From the IMG/VR virus record IMGVR_UViG_3300032030_000016: DNA of 64,000 nt; one strand, given 5' to 3'. This DNA comes from a virus (taxonomy: Duplodnaviria; Caudoviricetes). Positions 1-64,000 of this stretch are shown piece by piece (the first letter of the stretch is position 1; every line of letters begins with the position of its first letter). The translations under genes were made by a program, and so were the position numbers. The notes beneath the pieces were generated by a model. The model was not told the origin of the DNA, did no database searches, and saw only the letters and a program-made list of their open reading frames with translations.

Positions 1-62
1 ATAAATAAAAGAATAACAAAAAATGAACATAAAAAATCCATTAAATTAAAAAAGAACATCAT

Positions 63-239
63 TTATTCAATAAATCCATTTTTTACCCATGCTGTTGCAA
101 TCATCCAAGTAATTGCAATGATATTGAGAACAACTAATACCATAAGACCCTTGCAATTACTTCCCTCTCCATCATGATACCCCATGCCATAGAACAACAT
201 AGATACAGCATAAAAAATTATAAATTTAACTACAATCAT
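63..239 (-). CDS. small two-TM membrane protein (58 aa)
   Basis: Manually translated: MIVVKFIIFYAVSMLFYGMGYHDGEGSNCKGLMVLVVLNIIAITWMIATAWVKNGFIE; two hydrophobic stretches. Confidence 0.55.
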   Translation of the reverse strand: MIVVKFIIFYAVSMLFYGMGYHDGEGSNCKGLMVLVVLNIIAITWMIATAWVKNGFIE

Positions 240-506
240 TTATTTTTCTCTCATATATGCGCCGCAACAAGGACAAAATTTAAATACTAATGGATTTTTT
301 TCTGTGTAATCATAAATAAGATTCTTATTGAACATAACACCACATTCTGAACACATCAGCATTTTCTCATTAATTTTTAATTTTTTCCAATAACCACTTT
401 GTTCTTCTTTATAGCAAGGCATATCTATTGGATTTCCACTTCCCATTGAAAAAAAATAACATTCTTTATCATCTTTATCATAATATTTACATTTATTACA
501 TTTCAT
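240..506 (-). CDS. Zn-ribbon phage protein
   Basis: CSECG...FCPCCGAYM motif. Confidence 0.7.
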   Translation of the reverse strand: MKCNKCKYYDKDDKECYFFSMGSGNPIDMPCYKEEQSGYWKKLKINEKMLMCSECGVMFNKNLIYDYTEKNPLVFKFCPCCGAYMREK

Positions 507-509
507 TTT

Positions 510-908
510 TCATATTTCCCCGTTTTCAAAATACTCCATTGGAATATCTTCATATTTTTCTCTCATATATGCGCCGCAATGAGGACAATATTTTGAGTAA
601 ACATCTTCCTCATGACCATTTAATAAAGGATGTGCGCCACATTCCGAGCAATATGCAATGCCACAGGGATTACTAAAAGACAAGGGATTATAATTGACTT
701 CTTTGGTTTCATACGATTTTTCATCATAGTATCGTATTATCCACTGTCCATTCTTCCGTTCTGGTTCTACGGATGGAAGGTTTCTCAATAAATTTGGTAT
801 TATTACCGTTACAAATTCATCAAATACGCCTGACGCTGTTGGAAATTCGTATTCATAAACTCTATGTATTTCATCAAGTGCATCTTGTCTGTTAATTAAG
901 TCATCCAT
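510..908 (-). CDS. Zn-ribbon phage protein (DDLISRQ-type N-terminus)
   Basis: MDDLINRQDAL...CSECG...YCPHCGAYM. Confidence 0.75.
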   Translation of the reverse strand: MDDLINRQDALDEIHRVYEYEFPTASGVFDEFVTVIIPNLLRNLPSVEPERKNGQWIIRYYDEKSYETKEVNYNPLSFSNPCGIAYCSECGAHPLLNGHEEDVYSKYCPHCGAYMREKYEDIPMEYFENGEI

Positions 909-945
909 TATTCACTCCAATAAAGCATAAATATTCAATTATTGT

Positions 946-1176
946 TTATGATTTATTTAAATCAAATTTTTTATATCTAATAGATGAACCATCCATAAAT
1001 TTCATAGTAATAATTTCTGGATAGCCACTTTTATCATTATTATAAGGAACATATTTTAAATTTTCAATACTATTTGGTATTTTATGATTTTTTTCACAAT
1101 TTTGAGCATCTATTTCATTTTTATACTGTTTTTTACAAAATTCACACTGATATAAATATAAATTGACTTCTTTCAT
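946..1176 (-). CDS. small Zn-finger-like hypothetical protein
   Basis: YQCEFC...CEKNH. Confidence 0.65.
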   Translation of the reverse strand: MKEVNLYLYQCEFCKKQYKNEIDAQNCEKNHKIPNSIENLKYVPYNNDKSGYPEIITMKFMDGSSIRYKKFDLNKS

Positions 1177-1197
1177 TCATTACCACCATTAAATTAT

Positions 1198-1488
1198 TTA
1201 TAAATTGTTCCAAATCAATTTCATTCCACATCCAAAACAGTAATTCATTTCGTGGATTGTATAAGAACCGCAATTTGAGCATGTCCCTTCCCACGTCATT
1301 GATGTACTAAATAGTTCTTCAAGCATTTCCGCTTTTGCTGTCCGCTCTGGTTCTGCGGATGACACTTCGTAAAGTATATTTTCTACTTCATTAGCTGTTG
1401 TTTGTCCAGATTCATCCCAAACACATACCTCGTCAAATTTCTTATGTACGGCATCTATCGCCTCCTGTCTGCTGATTAAATCATCCAT
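1198..1488 (-). CDS. Zn-ribbon phage protein
   Basis: Start moved to MDDLISRQ, overlapping the upstream stop (TAATG); CSNCG...YCFGCG. Confidence 0.7.
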   Translation of the reverse strand: MDDLISRQEAIDAVHKKFDEVCVWDESGQTTANEVENILYEVSSAEPERTAKAEMLEELFSTSMTWEGTCSNCGSYTIHEMNYCFGCGMKLIWNNL

Positions 1489-1835
1489 TAATTCTCCCTT
1501 TCCATCTTTGTGCCGCAATGCGGGCAATAGTTCGGCTCGGCATCCCTTGTGTGGCATCCACACTCAGAGCATTTCCATCTTTGATAATAATTATCAGTAT
1601 CTATCCAATGTCCAATTTTCTGTTCTGACTTTGCGGATGGATTATCTAAAGAAGCTGGAGCATCCATAACAGAGAACTTAAAAGCCGATCTTTCAGCAAG
1701 AACAGCATTCCATATCAGTTTTTCAATTTTATCATCAGTAGTTAGCACCATCTTTAATGCTTCTTGTTCTAATTCAACACATTTATCATATAATGCCCGT
1801 CTGCTAATCAAGTCATTTTCATTATTTTCTTTCAT
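1488..1835 (-). CDS. Zn-ribbon phage protein
   Basis: DLISRRAL...CSECG...YCPHCGTKM. Confidence 0.7.
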   Translation of the reverse strand: MKENNENDLISRRALYDKCVELEQEALKMVLTTDDKIEKLIWNAVLAERSAFKFSVMDAPASLDNPSAKSEQKIGHWIDTDNYYQRWKCSECGCHTRDAEPNYCPHCGTKMEREN

Positions 1836-1881
1836 AACGTTATCCTTTCATTTAATTTATGTTTATAATAAACTAATGAAA

Positions 1882-2307
1882 TTATTTATTATCATTCCAA
1901 TCTAGTTTTACACCGCAGTGACTGCAATAGTTATCACCTGACAATACTTTCTTTTTGCAAGCATCACAGAGATATTCATGGCATATTTTCGGCTCACCGA
2001 CAATATTAAGGCTTGTGCCAATATGATATTTGTGATCTACCACTTTTGCCGTTCGCTCAGTCTCAGTTGTTATTCTCTTCGTCTTTATTCTAAATTTTGC
2101 GCAATCACAAATATTGTCGTGTCCTGTGCCGTTTCCAAAAATAACGTCATCCTTTTTCGCTGGGCATTCGGGATAATCATATTTACAATATTCACAAAGA
2201 TGTATTCGATTGTTTGGTAACATCGAATTATACAACAAATCTTTTTCTGATATAGGTGTTTGAAGTGCTGAATACAGAGCTTCAAGTAAACTGATCAAAT
2301 CATTCAT
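1882..2307 (-). CDS. Cys-rich Zn-ribbon phage protein
   Basis: MNDLISLL; CEYC, CDAC...YCSHCG. Confidence 0.65.
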   Translation of the reverse strand: MNDLISLLEALYSALQTPISEKDLLYNSMLPNNRIHLCEYCKYDYPECPAKKDDVIFGNGTGHDNICDCAKFRIKTKRITTETERTAKVVDHKYHIGTSLNIVGEPKICHEYLCDACKKKVLSGDNYCSHCGVKLDWNDNK

Positions 2308-2355
2308 CTTTCCCCTCATATTTGCCCTACAGTTCGGGCTTTCAGTGCGTCAGTA

Positions 2356-3051
2356 TTAATCAGTCTCATCTAAGCACTCTTTAGAATTTAATATTTTTAG
2401 TGCGGATTTTGGCCATCTTGTATTCTCATTCCAACCATGATACCCTCTTGGTTGATAACATACAATTTCTTCACCATCGAAGCGAAGAACAGGGGTTGCC
2501 CAACTGGAAGCAAGATATGTACAATTATCCTTTACTGGTTTACCATTTTCATAGATAAGCGTGCCAGTCCAAAACCAATCTTCAGACATTCCTGCATATG
2601 CCGTTTTCAGTTTTCTCTCTTTTATGATTTTCGATGCTTTGTTCCAATCAAAAACTTTTCCATATTTTAATTCGTTTATTGCAATCTTTTTTGAAAATGC
2701 TTTTCTTAATTCTGCAATTGAATCATCAATAATTTCATAACTATTACTACGATATTTTTTAATTTTTTCTACCAAACGTTGTCGTGCGAGTTGTTTACCA
2801 TATTCTTCATCCCATTCATCTTCAGGATTACATTTAGCTTTTGCTGACATTGTTTTCGGGAAAAACATTTTCTCATAATTACATTTAAATTTCTTAGTTT
2901 CATTATGAGACTCATTTTTTTTGATGCGGGTTAAAGCCCAATTAATATCATCATAAATATAAGAACTATGTTTAAAGGTTTCTTCATTATTACCAAACTT
3001 AATCATTGCAATAACAGTACGTTTTTCTTTATTAACAATATATTCAATCAT
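2356..3051 (-). CDS. hypothetical phage protein (probable two-domain fusion)
   Basis: AKCNPEDEWDEEYG N-terminal part; FDWNKA...EDWFWTG...SSWATP C-terminal part. Confidence 0.7.
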   Translation of the reverse strand: MIEYIVNKEKRTVIAMIKFGNNEETFKHSSYIYDDINWALTRIKKNESHNETKKFKCNYEKMFFPKTMSAKAKCNPEDEWDEEYGKQLARQRLVEKIKKYRSNSYEIIDDSIAELRKAFSKKIAINELKYGKVFDWNKASKIIKERKLKTAYAGMSEDWFWTGTLIYENGKPVKDNCTYLASSWATPVLRFDGEEIVCYQPRGYHGWNENTRWPKSALKILNSKECLDETD

Positions 3052-3323
3052 TTTATTTCCTCTTCTTCTTTTATTTGTTGAGATAATTTTTGTTCATTAA
3101 TACAATTATCAATAAAACATCTATCTATAAAATTGTCTTCTTTTTTATTAAAAAATCGGTCACATGCATTAACAAGTCCTTGATATTTTTTATTAATTTC
3201 GTGAAATAAATCATAATATTTAGAAAAAGATCTTGCCAAACATTCTAAATGTTTTCTTAATTTTTTATTTTCATCTTCTAATTTTAAAAATTCAGGATTT
3301 TCATCTATAGAATATATACCCAT
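3048..3323 (-). CDS. hypothetical protein
   Basis: ORF with AAAGGA RBS, overlaps the next gene. Confidence 0.6.
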   Translation of the reverse strand: MGIYSIDENPEFLKLEDENKKLRKHLECLARSFSKYYDLFHEINKKYQGLVNACDRFFNKKEDNFIDRCFIDNCINEQKLSQQIKEEEEIK

Positions 3324-3537
3324 TCAATGTCCTTTCTTATTTGTAAATAATTATACACCACTTCTAAAATAAATCAATGGTATTTTTTGGTTTCATTATT
3401 CACATCATCTTTTTCGCAATGAAAACCCTCTTTTTGGCACTTGTCAAAAATATCGCATTCAGAACACCTTTGACATGCATTAGTAAATTTTTTTCTATCA
3501 TCTACAAGATTTACTAACCAGTCGATATCATCTTTTG

Positions 3538-3903
3538 TCATTGCTCACCTTTCATAGATGCACCACAATTGGGACACGCCACCCACTGGTGACCATCTGT
3601 AATATCACTGTTATAACTATTTGCTTCTATTCCATAAACATGAATTCCTTTACCGCATTCAGAACACTTCCAGACAGGATCACCACCCGGAGTGAAAAAT
3701 CCACCTATTTCTATCCATCTTCCTTTTTCCAATTCTTGTTTTTGTAATTTGTTTTTTGATTTTTCTTCAAGACAATTTATTGCTTTTTGTATGAGAGTGT
3801 CAATTTCTTTTAATATTTGATATTCTGTTCTATTATTTGGATTAGACATTGATGTTATATAATCTTGTGCCTCTATTAAATAATCAATGGTTGTTTTATT
3901 CAT
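3538..3903 (-). CDS. Zn-ribbon phage protein
   Basis: WKCSECG...CPNCGASMKGE. Confidence 0.7.
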   Translation of the reverse strand: MNKTTIDYLIEAQDYITSMSNPNNRTEYQILKEIDTLIQKAINCLEEKSKNKLQKQELEKGRWIEIGGFFTPGGDPVWKCSECGKGIHVYGIEANSYNSDITDGHQWVACPNCGASMKGEQ

Positions 3904-4237
3904 CTTTAATATTGCTCCAATCTATTTTCATACCACAAAAAGAACAGTAATTTACTTTTCTACTCCAACTACTTTCGTGCATATATTGTCCGCAATTTAA
4001 ACATTCATATACTTTATTATTTGGATTTTTCATTTCTATTTTTTCTACTTTTGTTTCAAGGTAAAATCTTCTATTCCATATTTCTATTGCTTGTTTTATT
4101 GTATCGCACCAAAATGTTTCAATACCACATTTATCACAAGCCACTAAATAATTACAAGCATCTTGATATAATGTACCTTTACCACCGCAGAAAGGGCAAT
4201 CTTTAATATGATATGTTTTATAGTTTTTTTTATTCAT
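3896..4237 (-). CDS. Lar-like (restriction alleviation) domain fused to a Zn ribbon
   Basis: CPFCGG...CDKCG...AIEIWNRR, then CLNCG...YCSFCG. Confidence 0.65.
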   Translation of the reverse strand: MNKKNYKTYHIKDCPFCGGKGTLYQDACNYLVACDKCGIETFWCDTIKQAIEIWNRRFYLETKVEKIEMKNPNNKVYECLNCGQYMHESSWSRKVNYCSFCGMKIDWSNIKDE

Positions 4238-4389
4238 AATTTTATAATAATACTTATAAATCCTAAGGTAATGATACAGGTTATTATAAAAGTCAATCCA
4301 TTATAATGCCCATCTTCATTATCGCATTTTCCAAGATAATAAGATAATAATGATACAATTAATACATAAATAATATTTTTAAGATTCAT
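4234..4389 (-). CDS. small two-TM membrane protein (51 aa)
   Basis: Manually translated MNLKNIIYVLIVSLLSYYLGKCDNEDGHYNGLTFIITCIITLGFISIIIKL; ATGA overlap with the next gene. Confidence 0.55.
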   Translation of the reverse strand: MNLKNIIYVLIVSLLSYYLGKCDNEDGHYNGLTFIITCIITLGFISIIIKL

Positions 4390-4397
4390 TATACTTC

Positions 4398-5192
4398 CTA
4401 ATAATTCATATAAATTGATTCATAAACCGTCTTCTTTTCACCTTTCATTTTACTGAAAGTTGAATCTCCACTTAATAATAGTTTATGCTGTTTATAAATA
4501 TCAGTTGGTAAATCAACTCGTTTGTCATCATTCCCTCTAATTCCATCATATGAAAGAATGTATTTAACATTAAGTTTATTCAATTCTCTTAAAAAATCAA
4601 TAAATTCATCATAATTAATACCTCCATAATACATTCCAACTGTATGAAAATATGGAGGGTCAAGATAAACAAAATCGTTTGGTTTTACATATTCGAGTAT
4701 ATTTTTATAATCACTAAATAAGAATGTCGTATTTTTAATTCTATCAGACCAATCAAGCAATATTTGTTTTAATGTTTCGGGATTAATACCATTTCTTTTG
4801 TGATGAACAGCAGAATTAAATTCACCTTTTTTATTGAATCTTATTTTACCATTTACACAAGTTCTTGTAAGAAAAAGAAAATCATTTGGATTTTGATTTT
4901 TATTGAATCTTTTTCTTACTTCATAATAATAATCTTCATCATAAAAGAAAAGATTCCAATCATTTTTATATGTCTCATATAATTCAATTGGAAAAAATTT
5001 AATCATATTCCACAATTCAATCAATGGCTTGCATATATCTAAACAAATTGCTTGTTTTGGATTTGTTTCATATAAAACGGAACCTCCACCGATAAAAGGC
5101 TCATAATATACATTATAATCCTTTGGCATAAGAGAAACAATTTGTTTTGCTTGAGTTCTTTTTGAACCAGTCCATTTAATTACGGGTTGCAT
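4398..5192 (-). CDS. Dam-like (D12 class) DNA adenine methyltransferase
   Basis: KWTGSK, EPFIGGGSV (SAM binding), YLDPPY. Confidence 0.92.
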   Translation of the reverse strand: MQPVIKWTGSKRTQAKQIVSLMPKDYNVYYEPFIGGGSVLYETNPKQAICLDICKPLIELWNMIKFFPIELYETYKNDWNLFFYDEDYYYEVRKRFNKNQNPNDFLFLTRTCVNGKIRFNKKGEFNSAVHHKRNGINPETLKQILLDWSDRIKNTTFLFSDYKNILEYVKPNDFVYLDPPYFHTVGMYYGGINYDEFIDFLRELNKLNVKYILSYDGIRGNDDKRVDLPTDIYKQHKLLLSGDSTFSKMKGEKKTVYESIYMNY

Positions 5193-5559
5193 AACACCTC
5201 ATTAAAAAAATCTATGAAGAAGAATGAAACTGACACATGTTTGGAGAGAGTGTTGGTTGCCATTATAAAACCTTTCTTTTATAATTAATTTCTTCTTCAT
5301 AGATATGTTTTTTGTAAGTTATTTCACTTACAAAGATTATTTTACCACAATCAAATATCTCTGTCAATAGGTTTTAAAAATTTATTTTTTTGTTCTGTAT
5401 ATAATTGTTTTAAAACCACATATTCAGAGATAATTTCATCTTTAAAATCTTTATATTCTTTTAAATAATGAGTAGCTGACCTGATGACTTCTGTAATATC
5501 ATCTGTTTTTCCACTCAACACAAGTTTTGTCATACCAAGGATTGTTTCATCTAATGTTT

Positions 5560-5745
5560 TCATTTTACAAATCCTAAATATGAACGATATACACAAGCAC
5601 CAAGGCCCATAAACAATATAATTGATAAATACATTATGCCTAAAACGTAATCATCATTATCTCCATCTTTATGTCCTGCGAAATAAGATAGAACATTAAA
5701 GACAATAAAAAAAATAATTATACTTACATTATTTTCATTTATCAT
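5560..5745 (-). CDS. small two-TM membrane protein
   Basis: Hydrophobic helices flanking GHKDGD. Confidence 0.55.
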   Translation of the reverse strand: MINENNVSIIIFFIVFNVLSYFAGHKDGDNDDYVLGIMYLSIILFMGLGACVYRSYLGFVK

Positions 5746-5946
5746 ATTATTCTTGAAAACTATTTTACAAAATCCACCGTATTCTCTTCTTTTTGTTGAT
5801 TTTTACTTAATTTATCAACGGCATTAAAAATAAGTGACATTCCAAATTTTACTACAAACCATGCAATAGTAGTGCATCCAACACCATTAATAAACATCAT
5901 AATATATTCATTGATTTGTTCAAACATTATATTTTCTCCCTATTTA

Positions 5947-6177
5947 TTATTCTTCATCTTTTGAAGTGTCATTATAAATATCGAAATAATCGGCAATATT
6001 TCTAATTGTATTTGACATAATTATGCACATTGCTTTCAACCAGTCTTCATCTCTATTTTTCATCACATCGTTTTTTTCTTCTTCTGTTAAATCAGAAAAA
6101 CAAATATTTTCAAATTTTTCATTTCGTTTAATGCGAAAATAAACACCATCTAAATTACGTTTTTTTGGATATTCCAT
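5947..6177 (-). CDS. hypothetical phage protein
   Basis: ORF packed in the operon; RNLDGVYFR...ICFSDL. Confidence 0.65.
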   Translation of the reverse strand: MEYPKKRNLDGVYFRIKRNEKFENICFSDLTEEEKNDVMKNRDEDWLKAMCIIMSNTIRNIADYFDIYNDTSKDEE

Positions 6178-6178
6178 A

Positions 6179-6667
6179 TTAATTACACCATTGCTCTCTC
6201 ATTTTTTCAATATAGTTTTTTAAATCATAGTCTACTGTTTTAGGTTGATAATATACAAAACCACAATGAGTTAAATTATAAATATTCTCTTCATATTTTT
6301 CACTTACATTAAGTAAGGCTCTTTTATTTTTTTCTGATTTTGTTTTATCATATCTTTCTTGTAATCTATCTATCCAATCTTTTTTCTGTAATGTTTGAGG
6401 GCAAAAAATAACAATATTACCAATATTGTGAGGAAGATTATTCAAAAATTGATGAAAATAATTTATGACCTCTTTATGAGAACTTGTGAAAACAACAAAA
6501 CCTTGATTTGCAATATCTAATGCAATATTACAATATACTTCATACCAATTTTCATCTCTTTTGCCATTAATATAAAAATTGCTACTTTCTAAATCAACAC
6601 AATTATACCATCCAGCAAGTGAAGATTTTCCAATACCCTGATAACCGATTACAATCAATCCCTTCAT
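6179..6667 (-). CDS. P-loop kinase-like protein
   Basis: N-terminal Walker A GYQGIGKS, DLESS. Confidence 0.75.
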   Translation of the reverse strand: MKGLIVIGYQGIGKSSLAGWYNCVDLESSNFYINGKRDENWYEVYCNIALDIANQGFVVFTSSHKEVINYFHQFLNNLPHNIGNIVIFCPQTLQKKDWIDRLQERYDKTKSEKNKRALLNVSEKYEENIYNLTHCGFVYYQPKTVDYDLKNYIEKMREQWCN

Positions 6668-7341
6668 AACAACCCATTTATTCTTCTATTACTTATAATT
6701 CTCTCATAAGCCAAATTTACATATTCTGGTATAAGTTCATAACCAAACCAACTGCAATTATATTTTTCAGCAGATATGGCTGTTGTACCAAGCCCCATCA
6801 TTGGATCAATAACCGTACTTCCTTCAGGAATGAATTTTTCAAATATCCAATTAGCAACCTCTTGTTTCATTACAGCTTTATGAATTTTAGTTGTTGTTTC
6901 AGTATTCACAGAAGTTGTAATAATATTTTTTGTATATGTATGTAATGCTTTTAACGGTTTCTTACCTAATACAATAATTAATTCATAAGCATTTGTAATA
7001 TTAAAACCGCTTGCTGGTAATGGATTTGATTTTTCCCATATTAGAATGTTTTGAATATAGTTGCTCCAATCACCGATTAAATTATATATATCTGTTTTAT
7101 TATAATAATTAGTTTGTACATTGAAAAAAATATGATTTTTTGTTATACGAAGTAAATTACTTATAACTTCAACCAAAAAATCATAATAATCTTCTTTTAT
7201 ATCATCATATTTTTTATATTTATCATTTCTTTTTCTATTATATGGTGGAGATGTAAGAGCATAATCAAAAGTATCTGGAGATAAATCTTTCATTCCTAAA
7301 AGACAATCTTTATTTAATAGGGTATTTAACAACTGTACCAT
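6664..7341 (-). CDS. beta-class N4-C/N6-A DNA methyltransferase
   Basis: TSPPY precedes DPMMGLGTT (beta order); start moved to MVQLL. Confidence 0.9.
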   Translation of the reverse strand: MVQLLNTLLNKDCLLGMKDLSPDTFDYALTSPPYNRKRNDKYKKYDDIKEDYYDFLVEVISNLLRITKNHIFFNVQTNYYNKTDIYNLIGDWSNYIQNILIWEKSNPLPASGFNITNAYELIIVLGKKPLKALHTYTKNIITTSVNTETTTKIHKAVMKQEVANWIFEKFIPEGSTVIDPMMGLGTTAISAEKYNCSWFGYELIPEYVNLAYERIISNRRINGLL

Positions 7342-7621
7342 AATATTTAGCTTCCTCATTTTGAATAGCAATTATTTTTTTTTGTTGTTCAATAACAATA
7401 AGTAAATCTTCTATTTGCTTACTTTTTATCTTACATAATTTTTTATAATAATCAAACATTTCATAAAAATCAATAATATTTTGATTTTGATTTTGATTAC
7501 TTGGTGATTCTAATCCATTTAACATCCCAATAATTGATAGTTCATCACAATAACAATCTCCCATTGAAAATAATTCTCTTACTCCTTGAATTGCTTTTTT
7601 GCGGTCAATTAAATCGTTCAT
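7310..7621 (-). CDS. hypothetical protein (DLIDRK N-terminus, coiled coil)
   Basis: N-terminus shared with the Zn-ribbon paralogs. Confidence 0.6.
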   Translation of the reverse strand: MNDLIDRKKAIQGVRELFSMGDCYCDELSIIGMLNGLESPSNQNQNQNIIDFYEMFDYYKKLCKIKSKQIEDLLIVIEQQKKIIAIQNEEAKYYGTVVKYPIK

Positions 7622-7779
7622 TATTCCTCTTCATGTTCAAAAAATATTAATGTTTTATTTATTATTATTTAATAAATGAAAACATAAAATAAATAAAACA
7701 TACCAAAACTATAACTTTTATTATTTTTTCAATATTAAAGTCAAAATCAACAGAAAATTCTGTTCCATCATCAAATTGT

Positions 7780-7989
7780 TTATAAAAAAGATTCTTTTTC
7801 ATTCTCTCTAAAAGGATTTGTAATGGAAGACCAATAATCTATTTCACTAAATTCAAGTTTCTTTTGAAAATTTGAATTAGTAAAACAAACACCATTCCAT
7901 GCCGCTAAACAGATAGTATTAGGTCTTATAGCAATAAGAACAACCTCATTGACATCAGGTTTTTCGTCTTTTGTTTTCCATGTTCGCAT
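7780..7989 (-). CDS. DUF551-like small protein
   Basis: W...KP....VL...IDYW pattern. Confidence 0.5.
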   Translation of the reverse strand: MRTWKTKDEKPDVNEVVLIAIRPNTICLAAWNGVCFTNSNFQKKLEFSEIDYWSSITNPFRENEKESFL

Positions 7990-8387
7990 TATTTTAGCCT
8001 TATTTTATATATTGGATTTAATTTTAAACCTTGTGAATCAATCCAAAAACACTCCCCATGTTCCTTAGATAAACACACTTCACTTATAGTACAATAACGA
8101 ACAACACACCATTGTTTTTCAACATCATCCCATACAAGTTCCCCTATCATGTTTTTTAAATCATCAAATGTAAGACGTTTTGTTTTGTCAATTTTTATAT
8201 GATTTGAAGGATTATTTACAAGTTCGCGAACTTCTTCATATGATTCTTTTACTTTTTTCTTATAGCCATCATCTGTAAAAATCAGACATCCACTCTTTTC
8301 TTCTGGTTCATAAAATTTTACAATATGATTTATATTATATAATACTTTATTTTTACTTCCACTTGTATGTAATTCAATAAAAGTCAT
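7989..8387 (-). CDS. hypothetical phage protein
   Basis: AAGGAG RBS; FIEL...NINHI...VKESYEEV. Confidence 0.65.
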   Translation of the reverse strand: MTFIELHTSGSKNKVLYNINHIVKFYEPEEKSGCLIFTDDGYKKKVKESYEEVRELVNNPSNHIKIDKTKRLTFDDLKNMIGELVWDDVEKQWCVVRYCTISEVCLSKEHGECFWIDSQGLKLNPIYKIRLK

Positions 8388-8515
8388 GGTTCTCCTTATC
8401 CAAATAATAGTTTCATAATATAATAGCCAGCCCCAAATCCCAATAAGAATCCAGATACAGTAACAATAATTTCAATCATTTTTTTATCTCCTATAATATT
8501 TATTTTTCATTTATT

Positions 8516-8543
8516 ATTATAATCAAAACATTATTTTTGTCAA
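8516..8543 (-). promoter_or_regulatory. sigma-A-type early promoter (leftward)
   Basis: Minus strand TTGACA-16bp-TATAAT in an intergenic gap. Confidence 0.55.
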
Positions 8544-8578
8544 GGGATTTAAAATTATTTATAATATTTTTATGATAT

Positions 8579-9199
8579 TTAAAGATTGATTTCATTTTTC
8601 CATTGTCTTTCTACCCAATTATAAAAATAAATCCAATCTAATATATCTTCTGATAGTTTTTTATCACCATCTGAACAAAAATCTGTTTCTTTATTATAAT
8701 ATGGACAATCACAACATTCATCATTAGGATTATAACCGAAACAAATCTTTATTCCTTTTATTACATCTTCAATTTCTTTTGTTTTTTTATTTTTTATATT
8801 ATTTAATATTAGAATAACATGTAAAATTTCTTTTAAACTATTATCATATTGTTTATAAGTATCAAAATTTCTTAATTTTTTAATTTTTTGTTGTATCACA
8901 TCTGCTTTATTTTGTATGTACTTAATTTCTTTCTCTAATGAATTTTCTATTGGTGGTTCAGGTAATTCCATCCATGCAATAATATTTAAAATTTCATGAA
9001 ATTTAAAGTTTAAAAATCCTAATGATTGTGATTGAGGTACAGGATACCAATTGCCAAATGATTTTAAGTTCGCATCATAATCAAGTATTGCATAATTTAA
9101 ATCATCCTCATTATCCAATTGCATCCATGTTAAATACTTTCCAGTTTTAATTGGCAATCTATCTTTACAAAAAATCCACTCATTCATTTTTATCCTCAT
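8579..9199 (-). CDS. DUF551-like domain protein
   Basis: EWIFCKDRLP...IAWMELPEPP; C-terminal CCDCPY. Confidence 0.65.
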   Translation of the reverse strand: MRIKMNEWIFCKDRLPIKTGKYLTWMQLDNEDDLNYAILDYDANLKSFGNWYPVPQSQSLGFLNFKFHEILNIIAWMELPEPPIENSLEKEIKYIQNKADVIQQKIKKLRNFDTYKQYDNSLKEILHVILILNNIKNKKTKEIEDVIKGIKICFGYNPNDECCDCPYYNKETDFCSDGDKKLSEDILDWIYFYNWVERQWKNEINL

Positions 9200-9377
9200 T
9201 TTTTGTTGTCATTTTAGAACCACAATTTGGACAATAATTGAAAATATCAAAATAATACCCGTATGGTGTTGTATGATATTTTCCACATATAGAACATCTT
9301 GCAGATTGCCATTCATAAATTGGAAAATCTCTATTTTCAAAAACTTCTTTTTCTACCCATTTACCAATCTTATTCAT
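9180..9377 (-). CDS. Zn-ribbon phage protein
   Basis: CSICG...YCPNCGSKM. Confidence 0.7.
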   Translation of the reverse strand: MNKIGKWVEKEVFENRDFPIYEWQSARCSICGKYHTTPYGYYFDIFNYCPNCGSKMTTKNEDKNE

Positions 9378-9600
9378 TTTCTGGTTTTTCTACAATAATA
9401 CAAAGTGTAGCCTTTCTACCATCTTTTAAATTGTATGTATATCCATAAAAATCATTATCTATTTCTTTTTTTATCAACATATAATCACAAACAGCCCTAA
9501 TTGCTTCATCTGTTACATCTGATTTTGATTTCCATTCATCGCCTGACTTTTTTAATATGCCAGCATAAATTCCAAAAAGTCCACATCCTACATTATACAT
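9370..9600 (-). CDS. hypothetical phage protein
   Basis: AAGGAG RBS; IYAG...W..KSDVT.EAI.AV. Confidence 0.65.
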   Translation of the reverse strand: MYNVGCGLFGIYAGILKKSGDEWKSKSDVTDEAIRAVCDYMLIKKEIDNDFYGYTYNLKDGRKATLCIIVEKPENE

Positions 9601-9614
9601 ATTATTTTCTCCTT

Positions 9615-9953
9615 TTAATCAACATATATTATAATAGCTTTTATCCAATATGGTTCATACTTATCAAGTTTTTTATTTATATAATCATCTAATTCACTAT
9701 CTGTACCATCAAAAGAATATGAATAAGTTTCATATAAATAATCAAATAATTCTTCTCTATCTGTGAAAACAGTATATGGTTCATCAAATGGATGATCACA
9801 TACCTCTCCTATATCTGCTGTTACATTTGATGCCGTTACATATGTATAATCTCCATCATTCGCGTCACATCCAACAAAAACAACAATCGGTAAAGTTGGG
9901 TATTTTATAATTAATTCCCGAATTTTTTTATTTAAATTATAATTTACAATCAT
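9615..9953 (-). CDS. hypothetical protein
   Basis: ORF packed in the operon. Confidence 0.65.
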   Translation of the reverse strand: MIVNYNLNKKIRELIIKYPTLPIVVFVGCDANDGDYTYVTASNVTADIGEVCDHPFDEPYTVFTDREELFDYLYETYSYSFDGTDSELDDYINKKLDKYEPYWIKAIIIYVD

Positions 9954-10312
9954 TTTACAACCTTATTACGGTAAAACATTTCACTATTTTCAGTGTAAAC
10001 AAAATTGCCATTATTATGTGTGTATATTTTTGTTGCCTGTTTATCGCTAACAATTTTTTCAATGAAATACCACCCATATCCTTCTATCCACACAGGTTCT
10101 TGGTTTTGCATTATTTCAATTAATTCATTTAAATTTAATGGGCTATTTGATTCATTTATACTTTCTTCAAGAAGTTTTATAGCCATGTCATTTTTTACTG
10201 AAGCACATTCATTAACTTTAATCAAAGGGCAGTCGATACAATTACCAGTGACACAATATTTTAAAGCAAGTATTATATCTTTTTTTGTAAATTGTTTATT
10301 TATAGTTCCCAT
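9950..10312 (-). CDS. hypothetical protein (Cys cluster)
   Basis: CVTGNCIDCP. Confidence 0.6.
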   Translation of the reverse strand: MGTINKQFTKKDIILALKYCVTGNCIDCPLIKVNECASVKNDMAIKLLEESINESNSPLNLNELIEIMQNQEPVWIEGYGWYFIEKIVSDKQATKIYTHNNGNFVYTENSEMFYRNKVVK

Positions 10313-10662
10313 ATATTATCATCCATAAAAGTAATCAATGATTCATGACCATCATATTCATTAATAATAAATCTAGTATTAGGCTTGATGGTTTTTATAA
10401 CAATATCCCACCATCCTCCAACATAAACATCTTCATATCCAATATTTTCTAAAAAATCAATTAATTGTTGTCTTTCAGTATCTTTACCATGCAATTCAAA
10501 AAAATCTACAATTCTTTTGTCTACTGCAAGGTTTATAGAATCACTATTCCAAGTGCTCCATCCAGCACCATATCCGGGAGAAATAAGAACCTTGATTTCT
10601 CCTTTTTTTGTATATGAGAATTCTATATTTTCTTTTAGTTTATTTTTAGTAAAGTTGTTCAT
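10300..10662 (-). CDS. conserved hypothetical phage protein
   Basis: SPGYGAGWSTWN...EYDGHE; AAGGAG RBS. Confidence 0.7.
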   Translation of the reverse strand: MNNFTKNKLKENIEFSYTKKGEIKVLISPGYGAGWSTWNSDSINLAVDKRIVDFFELHGKDTERQQLIDFLENIGYEDVYVGGWWDIVIKTIKPNTRFIINEYDGHESLITFMDDNIWEL

Positions 10663-10700
10663 ATTATCTCCTTTTATTTTATAAAGTAAATATAATTATT

Positions 10701-11063
10701 TTAATAATCTCCAAAAGTTGTTTGTAACAAAAATATTGATTCATTTAACCATATTGTATTTTTTTCAAATATTGCTGTCACAATATAATTACACATTTTG
10801 TTTAGAATTCTATTATAATAATTCCGTAATGTTTTATCTTTACATATTTGAATAAAATTATTTTTTAAATGTATGATTTCAAAATATTTTTTATTAATAA
10901 TACTATTTTCTTCATTATTATCAATATCATTTTTTATATTTTGTATTATAGAGTTCAATTCAATAAAAAAATCATGTTTTAAATTTTCTCCAAATACAGG
11001 TGATTTTATACAAAAAAGGCATAAAAATATAAGAATAAGTGCAATTATAATATACCTTTTCAT
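10701..11063 (-). CDS. putative exported/membrane protein
   Basis: Signal-peptide-like N-terminus MKRYIIIALILIFLCLFC. Confidence 0.55.
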   Translation of the reverse strand: MKRYIIIALILIFLCLFCIKSPVFGENLKHDFFIELNSIIQNIKNDIDNNEENSIINKKYFEIIHLKNNFIQICKDKTLRNYYNRILNKMCNYIVTAIFEKNTIWLNESIFLLQTTFGDY

Positions 11064-11336
11064 TAGTATTCCTCTCTATATTTATCATTTAAATCTTCCA
11101 TAACCATTTCAATAAGATTTTCTCTTTCATCTTTTGACATGTTATCAATATCATAATTATTTTTTTTAAGAATCCTTATAGCGTCATTATATAAAAACCT
11201 ATTCCAAAAAAAATCTTGTGACATATTTACCTCCAATTCATACATATATTATACAGCAAAAAATAAATATTACAATGTGACAAATGTCATATGTTTTATA
11301 CCAAATAAGGTATAATTTTATAAATTAAATATTATG

Positions 11337-11654
11337 TTATACCTTATTGGGTATATTTTGTTTTGGATATAAATAATTTGGTAGATGACACCATGCAACA
11401 ACTTCTCCAGAATAATCCCATTGATTTTCTTCTGAGTTATAAAACAACACTTTTATTTTTTGTTCTTTATCATTAGTTTGTGCTAAATACCATGCGTTAT
11501 TATATGGACAATCAAATAAAGCATTATGCCATCTATAGTAATAAAAGATTGATTCTAAGTTTTGTCTTTTTCTTTGTTCATGCAATATAATAAAAGGAAA
11601 GATAAATACAAGACAGATTAGTACTATTAAGGTTATATCTTCAAGTATCTGCAT
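11337..11654 (-). CDS. membrane-anchored DUF551-like protein
   Basis: N-terminal TM helix; VVAWCHLP. Confidence 0.55.
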   Translation of the reverse strand: MQILEDITLIVLICLVFIFPFIILHEQRKRQNLESIFYYYRWHNALFDCPYNNAWYLAQTNDKEQKIKVLFYNSEENQWDYSGEVVAWCHLPNYLYPKQNIPNKV

Positions 11655-11855
11655 TTTTATTCCTTTGATTTTTTCATGTAAAATGTTTTTATTTCGTTTA
11701 TTTTATCATTCATTTTTAATTCAGATTCAGATATTTTTTCATCTAATATTTGATATAATCCTATAAAAAGCAAGAATAAATATATAACTAAAATAAATAA
11801 AATTATAAACAAAAGAATTTCTAATATTTTACTCATTTTTTACCTCACATGTCAT

Positions 11856-11884
11856 ATTGTACTGTATTTTATATGATATGTCAA
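11856..11884 (-). promoter_or_regulatory. sigma-A-type early promoter (leftward)
   Basis: Minus strand TTGACA-17bp-TACAAT. Confidence 0.6.
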
Positions 11885-11887
11885 GAT

Positions 11888-11938
11888 ATTTAAATAAACA
11901 TCCGCAAAAAATATAAAAATGCGGATGTTTATTTAAAT
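11888..11938. terminator. 19-bp stem hairpin downstream of the RNA ligase gene
   Basis: ATTTAAATAAACATCCGCA / TGCGGATGTTTATTTAAAT inverted repeat. Confidence 0.55.
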
Positions 11939-12020
11939 TTATTTTAATTTAAACCACATTATTTCTAAAATAATTATCACAATTATTGTGATAATTGTAA
12001 TTGCTAATGTGGCATAAATA

Positions 12021-13118
12021 TCATTCTTCATATTTAAACAAATATTCTGGGCTAACAGCCTTAAAACTATGCTGTCCATCTTTACTTCTTACAACAACAC
12101 CTTCACGTAAGACATTTGGGTTAATAACACTTTTTCCTGTAGCATAATTAAGCATTTCTTCCACTGTATCTGGTAATATAAAATTCTCATCAAGAATTGG
12201 AACAAACATTAATCCATTGTTTTCACAAATTTCTTTCGCTTCTACAGAACCTAATCTTCCTGATGGATAAATAAGATTAAAAATTCTTAATTCTCGACTA
12301 TTTAACTTATACGGATTACCTTGAATAGAAGGGCCATAACACTCACCTTGAATTGCAACCCAATCATTGTTGCCAATCATTTGTTTTAAAGTGTTTTCAA
12401 TATTATATTTTTTAGCCATTTCCCAATAATGACTATTATCGGCTTTCCATAACCTTAAATTTCTTGAACAAACAATAAATTCATATTTAATTTTACCGTA
12501 CCAAGTTCTATATTTAACAAGAAGATAGGAGCAAGAACAGCCATCAATCTTTTCTGTAATAATACATTTATCTTTATTTTTAAGGACATCTGAAAGAACC
12601 TGTACACGGATTTCGTCACTTTTACTTATATATTCTGTTGGGAATCCACGTTGTTGTTTTTTCGTTGGCAATACAAGTTTTCTAAACCAAGAAAAACGCA
12701 TTAAAAATTTAGGAAATCTCTTAGTTTTTTTATTTGAAGCATAAAGCTCCATTTCTTCTTCTGCTTGTGGATCATATTTTTTAATTTCAAGGATTTCTGT
12801 AACATCATCACCGACATTATATTTTTTATCATCTGGCAAAATAGAAAGTGGAAATACAATGCCTTGTGAATATGTGTTACCAAGCTTCATTGTTTTGATT
12901 CTAAATTTCTTATTTCTAAGAAATTCAAATTCTGGTTTTTCAGGCATTATACTATCTATTTCAACATAAATACATTTGTCGCCTATTTGAAACTCATCTT
13001 TTTTGACAATCACTCTCCAACCTAAAACGCTTGCAAGAACAATTCTGTCTTTTCCTTCGATTGGCTCAATATTGTCTATAATTTGTATAGACGCAAGTTT
13101 TCTAAAGTTATCTGCCAC
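12021..13118 (-). CDS. ATP-dependent RNA ligase (DRB0094/Rnl-type)
   Basis: RKLASIQII OB-like N-terminus; TEKIDG adenylation motif; QGE; REGVV; FKAVS. Confidence 0.9.
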   Translation of the reverse strand: MADNFRKLASIQIIDNIEPIEGKDRIVLASVLGWRVIVKKDEFQIGDKCIYVEIDSIMPEKPEFEFLRNKKFRIKTMKLGNTYSQGIVFPLSILPDDKKYNVGDDVTEILEIKKYDPQAEEEMELYASNKKTKRFPKFLMRFSWFRKLVLPTKKQQRGFPTEYISKSDEIRVQVLSDVLKNKDKCIITEKIDGCSCSYLLVKYRTWYGKIKYEFIVCSRNLRLWKADNSHYWEMAKKYNIENTLKQMIGNNDWVAIQGECYGPSIQGNPYKLNSRELRIFNLIYPSGRLGSVEAKEICENNGLMFVPILDENFILPDTVEEMLNYATGKSVINPNVLREGVVVRSKDGQHSFKAVSPEYLFKYEE

Positions 13119-13119
13119 C

Positions 13120-13545
13120 TTATCCTTCCTTTATCCAGTTTATAATTTCTTCCTTTGTTGCTATTGGTTTATTAGTAATTTTATTATTTGCAGAACATAT
13201 CTCATTTACTAATCCAATAAATAAACTTTTTGTTGCACAATAATCAAGACGAGGAAAATTATATGCACAAATACTCTCATCATTAAAATTTTGTATTGCT
13301 ATAATTGAATCAAAAGAATTTTCAACCATGTGGTCATCAATATCTTCCATAAAATTTTTCAATGAAAGAGTATTCCATGCCTCAATCGCTTTTTCTTCAT
13401 CATCATAAAAAAGCGTGCTTTCTTTGCAATTAAAACAATAAACTTGATATGACATTTCTTTTGTTTTATTGACAAAACAATCTTTTCGTAAAACTGCCAT
13501 ATCTCTATGGCACTTAGGGCAATTAATTAATCTTTTCATTTTCAT
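13120..13545 (-). CDS. Lar-like protein
   Basis: CPKC...CFNC...AIEAWN. Confidence 0.6.
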   Translation of the reverse strand: MKMKRLINCPKCHRDMAVLRKDCFVNKTKEMSYQVYCFNCKESTLFYDDEEKAIEAWNTLSLKNFMEDIDDHMVENSFDSIIAIQNFNDESICAYNFPRLDYCATKSLFIGLVNEICSANNKITNKPIATKEEIINWIKEG

Positions 13546-13855
13546 CGTCAGTAATTATTTCAATTCCATACAATATCGCAGCAAGTCTTTCCACTCTACA
13601 TCCTCTTGCTAAAGCCCATCCGTTGGCAAAATAAATAGCATCGCATTGGCTCATCCATGCAATAGATTTGCCAAGAAAGAATAAAGGTTTATGAATAATA
13701 TTATTCCCAATTTCCTTATTCCAATCTTCCTCAAAAAAAGTATTTACAACTTCATATCCTTTTGATTCCAAATATTTTTTTGCATTATCTCGTTCTTTAA
13801 TAATTTCTTCTTCTGTTTTATCTTTCATTGGTTGGCTAATCATTACTTTTTTCAT
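13523..13855 (-). CDS. DUF4406 / nucleoside deoxyribosyltransferase-like protein
   Basis: ISQPMKD...MSQCDAIYFANGW..ARGCRVE. Confidence 0.8.
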   Translation of the reverse strand: MKKVMISQPMKDKTEEEIIKERDNAKKYLESKGYEVVNTFFEEDWNKEIGNNIIHKPLFFLGKSIAWMSQCDAIYFANGWALARGCRVERLAAILYGIEIITDDENEKIN

Positions 13856-13876
13856 TTTATTTCTCCTTTTTAAAAT

Positions 13877-14341
13877 TTATATTTTTTCTTCATCACTTAT
13901 CTTTCCAATAATATAAGGATAATCCTCTTTATTGTATATTCCTTTATTTATAGCTAAAGATTTTGCTTCAGGTAAACTTGTTTCATATATAACACATTTT
14001 TTATTTTTATAAGAAAGTTTCCAGTAATGTTTATCTGTGTCTTCTCCTCTCCTTGTTCTACAAGATGGGCATTGGCAATCATCTACATCTGGATTGTAAT
14101 CACGAGAAAAATAATCTATAATAAATCTTTTACACTCATCTTTTGCGATATGCTCTGTACAGTTACGTGTAAACTGTCTGCAACCATAACACAAACAAAT
14201 ATTGCAATCACCATCAATAATATCTGCAACTTGATTAGGGGTTAAACTATCAATATCATCAGTAGCAACATTAAAAAATGATATAATTGCAACATCTCGA
14301 TCAGCATGAAGAGTTTGTTTTAAGTTTTCAAGATTGTTCAT
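13877..14341 (-). CDS. Cys-rich hypothetical protein
   Basis: Multiple CxxC motifs. Confidence 0.6.
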   Translation of the reverse strand: MNNLENLKQTLHADRDVAIISFFNVATDDIDSLTPNQVADIIDGDCNICLCYGCRQFTRNCTEHIAKDECKRFIIDYFSRDYNPDVDDCQCPSCRTRRGEDTDKHYWKLSYKNKKCVIYETSLPEAKSLAINKGIYNKEDYPYIIGKISDEEKI

Positions 14342-14482
14342 ATTTATATAATCTTTCTATTGATATAGGGTTTTCTGTATCTTTTGAAAAAATTCTGTGT
14401 TGTTTTTCAAAAATACATTTTCATTTTGGATAATAGGAACAATATACTTAGCTAATTTTATTTTAGAGCCTTTACATACCAT
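14328..14482 (-). pseudogene. internally deleted Dam-like methyltransferase remnant
   Basis: N-terminal MVCKGSKIKLAKYIVPIIQ joined out of frame to C-terminal-like KCIFEK...IERLYKY; catalytic core absent. Confidence 0.6.
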
Positions 14483-14484
14483 AT

Positions 14485-15390
14485 TTATTTTTCCAATATA
14501 TCTGTCTTATCATCAAAAAAATAATTAAAGTTTTTTGCTCGGTAGCTTTCATAAAAATAATCTAATACAAAGTTTCTCTTATTTTCACTCAAAAACTCAA
14601 TTTCTTTTTTTACGCCTTCATTGCTTCCCCTTAGTCTAATTCCATATGGACAACCAGCACATCCAGTTTGATTTACATATTGATAGACGTGTGGAACTTC
14701 AATTTCATATTTTTTTTCTATTTCATCTCTTAAATTTCTCGTTAAATCATGAATAGGATAAAAATGTCCAACCTTATTAAAACAAGTTGTAATCATATTA
14801 GAACGATAGATTGATTCTCCGCTCATAATACCTAAAATTGGCTTTTTCCCTGTTTCTTTATCATAAATTTTAGCTGGTTCTTTTTTCATAAATGAGCAAC
14901 AATATTTGCTTACTTTATGAAGTTTTCCAGAAAACAATAAATCGTATGCCCTATTTGGTAAAGCAGCATATGGTAATCTACCTAATTTTTTAGGACTATA
15001 ATTTATATCTCTAAAAATATAGAGATGAATATAGTTTGGCATATCTTCATCTTTAATACCTTTTTCTAAATTTTTTCTATATTCATAGATAAATTGATCC
15101 TGCATTTTGGTGAAACAAGGGATTCCATATTGTTCTTTTATTTCATATGGCTTTTTTGTTGGGTGAAGAACTCTGTCTGCATTATTTAAAATTCTATCTC
15201 TAATTTCAACATGCTCAAAAGGTGTTAATGCTGATACAATTTCAATATCATCATTTTTCAAATATTTTTTTATAAACCAATAAAGTAAATGACTATCTCT
15301 TCCTCCCGAATAAGATAAATAATATTCTTTTGGATTTATTTTATCAAATTTGCTTTTTAAATCTTCTAAATAAAAATCTACCTCATCCAT
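14485..15390 (-). CDS. PAPS reductase-like (PP-loop, Fe-S) protein
   Basis: LSYSGGRDS, CCSFMKKEP, TGCAGCP; start moved to MDEVDF. Confidence 0.85.
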   Translation of the reverse strand: MDEVDFYLEDLKSKFDKINPKEYYLSYSGGRDSHLLYWFIKKYLKNDDIEIVSALTPFEHVEIRDRILNNADRVLHPTKKPYEIKEQYGIPCFTKMQDQFIYEYRKNLEKGIKDEDMPNYIHLYIFRDINYSPKKLGRLPYAALPNRAYDLLFSGKLHKVSKYCCSFMKKEPAKIYDKETGKKPILGIMSGESIYRSNMITTCFNKVGHFYPIHDLTRNLRDEIEKKYEIEVPHVYQYVNQTGCAGCPYGIRLRGSNEGVKKEIEFLSENKRNFVLDYFYESYRAKNFNYFFDDKTDILEK

Positions 15391-15943
15391 TATTTGTTTC
15401 CCTTTTTGGTGGTTCGCATTGTGTAGCAAACATATACCTACTATTTCTATTATAATATGGTTCAGATGCCCTATCTATTAATTTTGTATATATTATCTGA
15501 ACTACTCTTGAACCAAATGGAATAATGATAGTGTTATGACTATCATTTTTAAATTCAAGTGTTATCCTGCCTTTAAAACCAGCATCTATCACACCAGCCA
15601 TCATATGATTCACAAACATTCTGCCTAAAGTTGATTTTGTAAAAAGTTGTCCACATAAACAATCTGGCATAATAACATATTCTCTTGTGCAACACAATAC
15701 ACATTCATTTGGTAATAAAATTAAGTTATCTGATGTGTAATATTGAGTTTCCCAACAATCTTCATTTGATTCACCGTAAACAAGTTGTTTATTCTTTTTC
15801 ATATGCATAACATATTTATCTAAAGTAAGATCAATACTATTTGGATTTATTTGTTTTTCAACATTGTTAATGTTAGTTGAAGATTGTTCAAAATCAAATA
15901 AATATGGCAATATATCTTTCAACACTGAATCATTAAGTACCAT
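15383..15943 (-). CDS. dcd: dCTP deaminase
   Basis: INPNSIDL, KSTLGR, IDAGFKGRITLE. Confidence 0.88.
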   Translation of the reverse strand: MVLNDSVLKDILPYLFDFEQSSTNINNVEKQINPNSIDLTLDKYVMHMKKNKQLVYGESNEDCWETQYYTSDNLILLPNECVLCCTREYVIMPDCLCGQLFTKSTLGRMFVNHMMAGVIDAGFKGRITLEFKNDSHNTIIIPFGSRVVQIIYTKLIDRASEPYYNRNSRYMFATQCEPPKRETNNG

Positions 15944-15958
15944 ATTTCTCCTTTTTAT

Positions 15959-16813
15959 TTATACTGAATATGGTTTATAATTTTTGTTACGCTTATAAAA
16001 TTTAGAAATATCTCTTTCTTTATTTTCTTCTTCAGACTTTTGTTTTTTTTGTTTTTTATTTTTCTTTTCTGGTTCTTCTATGGAATTATCATATGGTATT
16101 GCTTGTGTTGTTTTAGAAATATTTTCATCTATATCATGTTCCTCTGGTAGTTCATCTACGCCTTCTAAGTAATATCCACAATAATTTTTTCTTTGACATT
16201 CTTCACAATCTAAATCTTCACAATTAATATCATAGGTATAAAACAATACAACATTATTATCAACATATAAAGTATTTTTATAACAAGTTGAAATTGCTTC
16301 TACAATACGATCTTCTGGTGTTTTATCTTGATTATTATCAAGAACACCAACCGCAACATCTGCCCCAGAACCAATTACAAGATAATCATCAATGCTTCTA
16401 ACACATCCTTCTTGTGAAATTTCATACGCTTTATCTTTATATGCAAAGATAAATTCATTATTCAAAATAGGCGGGACAAAATTTCCAGATTCATCACACC
16501 TTGGTTCTAAACTAATTCTATGATATGATTCAAGAATATCACATAAACAGCTATAAAGGTCACAAACAACATAATCAAAATCAATGCTATCAGTTATAAT
16601 TCTTTCTGGATTAATAATTGGATGCGCTGAAATCAATTGGTTATCTCGCAAAAATCCAACTCCACCCATTAACCCATATGGACAATCAATAATATTCCAA
16701 ATCTTACACGATTCATCGTTTGTTAAACGATACTTATTATTTCCAAAGGAAACTTGAGAATCACATCCCATTACAATTCCCTGATCTGTTTTAATTGCTA
16801 CAACAAGACTCAC
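15959..16813 (-). CDS. Ntn-hydrolase (proteasome-beta/HslV-like) protein with Cys-rich and charged C-terminal tail
   Basis: MSLVVAI...MGCDSQVS...IGSGADVAVG. Confidence 0.75.
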   Translation of the reverse strand: MSLVVAIKTDQGIVMGCDSQVSFGNNKYRLTNDESCKIWNIIDCPYGLMGGVGFLRDNQLISAHPIINPERIITDSIDFDYVVCDLYSCLCDILESYHRISLEPRCDESGNFVPPILNNEFIFAYKDKAYEISQEGCVRSIDDYLVIGSGADVAVGVLDNNQDKTPEDRIVEAISTCYKNTLYVDNNVVLFYTYDINCEDLDCEECQRKNYCGYYLEGVDELPEEHDIDENISKTTQAIPYDNSIEEPEKKNKKQKKQKSEEENKERDISKFYKRNKNYKPYSV

Positions 16814-16834
16814 TATATATTATTCTCCAATTCT

Positions 16835-17254
16835 TCATTTAGATTTTTTTATCCAATATATTCCAATACATTCAGAACTGCAATCCCAGCTATCCCAAAA
16901 TTTTTTATTTTTAATTGCTGTTAAATGATGAGTTCCTGCATGACATACAATTATATCTGTTTTTTTAATTTTGTCAAGAAATTCATATCCTCTATATCTT
17001 GTATTATTATTTCTTCTCATTTGTTTGCATTTTTCAAAACCAATGTCTTCAAGATATTTCATATAACAATCTTTATTATTTGGTACAGATTTTACTTCAT
17101 GCGCAATTTTACTTAAATCATCAAGAACATCATCCCATGATTTACCAGTAGCAACAGATAATGCTCGTATTACACAATCACCTGTTTTTTTATTATCTGG
17201 ATTAGCATTATAAAAATGCACATATTTAGTATCTTTTTGTTTTTTGTTTTTCAT
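16835..17254 (-). CDS. conserved phage protein, putative Cys peptidase-like
   Basis: NANP...GDCVIRALS...HHLTAI...DSWD; start moved to MKNKKQ with AGGAG RBS. Confidence 0.7.
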   Translation of the reverse strand: MKNKKQKDTKYVHFYNANPDNKKTGDCVIRALSVATGKSWDDVLDDLSKIAHEVKSVPNNKDCYMKYLEDIGFEKCKQMRRNNNTRYRGYEFLDKIKKTDIIVCHAGTHHLTAIKNKKFWDSWDCSSECIGIYWIKKSK

Positions 17255-17279
17255 ATAATTTGCTCCTATTTTTTCTTTT

Positions 17280-17308
17280 ATTATACCACAACATTTTATA
17301 ATTGTCAA
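17280..17308 (-). promoter_or_regulatory. consensus sigma-A promoter, leftward (early arm)
   Basis: TTGACA-17bp-TATAAT with extended -10 (TGTGGTATAAT) on the minus strand. Confidence 0.85.
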
Positions 17309-17321
17309 GAGGTTTTTGTAC

Positions 17322-17350
17322 TTGACAATTAGAGAAATATGTGGTATAAT
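17322..17350 (+). promoter_or_regulatory. consensus sigma-A promoter, rightward (RNAP gene)
   Basis: TTGACA(17322)-17bp-TATAAT(17345) with extended -10. Confidence 0.88.
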
Positions 17351-17383
17351 ATATATAAATATAATATAAGAAAGGAAAAGAGT

Positions 17384-20116
17384 ATGAAAAAAAACCAGCA
17401 ATATTATGTGCTGAAATTAAACACTTCATATCTTAAAAAACATAAATATAAAATTGACGTTTTATTTAATGAAGCTGTCTCATTAAATCAGGTTGTTTCT
17501 GTTGGTGATTCTGCTATTTTGAGAGAAATTAGAAGATTAACAAATCATAATATTGATTTAAAAGAAATTGACGAATGGTTTAATTTAAGAAAAAAAATTA
17601 AAGCAAGAGCAAAATCAAAAGAAAACGCCAGACAAATTATTGAATTAACTAAAAAAATCAATGATGCATTATATATTCCAGAATATGTCTCAATTGTTGT
17701 CGATAATGTCTCACATTATGAATATATTAATCAAAATTCTTTAATAATCAATAATAAAGAATATGTGAGGCTTTTGTGTTCATCTGGTGGTGCAAGACAT
17801 AATACCGTAGTATTTATTGATAAAAACTTATATGAATATTTAGATAAATTCATTACTAATGGCTCTCATGACTTTGAACTATCTCCTGCAAAATACAATG
17901 CTTATTATGCTTTATGTTCATCTGCTTCAATACCTGTTTCATGGATAAATTTTTGTGTTGTAAAAGATTGTATTATTACTAGAAAAACAAAAGTTGAGTA
18001 TGTTCATGAATCAAATGAAGCAGGTATTGACGATTCTGTTGTTGAAGAAGAAATTGATTGTGAGTTCAACTTATGGGATGGCATGGGAATAATTTCACCT
18101 GAAGGAGCAAAAAAATGGGCAGAAGATTTAGAATTAGATTATCTTCCGTCCGCTTTTTGTTTAAGAAATTCTTTTCTTAAGGGAATGGTTTGTGTTTTTG
18201 ACATTCAAAAATTTTTAAAAGAAAAATCAGAAATTACAACCATTACAGACGTTTGGGGAAATGATGTTGATTTATCTAAAATTGACATGATTTTAACAGA
18301 ATCACAACTAAAACTTTGGAAAGCATATACTTCAATTGATGAATATATAGAATGTTGTTATCAAAATGGATATACTTTTTCAATTACAAAAGTAACACCA
18401 AAGTATGATAGAGATTATGCTTATTTAAATTATCAATTTATTCAGGCAACCCACCAAACAGAATCTTCTATTAAAGAATTATGTAAAGATACAATTGAAT
18501 ATTTTAAAAAATTAGTTTATGACGATAATGATTATTTGAGAATTTATTGTCTTGGAAAAAGCACTGAAAATCCAACTATAACAAAAGAATTTTTTTATTC
18601 ATTGCAAAATCAAGCAAAAGCTGTTCTTTTATGTGATAAATTTATAGATGATCCATATGTGAGAAATTGGCTTATTCAAAGTTTAAATAAAAAAATTAAA
18701 GATTCGTATATAGGGAATATTCTTGTAAATGGTAATTTCCAAGTGGCAATATCAGACCCATATGCGCTCATGGAATATGTGTGTGGTTTAGAACCAAAAG
18801 GATTATTGCAAGAACATGAAATATTTTGTGATTATTGGGTAAAAAGAAATGTAAATAAAGTTGCTTCTATGAGAGCACCCTTAACTTGGAGATCAGAAGT
18901 AAATGTTGTAAATATAAAACAAAGTGAAGAAACTAATGAGTGGTATTCATATTTATATTCTGGATTAGTTTATAATATATTTGGTGTTGATTGTATGCTT
19001 CAAGCAGATTCAGATTTTGATTTTGATATACTTTTAACAACCAACAATCAGCAGATAATTAACGGTGCTTTTGGTGGTTTGCCTATTACATACGATAAAC
19101 ATCCCATCAAAAAAATAAAGATAAATAAAAAAGAATTATATAAATTTGATAAAAGAGCTTTTGATACAAGAATTGGATTTATTACAAATATTTCAACATC
19201 TTTATATAGTATGTTGAACAATTTTAGTAAAGAAAGTAAAGAATATAAAAAGATTATAGAAAGATTAAAGATTCTTCGTAAGTGTCAGGGCAATGAAATC
19301 GATAAAACAAAAGGAGCTAATCCAAAGCCATTCCCTATTTGGTGGACAAGAAAAACTCCTGACATTATCTTTAACACAACAGAAGATGAAGAGTTGAATA
19401 AAAAAATAATGGTTACAAAAAGACCTTATTTTATGAGATATTTATATACTGATTATAATAAAAAATATCAAAAGCATATTGAAAATTTCAATGTATATTG
19501 TATATCAAAATATGGATATGACATCAATGAATTAAAAAACTGTAAATATCAAACAGAAGAAACAATTAAATCTTTAAAAGATTTTGAATTGTTGTCGCCC
19601 TTGATAGACAACAATAGTACAATGAACTTACTATGTCATTATATGGAAAACCAAATTCAAGAAATAAAAGCATATAGAAAAAATAAGTTTGCTTATTATG
19701 AACTAATGATGTCTGATATTGATAATGAAAAAATAAAAGAATATATTGAACAAATTATTCCATATTATAATAGATTTTTGCAAATAAGAGCAAAAGATGT
19801 TATTGAACAAGATGAAATAAATTACGATATTTATGGAATGGATATAAGTTCATTAAAATTATCTATGATAAAAAATATTTCATCTAATGAAAACGAATTA
19901 TGTAATATCTGTATTCTTTTAGTATATTCAATACATCCAAATTATAAAAAAGATTTTGCATGGGATTTATTTGGTGATATAATTATAAAAAATATAATAA
20001 ATAACACTGATGGCATAGCTCATATGCCAATAAAAGATAAAAATGGTAAAACTGAATATTTATATAGTAAATATAGTTTTATTGATTTAGATTTAAAGGA
20101 ATCTTTAGAAGAATGA
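17384..20116 (+). CDS. YonO-like single-subunit RNA polymerase (double-psi barrel, cellular RdRP-related)
   Basis: WDGMG, FLKGM, LNYQFIQ, MRAP, DSDFDFD catalytic triad, IGFITN, EIDKTKG, PYFMRY; position at the head of the late region as for SPbeta yonO; start moved to the ATG after AAAGGA. Confidence 0.85.
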   Translation: MKKNQQYYVLKLNTSYLKKHKYKIDVLFNEAVSLNQVVSVGDSAILREIRRLTNHNIDLKEIDEWFNLRKKIKARAKSKENARQIIELTKKINDALYIPEYVSIVVDNVSHYEYINQNSLIINNKEYVRLLCSSGGARHNTVVFIDKNLYEYLDKFITNGSHDFELSPAKYNAYYALCSSASIPVSWINFCVVKDCIITRKTKVEYVHESNEAGIDDSVVEEEIDCEFNLWDGMGIISPEGAKKWAEDLELDYLPSAFCLRNSFLKGMVCVFDIQKFLKEKSEITTITDVWGNDVDLSKIDMILTESQLKLWKAYTSIDEYIECCYQNGYTFSITKVTPKYDRDYAYLNYQFIQATHQTESSIKELCKDTIEYFKKLVYDDNDYLRIYCLGKSTENPTITKEFFYSLQNQAKAVLLCDKFIDDPYVRNWLIQSLNKKIKDSYIGNILVNGNFQVAISDPYALMEYVCGLEPKGLLQEHEIFCDYWVKRNVNKVASMRAPLTWRSEVNVVNIKQSEETNEWYSYLYSGLVYNIFGVDCMLQADSDFDFDILLTTNNQQIINGAFGGLPITYDKHPIKKIKINKKELYKFDKRAFDTRIGFITNISTSLYSMLNNFSKESKEYKKIIERLKILRKCQGNEIDKTKGANPKPFPIWWTRKTPDIIFNTTEDEELNKKIMVTKRPYFMRYLYTDYNKKYQKHIENFNVYCISKYGYDINELKNCKYQTEETIKSLKDFELLSPLIDNNSTMNLLCHYMENQIQEIKAYRKNKFAYYELMMSDIDNEKIKEYIEQIIPYYNRFLQIRAKDVIEQDEINYDIYGMDISSLKLSMIKNISSNENELCNICILLVYSIHPNYKKDFAWDLFGDIIIKNIINNTDGIAHMPIKDKNGKTEYLYSKYSFIDLDLKESLEE

Positions 20117-20868
20117 AAATGATTTTAGATGAATATGAATATGTTCAAAAAATGATAAAAGAAAAGAGATTCTTAGATAAACCAATGTCATCCACGGATA
20201 TAAATATTTTAGCAAAATATTATCGTTGGCATGAAGGATTGACTGGAATCAAGTTAAGAGACGAAGTGGTAAATTTTTGTAAAAAAGCAACAAATATTTA
20301 TAATAACATATCATATGAATCGAGAATTGATTATGCTTGTAATTTATCAAAAAAATTAAAATTAAGAATTCCGAAATCAATATATTTAACATTAACAGAA
20401 GTTGATATTATAAGAAATATTGATTTAAATGAAAATGTTAAAAAAACTCTTTTTGGAATGTTATGTTTATCAAAATATTATAAAACAACATCCATAAGAA
20501 TTACAAAAAATGAAAAAGATGTTATTTCTGATAAACTTTTTTATAATAGACCTATATCTGATGTTTTATTATTAATGAAAATAAGGCTGAATAAGGCACA
20601 AAAATATGGGTTAATGTATGATCTTCAACATAGTAAACTTGTGAATGCCAGATATAATGGTAATTACGAAATTTTATTTCATGATATTATAGGGGAAGAA
20701 AAATATGAAATAAAGTATATAGAAGAAATTCTTATGTATTATGAAATAATTATAAAAAACAAAGAAAATCTTTCTATTTGTTCAAAATGCGGAAAGCCAA
20801 TGTTTATATATAATACACACAAAAGTAGACAAGTTGTAGAACCTGTTTGTAAAGATTGTAAAATATAA
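20113..20868 (+). CDS. hypothetical protein coupled to the RNAP gene, C-terminal Zn ribbon
   Basis: ATGA overlap; CSKCGK...CKDC. Confidence 0.75.
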   Translation: MKMILDEYEYVQKMIKEKRFLDKPMSSTDINILAKYYRWHEGLTGIKLRDEVVNFCKKATNIYNNISYESRIDYACNLSKKLKLRIPKSIYLTLTEVDIIRNIDLNENVKKTLFGMLCLSKYYKTTSIRITKNEKDVISDKLFYNRPISDVLLLMKIRLNKAQKYGLMYDLQHSKLVNARYNGNYEILFHDIIGEEKYEIKYIEEILMYYEIIIKNKENLSICSKCGKPMFIYNTHKSRQVVEPVCKDCKI

Positions 20869-20873
20869 AAATA

Positions 20874-20927
20874 AAATCGCAAAAGTGCAGTACTTTTGCA
20901 CTTTTGCGATTTGTTTCTTTAATGAAA
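20874..20927 (+). promoter_or_regulatory. dyad motif copy 1 (candidate late promoter or recombinase site)
   Basis: AAATCGCAAAAGTGCA-GTACTTT-TGCACTTTTGCGATTT; TGCACTTTT-N15-AATGAAA. Confidence 0.6.
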
Positions 20928-20972
20928 GGAACCCCGGGTGGGGCCTACGGAGGAAAGGATGTATAATATTCA

Positions 20973-22172
20973 ATGATTGACAAAACTAAATATTATAACT
21001 TATATAATACAGGAATAACAAAAGAAGAATTGATTTTTGAAATGGGAAAAGATAAAGAAACCTATGGATATGATTGGGAATCATGTTCTGAAATATTAAA
21101 TCAAATTCTTGAAAAAAATGTAGACCCTGAAAGCTATAGAAAAAGATATGGGGAAATAAAAAGATTCTACGAAATTTTCCAAACAAAAATTCGTCAAGAA
21201 ACAAATGAAGATATTCTTAAAGAAATAGAACAAAGACAGGAAGAATTAAAAAAAGAAAAATATAAATTTTTTGATGCAAGAAATGAATATAATGCCCTTT
21301 TAAGAAAAAGAGCAAGACAGGAAGAAATTAATAATATTATTGTTGATTCAATAAATTCTCTTGATAAAAATAATTTTAAATTAAAAAAATCTATTCCTGC
21401 AACAAAAGAAGAAACGATGATTATCCCATTAAATGACTTACATTGTGGTTATAAAATTGAATCTATTTTGGGTAAATATGATGAAATAATTTTGAAAGAA
21501 AGAATTGAAAAATATTTATCTGAAATTATACAAATTCAAAATCAACATCATTGTGAAAGAGCTGTTGTGCTTGGTGGAGGAGATTTAATTAGTGGGAATA
21601 TTCATGCTGAAATTAAAAGAAGTAATAATCTAAACGTTATTGAACAGCTTATTACTGTGTCAGAATATATATCAAATTTTTTGGCAGAATTGTCTACTAT
21701 ATTTAAAACAGTTTCATTTTTGTCTGTATCTGGTAATCACTCTCGTATTGAAAAATATAAAGATTCTATTAAAGAAGAACGTCTTGATGATATTGTTGAA
21801 TGGTATTTAAAAGCAAATTTATCAAGATTTAACAATATTGAATTTGATAATTATATTAATGCTGATGCAACAATTAAAATTTTTGAAGTATATGAAAAAT
21901 CATATATATTGATTCATGGTGATTATGACGATAATAATAATGGGTTAATTTTACAGAAACTTGCAAATAGACCTATTACTGCGATATTTTCTGGGCATTA
22001 TCATCATAATGAAGTAGTTACGAAAAATGAAATCAAGTTTATTATGAGCGGTTCATTTATTGGAACTGATAACTTTACAATTCAAAAAAGAATTGTTGCT
22101 CATCCTGAACAGTTGATAACAATACTTGACAAAAACGGTGTTTGCTGTTATTATGATATTGACTTATTATGA
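20973..22172 (+). CDS. calcineurin-like metallophosphoesterase (YonJ-like)
   Basis: DLH, GD, GNH, HGD, GHYH motifs. Confidence 0.88.
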   Translation: MIDKTKYYNLYNTGITKEELIFEMGKDKETYGYDWESCSEILNQILEKNVDPESYRKRYGEIKRFYEIFQTKIRQETNEDILKEIEQRQEELKKEKYKFFDARNEYNALLRKRARQEEINNIIVDSINSLDKNNFKLKKSIPATKEETMIIPLNDLHCGYKIESILGKYDEIILKERIEKYLSEIIQIQNQHHCERAVVLGGGDLISGNIHAEIKRSNNLNVIEQLITVSEYISNFLAELSTIFKTVSFLSVSGNHSRIEKYKDSIKEERLDDIVEWYLKANLSRFNNIEFDNYINADATIKIFEVYEKSYILIHGDYDDNNNGLILQKLANRPITAIFSGHYHHNEVVTKNEIKFIMSGSFIGTDNFTIQKRIVAHPEQLITILDKNGVCCYYDIDLL

Positions 22173-22501
22173 GTACAAAAAATGAAGAAAAACAAATGCT
22201 CGTCAAACAAACAACAATAGATGTTGCAAAAAAAACATCTAAAAGATTCAATGGTATAAATACACCAGAAATTAAAATGATAATTGACGAGACTTTTAAT
22301 GTAATAAAAGAAATGATTCTTGATGGTGATTATGTTGTTATACAAGGATTAGGGGTTTTTTATACAGACTATCTTGATGAAGTTGATATAAAAGACCCAA
22401 GAAATAATGATATAATTCATTTTCAAAGAAGAAAAGTTCCACGCTTTTATTTTTCAAGAAATTTTAAAAAACAAATAAAAACATTTGATGAAAAGAAATA
22501 A
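22169..22501 (+). CDS. HU/IHF-like DNA-binding protein
   Basis: IQGLGVF...DPRN...VPRFYFSRNFK. Confidence 0.8.
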   Translation: MSTKNEEKQMLVKQTTIDVAKKTSKRFNGINTPEIKMIIDETFNVIKEMILDGDYVVIQGLGVFYTDYLDEVDIKDPRNNDIIHFQRRKVPRFYFSRNFKKQIKTFDEKK

Positions 22502-22505
22502 AACT

Positions 22506-22826
22506 ATGGGATTAATAGAAAAAAAGGAAAAAATAAAAAAAGAAAAATCTCAATCCATGAAATTGAATAAAAAGAAAATTATTCAATATATAGCAGATAA
22601 GACATATGATAATGAAGACAAAATTGGTTACTATTTTGATTCCATTTTTTATGGCATATCTTTAGCTTTACAAGAAGGGTATGAGGTTCCTATTGCTGAT
22701 TTTGGTAAGTTTTACACAAAAAAAAGACATGTAAACAATCAAAGTATTGGGTTTGTTGGTGATATAAAGAAGATATTTTTTAAACCAACTAAAAAATTAA
22801 AAAAACTTATAAATAATAATGAATAA
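22506..22826 (+). CDS. HU/IHF-like DNA-binding protein
   Basis: IADFGKF...IFFKPTKKLK. Confidence 0.78.
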   Translation: MGLIEKKEKIKKEKSQSMKLNKKKIIQYIADKTYDNEDKIGYYFDSIFYGISLALQEGYEVPIADFGKFYTKKRHVNNQSIGFVGDIKKIFFKPTKKLKKLINNNE

Positions 22827-22835
22827 AAAGAAAGA

Positions 22836-22870
22836 AAAAAAGGAGATGAGCATTAATCAACTCCTTTTTT
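22836..22870 (+). terminator. putative intrinsic terminator/attenuator
   Basis: AAAAAAGGAG...CTCCTTTTTT stem with T tract. Confidence 0.5.
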
Positions 22871-22892
22871 ATTTAAAAGAAAGGAGTGTTAT

Positions 22893-24140
22893 ATGGCTAG
22901 ACCAAAAGGTATGGTCATTACAAAAAAAGAAAAAAGTAGTGACAATGCTGAAATGATTCAATCTGAAATAGACGCTCTTTCTCAAAAAATACAAGAAAAG
23001 GGTAATATAAAAGAAGTTGATGAAAAAATAATTGTTTTTGCTTGCCCTCGATGTGGTGAAACATCTAAAAATAGTTTCTACCCATCGTATAATAAAACAA
23101 ATATAATTTCAAAAAAAACTATTTATTGTAAAAAATGTATTGATGAAATATATAATGAATCACTACAATTATTTAAAAATGATAAAATAGCTATTACAAA
23201 TGTTTGTCAAATATTAAATATTCCTTTTGATGAACGAATATATAATTCATGTAAAGAACTTGAAGACGAAGAAATTGACAAGTCATTAATAAAAACGTAT
23301 TTTGAAAAAATTTCTGTATATAAATCTATTTATAATATTGGTGATTCATATGCAGATGGTGATACATTTTTTATAAAAGATAGTATTATTTCTAATGATG
23401 AATATAGTCAATATAAAGATAATATTGATAAACAACAAGAATACTTACAGCAAGTAAAAAAAACTGATGAAACAGTAAAAAGGAATAAAGAAGATGTTAT
23501 AAGAATTGTTGGAGCTGACCCGTTTGAAAACTATCCTCCTGAAGATGCCACTGAACTATATGCTTCTTTATTAGATTTTTTAGATGAAGATGTTGATCCA
23601 CCAAGATTTTTATTAAACATATATATAGAAATTATAAAGAATTTCTATTTATTAGATAAAATTAATGAAGAAATGCTTATTCAAACATCTGATTCCGAAA
23701 ATTTATTTGCTAATGCAAAACAAATTAAAACATTAAATGATACAAAAACCACAATACAGAATACAATTAATAGGATTGCTTCTGATAATCAAATTAGTTT
23801 AAAAACCGCTAAAGATAAAGGCGATAAGAGTAAAAAGTTTACATATATTATAAGAAAATTAATGGAATATGATGATTTAGATGATGTAAAGTCAAATGTT
23901 TTTGATATAAAAACATCAAAAGCAATGGCTGAAGTTGAAAAACAAAGTTTTGGCAATATGATTTCACAACTTAATATTGAAGAGAACGATTATATAAACG
24001 TTCTTGCCAATCAAAGAAATAGGATTGCTGAATTAGAAAGTGAACTATTGAAAACAAAAGAAAAAAATCGTGCCAAAACAAAACGAATAAATAAACTTGA
24101 AGAACGCTTAAAAAGTTTGAGTGAGAAAAATGAAGAATAA
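22893..24140 (+). CDS. Zn-finger protein upstream of the terminase (YonG-like; candidate small terminase)
   Basis: CPRCG...CKKC; position; helical/coiled-coil C-terminus. Confidence 0.6.
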   Translation: MARPKGMVITKKEKSSDNAEMIQSEIDALSQKIQEKGNIKEVDEKIIVFACPRCGETSKNSFYPSYNKTNIISKKTIYCKKCIDEIYNESLQLFKNDKIAITNVCQILNIPFDERIYNSCKELEDEEIDKSLIKTYFEKISVYKSIYNIGDSYADGDTFFIKDSIISNDEYSQYKDNIDKQQEYLQQVKKTDETVKRNKEDVIRIVGADPFENYPPEDATELYASLLDFLDEDVDPPRFLLNIYIEIIKNFYLLDKINEEMLIQTSDSENLFANAKQIKTLNDTKTTIQNTINRIASDNQISLKTAKDKGDKSKKFTYIIRKLMEYDDLDDVKSNVFDIKTSKAMAEVEKQSFGNMISQLNIEENDYINVLANQRNRIAELESELLKTKEKNRAKTKRINKLEERLKSLSEKNEE

Positions 24141-25977
24141 TATTATTACGTCTAAATCATTTTATAGTTTATCACAAAGAAAACAAGACCATTATGAACA
24201 ATATATTAAACTTTTAAAATGGGGTAGAAAATATCCAATACGTTTTATTGAAACATTTTTCAATGTTGAATTATTAGACTACCAGAAATATTTAATTTCA
24301 AAAACATGGGTTGCGGATAACTCATTATGGCTAATGTGTCGTAATGGCTCAAAAACAACATGTTTATCTTTTTATACTTTAGCAAGATGTATTTTATTTC
24401 CAGATACAGAAGCATGGCTTATATCAAGAACTGGTTCGCAATCAAAAGAGTTATACGGCAAAATGGAAAAAATGGCAAAGAAGAGTCTTCCTTCATTTCC
24501 TAATTTAAGTGATTTTATTCTTGATGAGAGTGAAAAGATTCTCCATGATGACCAATCATATGAATGGACTTTCCCAAATAAAAGTTCCATACATACGTTA
24601 AATGGTATTCCAGATAATGCTCGTGGACATCGTTCCACGTTGAACATTTATGATGAAAGCGCATTTATCACCGAAGAACTCTTTAAAGCAACAGAACCTT
24701 TCCTACTTCAAGACTCAACATTTGTTACTGGTGTAAATCTTGAAGAAAGACCAGACCCACCGGGGAATCAAAGAATATTTGCCAGTTCTGCTGGTGATGT
24801 TGATAGTTATTTTTATTCTCAATATCGTGATTATTTTTTGAGAATGATGGGTGGAGATAGTAGATATTTTGTTGCTAATATTGATGCAGATATGCTGTTT
24901 GATGCCACAATGAATGGCAAAGTATATCCTGTTTCACTAATTAAAAAAGAAGATGTAAAAAGAGATTTACAAAAAGAACCAGCTAAAGCAAATAGAGAAT
25001 ACTATAATAAATTCGATTCTGATGGTGGAATTAATCAAGTATTTAGACGGTCTTTATTGATAAAAAATTCAGAACAACGTGCACCTATTCTTTTTAATAA
25101 AGATGGAGATAAGCGTTTTATTCTCGCTTATGATCCTGCAAGAACATATGATAATAGTATTGTTGCTATTGCAGAAATAAAAGAACATCCTAATGGTGGT
25201 TATAAAGCAGAAATATGTAATTGCATATCACTTATTGACACCAGAGTAAAAAAGAAAAAGCCAGAAACCACACCAGATCAAGTACAAGCTATAAAAAAAA
25301 TGCTATTAGATTATAATGGTTGGAATATACCTGATTATGAAAATATAGATAGTTTGTGTGTTGATGCTGGCCCGGGAGGCGGGGGTATGATAATAGCAGA
25401 CCTTTTTATGGAGAATTGGATAGGAGAGGATGGAACAGAGCATAAAGGACTTATTGATCCTCAAATTAGTAGTGATTATGTCTCTCGATTCCCACAAGCA
25501 ATCCATAAATTAAAACTTGTTGAACCTACTAAAATGAAACGGATTGCTTTTGATAACCTAAGAGAACTTCTTGCTCAAGGTAGAATTACTTTTACTGAAG
25601 AATTTAAAAAAGGAAATTCTACTATTACTATAGTTGAAAAAACACCAAAAGGGAAAGACAAAACAATAGAGAAGACAGTTTCAACTGAAGAGGCGTTGGC
25701 ACTTATCAATATTGAACTAATGAAAGGTGAACTGGTTAATATTTATCGTAAAGATACAACTAATGGGTACACATATGATTTAAATCCTGAACTAAAAGGA
25801 AGAAATTTCGATGATAGAGCATATGTTTGTGCTTTAATAGCATTAAGATTATCCGAGATAAATAGAGCAAAATTAAATAAAAATCCAAATAACTTTAATT
25901 ATGCAAATTTCATTTATGGAACTTCAAGTGGTTCAAAAAAAACAAATATTTTTGGAAGTTCATTTAATGGATTTTGA
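24130..25977 (+). CDS. terL: terminase large subunit
   Basis: CRNGSKTT Walker A variant, IYDES Walker B, ASSA, AYDPAR and DDRAY nuclease motifs. Confidence 0.9.
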   Translation: MKNNIITSKSFYSLSQRKQDHYEQYIKLLKWGRKYPIRFIETFFNVELLDYQKYLISKTWVADNSLWLMCRNGSKTTCLSFYTLARCILFPDTEAWLISRTGSQSKELYGKMEKMAKKSLPSFPNLSDFILDESEKILHDDQSYEWTFPNKSSIHTLNGIPDNARGHRSTLNIYDESAFITEELFKATEPFLLQDSTFVTGVNLEERPDPPGNQRIFASSAGDVDSYFYSQYRDYFLRMMGGDSRYFVANIDADMLFDATMNGKVYPVSLIKKEDVKRDLQKEPAKANREYYNKFDSDGGINQVFRRSLLIKNSEQRAPILFNKDGDKRFILAYDPARTYDNSIVAIAEIKEHPNGGYKAEICNCISLIDTRVKKKKPETTPDQVQAIKKMLLDYNGWNIPDYENIDSLCVDAGPGGGGMIIADLFMENWIGEDGTEHKGLIDPQISSDYVSRFPQAIHKLKLVEPTKMKRIAFDNLRELLAQGRITFTEEFKKGNSTITIVEKTPKGKDKTIEKTVSTEEALALINIELMKGELVNIYRKDTTNGYTYDLNPELKGRNFDDRAYVCALIALRLSEINRAKLNKNPNNFNYANFIYGTSSGSKKTNIFGSSFNGF

Positions 25978-26010
25978 TAAAAAATTTTATAAAGAAAGGA
26001 GGGTAAAAAA

Positions 26011-27816
26011 TTGAAAAAATCTTCCGAAAAAAAAGAAAACACAAAAAATAAAGAAGTAATTTTAACAGAATCACAAAAACAATGGGCAAACTTATTTTCT
26101 CAAATTAAACAATTTCATCCTAATGAAAATTTTCAGCAGAGATATTTAAAAACATATCCAATAAATATCAATGGTATGAGTGAAGCATTTATTGGCAATG
26201 CTATTATGATGAATGAAAGACTGAAAAAGTTAAATACTTTTCCAGCTAAATACGATAAAGCAAAAATACAAGAAATGTTAGCTAATCCACAAAACTATGA
26301 AATGGATTTACGTGCTTTATCACGTTATGTTTATAATACACTTACACCAATATACAAACAAGTAAATTTATATGCGGATATACTGACATATCGAACTTAT
26401 GTAAATATATCTGAAATTAAAAGTCAATCAAAACTTATTAAAGAATATAATCGAATTTCTAATTTTTTGAGAAATTTTGACCCCGAAAGAACATTTAGAA
26501 AAACAACATTATGTACTGTATTGGATGGTAAATCTTTTTGGTATTTAAGAACAGACAGAGGAGAAGATAATATTTGTTTGCAACAGTTGCCATCTGATTA
26601 TGTAAAAATAACAGGAATAACAAATAGAGGATTTCAAATTGCTTTTAATATGGTTTATTTCCTTGATCCTGCAAATAGTGTTCTTTTTTTCCCTCCTGAA
26701 TTTAAGGAATATTTGAATAAGTTTTATGGATATTATAATAAAAATACCAAAGTGTTTGATTTAGATAAATTTGAAAAAGCTGGAATAGAAGATGTCATTG
26801 CTTTTCAAGAACAATCTTCTTTATATTTTTGGCAATTTCTTGATATTAATAAATCATTTGTTTTTAGTATAGATGAAAGCACATTTGATACAGCCCCAGC
26901 TTTAATGGCAAGTTTTGGTTCCGCTATTGAATTAGATAAATATAGAGCACTTGAACAAGAATTATTGAGTTTACCATTACAAGCATTACTTACTTCTGAA
27001 ATAGAAATAAGTGATAAAAATCTTTCTGGAATATATAGTGATGATACTGCCATTACACCTGATATGGTTGCATTATTTACTGAATTATTGCAACAAAAAA
27101 TGCCACAAACTGTATCAGCGATTGCAGCACCTTTTAAAAATTTTAAACTTCATGAATTTGAACATGTTGATACAAAAGATTCCGTTTTAGGTGATGCTTT
27201 AAAAAACTATTATATTCAAAGTGGTGTTAATTCCCTAATCTCAACAAGTGAAAAGCCAACTCTTAGCCAAACAAGAGCTTCTGAAAAAATTGAGGCGCGA
27301 TATATAGATAAATTATATAATCAATATCAATCTTGTTTGAACAGTATTATAAAAACATTTAAATTAAAAAATGAATTTTCTATTCATATCGAAGGTGATG
27401 TTTTTTCAGATGATTCCGAATATTCTAAAGTGAAAGAAGCAGTACAAAATGGTCAAACAGACCTTATTCCGAAACAACAAAGTTTCTTCTCTTCACATGT
27501 TGATGAAGCATTAGCAACAAGACAATTTATGGAAAAATGTGACTATCAAGGAAGTCTAGCACAAAAAAATATATCTATACAACAAAAACAAAGTACAGGA
27601 AATCCAGTAGGAAGACCATCTTCTAATGTTGATGAAGTTACCTCTGAAAATACAGCAATATCAATAGAACAAGGAACAAACACAGTTGAAGGCAGAGAAG
27701 TAACTAAAACATCTGAAACAACAACAAATACTGAAGAAACTTTTGCTAAATTATTTTCGCAAATGAGCGAAGACGAAATTGAGGACATAAAGGATTTTTT
27801 GAATGAAAATTATTAA
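26011..27816 (+). CDS. portal protein (YonE-like)
   Basis: Follows terL; size; GRP C-terminal motif. Confidence 0.75.
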   Translation: MKKSSEKKENTKNKEVILTESQKQWANLFSQIKQFHPNENFQQRYLKTYPININGMSEAFIGNAIMMNERLKKLNTFPAKYDKAKIQEMLANPQNYEMDLRALSRYVYNTLTPIYKQVNLYADILTYRTYVNISEIKSQSKLIKEYNRISNFLRNFDPERTFRKTTLCTVLDGKSFWYLRTDRGEDNICLQQLPSDYVKITGITNRGFQIAFNMVYFLDPANSVLFFPPEFKEYLNKFYGYYNKNTKVFDLDKFEKAGIEDVIAFQEQSSLYFWQFLDINKSFVFSIDESTFDTAPALMASFGSAIELDKYRALEQELLSLPLQALLTSEIEISDKNLSGIYSDDTAITPDMVALFTELLQQKMPQTVSAIAAPFKNFKLHEFEHVDTKDSVLGDALKNYYIQSGVNSLISTSEKPTLSQTRASEKIEARYIDKLYNQYQSCLNSIIKTFKLKNEFSIHIEGDVFSDDSEYSKVKEAVQNGQTDLIPKQQSFFSSHVDEALATRQFMEKCDYQGSLAQKNISIQQKQSTGNPVGRPSSNVDEVTSENTAISIEQGTNTVEGREVTKTSETTTNTEETFAKLFSQMSEDEIEDIKDFLNENY

Positions 27817-27964
27817 TTTAAAACAATTATTTTGTAAACATGATGATATAGCATGGAGTAAAACAAAAATAATGAGTTATCCTGAAATTTATCGTGGTGT
27901 TTGTAAAAAATGCGGCAAAAAATGTAGTAAAATCGGTAAAGATGGTGAAATTGTATGGGAATAA
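27803..27964 (+). CDS. small Cys/His protein (53 aa)
   Basis: Manually translated MKIINLKQLFCKHDD...VCKKCGK...WE. Confidence 0.55.
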   Translation: MKIINLKQLFCKHDDIAWSKTKIMSYPEIYRGVCKKCGKKCSKIGKDGEIVWE

Positions 27965-27968
27965 AATA

Positions 27969-28502
27969 ATGAAAGAAGATAAAATTACAAAAATGAGTTT
28001 AATTGATAATGAGCTTGGTAGTTTGATGAATGTTGTTTCACAAAAACTATTTAAAGCAAATGCTGTTATGGATTGTATCTCTTCAAGATTAGATACAGTT
28101 TTTGGAATGCCAAAAGCATCTGAAATCTTACATCATAGAATAGCTCATAAATTTCCACTTCTTGCAGATATTATTACGGAATATTTAGGAAAAAGAAATT
28201 ATGCTGTTTACTATGGTCTTATTCCACAGATAGATTATAGATATGATAAACCCTCAGAATATTTTTGGGAATTTGTTAATATAATGGGAGAAATAAGAGA
28301 TGATATTAATTTAGCTATTGAAAAAGCTGAATCTATAAAAGACTTTTCAGCATCTGACATTTTGTCATCTTTTTTGTCAGAATATGTTGATTTATATACA
28401 AAACAATCTTTTATCTTTTATTATCAATCATTACAAGAAGAAGAACACGGGAATTTATCATCTTTTAATTCTCATTTTGAAGACCTTATGATAATAGAAT
28501 AA
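27969..28502 (+). CDS. ferritin-like four-helix-bundle protein lacking canonical ferroxidase ligands
   Basis: GMPKAS, ADIITEYLGKR, INLAIEKAESIKDFSASDILSSF align by eye with ferritin helices. Confidence 0.55.
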   Translation: MKEDKITKMSLIDNELGSLMNVVSQKLFKANAVMDCISSRLDTVFGMPKASEILHHRIAHKFPLLADIITEYLGKRNYAVYYGLIPQIDYRYDKPSEYFWEFVNIMGEIRDDINLAIEKAESIKDFSASDILSSFLSEYVDLYTKQSFIFYYQSLQEEEHGNLSSFNSHFEDLMIIE

Positions 28503-28534
28503 TTTCTAATTTAAAAAAGAAATGTGGATTAGAA

Positions 28535-28825
28535 ATGGCAAAAAATGTATGGTTTTTATCTAGGACAATTAATAGATATTTAGGTAATGATTTATTTTTA
28601 ATGAGAGCTAAAAAGCAAAGGAGGCAACAGCGTATGAAGGGAAGTTTTTATCACGATAAAATTGAAGGCCCGCAGAAAGTGAAAGCATATTTTATAGCTG
28701 CTGAAAAAGACAATATTTCAACAACTACAGTTTATGATGAAATTGGGCAAATGGTTCTTTATAACGATGAACTTTATATTTATACAAAAGATCTTGAATA
28801 CAAGAAGATTTCAGTTGCTTCTTAA
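28535..28825 (+). CDS. hypothetical protein
   Basis: ORF immediately before the GT cluster; ends KISVAS. Confidence 0.65.
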   Translation: MAKNVWFLSRTINRYLGNDLFLMRAKKQRRQQRMKGSFYHDKIEGPQKVKAYFIAAEKDNISTTTVYDEIGQMVLYNDELYIYTKDLEYKKISVAS

Positions 28826-28857
28826 TTGAAAAAATTATATTATGAAAAAAAGGATTT

Positions 28858-29517
28858 ATGAGTAATAAAAGCATTTTAATCGCAATACCGAATATTGGAA
28901 CTGTTTCAACAAATTTTATGTCACAAATGCTTGGAATGAATTATGGTAAATATACCATTGGTTATAGATTTATAAAATCAAATTTATTATATTTATCGAG
29001 AGATAAACTTGCGTTATCTGCAATAAATAACAATTTTGATTATATATTATTTCTTGATACAGATCAACAAATACCAAATGATACCATATTAAGAATGGCA
29101 AAACATCTTGAGAATGGTGAAGATATTGTTACAGCGTTGATATTTACAAAAGAAAAACCATATAATCCATGTATTTATTCTGAATCAAAAATTCTAGAAA
29201 CAGGACAATTAAGTTTAAAATATTATCCCGTATCTGAAATACCTTTAGAACCTTTTTATGTTGAAAATTGTGGTTCTGGATGTGTTATGTTAAAAACTGA
29301 AGTATTTAAAAAAATTCCACAACCTTGGTTCCATCCATATATTTATTCAGGAGAAGATGTAACTTTTTTTCATGTTGCTACTCATACATATGGATATAAA
29401 ATTTTATGTGACCCAACAATAGATGTTGGTCATTGGGGAATTGAAAATATAAATAGAACAACGAAGTTGCTTTATGACGAAGAAGTTATTAGAATGAAAA
29501 GAGGTAATGTTTTATGA
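28858..29517 (+). CDS. glycosyltransferase (GT-A/GT2-like)
   Basis: FDYILFLDTD, GSGCVML, GEDVTF, VGH. Confidence 0.88.
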   Translation: MSNKSILIAIPNIGTVSTNFMSQMLGMNYGKYTIGYRFIKSNLLYLSRDKLALSAINNNFDYILFLDTDQQIPNDTILRMAKHLENGEDIVTALIFTKEKPYNPCIYSESKILETGQLSLKYYPVSEIPLEPFYVENCGSGCVMLKTEVFKKIPQPWFHPYIYSGEDVTFFHVATHTYGYKILCDPTIDVGHWGIENINRTTKLLYDEEVIRMKRGNVL

Positions 29518-30266
29518 AAAAAGTTCTTATAACTGCTCCAGTTCATCAAAGTGTAAATATTTTTAAAGAATATTTATGGTCTTTAAATAGATTGATTATT
29601 CCAGAGGATGTTGAAATAAAAAAGTTCTTTTATTTACATAACTGTGAAGAATTAAAAGAATTTTTAAATGAAGATGAATATATGATATTAAATGATGATT
29701 CATCTTTTGAAGTTACAGAAAAAACACATATGTGGAAAAATGAAAATTTTTCTGCTGTTGCTAGAATGAGAACAATGGCTCTTGAAAAAGCAAAAGAAGA
29801 AAATTTTGATTATATATTTTCAATTGATTCAGATGTGTTATTAAATCCAATTACTTTACAATTGTTAATTAATGATAATAAAGACATAGTTGGGAACATA
29901 TACTGGACTGATTTTGACGGAAAAGGTTTATTATTACCAAACTGTTATGATTATGAAAATTGTCAATTTAATCAACAAATTGGTGGAGTTGATAGATTAA
30001 AAATAATGGGAGTTTATAACATAGGAGTTGTTGGAGCTTGCACGTTAATTGGGAAAAGAATTATACAAAATGATTATATAAATTATTTTCCTATAAAAAA
30101 TATAAGTTCAACAAAATGGGAAGATCAGGCATTTATTACAAGATCAAGATGTTTAATTCCTGATATAACAGTTTGTGTTGATACAAGATTTCCTGCTCGT
30201 CATTTATATAGGCAATCTGAATATGAATTATGGATGAAAGATAAGAAAGAATGTTATGGGTATTAA
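29514..30266 (+). CDS. glycosyltransferase (GT-A/GT2-like)
   Basis: FDYIFSIDSD, GACTLI, WEDQAF. Confidence 0.88.
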   Translation: MKKVLITAPVHQSVNIFKEYLWSLNRLIIPEDVEIKKFFYLHNCEELKEFLNEDEYMILNDDSSFEVTEKTHMWKNENFSAVARMRTMALEKAKEENFDYIFSIDSDVLLNPITLQLLINDNKDIVGNIYWTDFDGKGLLLPNCYDYENCQFNQQIGGVDRLKIMGVYNIGVVGACTLIGKRIIQNDYINYFPIKNISSTKWEDQAFITRSRCLIPDITVCVDTRFPARHLYRQSEYELWMKDKKECYGY

Positions 30267-30975
30267 TAATCCAAAAATAGTTGTTGGAAGTCTTGTGTAT
30301 AATGAAGAACACAGATTTTTAGAGAAATATCTTTTAAATATAAAAAAATATGCAGATAAAATTGTTCTAATAGATGATGGCTCAACGGATAATTCTTTAA
30401 AAATATGCAAAGAAGTTACAAAAAATGTTTTTAAATCAGATAGATTATTCATAAAAAATGAAGTTGAATTAAGAAATGCTTTGTGGGTGAAATGTTCTGA
30501 GTTATGTAATAATGGTGATTTTATATTAATTCAAGATTGTGATGAATTTTTACATGATGATTCCATAGAACACTTAAAAGAAGAAATAAATACTTGTGTA
30601 ACACTTGAAGGCGATGCAATAGCATGGCGTTTATATGATATGTGGAATGAAACACAATATAGAGAAGATTCTTATTGGAGTGCACACAAAAGATGGTGGA
30701 TTCATATGGTAAGATATAATAATCAAATTAAATATATGTGGAAAAACACGAGATTACATTGTGGAAGAATTCCAATTAACTCATATTATAATGCATTTCC
30801 ATCAAAATTACAAATCTTGCATATGGGATATTCCAAAGAAGATTTGAGAAAAGAAAAATATAATTTCTATATAACTACAGATGCAGATGGTCAAAATGGA
30901 AATTTATTACAATATAATTCTATTTTAGATATAAATCCAAAGTTATTAGATTTTAAAAGCAATTATATTTTTTAA
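30256..30975 (+). CDS. glycosyltransferase (GT2)
   Basis: VYNEE, IDDGSTDNS, QDCDE, LHMGY. Confidence 0.9.
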   Translation: MGINNPKIVVGSLVYNEEHRFLEKYLLNIKKYADKIVLIDDGSTDNSLKICKEVTKNVFKSDRLFIKNEVELRNALWVKCSELCNNGDFILIQDCDEFLHDDSIEHLKEEINTCVTLEGDAIAWRLYDMWNETQYREDSYWSAHKRWWIHMVRYNNQIKYMWKNTRLHCGRIPINSYYNAFPSKLQILHMGYSKEDLRKEKYNFYITTDADGQNGNLLQYNSILDINPKLLDFKSNYIF

Positions 30976-30989
30976 AGGAGGAAAAAAAC

Positions 30990-32924
30990 TTGAAAATTGT
31001 AAATCTACCTGTTAAAAATTTTTCCTCCTCAAGAGAAGGAGATAATGCTGATTTTTTAAAAGTTACCTTAATGGCAGTAGCAGAAGGTAAAAATTTAAAT
31101 AATTCCATTTTCACTCTTGAAGGGATGAAAACTAATAAAGACACCTTCATAAATAAACCAATACTCTGTGCTTTTCCAAATAAACAAATAGGAGATAACC
31201 ATAATTTTGATATTGCTTTTGACCCAGAAACAGGTGAAGAATATCAAACTTTTCTTGATAAAAAAGCAGAAAAACCAGTTGGAATGATTCCTGAAAGTTC
31301 AAACATAAGAATTGAAAATATAGATGGGAAAAACTGGATAGTTTTAGATGGTTATATATGGAAAAAATATAATTATGAATTAGTCAAAGACATCTTAAAA
31401 AAGTCTAATGGTTGGTCAATTAGAAATAATAAAAATATTTCTGTTGAAATTATAGTAGATGATGAAACTATGGGATTTTCTGAAGATGGATATGAAATTT
31501 TAAATAATTGGACAGGTAATGGAATAACTATTCTTGCTGATAATGTTAATCCAGCAATAGAAGGTGCAAATATGAGTTTAGAAACGAAAGAAAAGAATTT
31601 TAGTAAAACTGATTATGATGAATATAAAAAAGGTTTTATGAAAGATTTCTCTTTATTTGCTAAAAAAGAAAAATATGGAACAGGAAAATCTTTAAAAATA
31701 GACAAAAGTAAAGAATCTGCTTCTAATGACAATTGGGGCGATATTGATAAAACCAAATTAAGAAATGATGTTTTAGAAGCAAAAAATTATAAATCAATTA
31801 TAAAAGATGTTTATTTAAAGGTAGAAGATGGCTGGGAAGATGCTCCATCTGAACATTTAAAATATCCTGTTATGCAAATAAAAAATAATACTCTTGTTTA
31901 TAATCTTAATGCTCTTTCAAGTGCATTGGGTTATGCAAAAAAAGAAAATGAAAATGAAGTTGTAAAAAAAGTCGAATCTATTCGCAAAAAGATGGGAATT
32001 GATGAAGACAAAAATAAGAATTTTGAAGAAAGGAGAAATATTATGAATTTTTCAGAACTTTTTGAAAATAATGACGAATATATTTTTATTGAAGCAATGG
32101 ATGAAAATAAAGTTCTCGTTTTTTCCAAATCAGAAAAAATCTTCAAAGCAATTCCTTATGAAGAAAGCGAAGATTCAAATGTTGTTCTTATGACAGAACA
32201 AGCAAAAGAATGTTCTTTATTTGTTACTGAAAAGGAAGAAATTGTTGAACAAGACAAAAAAGAAGAAAATATGTCATTGGATGAAAATGAAGAAATAATT
32301 GAACAAGATAAAAAAGAAGAAAATTTATGTGAAAAAATGAAATTTGCTTGTGAAAAAGAATTATCTGAAATTTTTGTAAAAATGATGGCAGACCAAACAG
32401 AAGAACAAAAAATAGTCGAACAAGATAAAATTGATGAAGAAGATGATGAAGATGATGATAAACACGAAGAAGAGCACGAAGAAGATTATCAAAAACTAAA
32501 AGAGGAATGTTGTGCTCTTAAAGAAGAAAAAGAATGTTTGAATTCTCAAATTATCTCTCTTAGTGAAGAATTAGAATCTTGTAAAACAGAATGTGAAGAA
32601 AAAACAAGGCAACTTTCTGAAGCTCAAGAAAAACTTCAATCTTATGTAGAAAAAGAAAAAGAACAAATGTATTCTGATATGAAAAACGAATTGAAAGAAT
32701 ACGCAAAAACTAATCACATGTCTGAAGAAGATTTCAAAGAAGCTGAAGAAAAATGTAAAGAATTTTCATCTATGGATGAATTTATGAAGTTTGTCGTATT
32801 TTCTCAATATGTTAAAAATAAAAACAATAAATCAAATGATTTTGTAAATATGGGTGGTGCTAATTTCGGACAACATGATATTCCATCTAGTGAAAACGTT
32901 TGGGAGAAATTAGCTAAGATTTAA
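30990..32924 (+). CDS. prohead protease/scaffold (YonD-like)
   Basis: NLNNSIF, KPIL, H, ISVEI, PAIEGA protease-like N-terminus; acidic coiled-coil C-terminus. Confidence 0.8.
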   Translation: MKIVNLPVKNFSSSREGDNADFLKVTLMAVAEGKNLNNSIFTLEGMKTNKDTFINKPILCAFPNKQIGDNHNFDIAFDPETGEEYQTFLDKKAEKPVGMIPESSNIRIENIDGKNWIVLDGYIWKKYNYELVKDILKKSNGWSIRNNKNISVEIIVDDETMGFSEDGYEILNNWTGNGITILADNVNPAIEGANMSLETKEKNFSKTDYDEYKKGFMKDFSLFAKKEKYGTGKSLKIDKSKESASNDNWGDIDKTKLRNDVLEAKNYKSIIKDVYLKVEDGWEDAPSEHLKYPVMQIKNNTLVYNLNALSSALGYAKKENENEVVKKVESIRKKMGIDEDKNKNFEERRNIMNFSELFENNDEYIFIEAMDENKVLVFSKSEKIFKAIPYEESEDSNVVLMTEQAKECSLFVTEKEEIVEQDKKEENMSLDENEEIIEQDKKEENLCEKMKFACEKELSEIFVKMMADQTEEQKIVEQDKIDEEDDEDDDKHEEEHEEDYQKLKEECCALKEEKECLNSQIISLSEELESCKTECEEKTRQLSEAQEKLQSYVEKEKEQMYSDMKNELKEYAKTNHMSEEDFKEAEEKCKEFSSMDEFMKFVVFSQYVKNKNNKSNDFVNMGGANFGQHDIPSSENVWEKLAKI

Positions 32925-32949
32925 AAAATAAAAAGGAGTTAAATATATT

Positions 32950-33495
32950 ATGGCATTAGAATATACTCACAATATGTTTGTGTCTCGCAAGATGGAAGCT
33001 GATTATGTTGGTCCTGATCTTGCGACTGTAAGTTTTTCTACTGAAAAGGACAATGGTGCTCTTTGTATTTTAGGCGCAGCTGTTTCCTCTTCTGTTTTCA
33101 ATCAGGTTGTTGATATGAATCATTATAACGGTGAAAATCCTGCTTCTGTTGACACTGATTCTATTTATGTTGTGGATGATCCCGGTGTTTTTGAATGTTC
33201 TGGTCTCCGTGTGGATATTGTTGACCCTCGTGCTTTCTCTGTCTCTGCTGGTACTCCTACTCGTGCAAAAAGACTTGTTGCTGGTGATGAAGGCTGGTGG
33301 AGCACTGGTTGTTTTGCAACTACTAATATTACTGTTGGCTCTAGTTACGTAGCTCCTGAAGCGAATAGCGAACAATGGGCTGTTTCCACTTCTCTTCCTA
33401 CAACTCGTGTGTATGGTCAAGTTATTGCTTCTGAAAATGTTGCTGTTGGTAATAGCATTGTTGCTGGTTATCGTGTCCGCATTCTTAAAAACTAA
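32950..33495 (+). CDS. capsid decoration/auxiliary head protein
   Basis: Between scaffold and MCP; high-expression codon bias. Confidence 0.6.
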   Translation: MALEYTHNMFVSRKMEADYVGPDLATVSFSTEKDNGALCILGAAVSSSVFNQVVDMNHYNGENPASVDTDSIYVVDDPGVFECSGLRVDIVDPRAFSVSAGTPTRAKRLVAGDEGWWSTGCFATTNITVGSSYVAPEANSEQWAVSTSLPTTRVYGQVIASENVAVGNSIVAGYRVRILKN

Positions 33496-33524
33496 TTATC
33501 TTGGAAAGGAGAAAAAAATAAACT

Positions 33525-34643
33525 ATGGCTACTAAATATTTTTCTTTATCTAATCTTTCCAATGGCATGAAAGAACAGGAAAAAACTATTGCTCAAGCAC
33601 TTTCTCAGCTTGGTTTATATAAACTGTATAGTGCTATTGGTAAAACCAATACTGTTGAAAATTTTTCTAATTTTGATTATGAACAGAAAAATGAACTCGC
33701 TCTTAATAGCTTAATGAAATATTGTGCTGAATACGCTGGTTGCGGCACTGATATTGAATCTCTGAAAAGTCCTGCTACTCGCAGAGATAAAGATTTCTCC
33801 AAGAAATTCTTCGGTATTCTTCAAGTTGCAACTGCTCCTGTAATCGCAGAAGTTGTCAATCAGGCTTTCGACCATGTTGCAGAAATTCGTAATGCTGGTT
33901 GGGGAGATTCTTTCTTGTTCCGTGTGGGTTCTCCTGCTCTGTTCCAAGTCAATATGCTTGCCCGTGGCATTAATCGTGGCGCTGCACAGCGTATCTATGA
34001 TGAAAATCTCACTCTTATCCCCACTAATCGTGAAGTAACTGTTTCTATGGATTGGTATCAGATTGCCGCTGGCCGTTACGATATGGGTGATTACCTGTTC
34101 CGTGTCGGTCGCTCTTTCGCTGCTGACATGTCTCAGATGGCATATAATGCTCTTGATGCCACTTTTGCATCTCTTCCTACTCCTCTGAAATATAGTGGTG
34201 CTTTTGATACTGAAACTCTTGATACTATGGTTCAACGTTTACAGGCATTGAATGGTCAGGCTATTTATGGTTTTGGTTCTCTTGGTGCTCTTTCACAGGT
34301 TCTTCCTGCGAATGACTGGTTGAAACTGCCTCTTGCTGAAGAATGGACATCTATGGGGTATGTTGGTCAATACCGTAGAGTTCGTTACGTATTGCTCGAA
34401 CAGAACATGGTTCCTGCTACTATTGGCACTTCTATGGACTTTGGTATTAGTCAGAATCGTATCTATTTGATGCCTATGTCTGCTGAAAAACCGATTAAGA
34501 TCGGCATTGAAGGGAACACTATGGTTTATGAAACTGATGCTGAAACTTCCGCTGATAATACCATTTTTGTCACTACACAGATGAGCTATGGTGGAGTTCT
34601 TGCTACAGCTAATCGCTATGGTATTTACGAAATTTCTGCTTAA
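33525..34643 (+). CDS. major capsid protein
   Basis: Position, 372 aa, strong codon bias, AAAGGAG RBS, followed by a palindrome. Confidence 0.85.
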   Translation: MATKYFSLSNLSNGMKEQEKTIAQALSQLGLYKLYSAIGKTNTVENFSNFDYEQKNELALNSLMKYCAEYAGCGTDIESLKSPATRRDKDFSKKFFGILQVATAPVIAEVVNQAFDHVAEIRNAGWGDSFLFRVGSPALFQVNMLARGINRGAAQRIYDENLTLIPTNREVTVSMDWYQIAAGRYDMGDYLFRVGRSFAADMSQMAYNALDATFASLPTPLKYSGAFDTETLDTMVQRLQALNGQAIYGFGSLGALSQVLPANDWLKLPLAEEWTSMGYVGQYRRVRYVLLEQNMVPATIGTSMDFGISQNRIYLMPMSAEKPIKIGIEGNTMVYETDAETSADNTIFVTTQMSYGGVLATANRYGIYEISA

Positions 34644-34663
34644 TTTTTAATTTAATATATTAT

Positions 34664-34695
34664 AAGATGTATCTCTAATATTAGAGATACATCTT
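34664..34695. terminator. perfect 32-bp palindrome after MCP
   Basis: AAGATGTATCTCTAATATTAGAGATACATCTT. Confidence 0.6.
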
Positions 34696-34726
34696 TATAT
34701 TATTATGAAAAAAAGGAAAAATAATA

Positions 34727-35419
34727 ATGAAAAAAAAAGAATCTTTTGATGAATCTTACGACAATGAACAAAAAGAAATTGAAAATTTTAAAAGTCAAAT
34801 TGATGAATTGCAAAAGCAAATAGAATATTTAAAAAATTTGGTTCAAACACAACAAGGAACTATTATTAATCAACAACAACAACAGGCAAGTAAAGAATAT
34901 TTGGTTATTAGTATGTTTGATGGGATTCTTGGATTAAAGACAAGACCAGAGCAAAAAACCCCTGCAATTAAGTTACATTTTAAAGAAACATACACTCTTA
35001 GAAGTGAAACTGAATTACAAGATTTTTATCTTGCAAATCGTAATGCTTTTGTAAATAAATACCTATTATTTGAAAGTCCTGCTGCAATTGAAGTTTTGCA
35101 TATTCAGGATGTAAAAAATGAATTAGATGTTGCAACATATGACAATCTTGGTAATTTATCATTAGATGCATTAGAAAGAGTTTATAAAAGTTGTAAAGAA
35201 TGGCAAAAAGACTTAATTCTTGATAAATTCATTACTGAATCAGTAAAAGGTAATTCAAATTACAATAACACTGATAAATTGGCTTTACTTGAAAAAATGA
35301 AAAATGAAGAAATTCCTATGATTATTTGGAATGATAAAAAAAATCAAGAAGAACAATCTTATGTCTATAATATCAATGATAAGATAGCAAAAACAAGAGA
35401 ATCTTTATCTTCTAAATAG
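34727..35419 (+). CDS. hypothetical virion-associated protein
   Basis: Position after MCP; N-terminal coiled coil. Confidence 0.65.
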   Translation: MKKKESFDESYDNEQKEIENFKSQIDELQKQIEYLKNLVQTQQGTIINQQQQQASKEYLVISMFDGILGLKTRPEQKTPAIKLHFKETYTLRSETELQDFYLANRNAFVNKYLLFESPAAIEVLHIQDVKNELDVATYDNLGNLSLDALERVYKSCKEWQKDLILDKFITESVKGNSNYNNTDKLALLEKMKNEEIPMIIWNDKKNQEEQSYVYNINDKIAKTRESLSSK

Positions 35420-35443
35420 TTTAAAATAAAGAAAGGAGATAAT

Positions 35444-36127
35444 TTGGGTACTCCGTTTACAAAAATATATGAAAGAACAATATCTCAATATATTGATGAT
35501 TTTGCCTTAAAAAAATATAACGGTTCTATTATTTCGATGAATCAGGATTTACAATCTTATCTTCTTTCAGCTATTCCAGAGTTTAATACGCCTATATCAA
35601 TTATTAAAAAAATACAAGATTATAATGAAGGAGAAGGGGTTACGGAAGAGTTTACAGGTGATGGCTTACAAACATCTTTTGTACTCTCTACTGAACCTCT
35701 TGAAAATTCTATAATAGAAATATCTATTGATTCATTAATAGTATCTGATGGATATACATACAATAAACAAACAAAAACAATATTGTTTGATACTCCACCT
35801 GAAGAAAATGTTAAAATTTTAATCTCTTGGTATTTTTGTGGTGAATTTACTAATGATTTAAATTTAACAGAACAAAATATTTTATCAGATTTAATGGTTT
35901 GGAAATGGCTGTTAAGGGAAAGAGATAATATCGCTGATATAAGGAGATTGCTTAGAGATACAGATTATGCTCTTTGGAGTGAAGATAAAACAATGGTTTC
36001 AAAAGCAAAATTAGCTGATATAGCTCGTGAAAAAGCCTCTAAATCAATGAAGCAATATGCTTGGTCTATCTATAATACAAATATGAACAAGGCATTTGGT
36101 TTACCTAATTATGCAAGTATAAAATAG
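35444..36127 (+). CDS. head-tail adaptor-like protein with an inserted beta domain
   Basis: TPFTKIY...EQNILSDLMVWKWL; FTGDG insert. Confidence 0.55.
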   Translation: MGTPFTKIYERTISQYIDDFALKKYNGSIISMNQDLQSYLLSAIPEFNTPISIIKKIQDYNEGEGVTEEFTGDGLQTSFVLSTEPLENSIIEISIDSLIVSDGYTYNKQTKTILFDTPPEENVKILISWYFCGEFTNDLNLTEQNILSDLMVWKWLLRERDNIADIRRLLRDTDYALWSEDKTMVSKAKLADIAREKASKSMKQYAWSIYNTNMNKAFGLPNYASIK

Positions 36128-36134
36128 GGGATTT

Positions 36135-36485
36135 ATGAAAGATAAAATTGGGAACATCAAAGATAATGCGCTTGCAGAATATTATAAAATGCTTATTGGC
36201 AGAGTATATAAACTTATGCCAATGAGAGAAAATAGCTCAAATCCCGACAATTGGAAAAAAGAAAAAGATAAACTTGTTTTAGAACTTCATTCTGGTGAAA
36301 AATTATTTAATGATTCAGGATTATATGTAGAAATAATCTATAAATTACAATCCCTCGATGAATTAGAACATATTCCATTTGATAGAAATTCTCCATTTAA
36401 AAAATGTATTATTGAAACAATAGATGTTATAAAACAATTATTAAAAAAGTTTGAGGAAAATTATGGGCAAGATAACCACAATTAA
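36135..36485 (+). CDS. hypothetical neck-region protein
   Basis: ORF in the structural operon. Confidence 0.65.
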   Translation: MKDKIGNIKDNALAEYYKMLIGRVYKLMPMRENSSNPDNWKKEKDKLVLELHSGEKLFNDSGLYVEIIYKLQSLDELEHIPFDRNSPFKKCIIETIDVIKQLLKKFEENYGQDNHN

Positions 36486-37776
36486 TTCACAAACTAATTA
36501 TAAAAACAATTTGAAAATTATACCATTTGAAAAAACTATTTTAGATGATTACTTTTGCAAAATTGATCAGGTATGGGAATATGCTCCTGATATTGAAACT
36601 GTAGAAATTCAAAAAGAATTTGGTTCTGATGAATATTATCCTTATAAAATGAGAGTTGTAAGAGTTTTTAATGCAAAAACACAAGATACTCGAAGTGATG
36701 ATTGGAAAGAATTTTTATCGCCAGAACCAGATTTTGATTTACCATATGGTTTATATCTAAAATGGAAAAACAATTACTGGATAGTTTATAATAAAGAAAA
36801 TTTTGATTATCCAACAAGAGGTGTAATTTGCAGAAGATGTATAACTACTTTCAATTGGATAGACGAATGGGGCAATTTAAAAATATATCCCGTTGTTATT
36901 GGTAAGCCGAAAGAAGCGTCCGATTATGTGAATGTTCAATTTACTAATCCCGGTGGCTTTAATGTATTTTATATGCAATTAGATGAACATAGTAAATACA
37001 TACGGCCAAATGATATATTCATGATTGGTAATACTGGATATTGGTCAAGTTATAAAGTTCAAGGTGGTGGTGTTGCAAACTACTTAAGAGAAGAAACATT
37101 AAACTCTACTGAAACTGGATTATTGTCATTGATTTGTTATATTTATGAAGGCAATAATGATACAGATAATCTTGAAATTGGCGTTTCACAATATTATGAA
37201 AAAATTTTCACAATGGAATTAGACCAATATAATATAGAACAATATTCTGGATTCTCTATTATTATAACCCCAACAATAAAAAGAGGGACTACAATAAGAA
37301 ATGACGTAGAATTGATTTGGCAATCTGCTGATGAAAATGTGGCAACTGTTAACGAATCTGGATTAATAACATTAATTAATAAAGGTGAAACAGATATAAC
37401 ATGTACTATGAAAAAAAATTCTTCTGTTTCACAAATTGTTCATATTAATAATCTTGGGCAAAAAGAAGAAGGACAAGACCAACCAGAAGAACAGTATGAA
37501 GTAAGAATTTATCCCAATATGTCAGAGATAAAACAAGGAACTTCACAAACATATAATGTCGAATATTATATTAATGATATTATAAACACACCTCAAAATA
37601 TTAAAATTGAATTAGATAGAAACAATGTTCCAAAAAAGAACTTTACTTTCACTGTATTGAATAATAGTTTCACTATTGTAAATAAATTAAAATATTTTGA
37701 TTCTCCATTAAAGGTAAATATATATATTGATGATATAATATTAAATAAAGAATACTGGTTAGTTGGTGCATTATGA
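36463..37776 (+). CDS. neck/head-closure-like protein with an Ig-like (Big_2) domain
   Basis: WQSADENVATVNESGLIT...GETDITCT. Confidence 0.7.
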   Translation: MGKITTINSQTNYKNNLKIIPFEKTILDDYFCKIDQVWEYAPDIETVEIQKEFGSDEYYPYKMRVVRVFNAKTQDTRSDDWKEFLSPEPDFDLPYGLYLKWKNNYWIVYNKENFDYPTRGVICRRCITTFNWIDEWGNLKIYPVVIGKPKEASDYVNVQFTNPGGFNVFYMQLDEHSKYIRPNDIFMIGNTGYWSSYKVQGGGVANYLREETLNSTETGLLSLICYIYEGNNDTDNLEIGVSQYYEKIFTMELDQYNIEQYSGFSIIITPTIKRGTTIRNDVELIWQSADENVATVNESGLITLINKGETDITCTMKKNSSVSQIVHINNLGQKEEGQDQPEEQYEVRIYPNMSEIKQGTSQTYNVEYYINDIINTPQNIKIELDRNNVPKKNFTFTVLNNSFTIVNKLKYFDSPLKVNIYIDDIILNKEYWLVGAL

Positions 37777-38330
37777 AATTAAATGAAGTAAATAATTATA
37801 CTATAAACACTTTCAAACAAATGCCAAATATACCTCAAAATTGTTGTTATAAACTTATTAATGAAAATGAAATGGTTTGGAAGTTATTAAAATACAATAC
37901 GAATGATGCGTGGAAAATGCCAAATTTAACAAAAGAAGAAAAAATAGCATTGATATATCCCGGAACACCAGACTATGAAGAAGATTATAATGTTTACTTT
38001 GATACCGCACAAGATGATGTTTATACTAAAGTGATGACCATGTTGAGAATAGTTGTATATGAAATTATACCTGATAATAGTGTTTATGGTGATATTTTAA
38101 TGGGATTTGAAATTTTTTCTCATTACAAAACCAATACTATGTCTAATGGAACAACAAAAGTAGATGTTATAACACAACAAATAATACAAGTTTTTAATGG
38201 TCAATTTGTTGAAGGTGTTGGAACATTGATTTTCAATAAACAGAGGTCTGCAAGATGCAGAGCTTTTGAATCTGGTTTAAAACCATATAAAGGTAAAATC
38301 TTGCTTTTTGCAAATAATTGTTTAAGTTAA
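37773..38330 (+). CDS. putative tail terminator/completion protein
   Basis: Position and size. Confidence 0.5.
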   Translation: MKLNEVNNYTINTFKQMPNIPQNCCYKLINENEMVWKLLKYNTNDAWKMPNLTKEEKIALIYPGTPDYEEDYNVYFDTAQDDVYTKVMTMLRIVVYEIIPDNSVYGDILMGFEIFSHYKTNTMSNGTTKVDVITQQIIQVFNGQFVEGVGTLIFNKQRSARCRAFESGLKPYKGKILLFANNCLS

Positions 38331-38331
38331 T

Positions 38332-39105
38332 ATGGAAAAATTTGAATATAATGAAATATTAGACCTTCAAAAACTTCCACAAGAATATAAGGGTGTAAAG
38401 TTTTATCCTTTGCGTATATCAGAAGAAAATATATTTAAAAAGGTAATGCAAACTATAGGTGTTCCAAAATCTTATATCAAAACAGAACCGACAATAATGA
38501 AAATGTCTTATTTAAAGTTTCTATGTTTAATATTAAGAAAAAGAGATGATATAAAAGAAATGTTATTATATATAACAAAAAGCAAAGAAATCAATTTTGA
38601 AGTTTCTTTACGAAAAGGTGCTAATCCTGAAAATTTAAAATATGAAGATATGAATATTACTATTCATATTGATAACATTCCTTTTAATGAAAATGATTTT
38701 GATATTATTAGAGAAATTATTTTAAGACAAAATTATTATAGCACTAAATATATTGAAGAATACGATCCAGAATTAGAAGAATTATTATTATTGAAACAAA
38801 AAGCATTGAAAAAAAGCAACACTTTAATAGATAAAATATTTGTATTATGTTCATTAATGAATAAATTACCTGAAGAAATATCTAATCTTTCGTATTATCA
38901 ATTCTATAAATTATATTATGCATCAACTATGAAAGTTGAAACTCAAATATATCAAGGTTGGATATCTGCTGGATTTATTAGTTTTGAAAAAGGAAAAAAT
39001 TTTACAACATATCTTGATCCTATGCCAGATAGGGCTGGAAGATATGATGATATTAAAATGTCAAAAGAAAGTTTCTTTGATAAAGTTGGAATGAAACCAT
39101 CTTAA
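38332..39105 (+). CDS. hypothetical tail-assembly protein
   Basis: Position; EEISNLSYYQF chaperone-like motif. Confidence 0.5.
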   Translation: MEKFEYNEILDLQKLPQEYKGVKFYPLRISEENIFKKVMQTIGVPKSYIKTEPTIMKMSYLKFLCLILRKRDDIKEMLLYITKSKEINFEVSLRKGANPENLKYEDMNITIHIDNIPFNENDFDIIREIILRQNYYSTKYIEEYDPELEELLLLKQKALKKSNTLIDKIFVLCSLMNKLPEEISNLSYYQFYKLYYASTMKVETQIYQGWISAGFISFEKGKNFTTYLDPMPDRAGRYDDIKMSKESFFDKVGMKPS

Positions 39106-39217
39106 AGAAATTAAAAAAATAGATAAATATATAAAAAAACATATATTTATCAAATAATATAAAAAGATTTTTATCAAATCATTTATATTTAACAACATAA
39201 TAAAAAAGGAGAAACGT

Positions 39218-40249
39218 ATGGAAAATTTTGTTGTTTCCGTTGCACGTGCAATTTTATTTGAACCTTCTACTAATGAGGTTCTTGCTTATGCCACTGCTCT
39301 TAGTGAATCTGCTTTTACTTTAGCAATGCAGTCTCAGGAAATTAGAGGTGGTATTGGTAACACTCTGAAATTCAACTATAAAAATACTCGTACTTTGAAT
39401 ATTTCTTTAACAAATGTTGCTTTCAGTAAATCTTTCTTACCTCTTAACCTTGGTAAAATGAATGCCAACACTGAAATTGCTATCGCTAATGAACAGTGTA
39501 TAGTTCTTTCAGAAACTGGTACTGGTACTCTCGAAAAGGTACCTCTTGGCCCTGTTTCTTATGTTTACGCAAATGGTATTATTGAAACAAAACAGAATCC
39601 TACTCATTCTACTGCTATAGATCTTGGTACCGCTCACGCCAATGAAAAGATTACTGCAATTTATGATTATTCTGATACTATTGATAACTTAACCATTGAT
39701 TCTTCTACACCTCCGAACATTGTTCGACTTGTTATGAATGTTCAGATTCGTAGTAATGAAACTAATGGTATCGTTGAATGGTTACAGTTAGATATTCCTT
39801 CTTTCCAAATTGACGGTAACTATGAATTATCTATGACAGCCGATGGTGTTTCAAGTGAAACTCTGACTGGTATGGCTCTTTCCGTTGCTGGACAACAGTG
39901 TACTGATGGTGATATTTATGGTTACATTAAATATGTTCCAGTAGATGAAGCTACATATGCTGTTTCAAACATCGCTGCAACACCTTCACCTTTAGCTTTA
40001 AAGGCTGGCGAAACTGGTTCTATCAATGTGTATGGCTTACGTGGTTCCATGTATGCTCCACTTTTACTTACAGATGAATGTACATATGAAATGCAAGAAG
40101 GTTCTGATGTTGATATTACTGTAAGTGAAACAGGTATTGTCTCTGTTTCTAGCGCTGCCTCTGCTTCCGACACTGGAACTGTTGTTATTACCTACACCTC
40201 AGGTGATACTTCATACACTGATACTATTGTCGTCAATGTCGTTGAATAA
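39218..40249 (+). CDS. major tail (tube) protein with C-terminal Ig-like domain
   Basis: EIRGGIGN motif, high-expression codons, beta-rich C-terminus. Confidence 0.75.
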   Translation: MENFVVSVARAILFEPSTNEVLAYATALSESAFTLAMQSQEIRGGIGNTLKFNYKNTRTLNISLTNVAFSKSFLPLNLGKMNANTEIAIANEQCIVLSETGTGTLEKVPLGPVSYVYANGIIETKQNPTHSTAIDLGTAHANEKITAIYDYSDTIDNLTIDSSTPPNIVRLVMNVQIRSNETNGIVEWLQLDIPSFQIDGNYELSMTADGVSSETLTGMALSVAGQQCTDGDIYGYIKYVPVDEATYAVSNIAATPSPLALKAGETGSINVYGLRGSMYAPLLLTDECTYEMQEGSDVDITVSETGIVSVSSAASASDTGTVVITYTSGDTSYTDTIVVNVVE

Positions 40250-40440
40250 TGTGTAAATTTTTAATAAAAGAGAACAAAGAGAAAGAAATAAATCCTCTTT
40301 GTTCTCTTTCTCATAAAAAATGTCCATATGCTACATATTGCCAACATATAAAAGATATTAAACTAAAATATACTTGGAGAAGTTGTAGTTTATATTCTGC
40401 TTATTGGAAAGGAAAAATTATTTTTCCTGAATCATCGTAG
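40249..40440 (+). CDS. small Cys-rich protein
   Basis: TAATG overlap; several Cys residues. Confidence 0.5.
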   Translation: MCKFLIKENKEKEINPLCSLSHKKCPYATYCQHIKDIKLKYTWRSCSLYSAYWKGKIIFPESS

Positions 40441-40472
40441 AGTGGATTTCATTTACATCAACGGAGGATTAT

Positions 40473-40769
40473 ATGACAATAGAAGTCATGACCCTAATTA
40501 CTGGAATATCTGTATCATTAGGAATCATCTCTACAATTTTAAATCTTAGAAGGACAAGTAGAGTTGATGCTAAAAATACAATTATAGAAACAGCGAATTT
40601 GAATAATAAAATAGATAATGTTTTGATTGGAATCAGTGAACTGAAGGTTAAACTGAATGCAATGGAAACAGATCAGAAAGATTCTAAAGAGAGAATTATT
40701 ATTCTTGAACAAAAAGTTAAAACATTATCTGAAACAATTGATAAAATGCAAAATATAGATACGAAATGA
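40473..40769 (+). CDS. single-TM coiled-coil protein (holin/XhlA-like)
   Basis: N-terminal TM helix, coiled coil, GGAGG RBS. Confidence 0.55.
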   Translation: MTIEVMTLITGISVSLGIISTILNLRRTSRVDAKNTIIETANLNNKIDNVLIGISELKVKLNAMETDQKDSKERIIILEQKVKTLSETIDKMQNIDTK

Positions 40770-40775
40770 GGAAAT

Positions 40776-40961
40776 GTGAAACTACTCGTTGATAATTTTC
40801 AAATTAAAGCATTATACAAAGACGGTGCTTTTTATAATATGAATAATGAAAAAATTGATGATTCTAAAATAAAAAAAGTTATTTTAGATTTTAATGATTT
40901 TAAAGAAATTTTACAATCACAGCAAGAAAAAAAGATGAAAAAGAAAATAAAGGATGAGTAA
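40776..40961 (+). CDS. hypothetical protein
   Basis: GAGGA RBS with GTG start. Confidence 0.5.
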   Translation: MKLLVDNFQIKALYKDGAFYNMNNEKIDDSKIKKVILDFNDFKEILQSQQEKKMKKKIKDE

Positions 40962-40973
40962 TAGTAATATTGT

Positions 40974-41165
40974 ATGAAAAATATTAATTTATTATGTCCT
41001 ATATGTGGACATCCCTTGATTATAACAAAATTAGATGATATGGAAACCTTGTATTGTCAAAAATGTAAAGAAGAGGTATATGAGGAAGACATATATGAAA
41101 GTAGAAGAGAACAGACCTATAAAGATAACAATAGACGAAAATCTCTTGAATGCTTATTACAATGA
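40974..41165 (+). CDS. small Zn-finger protein
   Basis: CPICG...YCQKC. Confidence 0.55.
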   Translation: MKNINLLCPICGHPLIITKLDDMETLYCQKCKEEVYEEDIYESRREQTYKDNNRRKSLECLLQ

Positions 41166-41562
41166 TTACTATTTTATAAAATATCCAAAAAGAAAAAAGA
41201 AACCAATAAAAGAACCAACTTTTCCGACATTGAATTCTTGGATGATTTTAAAAAGAATGGCTATGAACCATTTAAAACAGCAATGGAAAGAATTTGGAGA
41301 ATGGATTATAAATTATTATGGATATAATGACATGAATATAGATGAATGTTCCATATTGATTGAACATACATTTAAAACAAAAAGAAGAAGAGACCCGGAT
41401 AATTATATTCCAAAATTTTTTTTAGATGCAATGGTTTCAAGCAAAATAATAACGGATGATTCAATGAATGTTATAAAACAATTGAGTTTGTCTTGTATAA
41501 ATGGTAAGGAAAATAAGATAGAGATAATCATTTTTCCTTACCATTTTTTTAAAATAATATAA
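41095..41562 (+). CDS. RusA-like Holliday junction resolvase
   Basis: RRRDPDNY..KFFLDAM...ITDDS. Confidence 0.8.
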   Translation: MKVEENRPIKITIDENLLNAYYNDYYFIKYPKRKKKPIKEPTFPTLNSWMILKRMAMNHLKQQWKEFGEWIINYYGYNDMNIDECSILIEHTFKTKRRRDPDNYIPKFFLDAMVSSKIITDDSMNVIKQLSLSCINGKENKIEIIIFPYHFFKII

Positions 41563-41594
41563 TTAATAAAACCGTAATTTTATAAAGGAATAAA

Positions 41595-43631
41595 ATGGCA
41601 AATAGTATAAATTTTTCAGAATATGGATTTTTGGATGAAATTCTTGCCTTAACAGAAGATAACTGGCGCAAATACTTTAAACCCGTCATGTATGATAGTG
41701 TACAAAGTGGTTTACAAGTTACTGCTGGGTCTGGCATGACATTTAACATCTCATCTGGCGAATGTCGATGTGGTGCTGTCATGGGTATTTTAAATGGAGC
41801 TGCTTCTTTGTCTATTGATGCTGGTAGTTCTAATGCAAGAATTGATTCAATTGTCGCACAATATGAATATGGTGATACATCCATATTATCATTAACAGTC
41901 GTAAAAGGCACACCGAGTTCTTCTCCTGTTGCGCCTACATTAACAAAAACGTTTAATACATTGTGGCAAATGGAACTTGCTCAAATAGCTGTTCCTGCAA
42001 ATGCAACATCTGCCTCACAGTGCACAATCACTGATAAAAGAGTTATTTACACATCTATTGATTCTGTTATCAATCCTATTTTAGAAGACATAGATACAAT
42101 TAATGACGAAATAGTTTCTATTACAACGAATATAGATACAATCAATGATGAAATAATCTCTATTACAGCAAATATAGATACAATTAATAATGAAATAGTT
42201 TCTATTACAACAAATATTGATACAATTAATGATGAAATAATTTCTATTACAACAAATGTTGATGCAATTAATGATGAAATCACTACAATTAATGATAAAA
42301 TAGATACAGTAATTACAGGAGAGTTTTCAACATCAACCGCATACAACATAGGTGATTATGTTATTTACAATAATACATTATATCGTTTTACATTCACACA
42401 TCCAGCAGGCGAATGGAATAATAATCATGTTGTTGCAGTAACTATTGGCAGTGAACTTAAAAATATCAATAGAGAATTAAATTTAACATATCAACAAATA
42501 TCTGAAATTGTTAAATCTGGTCTTGCTGACCAGTATTTTAATATTGGAGATCAAATTATTGTCAAGTGGAATAATGGAAGCACAGATTATGACCTTCCTT
42601 TTGATATTGTGGCTATGAGAGATGTTGTAAATGCCGATGGAAGTACTGTTCCCGGAATGATATTACAAGCACATTGGGTATTACCCGGAGTGCAGTTTGA
42701 TGCATCTGAAGCTTCTTATGTTGCCAGTGCTATTATTCCAGCAGGAACACACTATATTGAAATTGGTCAAAATTGGGGTAATAACTGTAAAGCTAATTAT
42801 AAATATGAATTTACAACAACACAAGATGTTCCAGTAAATGGTCAAATCGTAATGACAAGAAGTGGAAGTAATCAATACACATGGGGAGCACCAGACCAAA
42901 ATCCGTCAACTTGGGTTGTTTATACATTTGCTTCCAATGCCTCGACAACACCAATAGAAGGGCCTTTGTCTTTAACAGAATATACAAATGAACAAACTCC
43001 TTCAAGTACGAGTCTTGGTACTTTGCTTCAAAATACAAAATATAGTTTAAATGGAATTAACAATTTACAAAGAGCTGCATATGGTTATAATAGATGGTCT
43101 CAAAGTGCAATGAGACAATGGTTGAATAGTAATGCTGTTGCTGGTTCATGGTGGGAACCCAAAAATCCCTTTGATAGACAACCACAACAACTTTCATCTA
43201 TGCGCGGATTTATGGCAGGGTTCGACAGTGATTTCCTTAGTGTAATTAAACCAGTTACTGTTACTACTGCATTAAATACGATTAGTGATACTGAAATTGG
43301 TACATCAGAAACTACAATAGATACATTCTTCTGCGCTTCTCTTGAAGAGGAATATTGTGTACCTCAATTAGCTGGAGTAGAAGGTGCATATTGGCCTTAT
43401 TGGAAAGAAAGACTTGAACTTGATTCTCCACAGGCTTCTGGTGCAGATAATGCTAATGTTAATCATATAAGATATTTAATCAGCAATCATTCTTCTGCTC
43501 AGCACGTTCGTCTGCGTTCAGCCTATCGTGGCACCGCTTATAGCACGTGGTTTGTGTCCACGACTGGCTACGTCATCAGCATCAACGCCACGACCTCGTT
43601 TGGTTCGTGCCCGGCTTGCGTCATCTGCTAA
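41595..43631 (+). CDS. DGR target protein: fibre/receptor-binding-like, with coiled-coil repeats, CBM-like module and C-type-lectin-like (DUF6273-like) C-terminus
   Basis: VR at the 3' end; NRWSQSAMRQWLNS; VRLRSA...CPACVIC; YNIGDYVIYNNTLY. Confidence 0.88.
   Translation: MANSINFSEYGFLDEILALTEDNWRKYFKPVMYDSVQSGLQVTAGSGMTFNISSGECRCGAVMGILNGAASLSIDAGSSNARIDSIVAQYEYGDTSILSLTVVKGTPSSSPVAPTLTKTFNTLWQMELAQIAVPANATSASQCTITDKRVIYTSIDSVINPILEDIDTINDEIVSITTNIDTINDEIISITANIDTINNEIVSITTNIDTINDEIISITTNVDAINDEITTINDKIDTVITGEFSTSTAYNIGDYVIYNNTLYRFTFTHPAGEWNNNHVVAVTIGSELKNINRELNLTYQQISEIVKSGLADQYFNIGDQIIVKWNNGSTDYDLPFDIVAMRDVVNADGSTVPGMILQAHWVLPGVQFDASEASYVASAIIPAGTHYIEIGQNWGNNCKANYKYEFTTTQDVPVNGQIVMTRSGSNQYTWGAPDQNPSTWVVYTFASNASTTPIEGPLSLTEYTNEQTPSSTSLGTLLQNTKYSLNGINNLQRAAYGYNRWSQSAMRQWLNSNAVAGSWWEPKNPFDRQPQQLSSMRGFMAGFDSDFLSVIKPVTVTTALNTISDTEIGTSETTIDTFFCASLEEEYCVPQLAGVEGAYWPYWKERLELDSPQASGADNANVNHIRYLISNHSSAQHVRLRSAYRGTAYSTWFVSTTGYVISINATTSFGSCPACVIC
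42090..42308 (+). repeat. 42-bp tandem repeat (about 5 copies; IDTINDEIVSITTN double heptad)
   Basis: Units start at 42090, 42132, 42174, 42216, 42258. Confidence 0.9.
43498..43618 (+). repeat. DGR variable repeat (VR)
   Basis: 121-bp ungapped match to 44126-44246; 17 mismatches, all at TR adenines. Confidence 0.97.
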
Positions 43632-43638
43632 TCTAACA

Positions 43639-43664
43639 ATCTGTCGCCTTCAATGGCGACAGAT
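43639..43664 (+). promoter_or_regulatory. DGR target-recognition hairpin downstream of VR
   Basis: ATCTGTCGCC-TTCAAT-GGCGACAGAT, 10-bp stem, 7 nt after the target stop codon. Confidence 0.85.
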
Positions 43665-43686
43665 AAAAAAGAAAGAAGGATATAAC

Positions 43687-44100
43687 ATGTCCGTTCCAAA
43701 AGATAGAAGAGTAGAAGGTGAATTAACCGTTAACACAATGGCTAGGTCAATATGTGCTTATGTTATTCAAATATTAGGAAATGAAAAAAATTTTCCAGTA
43801 GAACAAACATGGCTTACAAATCAATTGCGAAACACAGCAGTGCATATAGATGTATGTTGTTGGAAAGCAAACAATATTTATGTAAAACAATCTCAATTTC
43901 TCTACGAGAAGAGGATGAAACTCGAAGAAGAGGCAGGAGATGCGTGTAATGTAATGTTAGAACTTATTAATATTGCTAAACAAGTATATCATATGCCAAC
44001 AAAAAGATATCGTTATCTTAGCAATCAATATGTGGAATTACGTAAAAAAATTCGCAATTGGTATAAATCAGATAAAGTGCGGTTGAAACCAACCGTTTAA
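43687..44100 (+). CDS. avd: DGR accessory variability determinant (four-helix bundle)
   Basis: 137 aa basic helical protein between VR and TR; MSVPKDRR start after AAGGA RBS. Confidence 0.85.
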   Translation: MSVPKDRRVEGELTVNTMARSICAYVIQILGNEKNFPVEQTWLTNQLRNTAVHIDVCCWKANNIYVKQSQFLYEKRMKLEEEAGDACNVMLELINIAKQVYHMPTKRYRYLSNQYVELRKKIRNWYKSDKVRLKPTV

Positions 44101-44125
44101 CTTTTATTGGGCTGTAGGTTATCGT

Positions 44126-44246
44126 CTCAGAACGTTCGTCTGCGTTCAGCCAATCGTGGCAACGCTAATAACACGTGGAATGTGAACACGACTGGCAACG
44201 TCAACAACAACAACGCCACGAACTCGAATGGTTCGTGCCCGGATTG
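44126..44246 (+). repeat. DGR template repeat (TR)
   Basis: Noncoding; 14 AAY codons in the VR frame. Confidence 0.97.
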
Positions 44247-44325
44247 TAATTATTAATGACATTATAAATTGATTTACTCACAGAGCAAATAGTTATTACA
44301 ATATTGCAAGGAACCGAATGTCCCA

Positions 44326-44396
44326 GCCAGAAATGGCAAAACAATATTAATATGACATCAGCGACTTTCGAGCCGGGCTGATTATAAGCATATTAA
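44326..44396 (+). ncRNA. structured 3' spacer of the DGR template RNA
   Basis: GCCA-GAAA-TGGC hairpin; TTAATATG/CATATTAA and ATCAGC/GCTGAT stems around a TTCG loop. Confidence 0.55.
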
Positions 44397-44405
44397 AAGG
44401 ATTTT

Positions 44406-45437
44406 ATGGAAAATATAGAAGAAAAAGTAATCGGATTTGATGCGTTATATCAATCAATGTGGAAATGTTTAAAAGGTGTTTTATGGAAAGATTCTGTTGC
44501 AAGTTTCTATCTTCGTGCTGGCGAAAATGTTTCTAAACTTGCAACAGAATTAGAAAATGGAACATATAAAGCAAGACCACCAATGCATTTTACAATAACG
44601 TCACCAAAACCACGTGAAATCGCATCTGTAGCATTTCGTGATAGAGTTTATCAAAGAAGTTTAAATGATAATATTGTATATCCAACAATGACAAAGAGCT
44701 TTATTTATGATAACTTTGCGTGCCAAAAAGGAAAAGGAACAGACGAAGCAAGAAATAGATTGAAAAAATTTATTAGAAAATGCTATAGGATGTATGGTAC
44801 AAATTTATTTGTTTGTCAATTTGACATTCATGGTTACTATCCTAATATGGATCATAAATTAACTGAAGAAATGTTTCAAAAGAAACTTGACCCTTGGAGT
44901 TATAAACAGGTACAAAAAATTCTTAATGAACAATATGAAGGAGAAAAAGGATATAACCCCGGAAGTCAACTTGTGCAAATAGCTGGAATATCCATGCTTG
45001 ATGGGATGGATCATTTTATCAAAGAAAAATTACATGCAAAATTTTATATTCGATATATGGATGATTTTATTATAATACATAATAATATAGAAACAATGCA
45101 AAAATGGAAAAATGAAATTGAACATTATTTAAATAATTTGAAATTTGAAATAAATCCAAAAAAAACAAAAATTTATTCAATTAGTAAAAAGATAAAATTT
45201 CTTGGTTTCCAATTTTCAGTGACCGAAACAGGCAAAGTATTGATGCAAATACTTCCTGAAAATGTTAAAAGAGAACGAAAAAAATTATATAGGCTTGTAA
45301 AAAAATGTAAAAAGGGAGGAATCCCAAAATCATCTGTAGATAATTCTTATGAAGCATGGAAAAACCATGCGTCAAAGGGAAATAATTACAAACTCCTTTG
45401 CCGAATGGATAAATATTATAGATCATTATGGGAATAA
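44406..45437 (+). CDS. DGR reverse transcriptase
   Basis: PKPREI, FRDRVYQ, ACQKGKGT, DIHGYYPN, GYNPGSQLVQ, YIRYMDDF, FLGF. Confidence 0.96.
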   Translation: MENIEEKVIGFDALYQSMWKCLKGVLWKDSVASFYLRAGENVSKLATELENGTYKARPPMHFTITSPKPREIASVAFRDRVYQRSLNDNIVYPTMTKSFIYDNFACQKGKGTDEARNRLKKFIRKCYRMYGTNLFVCQFDIHGYYPNMDHKLTEEMFQKKLDPWSYKQVQKILNEQYEGEKGYNPGSQLVQIAGISMLDGMDHFIKEKLHAKFYIRYMDDFIIIHNNIETMQKWKNEIEHYLNNLKFEINPKKTKIYSISKKIKFLGFQFSVTETGKVLMQILPENVKRERKKLYRLVKKCKKGGIPKSSVDNSYEAWKNHASKGNNYKLLCRMDKYYRSLWE

Positions 45438-45616
45438 AAATTATGAGAAAAAGTTTAACTCCATCAGAACAGGCGAAATTAGATAATGCAAATGCTGGTG
45501 TTTTTTCAAATATTAGCATCGAAGATCTAATGAATGCCTTAATTGAACTTGGTGAAATGGCATCTGAACAAGATGATGCTATTGTCGAGTTAGCAGAATT
45601 AATAGAAGAGGGATAA
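45428..45616 (+). CDS. small acidic protein (fibre-chaperone-like)
   Basis: ALIELGE...AIVELAE; overlaps the RT stop. Confidence 0.6.
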   Translation: MGIKIMRKSLTPSEQAKLDNANAGVFSNISIEDLMNALIELGEMASEQDDAIVELAELIEEG

Positions 45617-45617
45617 T

Positions 45618-45734
45618 ATGGCAAAAATTTACTACAACAGAATTAAAGCAGGTATCATGACCCTTGAAGATGTTCCTGCGCGTTGGCGCGAAGCTGTGCG
45701 AAAGATGTTAGAAGATGAAACAGGAAATGAATAA
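45618..45734 (+). CDS. small CD1375/XkdX-like phage protein (38 aa)
   Basis: Manually translated MAKIYYNRIKAGIMTLEDVPARWREAVRKMLEDETGNE. Confidence 0.7.
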   Translation: MAKIYYNRIKAGIMTLEDVPARWREAVRKMLEDETGNE

Positions 45735-45892
45735 TGAAAGATAGTGTTGTTCTTTCTACAAACGAAGTAAGAGAGATACTTTCTGATTATTTTAATATTC
45801 CAATTGAAGATGTTTTTAGAGCAAAATATTCTTTTGTTATTGTTGTTGATGAAGAATTGAAAAAAATGATAAAAGAACATCGGGAATTATAA
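45734..45892 (+). CDS. hypothetical protein (52 aa)
   Basis: TAATG overlap; MKDSVVLSTNEVREILSDYF... Confidence 0.5.
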   Translation: MKDSVVLSTNEVREILSDYFNIPIEDVFRAKYSFVIVVDEELKKMIKEHREL

Positions 45893-45931
45893 AATTCTAA
45901 TAATATAAATTTAGCAAAATGTTTCAATATT

Positions 45932-45966
45932 AAAATAGCTCTATTAAAAAGCAATAGAGCTATTTT
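45932..45966 (+). terminator. intrinsic terminator after the DGR block
   Basis: AAAATAGCTCTATT-7nt-AATAGAGCTATTTT plus T tract. Confidence 0.7.
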
Positions 45967-45999
45967 TTATAAAAAAAGAAACAAAAAATAAAATACACA

Positions 46000-46074
46000 T
46001 TTTATTGAAAAAAATGATAAAAAAAATGCTTGAAGTACTGCACTTTTTTTATGTCATATTCTAATAAAAATGAT
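46000..46074 (+). promoter_or_regulatory. dyad motif copy 2
   Basis: 46036-46074 matches 63360-63398 at 36/39 positions; degenerate left arm. Confidence 0.6.
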
Positions 46075-46108
46075 ATAAAGAATAGAATATTACAGAAAGG
46101 AGGTTAAA

Positions 46109-47131
46109 TTGAAACAACCGTATAATAAGTTCTCGAATGAAGAATATAAACAAGTTCCAAAAGAAAATAAAGAAATAGCTGAAGATTTTTTATTATCTTT
46201 GAAAGGTGAAAAAACTGCACAAACAATTAGGGTATATACTAATAATTGTAAAATTATATTGATTATTATGTATAGGCTTTTTGGAGAGAAAAAAATAGTT
46301 CAACTTGTAAAAAAAGATTTAGTTAAAATGCGTGTTTATATGTTAGAAGATTTAAAATTATCAACAGCAAGAGTAAATATTATTTATTCAACATTGAGAA
46401 TGTTGATGTTATTTGCAGAAGAAGACCCTGAATACAGCAAAGATTTAGAAACACAATTTATTTCATGTGGAAGTAAAGTTAAAGGATTGCCAAAACAACC
46501 TGTAAGAGATGAATCAATGTTTTTTATGTCTTATGATTTAATTATAAAGATAAAAGATAAATTATTAGAAGATAATAATATACAAGGCGCACTTATTCAT
46601 ATGATGCTGTATGAATCGGCCTGTAGAAGAAATGAACTTATTCAAATAAAAAAAGACGGATTATTGAAAAGCAATTGGACAAATGAAGTCATTGGTAAGG
46701 GGAGGAAAAAGTTTAAACTTAGCTATCAGAATGATATAAAGCCATTAATAAAACAATGGTTAGATAGTAGAGATGATGATTGTCCTTATTTATTTATAAA
46801 AACAAAAAATGATAAAGCAGAACCAATGACAGCAGAAGATGTTTATTGTTTTGTATCAACAAAAATTAGAAATATTGCAACTGATATTGAAGGAAAAGAT
46901 AATGGATATACTTGCCATTCATATCGACATTCAAGATTAAACAATCTTCTTCACGGCACAGATTTAAGTTATATTGATAAAAATGGTAATCCTAAAAAAA
47001 TGGATATTAATGATTTAAGACTTTTAGCAAATCATAATGACATTTCAACTACATCTGGATATGTACAAACATCAACAACTGAAGTTCTCAATGAATTGTT
47101 TGGTTTTGATGAGGAAGAAGATAATGACTAA
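46109..47131 (+). CDS. tyrosine recombinase (YomM-like)
   Basis: ESACRRNEL (R), GKG (K), HSYRHS, LANH..ISTTSGY. Confidence 0.9.
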   Translation: MKQPYNKFSNEEYKQVPKENKEIAEDFLLSLKGEKTAQTIRVYTNNCKIILIIMYRLFGEKKIVQLVKKDLVKMRVYMLEDLKLSTARVNIIYSTLRMLMLFAEEDPEYSKDLETQFISCGSKVKGLPKQPVRDESMFFMSYDLIIKIKDKLLEDNNIQGALIHMMLYESACRRNELIQIKKDGLLKSNWTNEVIGKGRKKFKLSYQNDIKPLIKQWLDSRDDDCPYLFIKTKNDKAEPMTAEDVYCFVSTKIRNIATDIEGKDNGYTCHSYRHSRLNNLLHGTDLSYIDKNGNPKKMDINDLRLLANHNDISTTSGYVQTSTTEVLNELFGFDEEEDND

Positions 47132-47396
47132 AAGACAAAAACAAGTATTACGTTTTTCAAAAATAATCATAATTATTGTCATTGTAATAGTTTTTATTTT
47201 TACAGGTAGTGTTTTGTATATTTTTAATAATAAAGGAGCTGAACCAACTGCAATTATAGCTGCATTTTTTGCTTTTATGACTGGTGAAATTTTAGCTTTA
47301 GCAAAATTAAAATTGGCTGAAATATCAGCCGAAATATCAAATAAAAAAATAAAAAATAATATAAAAGAAGAGGAAAAAGATGGAGATAGTATCTAA
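47124..47396 (+). CDS. two-TM membrane protein (holin-like)
   Basis: Two hydrophobic helices; start moved to MTKRQ. Confidence 0.6.
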   Translation: MTKRQKQVLRFSKIIIIIVIVIVFIFTGSVLYIFNNKGAEPTAIIAAFFAFMTGEILALAKLKLAEISAEISNKKIKNNIKEEEKDGDSI

Positions 47397-47700
47397 CGTT
47401 TTACAAATTGTTTTGGATTATTTGTTGCCACTTGGCGTTGCGACACTTGTTGGTTATGTTATTGTAAAAATAAAACCATTCCTTGAAGATAAAACAACAA
47501 AAAATATTGTATCTATTCTTGTAGGAGCAGCTGAACAACTATACGAAGCTGGTCATGGTGAAGAAAAATTGAATTATGTTTTAAGTAAAGCAGAAGAATG
47601 GTTAAGACAATATCGTATTAATATTGATATGCAAAAACTTCGTGCGTTAATTGAAGCAGAGGTTTTAAAAATCAACATTGAGAAGAAATTAGTTGACTAA
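47380..47700 (+). CDS. holin, LL-H family
   Basis: N-terminal TM helix; VGAAEQLY...GEEKLNYV...IEAEV. Confidence 0.82.
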   Translation: MEIVSNVLQIVLDYLLPLGVATLVGYVIVKIKPFLEDKTTKNIVSILVGAAEQLYEAGHGEEKLNYVLSKAEEWLRQYRINIDMQKLRALIEAEVLKINIEKKLVD

Positions 47701-47712
47701 ATTATGATAGAT

Positions 47713-47750
47713 ATAAAAAATACCATAAAAATTTTTATGGTATTTTTTAT
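47713..47750. terminator. perfect 38-bp palindrome after the holin
   Basis: ATAAAAAATACCATAAAAATTTTTATGGTATTTTTTAT. Confidence 0.6.
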
Positions 47751-47773
47751 ATGGAAGAAAAGGAAAAAATATT

Positions 47774-48343
47774 ATGTTTAATGAAAAAATTAAATTAAAT
47801 TTAGATAATTTTGATAATACTGTAACAAAAGAAATAAATGGGCAAGAATTTAAATTCAATAAATATCTTGGACAAGATCTTTGTAAGACCGTTATAGATG
47901 AATGTATAGATAGATTTATTGAAATTAATAATGAGAATCATGATTTTGCATCATCTATAATGTCAGTTTTACAAACTATGAATATTTCTTTATGTTATTT
48001 AACAACAAATATTGATATTGATAATGTTTCTTATGAGGATTTATGCGCAATTGGAATTTTCAAAGCTATTGAAGAAACATTGATTAATTATAAAGAAATC
48101 AAAGATAATGTAATGTCTTGCATTGGTCTTATGTTTGACTATATTATTTTTAATGCAATTGAACAACTTCCTTCAAGTAAACAAATGACTGATAATTTGC
48201 AAGACATAAAAGAAATTTTTGAATCAAATCCAGAAAAAGCTAAAGAATATGCGGATATAGTTATAGCAAATCATCCAGAATTAAAAGGATTTGGTGAAAT
48301 ATTTGAAAATATTTTAAAAAATTTAAACAATAAAAAAGAATAA
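47774..48343 (+). CDS. hypothetical protein upstream of the tape measure (possible chaperone)
   Basis: Position. Confidence 0.55.
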   Translation: MFNEKIKLNLDNFDNTVTKEINGQEFKFNKYLGQDLCKTVIDECIDRFIEINNENHDFASSIMSVLQTMNISLCYLTTNIDIDNVSYEDLCAIGIFKAIEETLINYKEIKDNVMSCIGLMFDYIIFNAIEQLPSSKQMTDNLQDIKEIFESNPEKAKEYADIVIANHPELKGFGEIFENILKNLNNKKE

Positions 48344-48391
48344 AAAATTAAAAGGCTTTTTAGCCTTTAATGTATAACTTTGGAGGTTAAA

Positions 48392-51300
48392 ATGGCTAAT
48401 TATAATATTAATGTAAAAGCAAAAGTAGATGTACAACAAATAAAAAGCAGTATAAGGCAATCACTTGCTGAAACTACAATAAGAGTTGCACCAAAATTTG
48501 ATGTATTTGCTGATGATAATAATATTGCAGAATTTAGAAAAGCAGTTGCTAAAATTCTTAATGCAGAACCTATATCAATTACTTTAGCTGAACCAACAAA
48601 TGACAATATATCAAAAATATTAGGTGAAATCAATAAAAAGTTTATTATTACTCCTACTTTAAAATTTGACACTAATAAAGGTTCTGAATTTAAAACACAA
48701 TTAGATGACATAAAACAAGCTATAGATGAATTTGGAAAAAGTTCTAAAGCAAAAATTTCTTTTGATGTAGACTCTGAAAGTCATAATCAATTATTAAAAA
48801 TAATTGATAATATTAATCAAAAGCAAAATATAGAAGTTGGTTTTTCATATAATGAACAACAAGTACAAAAATTATCAGATTTATTTCATGATTTAGAAGG
48901 TGGAATAAAAGAATTAGATAAAGGTGCTATTGAAATATCATTTGCACCTATTTCTGATACACACTTAGTTCCCATAAAAACAAAAATTGACGACTATTTC
49001 AAAAATAATCCCATAACATTAACTATTGCTGAGACTACAGGTGGGATTGATTTATCTTCTTTTTCTGAAACATGGAAGCAACTATCTGCTGAAAAAGAAA
49101 AAATATATCAAGAATCTAATATAAAAATTAAAGAGCAAGAAGAAAACATAAATAAAGAACTACAAATTAATTATGAAAAATATCTTGCAGAAAAAAGAAA
49201 AGCTCAAGAAAAAGAAAATCAAGAATCACAGCAAAGACAAAAAGAAGCTTCAGAAAATACAAAAGTTATTCTTCATGATGAAATAGAAGAACATAAAAAT
49301 GTTTTTAATGAAAAAATCAATAATTTAAAAGAATATTTAAATTATTTAAAAGAAGAAAATCAAAATTTAAAAGATAATATTGATATTCAAGAAGAAGCAG
49401 ATAAACAATATATAGCATTATCTGAAGAAAAAAAACAACAAATAAAAGATATATCTAAAGCAGAACATGATTATGGAATATCTGTATCATATTTAACAGA
49501 ACTTTATAAAACACAGTCTTATACTTTTGAAGAGTATTCTAAAAGTATAAAAGAGACAATGCAAAAAGCAACAGAAGAAGGATTAGTTTCTCCAGAATTA
49601 ATTCAGAAAACATCTTTATTGCTTGATAAATTATATAAAGAAACTCAAGATAAACAAGAAAAAGCAAACCAAAAAGCTCAACAAGAGAGAAAAAAAGAAG
49701 AAGAACGTGTTGCTAAACATCTTGAAAATATAAGAAACAAAACTCTAAAAGAACAAGAGCAAACACAAAAACAGCAAGAACAAGCATGGAATAAAGAAAC
49801 TCAAGACCTTCAAGAAAAATATAATAAACAACTTATATCCACTGAAGAATACATTGAAAAAATGGAAATTCTTGTTAAACAAGGATTTGATAACGGATAT
49901 GATAAAGCTAATCATTATTCTAATTCTCTTGAACAGGTGAAACAAAAACAAGATAAAGCTGGACAAAGTGCTGATAATTTAAGAAATAAAGTAAATAATC
50001 TTGGTTTAAAATTTGATAATGTCTTCAATTCTTTAATGCGTTACTTTGGTGTAACAAAAATATTCGATGCTGTCCAAAGTTCTTTTTCAAAAATGATTCA
50101 AGAAGTTCGAGATTTAGATGTTGAACTTACTGAGTTCTCTAAAGTAACGGACTTATCGGTAAATGAAACCAATAAGTTTGTTGACAGTTGTTATGAATTA
50201 GGTGATGCAGTATCAAGAACAGGAACAGAAGTCATTCAGGCCACTACATTATTTAAAAAAATGGGTTATGAAATTGATGAATCTATGCAATTTGCAAAAG
50301 ATGCATTAATATGGACAAATGTTGCCGATGGAATAGTAACTGTTGAGAATGCATCAACTATGCTTATTTCTACAATGAAAGCATTTGAAGAGCAAGGCAT
50401 TTCAAGTACACATATTATTGATGCATTAAACGAAGTATCAAATAAATATTCAACATCTTCTTCTGCTCTTTCTGATAATCTTTCTACTGTATCTGCTACT
50501 TTAGCTGTTAGTGGGACTAGTTTTGAACAAACAATTGGCCTTTTAACAGCAGGTATTGAAATTATGCCAGATAAGGCATCAAAAGTAGCAAATGGCTTAA
50601 AGACTATTTCTCAAAGAATTAGACAAATAGACGGAGATACTGCTGATAAACTTGATGAATTTCTAGGTTCAAAAGGAATTTCTCGTTATGATGAATTAAC
50701 AGGACAGCTAAAGGGAACTTATGATCTTTTAGAGGAAATTGCTGGACAATGGAATAAACTATCTATTAACGAAAAACAATATCTTGGCGAAACAATGGCT
50801 GGTAAAAATCAAATTACTGTTATGAATGCCTTGATGATGAATTTTAAAACCGCAATTGAAGCCACTAATACAGCAATGAATTCATCTGGTTCAGCATCTA
50901 AAGAACTTCAAAGAGTATTAAATAGTATTCAAGGACATCTTCAAAAATTTAAAACAACTTTTGAAAAGCTGTCTTATAAATTAATTGATACTAGTGCTAT
51001 AAAAGAGTTTATTGATCTTGGAACTAATGTATTAAGAGTACTTGGTGAGGTTTCAATATCTATAAAACCAATATTGAAAGCTGTAGAAGCAATTGCTTTT
51101 ATTATAAATATTCCATTTAAAATTATTGATGCTTCAAATAAAAAACTTGAAGAAACAAAAGAAACTCTTATAAGTTTAAAACAAGAAGAAAAGAATAATC
51201 TTGATGATACAATTAAAAAATATGAAGAACTTCAAAATTTATATAATTCAGAAAACTTATCTCAAAAAGAGAAGACTGAAATTTTAAGAGAAATAATAAA

Positions 51301-54300
51301 GCTAAATGAAGGAAATTTTCTTGCTAATAATAATATCAATGAAGAGATTCGTTTACAAAATGAAAGATTGTACACTCAAAAAGGTATTTTAGCTAGTATT
51401 AATGAACAAAATGCAAAAAACGCTTTATTTGATTCTGGATTTTTAGGAATTAAAGATGCAACTCGCTCTCTCTTAGATTTAAATAAAAGTATATCTGATA
51501 TTATTTTTTCTGAATCAGGAAAAATAAAATATACTGATTTGATTGATTCTGAAGACATATCCCTTAATATAAAAAAAGATACACTACAAAGTATATTGGA
51601 TGCATTAAATGAGATACCTGTTGAAAGCAGAGGCTTAGATTGGTTAGGTATTTACGATACAGTATCTACTGATTTAAAAGCCATTAATAATGTCGTTGAT
51701 GATGTTAATAAATATGCTGAAGAAGCTGTATCAAGTATGCTTCAAGCGACTGGTAGAAATATAAAAACCATGTCGGATGAAGAACTAAAAAATTTAAAAA
51801 ATCAAATTGATGGAATAACAGACAGAAAAGACATTATCTTTTCTATTAGTGCCGACACAGAGCAAATTGAACAACTTGGCAACATGATTGATAATGAGTT
51901 ATCTGCTAGAGCGGAATCAGGATCAAATAATGTGGTAAACAGTATTGATGAAATTAATTTATCGCTTTCTGGTGCCATAGCAATAATGAGTGATTATGCT
52001 TCTCAGGCTGAAATATTATCTCAAGCTCAAGAAGATATAACTAATTCTGGAGTAATAAGTGCTGAAACATTAAAGAAAATAGCAGATGCAGGGCTTTTAG
52101 CTTATCTTACTATTGATGAAACAACAGGTTCACTCGTTGTAAATACACAAGCATTTCTTGATAATAATGCATCTTTGGAAGATAATACAATTGCTGAATA
52201 TGTAGCAACAGAACAAAAAAAATATGATGCGGACATTACAGATATTTTATCTGGAAATTTAGATACAGCTACATCATCTACAGATAAATTAACTTCAGCT
52301 ACTAAACAAAGCGGAGAAGAAGCTTTAAATGCAGCCTTAAAACATGCTGAAAATGCAGAAGCCCTAATAGCAGAAAAACGGGCAACAGGAGAACTTACTG
52401 ATGCACAAGTGGAGGCAATAAGAACAAGAGCTGCCACTTTCAAGTCAGAAGTTCAAACAGGTGTTGCACTTCTTAGAGGCTATTTTTCTAATGTTACACA
52501 AGCAAGAACGGCAACTTCAAGAGGTGCTTCTCATAGTTCAACACCATCTTCATCATCATCCTCTTCATCTCGTTCCAACAGTTCATCCACAAAAAGCAGT
52601 GAAGACCTTTGGAAAAAAGAATTTGAAAAACAACAAAAGATACTTAAGCATTATCTTGAAATGGAAGAAATTACCGAAAGACAGTATTATGCTTCCTTGA
52701 AGATACTTAATGACCAATTCTTCAAAGATAGAGTTGAATATGAAGAAGAATACTTAAAATATCAAGAAGAGATTTATAAAGGTGAGAAGAAATTTGTTCA
52801 AAGAATTTTTGAACGAACAGAAGCCATCCTTGAAAATCAACTTGAAGCAAGTATGATTACTTCAAAAGAGTATTTTGATAAACTTGAATCTTTATACACC
52901 ACATATTATACCAAACAAGAAGATTTAGAAGACAGATTATTTGAGCTTAAAAAACAAAGATACCAATATGAAAAACAGCAAATTCAAGATCAAATAAATC
53001 TTATGGAATCTCAAATGTCAAAACTTCTTCAAAGAGGCGAAGGATTATTAAAACATCGTCTTGCTATGGACGAAATAACTCAAACTCAATATCTTAACGC
53101 ACTTGAAGCACTTTATCTTTCATATTATGAAGATAGAGAAGAACTTGAAGAAAAGCTTTGGGAAGTTGAAGAAGGTAGATATGAAGAGCGAAAAAAAAAA
53201 CTCGATACGGTTATTTCTTATGCTATTAGTGTTATAGATGAAGAAATTGATAAACTTAAAAAAGAAAAAGAATCTATTGATGAAGTAAATGATTCAATAG
53301 AAGAACAAATAAAACTTCAAGAACTTCAAGATAACTTAGAAAAAGCAAGAAATAGAAAAATAAGAGTATATCGTAAAGGACAAGGCTTTGTTTACGAACA
53401 AGATACGCAAGCCATTAGTGAAGCTCAAACTGCATTAGATGAATACAAAAGAGAATTAAGCCATAAAAAAAAAATCTCAATGATTGATGAAGAAATTGAA
53501 AATCTTGAGAAATATAAGGAAAAATGGCAAAGTATTACAGATAATTATACAAAATCCCAAAATGAAATGGTTGTAAAAGGTATTTTGGGTGAAAATGCAA
53601 GACAAAAAATTCTCGAAGATGAAAAATCTTATGCTGAAAGTCTTGGTAATCAATATGTTGACACCAAAGATAAGGTATCTGATGCTCAAACAGGAATGAC
53701 TTCTGATGCGCAAGAAGGATTATCTGCAAGAGAAGAACTTTACACAACTGAAAAACTTATCGTTGATAGTATAGGTGACAAATATTGGGAGACCAGAGGA
53801 AAAGCTAAAGATGCAAATGAAGCAATCATAACTGATTTAGGTTTATTTATTGGTAGTGAAGATGATCCTAATTCTTTGAGTGGTAAAATCAAAATAATTA
53901 ATGATGAACTTGCTAAAGTTGGTAATGCTACTATCACTGTAGGAATAGATGGCAATAAATACATTCAAACAGTACAAAGTATAGAAGATTTAGGTTTAGT
54001 TATTGATGGTTTAAGAGGAAAAGAATATACTGAATTAACCATTGATATTAATGGCACAGAATATGAATTAAGTAAACAAGAAATTAAAGTTATTCATGAC
54101 GCTATTGATAATTTACAGGGTAAAACGTTAATTATTAAAATTGATGACCAAACTAAAGAATCTCTATCTGACATTCAACACACAGTTGATTCATTAGAAG
54201 GGAAAATCTTACAGATTGGTATTCAAAATAACATATCTGATGATGATATAACTGCAATTCAAGCTTTACTCAATAAACTAAAGAACAAAGTAATAGAAGT

Positions 54301-56428
54301 TAGTCTTCAAGATACTATTAGCGATACTGAATTAGATGATATTCAAAATGATATTAATGCATTACAAGGTAAATTAATTGAAGTTGGTATTGATACTGGA
54401 ACTTATAAAGATGATTTAAATACTATCCAAAATGCTATTGATGAAATGACAGGTAAAGCATTACCTATTGATATCAATGACCAAACTCAAACACCTTTAT
54501 CTGATATTCAGACTGCCCTTGACGCTTTAAAAGATGCCGATATAGAAGTAAAAACCAATGATATACAAACAATTCTTGATGATTTAGAGCAAACAAAAAA
54601 TGATATTGAAGAATTAAATGGTTCAAAAGCAGAACTTGAAATCGGGTGGAAAAAGGAGAATGGACAGACTCAATTAGAAATTCTCGAAAATTCTATGGCC
54701 GATTGGCAAACTACATATACAACTTATCTATCTGAAATCATTGATAAATTAAGAACATTAATTGAATCTCAAAAACAGGCTGGTTCTTATGATATTACCG
54801 GTTCTGGCAGTAGCGCAACATATCAATCTACTTATTCATATACACCACAAGTTGGAGATAAAGTCTCTGTCACCAAAGCATATCAAGATGCGAATCCTAA
54901 TTGGCCACTTTTAGGATTAGATCATTGGGTAGTTCAACCTGATTATGAAAACGAAGGATATTGGAAAATATCAAATCAAGGGCCAAATGGAGGAATAGAT
55001 TATTCCGTACCTACTTCTGCATTATATAAATCTGGCACTACAGATCCATCTTTATTGAGTTATGGTACAACTAATTCAACAGGTGGTGGTGGTAGTAGTG
55101 GGGGCACTTCATCAGGTGGTGGAGGTACTTCATCTGGTAGTGGTGGTTCTAATAGTAGTACATCGAGCGGAAGCAGTGGAAATACATCATCTGGTAGTGA
55201 TACATCATCAACATCCGAGGTGGTATCGTTAAATGGTATCAAAGTGGGAGATACTGTTTATGCTGGTGAAATATATTATACAAGCTTTGGTGGTAAATAT
55301 ACAAGACATTTTAGACTTTATAATAATTCAGATGAAAATTATAAAGTCACTGATATCGATAAAGAAAATAAAAAATTTTACCTAGAAGGATTAGGATGGC
55401 GGTCTTGGGAACTTGTTTCTACATCAAAAACATTAAATACTTTTCCCGCTTATAATCAGTCACCTAATTATGAACCAGAAATTGTCATGTCTGATTCACT
55501 AACTTCTTCAGATTTTTCGTCTGGAGAAAAAGTAAAAGTGATAAATAAGTCTATTCCTTATTATGATGACAACTATGTTTGGACTGTTGCAGATATAGCT
55601 AATTCAGATGCATCTGATGGAAGCTATAAAAAAGGAATGGTTAGATTAAAAAATGAAGATGGAACTATAGTAACAGCTGTTTGGCCAAGTAATTTGCAAA
55701 AAGTCGATGGCACCTCTACTAATCAACAACAATCTTCTTCATCTGATAATAATCAACAACAACAAGACAATACTCCCGCCAATGGCGCTTCAAGAAACAA
55801 TAATGGACAATGGGAGTATTATAATGCCGAAAAAGGTGAATGGTGGCCATATGATTACATAACAACAGGGGGGACTAGTTACTTTGAAAATCCTGTAACA
55901 CATGAAAGAATAGAAGATGAATCATCATCAGGAGGCAGTTCATCTAGTGGAGGCAGTTCATCTGGTGGAGGCAGTTCTGGATATTATGATGGTAGTTATT
56001 CTGACTATGTTCAACAAAATGGTACATACGATCCTAGCACTGGTGGATATTATATGGATGGTATATATTTTGGTCCGGGGAATTTTGCTTCTGGTACTCT
56101 CGCCACAAAATCTAAAACATTTATGGTAAATGAAAATGGTATTGAAGCAATGGTTACACCAGATGGTACAGTTATTAGTGCTCCAACACCCGGATATGGT
56201 GTAATTAAAAATGAATACACAGAACGACTTACTGATTTTGCTGCTGATCCATTACAGTTTCTTAATAAAGAATTTTCTGGTTATGTTGGTAATTATAAAA
56301 ATAATCAAAATAATAATCAAGTTATTAATATCAATGGCGATTTAAACCTTCCTAATGTTACCAATGGTGAATCTTTTGTTGATTCCATTAAAACTCTTGC
56401 TTTACAATATACTACGAGGAGAAAATGA
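48392..56428 (+). CDS. tail tape measure protein (TP901-type core)
   Basis: 2678 aa; ELTEFSKVT, LNEVSNKY, AGKNQ; coiled coils; C-terminal FASGT...VNENG.E. Confidence 0.92.
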   Translation: MANYNINVKAKVDVQQIKSSIRQSLAETTIRVAPKFDVFADDNNIAEFRKAVAKILNAEPISITLAEPTNDNISKILGEINKKFIITPTLKFDTNKGSEFKTQLDDIKQAIDEFGKSSKAKISFDVDSESHNQLLKIIDNINQKQNIEVGFSYNEQQVQKLSDLFHDLEGGIKELDKGAIEISFAPISDTHLVPIKTKIDDYFKNNPITLTIAETTGGIDLSSFSETWKQLSAEKEKIYQESNIKIKEQEENINKELQINYEKYLAEKRKAQEKENQESQQRQKEASENTKVILHDEIEEHKNVFNEKINNLKEYLNYLKEENQNLKDNIDIQEEADKQYIALSEEKKQQIKDISKAEHDYGISVSYLTELYKTQSYTFEEYSKSIKETMQKATEEGLVSPELIQKTSLLLDKLYKETQDKQEKANQKAQQERKKEEERVAKHLENIRNKTLKEQEQTQKQQEQAWNKETQDLQEKYNKQLISTEEYIEKMEILVKQGFDNGYDKANHYSNSLEQVKQKQDKAGQSADNLRNKVNNLGLKFDNVFNSLMRYFGVTKIFDAVQSSFSKMIQEVRDLDVELTEFSKVTDLSVNETNKFVDSCYELGDAVSRTGTEVIQATTLFKKMGYEIDESMQFAKDALIWTNVADGIVTVENASTMLISTMKAFEEQGISSTHIIDALNEVSNKYSTSSSALSDNLSTVSATLAVSGTSFEQTIGLLTAGIEIMPDKASKVANGLKTISQRIRQIDGDTADKLDEFLGSKGISRYDELTGQLKGTYDLLEEIAGQWNKLSINEKQYLGETMAGKNQITVMNALMMNFKTAIEATNTAMNSSGSASKELQRVLNSIQGHLQKFKTTFEKLSYKLIDTSAIKEFIDLGTNVLRVLGEVSISIKPILKAVEAIAFIINIPFKIIDASNKKLEETKETLISLKQEEKNNLDDTIKKYEELQNLYNSENLSQKEKTEILREIIKLNEGNFLANNNINEEIRLQNERLYTQKGILASINEQNAKNALFDSGFLGIKDATRSLLDLNKSISDIIFSESGKIKYTDLIDSEDISLNIKKDTLQSILDALNEIPVESRGLDWLGIYDTVSTDLKAINNVVDDVNKYAEEAVSSMLQATGRNIKTMSDEELKNLKNQIDGITDRKDIIFSISADTEQIEQLGNMIDNELSARAESGSNNVVNSIDEINLSLSGAIAIMSDYASQAEILSQAQEDITNSGVISAETLKKIADAGLLAYLTIDETTGSLVVNTQAFLDNNASLEDNTIAEYVATEQKKYDADITDILSGNLDTATSSTDKLTSATKQSGEEALNAALKHAENAEALIAEKRATGELTDAQVEAIRTRAATFKSEVQTGVALLRGYFSNVTQARTATSRGASHSSTPSSSSSSSSRSNSSSTKSSEDLWKKEFEKQQKILKHYLEMEEITERQYYASLKILNDQFFKDRVEYEEEYLKYQEEIYKGEKKFVQRIFERTEAILENQLEASMITSKEYFDKLESLYTTYYTKQEDLEDRLFELKKQRYQYEKQQIQDQINLMESQMSKLLQRGEGLLKHRLAMDEITQTQYLNALEALYLSYYEDREELEEKLWEVEEGRYEERKKKLDTVISYAISVIDEEIDKLKKEKESIDEVNDSIEEQIKLQELQDNLEKARNRKIRVYRKGQGFVYEQDTQAISEAQTALDEYKRELSHKKKISMIDEEIENLEKYKEKWQSITDNYTKSQNEMVVKGILGENARQKILEDEKSYAESLGNQYVDTKDKVSDAQTGMTSDAQEGLSAREELYTTEKLIVDSIGDKYWETRGKAKDANEAIITDLGLFIGSEDDPNSLSGKIKIINDELAKVGNATITVGIDGNKYIQTVQSIEDLGLVIDGLRGKEYTELTIDINGTEYELSKQEIKVIHDAIDNLQGKTLIIKIDDQTKESLSDIQHTVDSLEGKILQIGIQNNISDDDITAIQALLNKLKNKVIEVSLQDTISDTELDDIQNDINALQGKLIEVGIDTGTYKDDLNTIQNAIDEMTGKALPIDINDQTQTPLSDIQTALDALKDADIEVKTNDIQTILDDLEQTKNDIEELNGSKAELEIGWKKENGQTQLEILENSMADWQTTYTTYLSEIIDKLRTLIESQKQAGSYDITGSGSSATYQSTYSYTPQVGDKVSVTKAYQDANPNWPLLGLDHWVVQPDYENEGYWKISNQGPNGGIDYSVPTSALYKSGTTDPSLLSYGTTNSTGGGGSSGGTSSGGGGTSSGSGGSNSSTSSGSSGNTSSGSDTSSTSEVVSLNGIKVGDTVYAGEIYYTSFGGKYTRHFRLYNNSDENYKVTDIDKENKKFYLEGLGWRSWELVSTSKTLNTFPAYNQSPNYEPEIVMSDSLTSSDFSSGEKVKVINKSIPYYDDNYVWTVADIANSDASDGSYKKGMVRLKNEDGTIVTAVWPSNLQKVDGTSTNQQQSSSSDNNQQQQDNTPANGASRNNNGQWEYYNAEKGEWWPYDYITTGGTSYFENPVTHERIEDESSSGGSSSSGGSSSGGGSSGYYDGSYSDYVQQNGTYDPSTGGYYMDGIYFGPGNFASGTLATKSKTFMVNENGIEAMVTPDGTVISAPTPGYGVIKNEYTERLTDFAADPLQFLNKEFSGYVGNYKNNQNNNQVININGDLNLPNVTNGESFVDSIKTLALQYTTRRK
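55931..55978 (+). repeat. 18-bp Ser/Gly tandem repeat within the TMP gene
   Basis: GGAGGCAGTTCATCTRGT x2 plus a partial copy. Confidence 0.8.
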
Positions 56429-56973
56429 ATAATCCTGCACAACAAATAATTGAAGCCATACAAATACTTGTTGACAATGCTATGAAAAAAACCACAAATA
56501 TTAATGGAGGTATTATTACCTCCATTAATAATGATGGCAGATATTCTGTTTTAGTAAAAGGTAAAACAAATATTCTAAAAGCATATCCAAGAACAAGATC
56601 ACTTTCTGTGGGCGACACAGTACAAGTTGTTACTCCGCAAGGTCAAAATAGTCAAGCTTTCATTCTTCCATGTTCATTTAATGTTATAAAAGAAAATTTA
56701 AATATAGTTGATGAAACTATAAATTCAACATCAACTCCACAAAACGATATTTATGGAATTGGTCTTTGCATAAATGATGTAAATAATGAACAAGTTGGAT
56801 ATATTAGAGCGGTTTCTTTATCAACAGGATATGATGGCATAGAAATTTTAACAACTAAAAATATAAATAATACAAATTATGAAAATAAGATAGGTCTATT
56901 CATAGATAAATCTGGAAATAATTTAATTGAAATTAGTGATCCTAGTGCTTGGAGAACAGCATTGGGAATTTAA
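56425..56973 (+). CDS. tail-tip protein (OB-fold-like N-terminus)
   Basis: GIITSI...LSVGDTVQV..PQG. Confidence 0.6.
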   Translation: MNNPAQQIIEAIQILVDNAMKKTTNINGGIITSINNDGRYSVLVKGKTNILKAYPRTRSLSVGDTVQVVTPQGQNSQAFILPCSFNVIKENLNIVDETINSTSTPQNDIYGIGLCINDVNNEQVGYIRAVSLSTGYDGIEILTTKNINNTNYENKIGLFIDKSGNNLIEISDPSAWRTALGI

Positions 56974-56999
56974 ATAAAAAAGAAAGGGGGATAAGATAG

Positions 57000-58106
57000 A
57001 TGGCTTTATCTACACCTTCACTATATGCTATTCCAGCATTTGATGCAACGTTAGATTATACTGTTGCATTTTCCGTTTCTGGTGGTGATCAAGTTGTGGC
57101 AAACAGGTTGATAGTATATAGGAATAATGATATTACAACACCCATTTATAATAATGTAGTGGAATCATATAATTTTAATCATACTATTCCAGCAAATACA
57201 TTAACAAATGGGATTTACTATGTTGCATACGTAAAAACATATGGAGTTAATGATGATATAACAGATGAAAGTGCTGGAAGTGCATTAAGTTCTGGTGCAC
57301 CATTTTATTGTTATACCACTCCTATTCTTTTATGGGATAATGAACCAGAGGGTTCTGTAATAGATACATCCTCTTTCGTTTTTCATTTTTCATATAGTCA
57401 AATTGAAAATGAAAGATTATATAGCTATATTATTAATTTATATGACCAAACTCAAACACTAATCAGTAGTAGTGGCACACAATATATTGCTTCTGCAACT
57501 GTAAATATTAGGTATGAAGTCACTGGTTTATTAAATTCAAATGATTATTATATAGAAGCGAATGGCGTTACTGTAAACAACACACAAATAACAACAGGTA
57601 AAAAACATTTTTCTGTTAATTATTATGAACCATATTCAAAACAAGGCTTTCTTGCGACAAATGACCCGTGCAATGGTTGGATTACACTGACAAATAATGT
57701 TGTTATTATAGATTCAAGTTCTTATCCTGATCCACCGAATTATGTTTATGGAAATACAGCCGTTGATATAACTGAAACGGGAAGTTATGTTAGATGGACT
57801 GGATTTACTCAATCAGATGATTTTTGCATAAGAATCTGGGGATATAATTTTACTTCTAATGAAAGAGTATTTTTCTATACGCAAGATAATATTGCATATA
57901 ATATGTCTCTGATAAGAAGAGATGGCTATGATTACGGGTCAACTGTGTTACAAAATTATTATGAATTACAAGTACAAGTAAACGATAGTCAACCATTATT
58001 TATTTATAGTAATTATATCAATCAACCAGACGAGGGCGACCAAGTATTTATTTGCATAAAAAGAATCAGCAATATGTATAGTTTATATATAGAAAATTTG
58101 GGGTAA
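57000..58106 (+). CDS. beta-rich tail protein (FN3-like repeats)
   Basis: TLTNGIYYVAYV, GLLNSNDYYIE. Confidence 0.65.
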   Translation: MALSTPSLYAIPAFDATLDYTVAFSVSGGDQVVANRLIVYRNNDITTPIYNNVVESYNFNHTIPANTLTNGIYYVAYVKTYGVNDDITDESAGSALSSGAPFYCYTTPILLWDNEPEGSVIDTSSFVFHFSYSQIENERLYSYIINLYDQTQTLISSSGTQYIASATVNIRYEVTGLLNSNDYYIEANGVTVNNTQITTGKKHFSVNYYEPYSKQGFLATNDPCNGWITLTNNVVIIDSSSYPDPPNYVYGNTAVDITETGSYVRWTGFTQSDDFCIRIWGYNFTSNERVFFYTQDNIAYNMSLIRRDGYDYGSTVLQNYYELQVQVNDSQPLFIYSNYINQPDEGDQVFICIKRISNMYSLYIENLG

Positions 58107-58109
58107 AAT

Positions 58110-59018
58110 ATGTTTAATATATTAGGATTTAATTTTTTATTTGATGCATATGCTCTTGATTCTCGTCCTACAAATGTTGAACCATTGACAACTTCCGTTG
58201 TTTCAAATGGTATTTTTAATGAAGTACAAATATCTTCTCAAGTAGATGAAACAACTATTGATACTACAATTCCTACCGCTTTTGGCGCATATGACATTTT
58301 ATTATGTAACTTTAATGGAAACATTGAAGGTGGTAGTTTGGACTATTATGATTTTGATTTAATTAAAATAAAAAGAAGAATATATGGAACATTCAATTGG
58401 ATAACATTATTTGAAATTTCTGTTTCTGAAATCTCTGACATGTATTTTACAAAATATGATTGGTTTGCAAAAACAAATACAACATATGAATATGCTTTTG
58501 TTCCTGTAACTGGTGGAGTTGAAGGTAACTACTCAATTGTTTCTGTAGATAGTGAATTTTATAAAATATATTTATGTGATTCCACAACAATCTATGCTCT
58601 TGATGCAGGAATTGTTTTTGGCAATATTTCAAAATCAAATAAAACAAATATTTTTGAACCTCTAATGGGTAAATATCCTATTGTTGTTTCTAATGCTGAA
58701 CTCGATTATAAGAGTGGAACATTAAGCGGAACAGTTATCACACCTTCTGAAGATACGACAAAAGTATGGAATTTACAAGAGAACATTAAATTACAAAACA
58801 ATATTTTAAATTTTTTAGTAAACAAAAAAGCAAAAATTTATAAAGACTGGATGGGAAATTCATATTTAATTCTCATTGTAGAAGACGTGAATCTTGTACC
58901 AAACAACAATATTGGTGGCAGATTAGCCGATATTGCTTTTAGTTTTGTTGAAATAGGTGATTCTGAAAATCAAGATGACCTTTATGAAAATGGTCTTATT
59001 GATGTTCAAATAACATAA
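58110..59018 (+). CDS. distal tail/baseplate-like protein
   Basis: TYEYAFVPV; KYPIVVSN; IAFSFVEIGD. Confidence 0.6.
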   Translation: MFNILGFNFLFDAYALDSRPTNVEPLTTSVVSNGIFNEVQISSQVDETTIDTTIPTAFGAYDILLCNFNGNIEGGSLDYYDFDLIKIKRRIYGTFNWITLFEISVSEISDMYFTKYDWFAKTNTTYEYAFVPVTGGVEGNYSIVSVDSEFYKIYLCDSTTIYALDAGIVFGNISKSNKTNIFEPLMGKYPIVVSNAELDYKSGTLSGTVITPSEDTTKVWNLQENIKLQNNILNFLVNKKAKIYKDWMGNSYLILIVEDVNLVPNNNIGGRLADIAFSFVEIGDSENQDDLYENGLIDVQIT

Positions 59019-59028
59019 AGGATATAAG

Positions 59029-60537
59029 ATGGCAATAATTTCACAAGACCAATACAATGTTGTCAAACAAAGATATAGAAAAATATTAATAAAAATTAAT
59101 TTACTGAATTTTAATTTTCAAGTTGTTGATTCTATTGAGGGGAATTTAACAACTGGTAGTATTACGATAAATGCCAATAGTGATATTAGACGTTCGTGTA
59201 ATATCACTATGGTTGTAAAAAATCATACATTTCAAATTAGTGCTGGTGGTCAAATTTGGCTTGATAAGTATATCCAGATTTATTATGGAATAGTAAATAA
59301 TGTAAATAATGAAGTCGTTTGGACAAATATGGGAATATTTTTAATTAATAACCCTAATCATGTTTATGATTCTGTCAACAACACAATAACATTTCAAGGC
59401 GTTGACTTGATGGCTAAACTTACTGGCATTAGAAATGGATATTTTGAATGGTTAAATGGTGTTATTCCTCAACAAACAGATGAAGAAAATGGAACATTGA
59501 GAGATATTTTTATTGATTTGTTAGAACAAGCAGGTTTTACAAAATATAATATTGAAAATTTGGTTTATATAAATGGAGAAGTTATAAAACTTCCATATGA
59601 TGTGGAAATTTCAGCGACAAGTACATTATATGACGTTTTTAATGAAATTAGAAATAATGTCCTACCAAATTATGAAATGTTTTTTGATATAGATGGTGTT
59701 TTCAATTTAAAGAAAATTTATAACTCGGCATCAGACCCAATAATTATTGATAATGATGTTTTTAATAAAACTGTCATGAATATTACGAATGACATTAATT
59801 TTGAAAATGTTAAAAATGCTATTGAAATCTGGGGACAAACTTTAGAGCCTGTATATGGTAATCCAGTGTGCACTATTGACAGCGATTCTCAGCTTGGAGA
59901 TGTTTGGTTTTGTGAAATAACAGAAATAAAAGCATTTGAAACTATACCTGAAAACAGTTATATAGGTTTTGGTATTCGTTCAAGTGTTTATACACAAACA
60001 TCTTATCTGCATATTGATGGTTTTCAACCCTATCAAATAGTTGATGAAAATAATGATCCCGTTTATTTTGATCAACCAGAAACTGGAAGTATTGATTATT
60101 ATATAGTTGTTTTTGAATCAGAAGAAAATGGGGGGCATTTTAAATTAATTGGTAATCAACAAGTCTATTGTTACATAGAAGATGATATTCCAGAATCACC
60201 ATTTTATGTAAATGGTAGCATTGGCAAAATTTTATTGCCCTTATCTGGTGGAGAATATGAAATTATACAAACAAAACAACAAGCATATGAAAGAGCTTTA
60301 TATGAACTCTATAATTATGCACGAATGAATGATAGTATAAGATTAACTAGTGTAATAATACCTTGGGCTGATGTTAATCAAAAAATAGAATACATTAATG
60401 AAGATGCTGAAATATCTGGAATATTTATTATAAAAAACATATCAATGAATCTGGATGTTGGTGGTGTAATGACTTTAGAATGTATGAGATGGTATGATTA
60501 TGAACCAGACAAATATCCATGGGAACACGATTCTTAA
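59029..60537 (+). CDS. baseplate hub/tail-tip protein
   Basis: SDIRRSCNI; FFDIDGVF; IPWADVNQKI. Confidence 0.65.
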   Translation: MAIISQDQYNVVKQRYRKILIKINLLNFNFQVVDSIEGNLTTGSITINANSDIRRSCNITMVVKNHTFQISAGGQIWLDKYIQIYYGIVNNVNNEVVWTNMGIFLINNPNHVYDSVNNTITFQGVDLMAKLTGIRNGYFEWLNGVIPQQTDEENGTLRDIFIDLLEQAGFTKYNIENLVYINGEVIKLPYDVEISATSTLYDVFNEIRNNVLPNYEMFFDIDGVFNLKKIYNSASDPIIIDNDVFNKTVMNITNDINFENVKNAIEIWGQTLEPVYGNPVCTIDSDSQLGDVWFCEITEIKAFETIPENSYIGFGIRSSVYTQTSYLHIDGFQPYQIVDENNDPVYFDQPETGSIDYYIVVFESEENGGHFKLIGNQQVYCYIEDDIPESPFYVNGSIGKILLPLSGGEYEIIQTKQQAYERALYELYNYARMNDSIRLTSVIIPWADVNQKIEYINEDAEISGIFIIKNISMNLDVGGVMTLECMRWYDYEPDKYPWEHDS

Positions 60538-60554
60538 AAAAAGAAAGGAAAAAA

Positions 60555-61295
60555 ATGAGTGCAACATATCCACAATATCCGCATAGCAATTTTCCAGATG
60601 ATTTAGATTCTTGGGAAGATTTTCTTGATGTAGAAGCATCTGATGCAACTCTACTTACTCAATATCAGCAATATATTCTCGCTGGCGATATGGAAAATGC
60701 TTATAATATCTATCAACAAATTAGTAATGCTGATAGAAAATTTATTGGAGCATTGGTAATGAATCAATTTGCTGATGCGATCATGTCCCTAGAACAGTTT
60801 TATAGCAATAGCGGATTTATAAATTATGTAACAGAAAAACAAGCCGAATGGCAAGTAATTATAGACAAATTTTCATATATCGGTATTTATAATGATACAA
60901 CCCAATATTATAAAAACAATATTGTTTTATATAATGCAAATGGTCAAAATTATTTATATATTAATACCTACAATGGAACAACGCCTGTTGGAACAATTCC
61001 AACTCAACCTAGTTATTGGAGAATATTGACGATTCAAGGAAATCAAGGAGAAGCAGGAAGTTCAACCACTTTTTACTTCTCTTGGGATTCTGCGACAAAC
61101 TATAAAACAAATAATGTTGTTGCAGTTGGATCGTCTTTATATGTAGCTTTACAGGATAATGTTAATATATCGCCTACAGCTAATTCTACTTATTGGCAGA
61201 GAATTTTTACAACACCACAAAAACATTATCCAATACAAGAAACACAACCACAAGATGCTTTGGTTGGAGATTTATGGTTTAGGATTGTGACATGA
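60555..61295 (+). CDS. tail fibre-like protein with CBM5/12-like repeats
   Basis: Y...TQYYKNNIVLY...YW and W...TNYKTNNVV...YW repeats. Confidence 0.65.
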   Translation: MSATYPQYPHSNFPDDLDSWEDFLDVEASDATLLTQYQQYILAGDMENAYNIYQQISNADRKFIGALVMNQFADAIMSLEQFYSNSGFINYVTEKQAEWQVIIDKFSYIGIYNDTTQYYKNNIVLYNANGQNYLYINTYNGTTPVGTIPTQPSYWRILTIQGNQGEAGSSTTFYFSWDSATNYKTNNVVAVGSSLYVALQDNVNISPTANSTYWQRIFTTPQKHYPIQETQPQDALVGDLWFRIVT

Positions 61296-62017
61296 CAGAT
61301 TTAAGAAGATTACAAGATGTTCAGCTCGGAGACGAGAATTTAATAGAGAATTATAGGAACTATTTTAATGATAGACAAATTGATAATGCTCATAATTTAA
61401 TAAACACAAATAAATATAAATCTTATGTTCTTCAAGCTGAATGGATGAATAATATAAAAACAAAGATAGAACAAGTTGAAGAATATAGTGATATTGAAAT
61501 AACACAAAATTTAAATAATAAAAATACAGAGTTTCAAACAAATATTGATAGATTATTATATATTCAAGAATATAATAATGTAACACAATATTATGAAAAC
61601 AATCTTGTTTCATATAATAATAACATTTATTTTTGTATAAATGATTCTTTAGGAAATCTACCAACTAATACAAACTATTGGTTAAAAATAGGATTAATAG
61701 GCGAAAAGGGTCAATATGGATTAGGAATCAATTATAGAGGATTCTGGAACTCAACTACGTCATACAATAAATATGATTTAGTTTCTTATGAAAATAATTT
61801 ATATGTTGCAACCAAAAACAATGTTGGAACAACACCATCTTTTGGTAAATATCTTAATGATTCTTTATATTTAAACAGTAATTTATATTTAGGACTTGAG
61901 GATAAAACAGCAACATGGTTCTTATTGACAAGAATAGAAATTCAACCAATCTATGTTTTCCCCGCCGACTATAAACAACTTCAATTAGATTCTATCTTTT
62001 TTGCAGAGGTTCAATGA
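61292..62017 (+). CDS. paralogous tail fibre-like protein with CBM-like repeats
   Basis: Same architecture as the preceding gene. Confidence 0.65.
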   Translation: MTDLRRLQDVQLGDENLIENYRNYFNDRQIDNAHNLINTNKYKSYVLQAEWMNNIKTKIEQVEEYSDIEITQNLNNKNTEFQTNIDRLLYIQEYNNVTQYYENNLVSYNNNIYFCINDSLGNLPTNTNYWLKIGLIGEKGQYGLGINYRGFWNSTTSYNKYDLVSYENNLYVATKNNVGTTPSFGKYLNDSLYLNSNLYLGLEDKTATWFLLTRIEIQPIYVFPADYKQLQLDSIFFAEVQ

Positions 62018-62412
62018 CAAACTATAATATAGAAATAAGACAATTTAATGGTACCGATTATGATGTTCTTTATCCAGTAACAACAATCGGAAATATAATT
62101 GATTTAGAAAATCAATTAAATAATAGACCTATACTGACAACAACACAAGTTACTTTAACCGCTAGCGGATGGTCTGGTAATGGTTCAACAACACCATATA
62201 CACAAGATATCACAATATCTGGTGTTACAACAAGTAGTAATATAATTATCAATATTGTCCCATTATCTACAAGTTACACAGGTATTGCAAATGAAGTAAA
62301 CAATTTTCAATACATAAATTTCACAACTCCACTAAATGGCAAAGTGAGATTTACTTGTGTTGGTAGTAAGCCAACAATTGCATTAACTGTAAAAGTTTTA
62401 TGTTTTCAATAA
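62014..62412 (+). CDS. small tail-associated beta protein
   Basis: YDVLYPVT; TLTASGW...YTQDITISGVT. Confidence 0.6.
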   Translation: MTNYNIEIRQFNGTDYDVLYPVTTIGNIIDLENQLNNRPILTTTQVTLTASGWSGNGSTTPYTQDITISGVTTSSNIIINIVPLSTSYTGIANEVNNFQYINFTTPLNGKVRFTCVGSKPTIALTVKVLCFQ

Positions 62413-62429
62413 CATAAAGGAGGAATAAT

Positions 62430-63320
62430 ATGAAGTTAGCATTAATACGACCAGTAAAAAAAAGTTATGTTGTTACTTTTTCGTATAGTGAGCATGTTGC
62501 TTATGCTATTCAAAATAATCTTGGTAACACTTATCGTGGTGGTATAGATTATGTTGGATATAATGCTGATTCTAATGGAAACATACCTCTGTATTGTGCA
62601 GATAAAGGCATTGTAAACAAAATTGTTTATGATGAAAAAGGATATGGGAATTGTATAAAAGTTAAACATCAATGGGGTTATTCTATATATGCACATATGA
62701 AATATCCCCCAACTTTAGCTATTGGAACGACAGTGGATGAATTTACAATTCTTGGTTATCAGGGTCATAGTGGAAATTGTAGAGATGCAAATGGGAATAA
62801 TACAGAAGCCGCCTCACATCTCCATTTTGAAATCAGGGATTTGAATAATAATACATTTGATCCAACTCCTTACATCATAGATAGAGAAGATTATATATTA
62901 TCTCAACAAAATTTAAATTTTAATGACAACTCTATTCATGTTGGTTCTGTTGTTTGCATAAAGGATGGTGCAAAATCATACACTGGTCAATCTTTATGGA
63001 ATGGTGTATATGGTCAACCATATACCGTTGACGAGATTTATAATAACAGAGTATTATTAGATAGAGCTGGAATTTGTACACCTGTAAATATTGATGATAT
63101 TTATCTTTACGAAGCACCTAATGAACAGCATAATAATAATGGTAATAACAATCAAGTAAATAATAATGATGAATCAAATTATTACACTGTTCAAGCTGGA
63201 GATAGTTTATGGTCTATTTCGCAAAAATTTAATACAACAATTGACAATATTATGAAACTGAATCCAGAAATTACAAATGCTAATCTTATTTATGTTGGAC
63301 AAACTCTAAAAATAAAATGA
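62430..63320 (+). CDS. endolysin: M23 peptidase, SH3-like and LysM domains
   Basis: GYGN, YAHM, HLHFEIR; YTVQAGDSLWSISQKF...LIYVGQTLKI. Confidence 0.88.
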   Translation: MKLALIRPVKKSYVVTFSYSEHVAYAIQNNLGNTYRGGIDYVGYNADSNGNIPLYCADKGIVNKIVYDEKGYGNCIKVKHQWGYSIYAHMKYPPTLAIGTTVDEFTILGYQGHSGNCRDANGNNTEAASHLHFEIRDLNNNTFDPTPYIIDREDYILSQQNLNFNDNSIHVGSVVCIKDGAKSYTGQSLWNGVYGQPYTVDEIYNNRVLLDRAGICTPVNIDDIYLYEAPNEQHNNNGNNNQVNNNDESNYYTVQAGDSLWSISQKFNTTIDNIMKLNPEITNANLIYVGQTLKIK

Positions 63321-63323
63321 TAC

Positions 63324-63398
63324 TTTTATTTAAAATATTGCATTTTAAAAGTGCAGTACTACTGCACTTTTTTTATGTAATATTACAATAAAAATGAT
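63324..63398 (+). promoter_or_regulatory. dyad motif copy 3
   Basis: AAAAGTGCA-GTACTAC-TGCACTTTT-N15-AATAAAA; imperfect long inverted arms. Confidence 0.6.
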
Positions 63399-63451
63399 GT
63401 TTTTAGGTATTTTTTGTATTTTTACATAAAAAGAACAAAAAATGAGGTTTT

Positions 63452-64000
63452 ATGAAATATTTTGATGATATTATCCCCGATATTCAAAAAGATTGTGATA
63501 AAATAGCAAAAGCATTTGATGAAACAGTTGCAAATGATTTTTATAAAAGATTAAAAGAAGAAGCGAGAAACTGGTATAAATCTCACTCTCCTGCAACAAA
63601 TATGTATAAAAGAACTATGCAGTTGTTAGATAGAGCACCATATCTTGAAAAATTAAGTGACTATGAATACCGTGTTTCTTTATCTCCAGAAAAACTGTGG
63701 CAACATCCTTGGGTTCATGGTAAAAACACAAGAATTGGTTCATATGAAAGTGTAGATGGGGATGATATGAGAAATCAAGTTCTAATATGGGAAGAAGAAG
63801 GAAGAAGCCCATTTGCACAATATGGATATAAAAAAGGTGAAGGAATTTTTGGTACTGCTATCTATTATTTTTTTGAAGATATTGATGGATTAGAAATTCG
63901 TGTTCCGAAAATTTCTTTACCTGATGAAATAAAAAACGATTTAATTACTTTAATGAAAAAAAATCTAAAAACAGAAATAGAAAAACAATATAAAGACTTT
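63452..64000 (+). CDS. hypothetical protein, truncated by the window end (possibly HK97-gp10-like tail completion protein)
   Basis: GAGG RBS; open to the window end; WYKSHSP...YKRTMQL motif. Confidence 0.55.
   Translation, partial: MKYFDDIIPDIQKDCDKIAKAFDETVANDFYKRLKEEARNWYKSHSPATNMYKRTMQLLDRAPYLEKLSDYEYRVSLSPEKLWQHPWVHGKNTRIGSYESVDGDDMRNQVLIWEEEGRSPFAQYGYKKGEGIFGTAIYYFFEDIDGLEIRVPKISLPDEIKNDLITLMKKNLKTEIEKQYKDF

Follow-up and report, generated by a model that had tools for sequence, protein, structure and literature searches.

Three copies of a dyad repeat in an SPbeta-like phage

A short dyad repeat occurs at three intergenic positions near the starts of late transcription units in an SPbeta-like phage from the gut, which raises the question of what the dyad does there. 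The original prediction, made from the letters of the DNA, offered two answers: a promoter for the YonO-like RNA polymerase of the phage or core sites for a tyrosine recombinase. We analyzed a 64,000-nucleotide stretch of this phage (the window), the whole genome of which is complete at 144,664 bp. The coordinates and sequences of all three repeats were re-read from the window and are as first described. The motif TGCACTTTT-N15-AATRAAA has three exact matches in the window compared to 0.00 expected from 100 shuffles. A genome-wide scan, which had been suggested as a check, found the 14-mer AAAAGTGCAGTACT at exactly three sites, 20881 (+), 46034 (-), and 63347 (+), hereafter copies 1, 2, and 3. 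There was no fourth site in the 144,664-bp genome, and the reversed-sequence control gave 0 matches. Copies 2 and 3 have 3 differing positions over 39 nt, which bears out the reported 36/39, and are identical at 64 of 88 positions over a longer alignment (45987–46074 and 63311–63398). The three dyads could be read as proposed, except that the second arm of copy 2 is degenerate and matches at 6 of 9 positions. Two metatranscriptome runs yielded short contigs of low depth only.

Copy 1 follows the polymerase operon

Copy 1 lies behind the operon that encodes the phage polymerase. The features of this region are:

17322..17350, plus strand: perfect sigma-A promoter (TTGACA, 17 nt, TG-TATAAT) that drives the phage RNA polymerase operon
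17308-17280, minus strand: mirror-image promoter beside the one at 17322..17350
17339..20116, plus strand: YonO-like single-subunit two-barrel RNA polymerase (Pfam RdRP PF05183, 3e-16)
20113..20868, plus strand: gene for a 251-aa partner protein, overlapping the polymerase stop codon, with 14 relatives at 73%–87% identity
20874..20912, plus strand: copy 1 hairpin, 17 bp with a T-rich tail, 6 nt past the partner gene stop
20900..20924, plus strand: invariant 25-nt block (right arm of the copy 1 hairpin, T-tract, TTTAATG box) that abuts copy 1, in six lineages
20927..20946, plus strand: GC-rich leader hairpin just past the TTTAATG box, with the stem kept (-6.6 to -14.5 kcal/mol)

The polymerase has 25% identity to SPbeta yonO (E 2e-15, tblastn) and 33% to its homologue in BUCT082 (tblastn), where polymerase and partner occur in the same arrangement. 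The partner gene is the final gene of the early polymerase operon. Copy 1 forms 17 pairs (about -24.5 kcal/mol, z about -7), is followed directly by the tail TTTGTTTCTTT, and passes a terminator scan. We read it as the intrinsic terminator of the polymerase operon (T1), where transcription is predicted to end.

Conservation of T1 is uneven across the six lineages. The 13-bp lower stem and the tail are fixed, the upper stem and loop vary, and the upper stem is mismatched in five of the six. This upper stem, the part shared with the other copies, is the least conserved part of the site. Both arms of the lower stem are fully invariant, without even an A-U to G·U change, in lineages where the flanking proteins are only 76%–87% identical. 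The leader hairpin varies freely in these same lineages; its sequence is different in every one and its stem is retained, and it is likely the 5' stem-loop of the late mRNA. Because the lower stem of copy 1 never varies, it is uninformative on conservation of structure and hints at a constraint on sequence. Its invariance appears to exceed the needs of a plain terminator, hinting at sequence-specific recognition of the base of T1.

Copies 2 and 3 keep structure and exchange sequence

Copy 2 precedes the recombinase gene, in the following setting:

45935..45963, plus strand: intact terminator hairpin with T6 that ends the DGR/small-ORF unit, 60 nt upstream of copy 2
45987..46006, plus strand: inverted repeat AATAAAA-N6-TTTTATT that precedes copy 2, conserved in relatives
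46014..46057, plus strand: copy 2, a decayed long hairpin followed by T7 (-9.4 kcal/mol)
46036..46074, plus strand: 39-nt stretch common to copies 2 and 3 (3 differences), with a weak sigma-A-like -35 and reaching the TG of the extended -10
46109..47131, plus strand: tyrosine recombinase with all catalytic residues (R, K, HxxR, H, Y), ahead of the holin and tape-measure genes at a conserved position

The site is ~120 nt past the last small ORF, with the other terminator in between. The genes to the left of copy 2 are not divergently arranged; the 82-aa minus-strand ORF at 45632–45880 is spurious, since small XkdX-like ORFs are tightly packed on the plus strand as far as 45892. The statement that no copy has a sigma-A consensus needs qualifying at copy 2, which bears a weak sigma-A-like site (ATGTCA, 17 nt, TG-n-TATAAA, 46051–46079) that is not conserved in relatives.

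Hairpins at the copy 2 site are better paired in relatives than in this phage. Two changes, A-U to G-C and G-C to G·U, distinguish the outer stems of lineages L012 and L026. Copy 2 of L024 departs from copy 3 of the window in two pairs as well, G-C to A-U and C-G to U·G. These compensatory and G·U changes fit selection on a putative plus-strand RNA helix. Copy 2 stands behind another terminator in two lineages; in such a position it is redundant if its role is termination alone, which counts against a terminator reading.

Copy 3 follows the lysin gene, with these features:

63311..63330, plus strand: inverted repeat AATAAAA-N6-TTTTATT that overlaps the lysin stop codon, in all lineages
63335..63383, plus strand: copy 3, an extended hairpin followed by T7, 27 nt past the lysin stop
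63405..63436, plus strand: decayed remnant of the ancestral post-lysin terminator (-7.4 kcal/mol, without T-tract), intact in relatives

The copy 3 hairpin is composed of an inner 11-bp stem (63347–63371) and an outer 9-bp stem, folds as a whole at -21.5 kcal/mol (z about -7), and passes the terminator scan (11 pairs, T-rich tail). We read it as a terminator following the lysin (T3), again with termination as the predicted outcome. It is inside a 56-nt insertion found only in the lineage of the window, and a GTGCAG hairpin occurs after the lysin only in the window and in L019 and L020. In L015–L018 and L024–L026, the post-lysin site is occupied by a hairpin of unrelated sequence (-18 to -20 kcal/mol) that is followed by a T-tract, and within L024 and within L026, the hairpins at the copy 2 and copy 3 sites are unrelated to each other. 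The post-lysin site is one where a predicted terminator is maintained and its sequence is exchanged. Copies 2 and 3 also share 31 nt downstream as well as the upstream AATAAAA-N6-TTTTATT, an observation that was counted against the terminator reading.

Probable terminators bounding the late transcription unit

Each of the three dyads is probably the stem of a factor-independent terminator hairpin, and the three hairpins would be paralogous and bound the late transcription unit. All three copies have a T-tract directly 3' of the stem (T7 at copies 2 and 3), and all are stem-loops with G-C pairs, strong at copies 1 and 3 and weak at copy 2. At the copy 2 and copy 3 sites, it is the structure that is conserved and not the sequence, whereas the sequence of the copy 1 lower stem never varies. 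Intrinsic (Rho-independent) terminators of Bacillota and their phages are alike in having a stem-loop and then a T-tract just past a stop codon at the end of a unit, and in favoring structure over sequence, as seen here after the lysin and before the recombinase. With A- and T-tracts on their flanks, the hairpins here also look two-way. Unlike such terminators, the three copies have a 14-nt core in common, and the lower stem of copy 1 is invariant in both arms.

As terminators, the hairpins would divide the work as follows. T1 would stop host sigma-A transcription of the polymerase operon, with the host enzyme as the presumed stopped polymerase, and would therefore keep host RNA polymerase out of the late genes. 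T3 would close the late block behind the lysin, and copy 2 (T2) would be an internal hairpin ahead of the recombinase-holin unit that has decayed in this phage. The shared 14-mer would stem from common descent and copying of a hairpin cassette, not from protein recognition of the dyad, and copy 3 would have arisen as the 56-nt insertion and replaced an older terminator. The dyad would hold no recognition code because the upper stem of copy 1 varies, copy 3 is restricted to one lineage, pairing at copy 2 is compensatory, and copies 2 and 3 differ within relatives. The dyad itself would then be ordinary, with the phage insulating its late genes by hairpin terminators, and one terminator cassette could be copied and displace an older terminator.

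A candidate late promoter next to copy 1

If the dyads are terminators, the late promoter would be a separate element, namely the invariant block with TTTAATG, which abuts T1 only. This block is the longest invariant run of a 660-nt alignment of six lineages and is located where the late operon must start; no second copy of the 25-mer occurs in the 144.6-kb genome. Copy 1 is the top match in the genome to a matrix of copy-1-type boxes, and copies 2 and 3 are background, with ranks beyond 1000th. In BUCT082, a sequence that matches the box of L032 at 15 of 18 positions is preceded by an unrelated hairpin at a different spacing, so box and hairpin are separable. A related signal (WTAATS..WAAGGR) shows 11-fold enrichment in the 300 nt downstream of YonO homologues (1.09 vs 0.10 per kb) and is present at 21 of 68 such loci. 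With a matrix built from BUCT082 and SPbeta only, the copy 1 box ranks 298th of 289,298 positions, and the resemblance to SPbeta is weak.

These sequence comparisons make the block a candidate late promoter or initiator of the phage polymerase, at copy 1 only. We propose tentatively, and with some doubt, that the YonO-like polymerase uses 20900–20924 as its promoter, perhaps together with the co-translated 251-aa partner. The block would then be homologous to two other boxes, TTATGG downstream of the BUCT082 polymerase operon and TTTATGA at the mapped start of SPbeta. Late transcription would start at purines a few bases downstream of the box, at the foot of the conserved leader hairpin. If the block is a promoter, the invariant base of T1 might be part of a combined stop-and-start switch.

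A single YonO-dependent late start was reported for SPbeta, and the 2017 description of the enzyme did not define the promoter of YonO-type polymerases (PMC5467207); no definition was found in our literature search. The block resembles P_YonO of SPbeta (Forrest et al. 2017, PMC5467207) in its position after the polymerase operon and before yonJ/yonK-type late genes, and in being one site per genome followed by a structured leader RNA. SPbeta also has a TTWATGR-type box within the mapped start interval, placed to the interval only. The two cases differ in that the sequence of the SPbeta promoter was never defined and the similarity in sequence is weak, the two polymerases have just 25% identity, and the phage described here has a partner protein in a fused operon. 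This phage group offers a short, invariant, single-copy promoter candidate at a defined position, and in many Bacillota prophages the related signal is overrepresented downstream of YonO homologues. If true, the promoter reading would provide the first consensus for single-subunit two-barrel phage RNA polymerases.

Other explanations for the dyads

The original prediction favored a bipartite or hairpin promoter for the phage polymerase. In its full form, each hairpin, perhaps extruded, would act with the AATRAAA box downstream of it as a bipartite promoter, which would give the YonO-like polymerase three starts (the late operon, the recombinase-tail unit, and the post-lysin gene). We consider this unlikely. 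The part that survives is copy 1, where the AATG box belongs to the unique 25-nt block invariant in six lineages; the dyad is variable, and copies 2 and 3 do not rise above background. All three copies precede plus-strand units without a conserved sigma-A promoter, and both arms of the T1 lower stem are invariant in sequence. SPbeta has several copies of TAAT..ARGG with a hairpin before each, one of them between the published primer-extension primers. However, copy 3 is absent from most relatives even though they retain the downstream gene, variation at copy 1 falls in the shared upper stem, and the invariant 25-mer is not repeated at the other two proposed starts. The exact N15 spacing to AATRAAA is not kept either; the distance is 13 nt greater at copy 2 of relatives and differs at copy 1 in BUCT082.

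N4-type hairpin promoters have a stem of 5–7 bp and a 3-nt loop of fixed sequence and serve a T7-like virion polymerase. The dyads do not fit this type, as the stems here are 11–17 bp, the loop and upper stem vary, and the polymerase is two-barrel.

The hairpins could also act on the RNA after its synthesis, in the manner of the intergenic hairpins of T7. As RNase III-type processing sites or 3' stabilizers, they would divide the long late transcript into stable pieces. Such a role would suit the long, imperfect hairpins with internal loops (outer and inner stems at copies 2 and 3), the conservation of structure through compensatory changes, and the location of copy 2, which is within the late block and downstream of a second terminator. 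For SPbeta, the late genes were also reported as one operon (PMC5467207). Such a role is nevertheless improbable, because a T-tract directly after each hairpin at the end of a unit is the signature of a terminator; processing also overlaps termination and does not exclude it.

It is very improbable that the copies are by-products without a role, left by the spread of a small mobile or recombination-prone palindrome (MITE/REP-like or a T4-type promoter-stem-loop). Copy 3 is a clean 56-nt insertion in one lineage, and copies 2 and 3 agree at 92% of positions over 39 nt between unrelated flanks, as expected for such an element. Yet the 144.6-kb genome contains just three copies, no IMG/VR contig outside this phage has one, copies 1 and 2 hold their position across lineages, and the copies are confined to unit boundaries. 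Decay of the old post-lysin terminator came only after the insertion, implying that copy 3, the newcomer, functions. Arbiol, Comeau and Krisch reportedly described in 2010 the PeSL cassettes of T4-type phages, short repeated intergenic sequences with a terminator hairpin and downstream regulatory sequence that can be copied to new intergenic sites. The cassette here is likewise a repeated intergenic hairpin, probably copied with its downstream sequence, but it is present just three times, and no link to gene shuffling was seen.

Least credible, and highly improbable, is the proposal that the dyads (9-bp arms, 7-bp spacer) are core sites at which the adjacent tyrosine recombinase inverts or excises the head or tail module, since the spacers differ, copy 3 is missing where the recombinase is kept, and assemblies are colinear. 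The 9-7-9 geometry of copies 1 and 3 suits lox/dif-type sites, and the recombinase has R, K, HxxR, H, and Y all in place at a conserved position. The cores of loxP/Cre, dif/Xer, and FRT/Flp likewise have inverted arms around an asymmetric spacer of 6–8 bp and an adjacent tyrosine recombinase gene. Exchange by tyrosine recombinases requires matching overlap regions, but the spacers here are unequal (GTACTTT, GTACTAC, and GTACTTC), and one arm, the second of copy 2, is degenerate. Unlike those systems, the sites are not co-conserved with the recombinase: L024 and L026 keep it together with the copy 2 hairpin and have an unrelated hairpin after the lysin. The G·U-type stem changes point to plus-strand RNA rather than duplex DNA. 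Inverted or excised forms were not seen in L009–L014, L024–L026, or the copy-2-bridging contigs of DNA runs X2 and X4, all of which are colinear, although contigs can miss rare forms; the only joints in the DNA runs rest on sides of 20–32 nt. A precedent for a recombinase-fold protein at a repeated intergenic element comes from SPbeta itself, where MrpR, which is without catalytic residues, binds the 15-bp SPBRE element at its 9 binding peaks (PMC10516654). In contrast to MrpR, the recombinase here appears to be catalytically intact, and unlike SPBRE, the repeat forms a hairpin at the ends of units.

Genome context and gene layout

The window is taken from a virus record of 144,664 bp that is rated complete, where it spans positions 54841–118840 on the minus strand. 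It has a GC content of ~28%, and its sequence recurs in gut metagenomes of sheep, goat, and cattle. Gene content is SPbeta-like, with a YonO-type polymerase in the window and YonJ_N, YonG_N, YomU/V/W/X, and YomN families and two HU genes in relatives. An Rfam scan of the window produced no match, and scans of IMG/VR with the recombinase, an alignment of the partner protein, and the box of copies 2 and 3 returned only one 6.7-kb relative.

Gene layout (window coordinates)
up to 17401, minus strand: minus-strand genes
17280–17350, both strands: perfect divergent sigma-A promoter pair
17339–20116, plus strand: phage polymerase, overlapped by the next gene (251 aa, the partner gene)
20973–63320, plus strand: uninterrupted structural and lysis block
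from 64007: module with obvious sigma-A promoters in its intergenic regions

The polymerase is a single gene of 911–925 aa in the window and in the relative L033. In two other relatives (L029 1–3004 and L032 1–3020) and in Clostridium phage c-st (L112 2525–6458), gene calling splits it into fragments separated by additional ORFs; in one example, a 544-aa piece is followed by ORFs of 109 and 235 aa. This suggests inserted elements or splits.

A diversity-generating retroelement was also found in the structural block (41595–45437).

Retroelement components
41595–43631: gene of 678 aa with the variable repeat at its 3′ end
43498–43618: variable repeat
44126–44246: template repeat, 86% identical to the variable repeat
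44406–45437: reverse transcriptase (Pfam RVT_1); relatives keep a reverse transcriptase here

Three related, probable terminators

The three dyads are a real feature and a largely ordinary one, probably a set of related terminators. The pattern originally described has three exact matches where none is expected, and a genome-wide scan placed its core 14-mer, AAAAGTGCAGTACT, only at 20881 (copy 1, plus strand), 46034 (copy 2, minus strand), and 63347 (copy 3, plus strand). Copies 2 and 3 are identical at 36 of 39 nt, with a looser likeness over 88 nt (64 of 88), and have 31 nt in common downstream of the hairpin. Given how relatives vary at the three sites, the dyad most plausibly represents the upper part of paralogous, predicted intrinsic terminators (T1, T2, and T3).

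Copy 1 folds as a 17-bp hairpin that begins 6 nt past a stop codon and is trailed by a T-rich stretch (−24.5 kcal/mol), and copy 3 as an inner stem of 11 bp within an outer one of 9 bp, ahead of seven T (−21.5 kcal/mol). Both were picked up by the terminator scan, with folds much more stable than those of shuffled sequences. The fold of copy 2 is weak (−9.4 kcal/mol) because its left arm has decayed. In the proposed arrangement, T1 would end the sigma-A-driven polymerase operon and shield the late genes, T3 would end the late block, and T2 would be an internal hairpin that is by now dispensable in this phage. The resemblance among the dyads would stem from descent and copying of the cassette.

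The three sites were gathered from independent metagenome assemblies, using neighboring proteins as anchors. After the lysin, the GTGCAG hairpin of copy 3 occurs only in the window and in L019/L020, whose lysin is 89% identical; seven other loci (L015–L018 and L024–L026) have a different strong hairpin and T-tract at this place. Alignment revealed that the window lineage has gained an insertion of 56 nt, directly followed by a remnant of the older structure.

63405–63436: ancestral post-lysin terminator in decayed form, directly downstream of the 56-nt insertion

The remnant folds at −7.4 kcal/mol and has no T-tract, compared to −18 to −20 kcal/mol for the hairpin of relatives, indicating that the GTGCAG hairpin, inserted upstream, has taken its place. 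One predicted terminator is retained at the post-lysin site, with its sequence unconstrained.

At the copy-2 site, before the recombinase, every lineage carries a member of one hairpin family, and changes preserve pairing. Relative to copy 3 of the window, the L024 hairpin has A-U in place of G-C and U·G in place of C-G; the L012 and L026 outer stems differ by an A-U to G-C and a G-C to G·U change. Since only plus-strand RNA tolerates G·U pairs, the stem substitutions follow the pattern of RNA. Copy-2 and copy-3 hairpins are unrelated to each other within L024, and likewise within L026, so the hairpins carry no genome-wide recognition word. Relatives at ~2% divergence in the DNA runs X2 and X4 provide a weak hint, with no change in 45952–46134 among the best-supported differences.

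The absence of a sigma-A consensus, originally noted for all copies, holds less well at this site. A weak sigma-A-like site precedes the recombinase (46051–46079; ATGTCA, 17 nt, TG-n-TATAAA), with its −35 element inside the repeat common to copy 3 and its −10 element just outside. It is not kept in relatives. The minus-strand ORF formerly placed left of copy 2 is an artifact, and three small ORFs (62, 38, and 52 aa) are tightly packed there on the plus strand.

45428–45892, plus strand: three small ORFs
45935–45963: clean terminator after the small ORFs

Minus-strand ORFs of 82 and 119 aa overlapping the small ORFs were rejected as artifacts. The 38-aa ORF is XkdX-like in appearance; at the corresponding position, a Pfam XkdX match was obtained in a distant relative.

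A candidate promoter of the YonO type next to copy 1

The reading favored in the original prediction was that hairpin and AATRAAA box together form a bipartite promoter for the phage polymerase. Part of it survives, on other grounds, at copy 1, where a candidate box, TTTAATG, lies in an invariant, single-copy block. Copies 2 and 3, however, score as background, the dyad itself varies, and the N15 spacing between dyad and box is a coincidence of this lineage. From the sequence comparisons, we consider it possible, if rather doubtful, that the box is a real promoter, at copy 1 only. It is the one useful, testable lead from the feature.

The lower 13 bp of the T1 stem and the next 12 nt are unchanged in six lineages (partner proteins 76%–87% identical where measured), and both arms at the base of T1 are wholly sequence-invariant. 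The upper stem and loop, the portion common to copies 2 and 3, varies and is mismatched in five of the six. The T1 right arm, T-tract, and TTTAATG make up a block of 25 nt (20900–20924); no longer stretch is invariant in a 660-nt alignment that takes in both flanking genes. Allowing even six mismatches, the block has no second copy in the genome except the mirror arm of its own hairpin. Directly after it, every lineage has a GC-rich hairpin that differs in sequence and is similar in shape, which is what a 5′-terminal leader stem would look like.

20927–20946: leader hairpin of the first late gene, at the same place in L005, L007, L029, L032, and L033, with a 5–9 bp stem and 4–6 nt loop kept

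RNAalifold also proposes that the invariant TTTCTTT pairs with the GGAGGAAAGG ribosome-binding region.

Evidence for the box from outside the phage group is suggestive rather than strong. SPbeta YonO starts a single late operon between the polymerase unit and yonK/yonJ (PMC5467207), the same gene-order position as the candidate box. That start is published as genome position 2225998 (PMC5467207) and is placed here only as between two published primers. The SPbeta phage record has a TTTATGAGGG box. A motif of the form WTAATS, 2–7 nt, WAAGGR occurs after yonO and twice in the yonN–yonK spacer of SPbeta, with one copy between the mapping primers. It was identified within 300 nt after the YonO homolog in 21 of 68 prophage loci (L040–L109), at a density of 1.09 per kb after YonO homologs versus 0.10 elsewhere (11-fold enriched). 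Most copies lie just after a hairpin and T-tract, and the Bacillus group has a second copy ~27 nt on. The 3′ half of the motif is reminiscent of the T7 promoter in its initiating region (TATAGGGAGA).

The closest annotated polymerase (33%) is that of Bacillus phage BUCT082, which also has the overlapping partner gene. BUCT082 matches the box as found in L032 at 15/18, behind an unrelated hairpin and with 16 nt more between the two. This phage combines a polymerase of the window's type with an SPbeta-type leader region: the leader downstream of its HU gene (L111 6470–6960) is near-identical to the SPbeta leader, both TCATTTATGA boxes included.

With the window's own site left out, a matrix derived mostly from close relatives ranked 20917 first genome-wide and copies 2 and 3 as background; one built from BUCT082 and SPbeta alone placed the window site 298th of 289,298. 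De novo 9-mers common downstream of the 68 YonO homologs were A/T-rich words at control level, and comparison of the SPbeta yonN–yonK spacer to relatives with blastn gave conservation at kilobase scale and no discrete promoter block. The RNA runs X19 and X20 yielded contigs of 160–500 nt over 45400–64000, at low depth and on both strands.

Two further candidates were set aside. AAAGTGC/GCACTTT arms after SPbeta yonO look like the window dyad, probably by coincidence, and are not enriched after YonO homologs (2 versus 2 and 0 versus 1). By analogy to SPbeta, in which the opening point is upstream of yonP–yonO, copy 1 is unlikely to hold a pac site.

The recombinase and its surroundings

The dyads were alternatively proposed to be tyrosine-recombinase core sites that could allow inversion. 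The recombinase looks active in its catalytic residues, with R, K, HxxR, H, and Y aligning with an archaeal Xer structure, and its place is conserved before the holin and tape-measure genes and, in distant relatives, beside a YomN-family gene. The proposal does not hold for the dyads: no two of the spacers are alike, copy 2 has a degenerate arm, the recombinase is present where copy 3 is absent, and the stems change as RNA does. Assemblies collected across the sites and X2/X4 contigs bridging copy 2 are all colinear. Joints listed on 45400–64000 have low-complexity sides of 20–32 nt and were discarded; none links two dyads. MrpR of SPbeta has a recombinase fold and binds a repeated element, SPBRE, a precedent for such binding (PMC10516654). 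It has no catalytic residues and binds a 15-bp motif, unlike the picture in this phage.

A separate palindrome, AATAAAA-N6-TTTTATT, occurs three times in the window versus 0.05 expected.

29615–29634
45987–46006
63311–63330, spanning the lysin stop codon

In every lineage, it lies ahead of the hairpins that follow the lysin and precede the recombinase. As recombinase sites these palindromes were ruled out because the spacers of two copies differ.

In three relatives, a second tyrosine recombinase (324 aa) occurs directly upstream of the conserved one (L012 3368–4342, L014 617–1591, and L026 341–1315), where it takes the place of the window's extra terminator.
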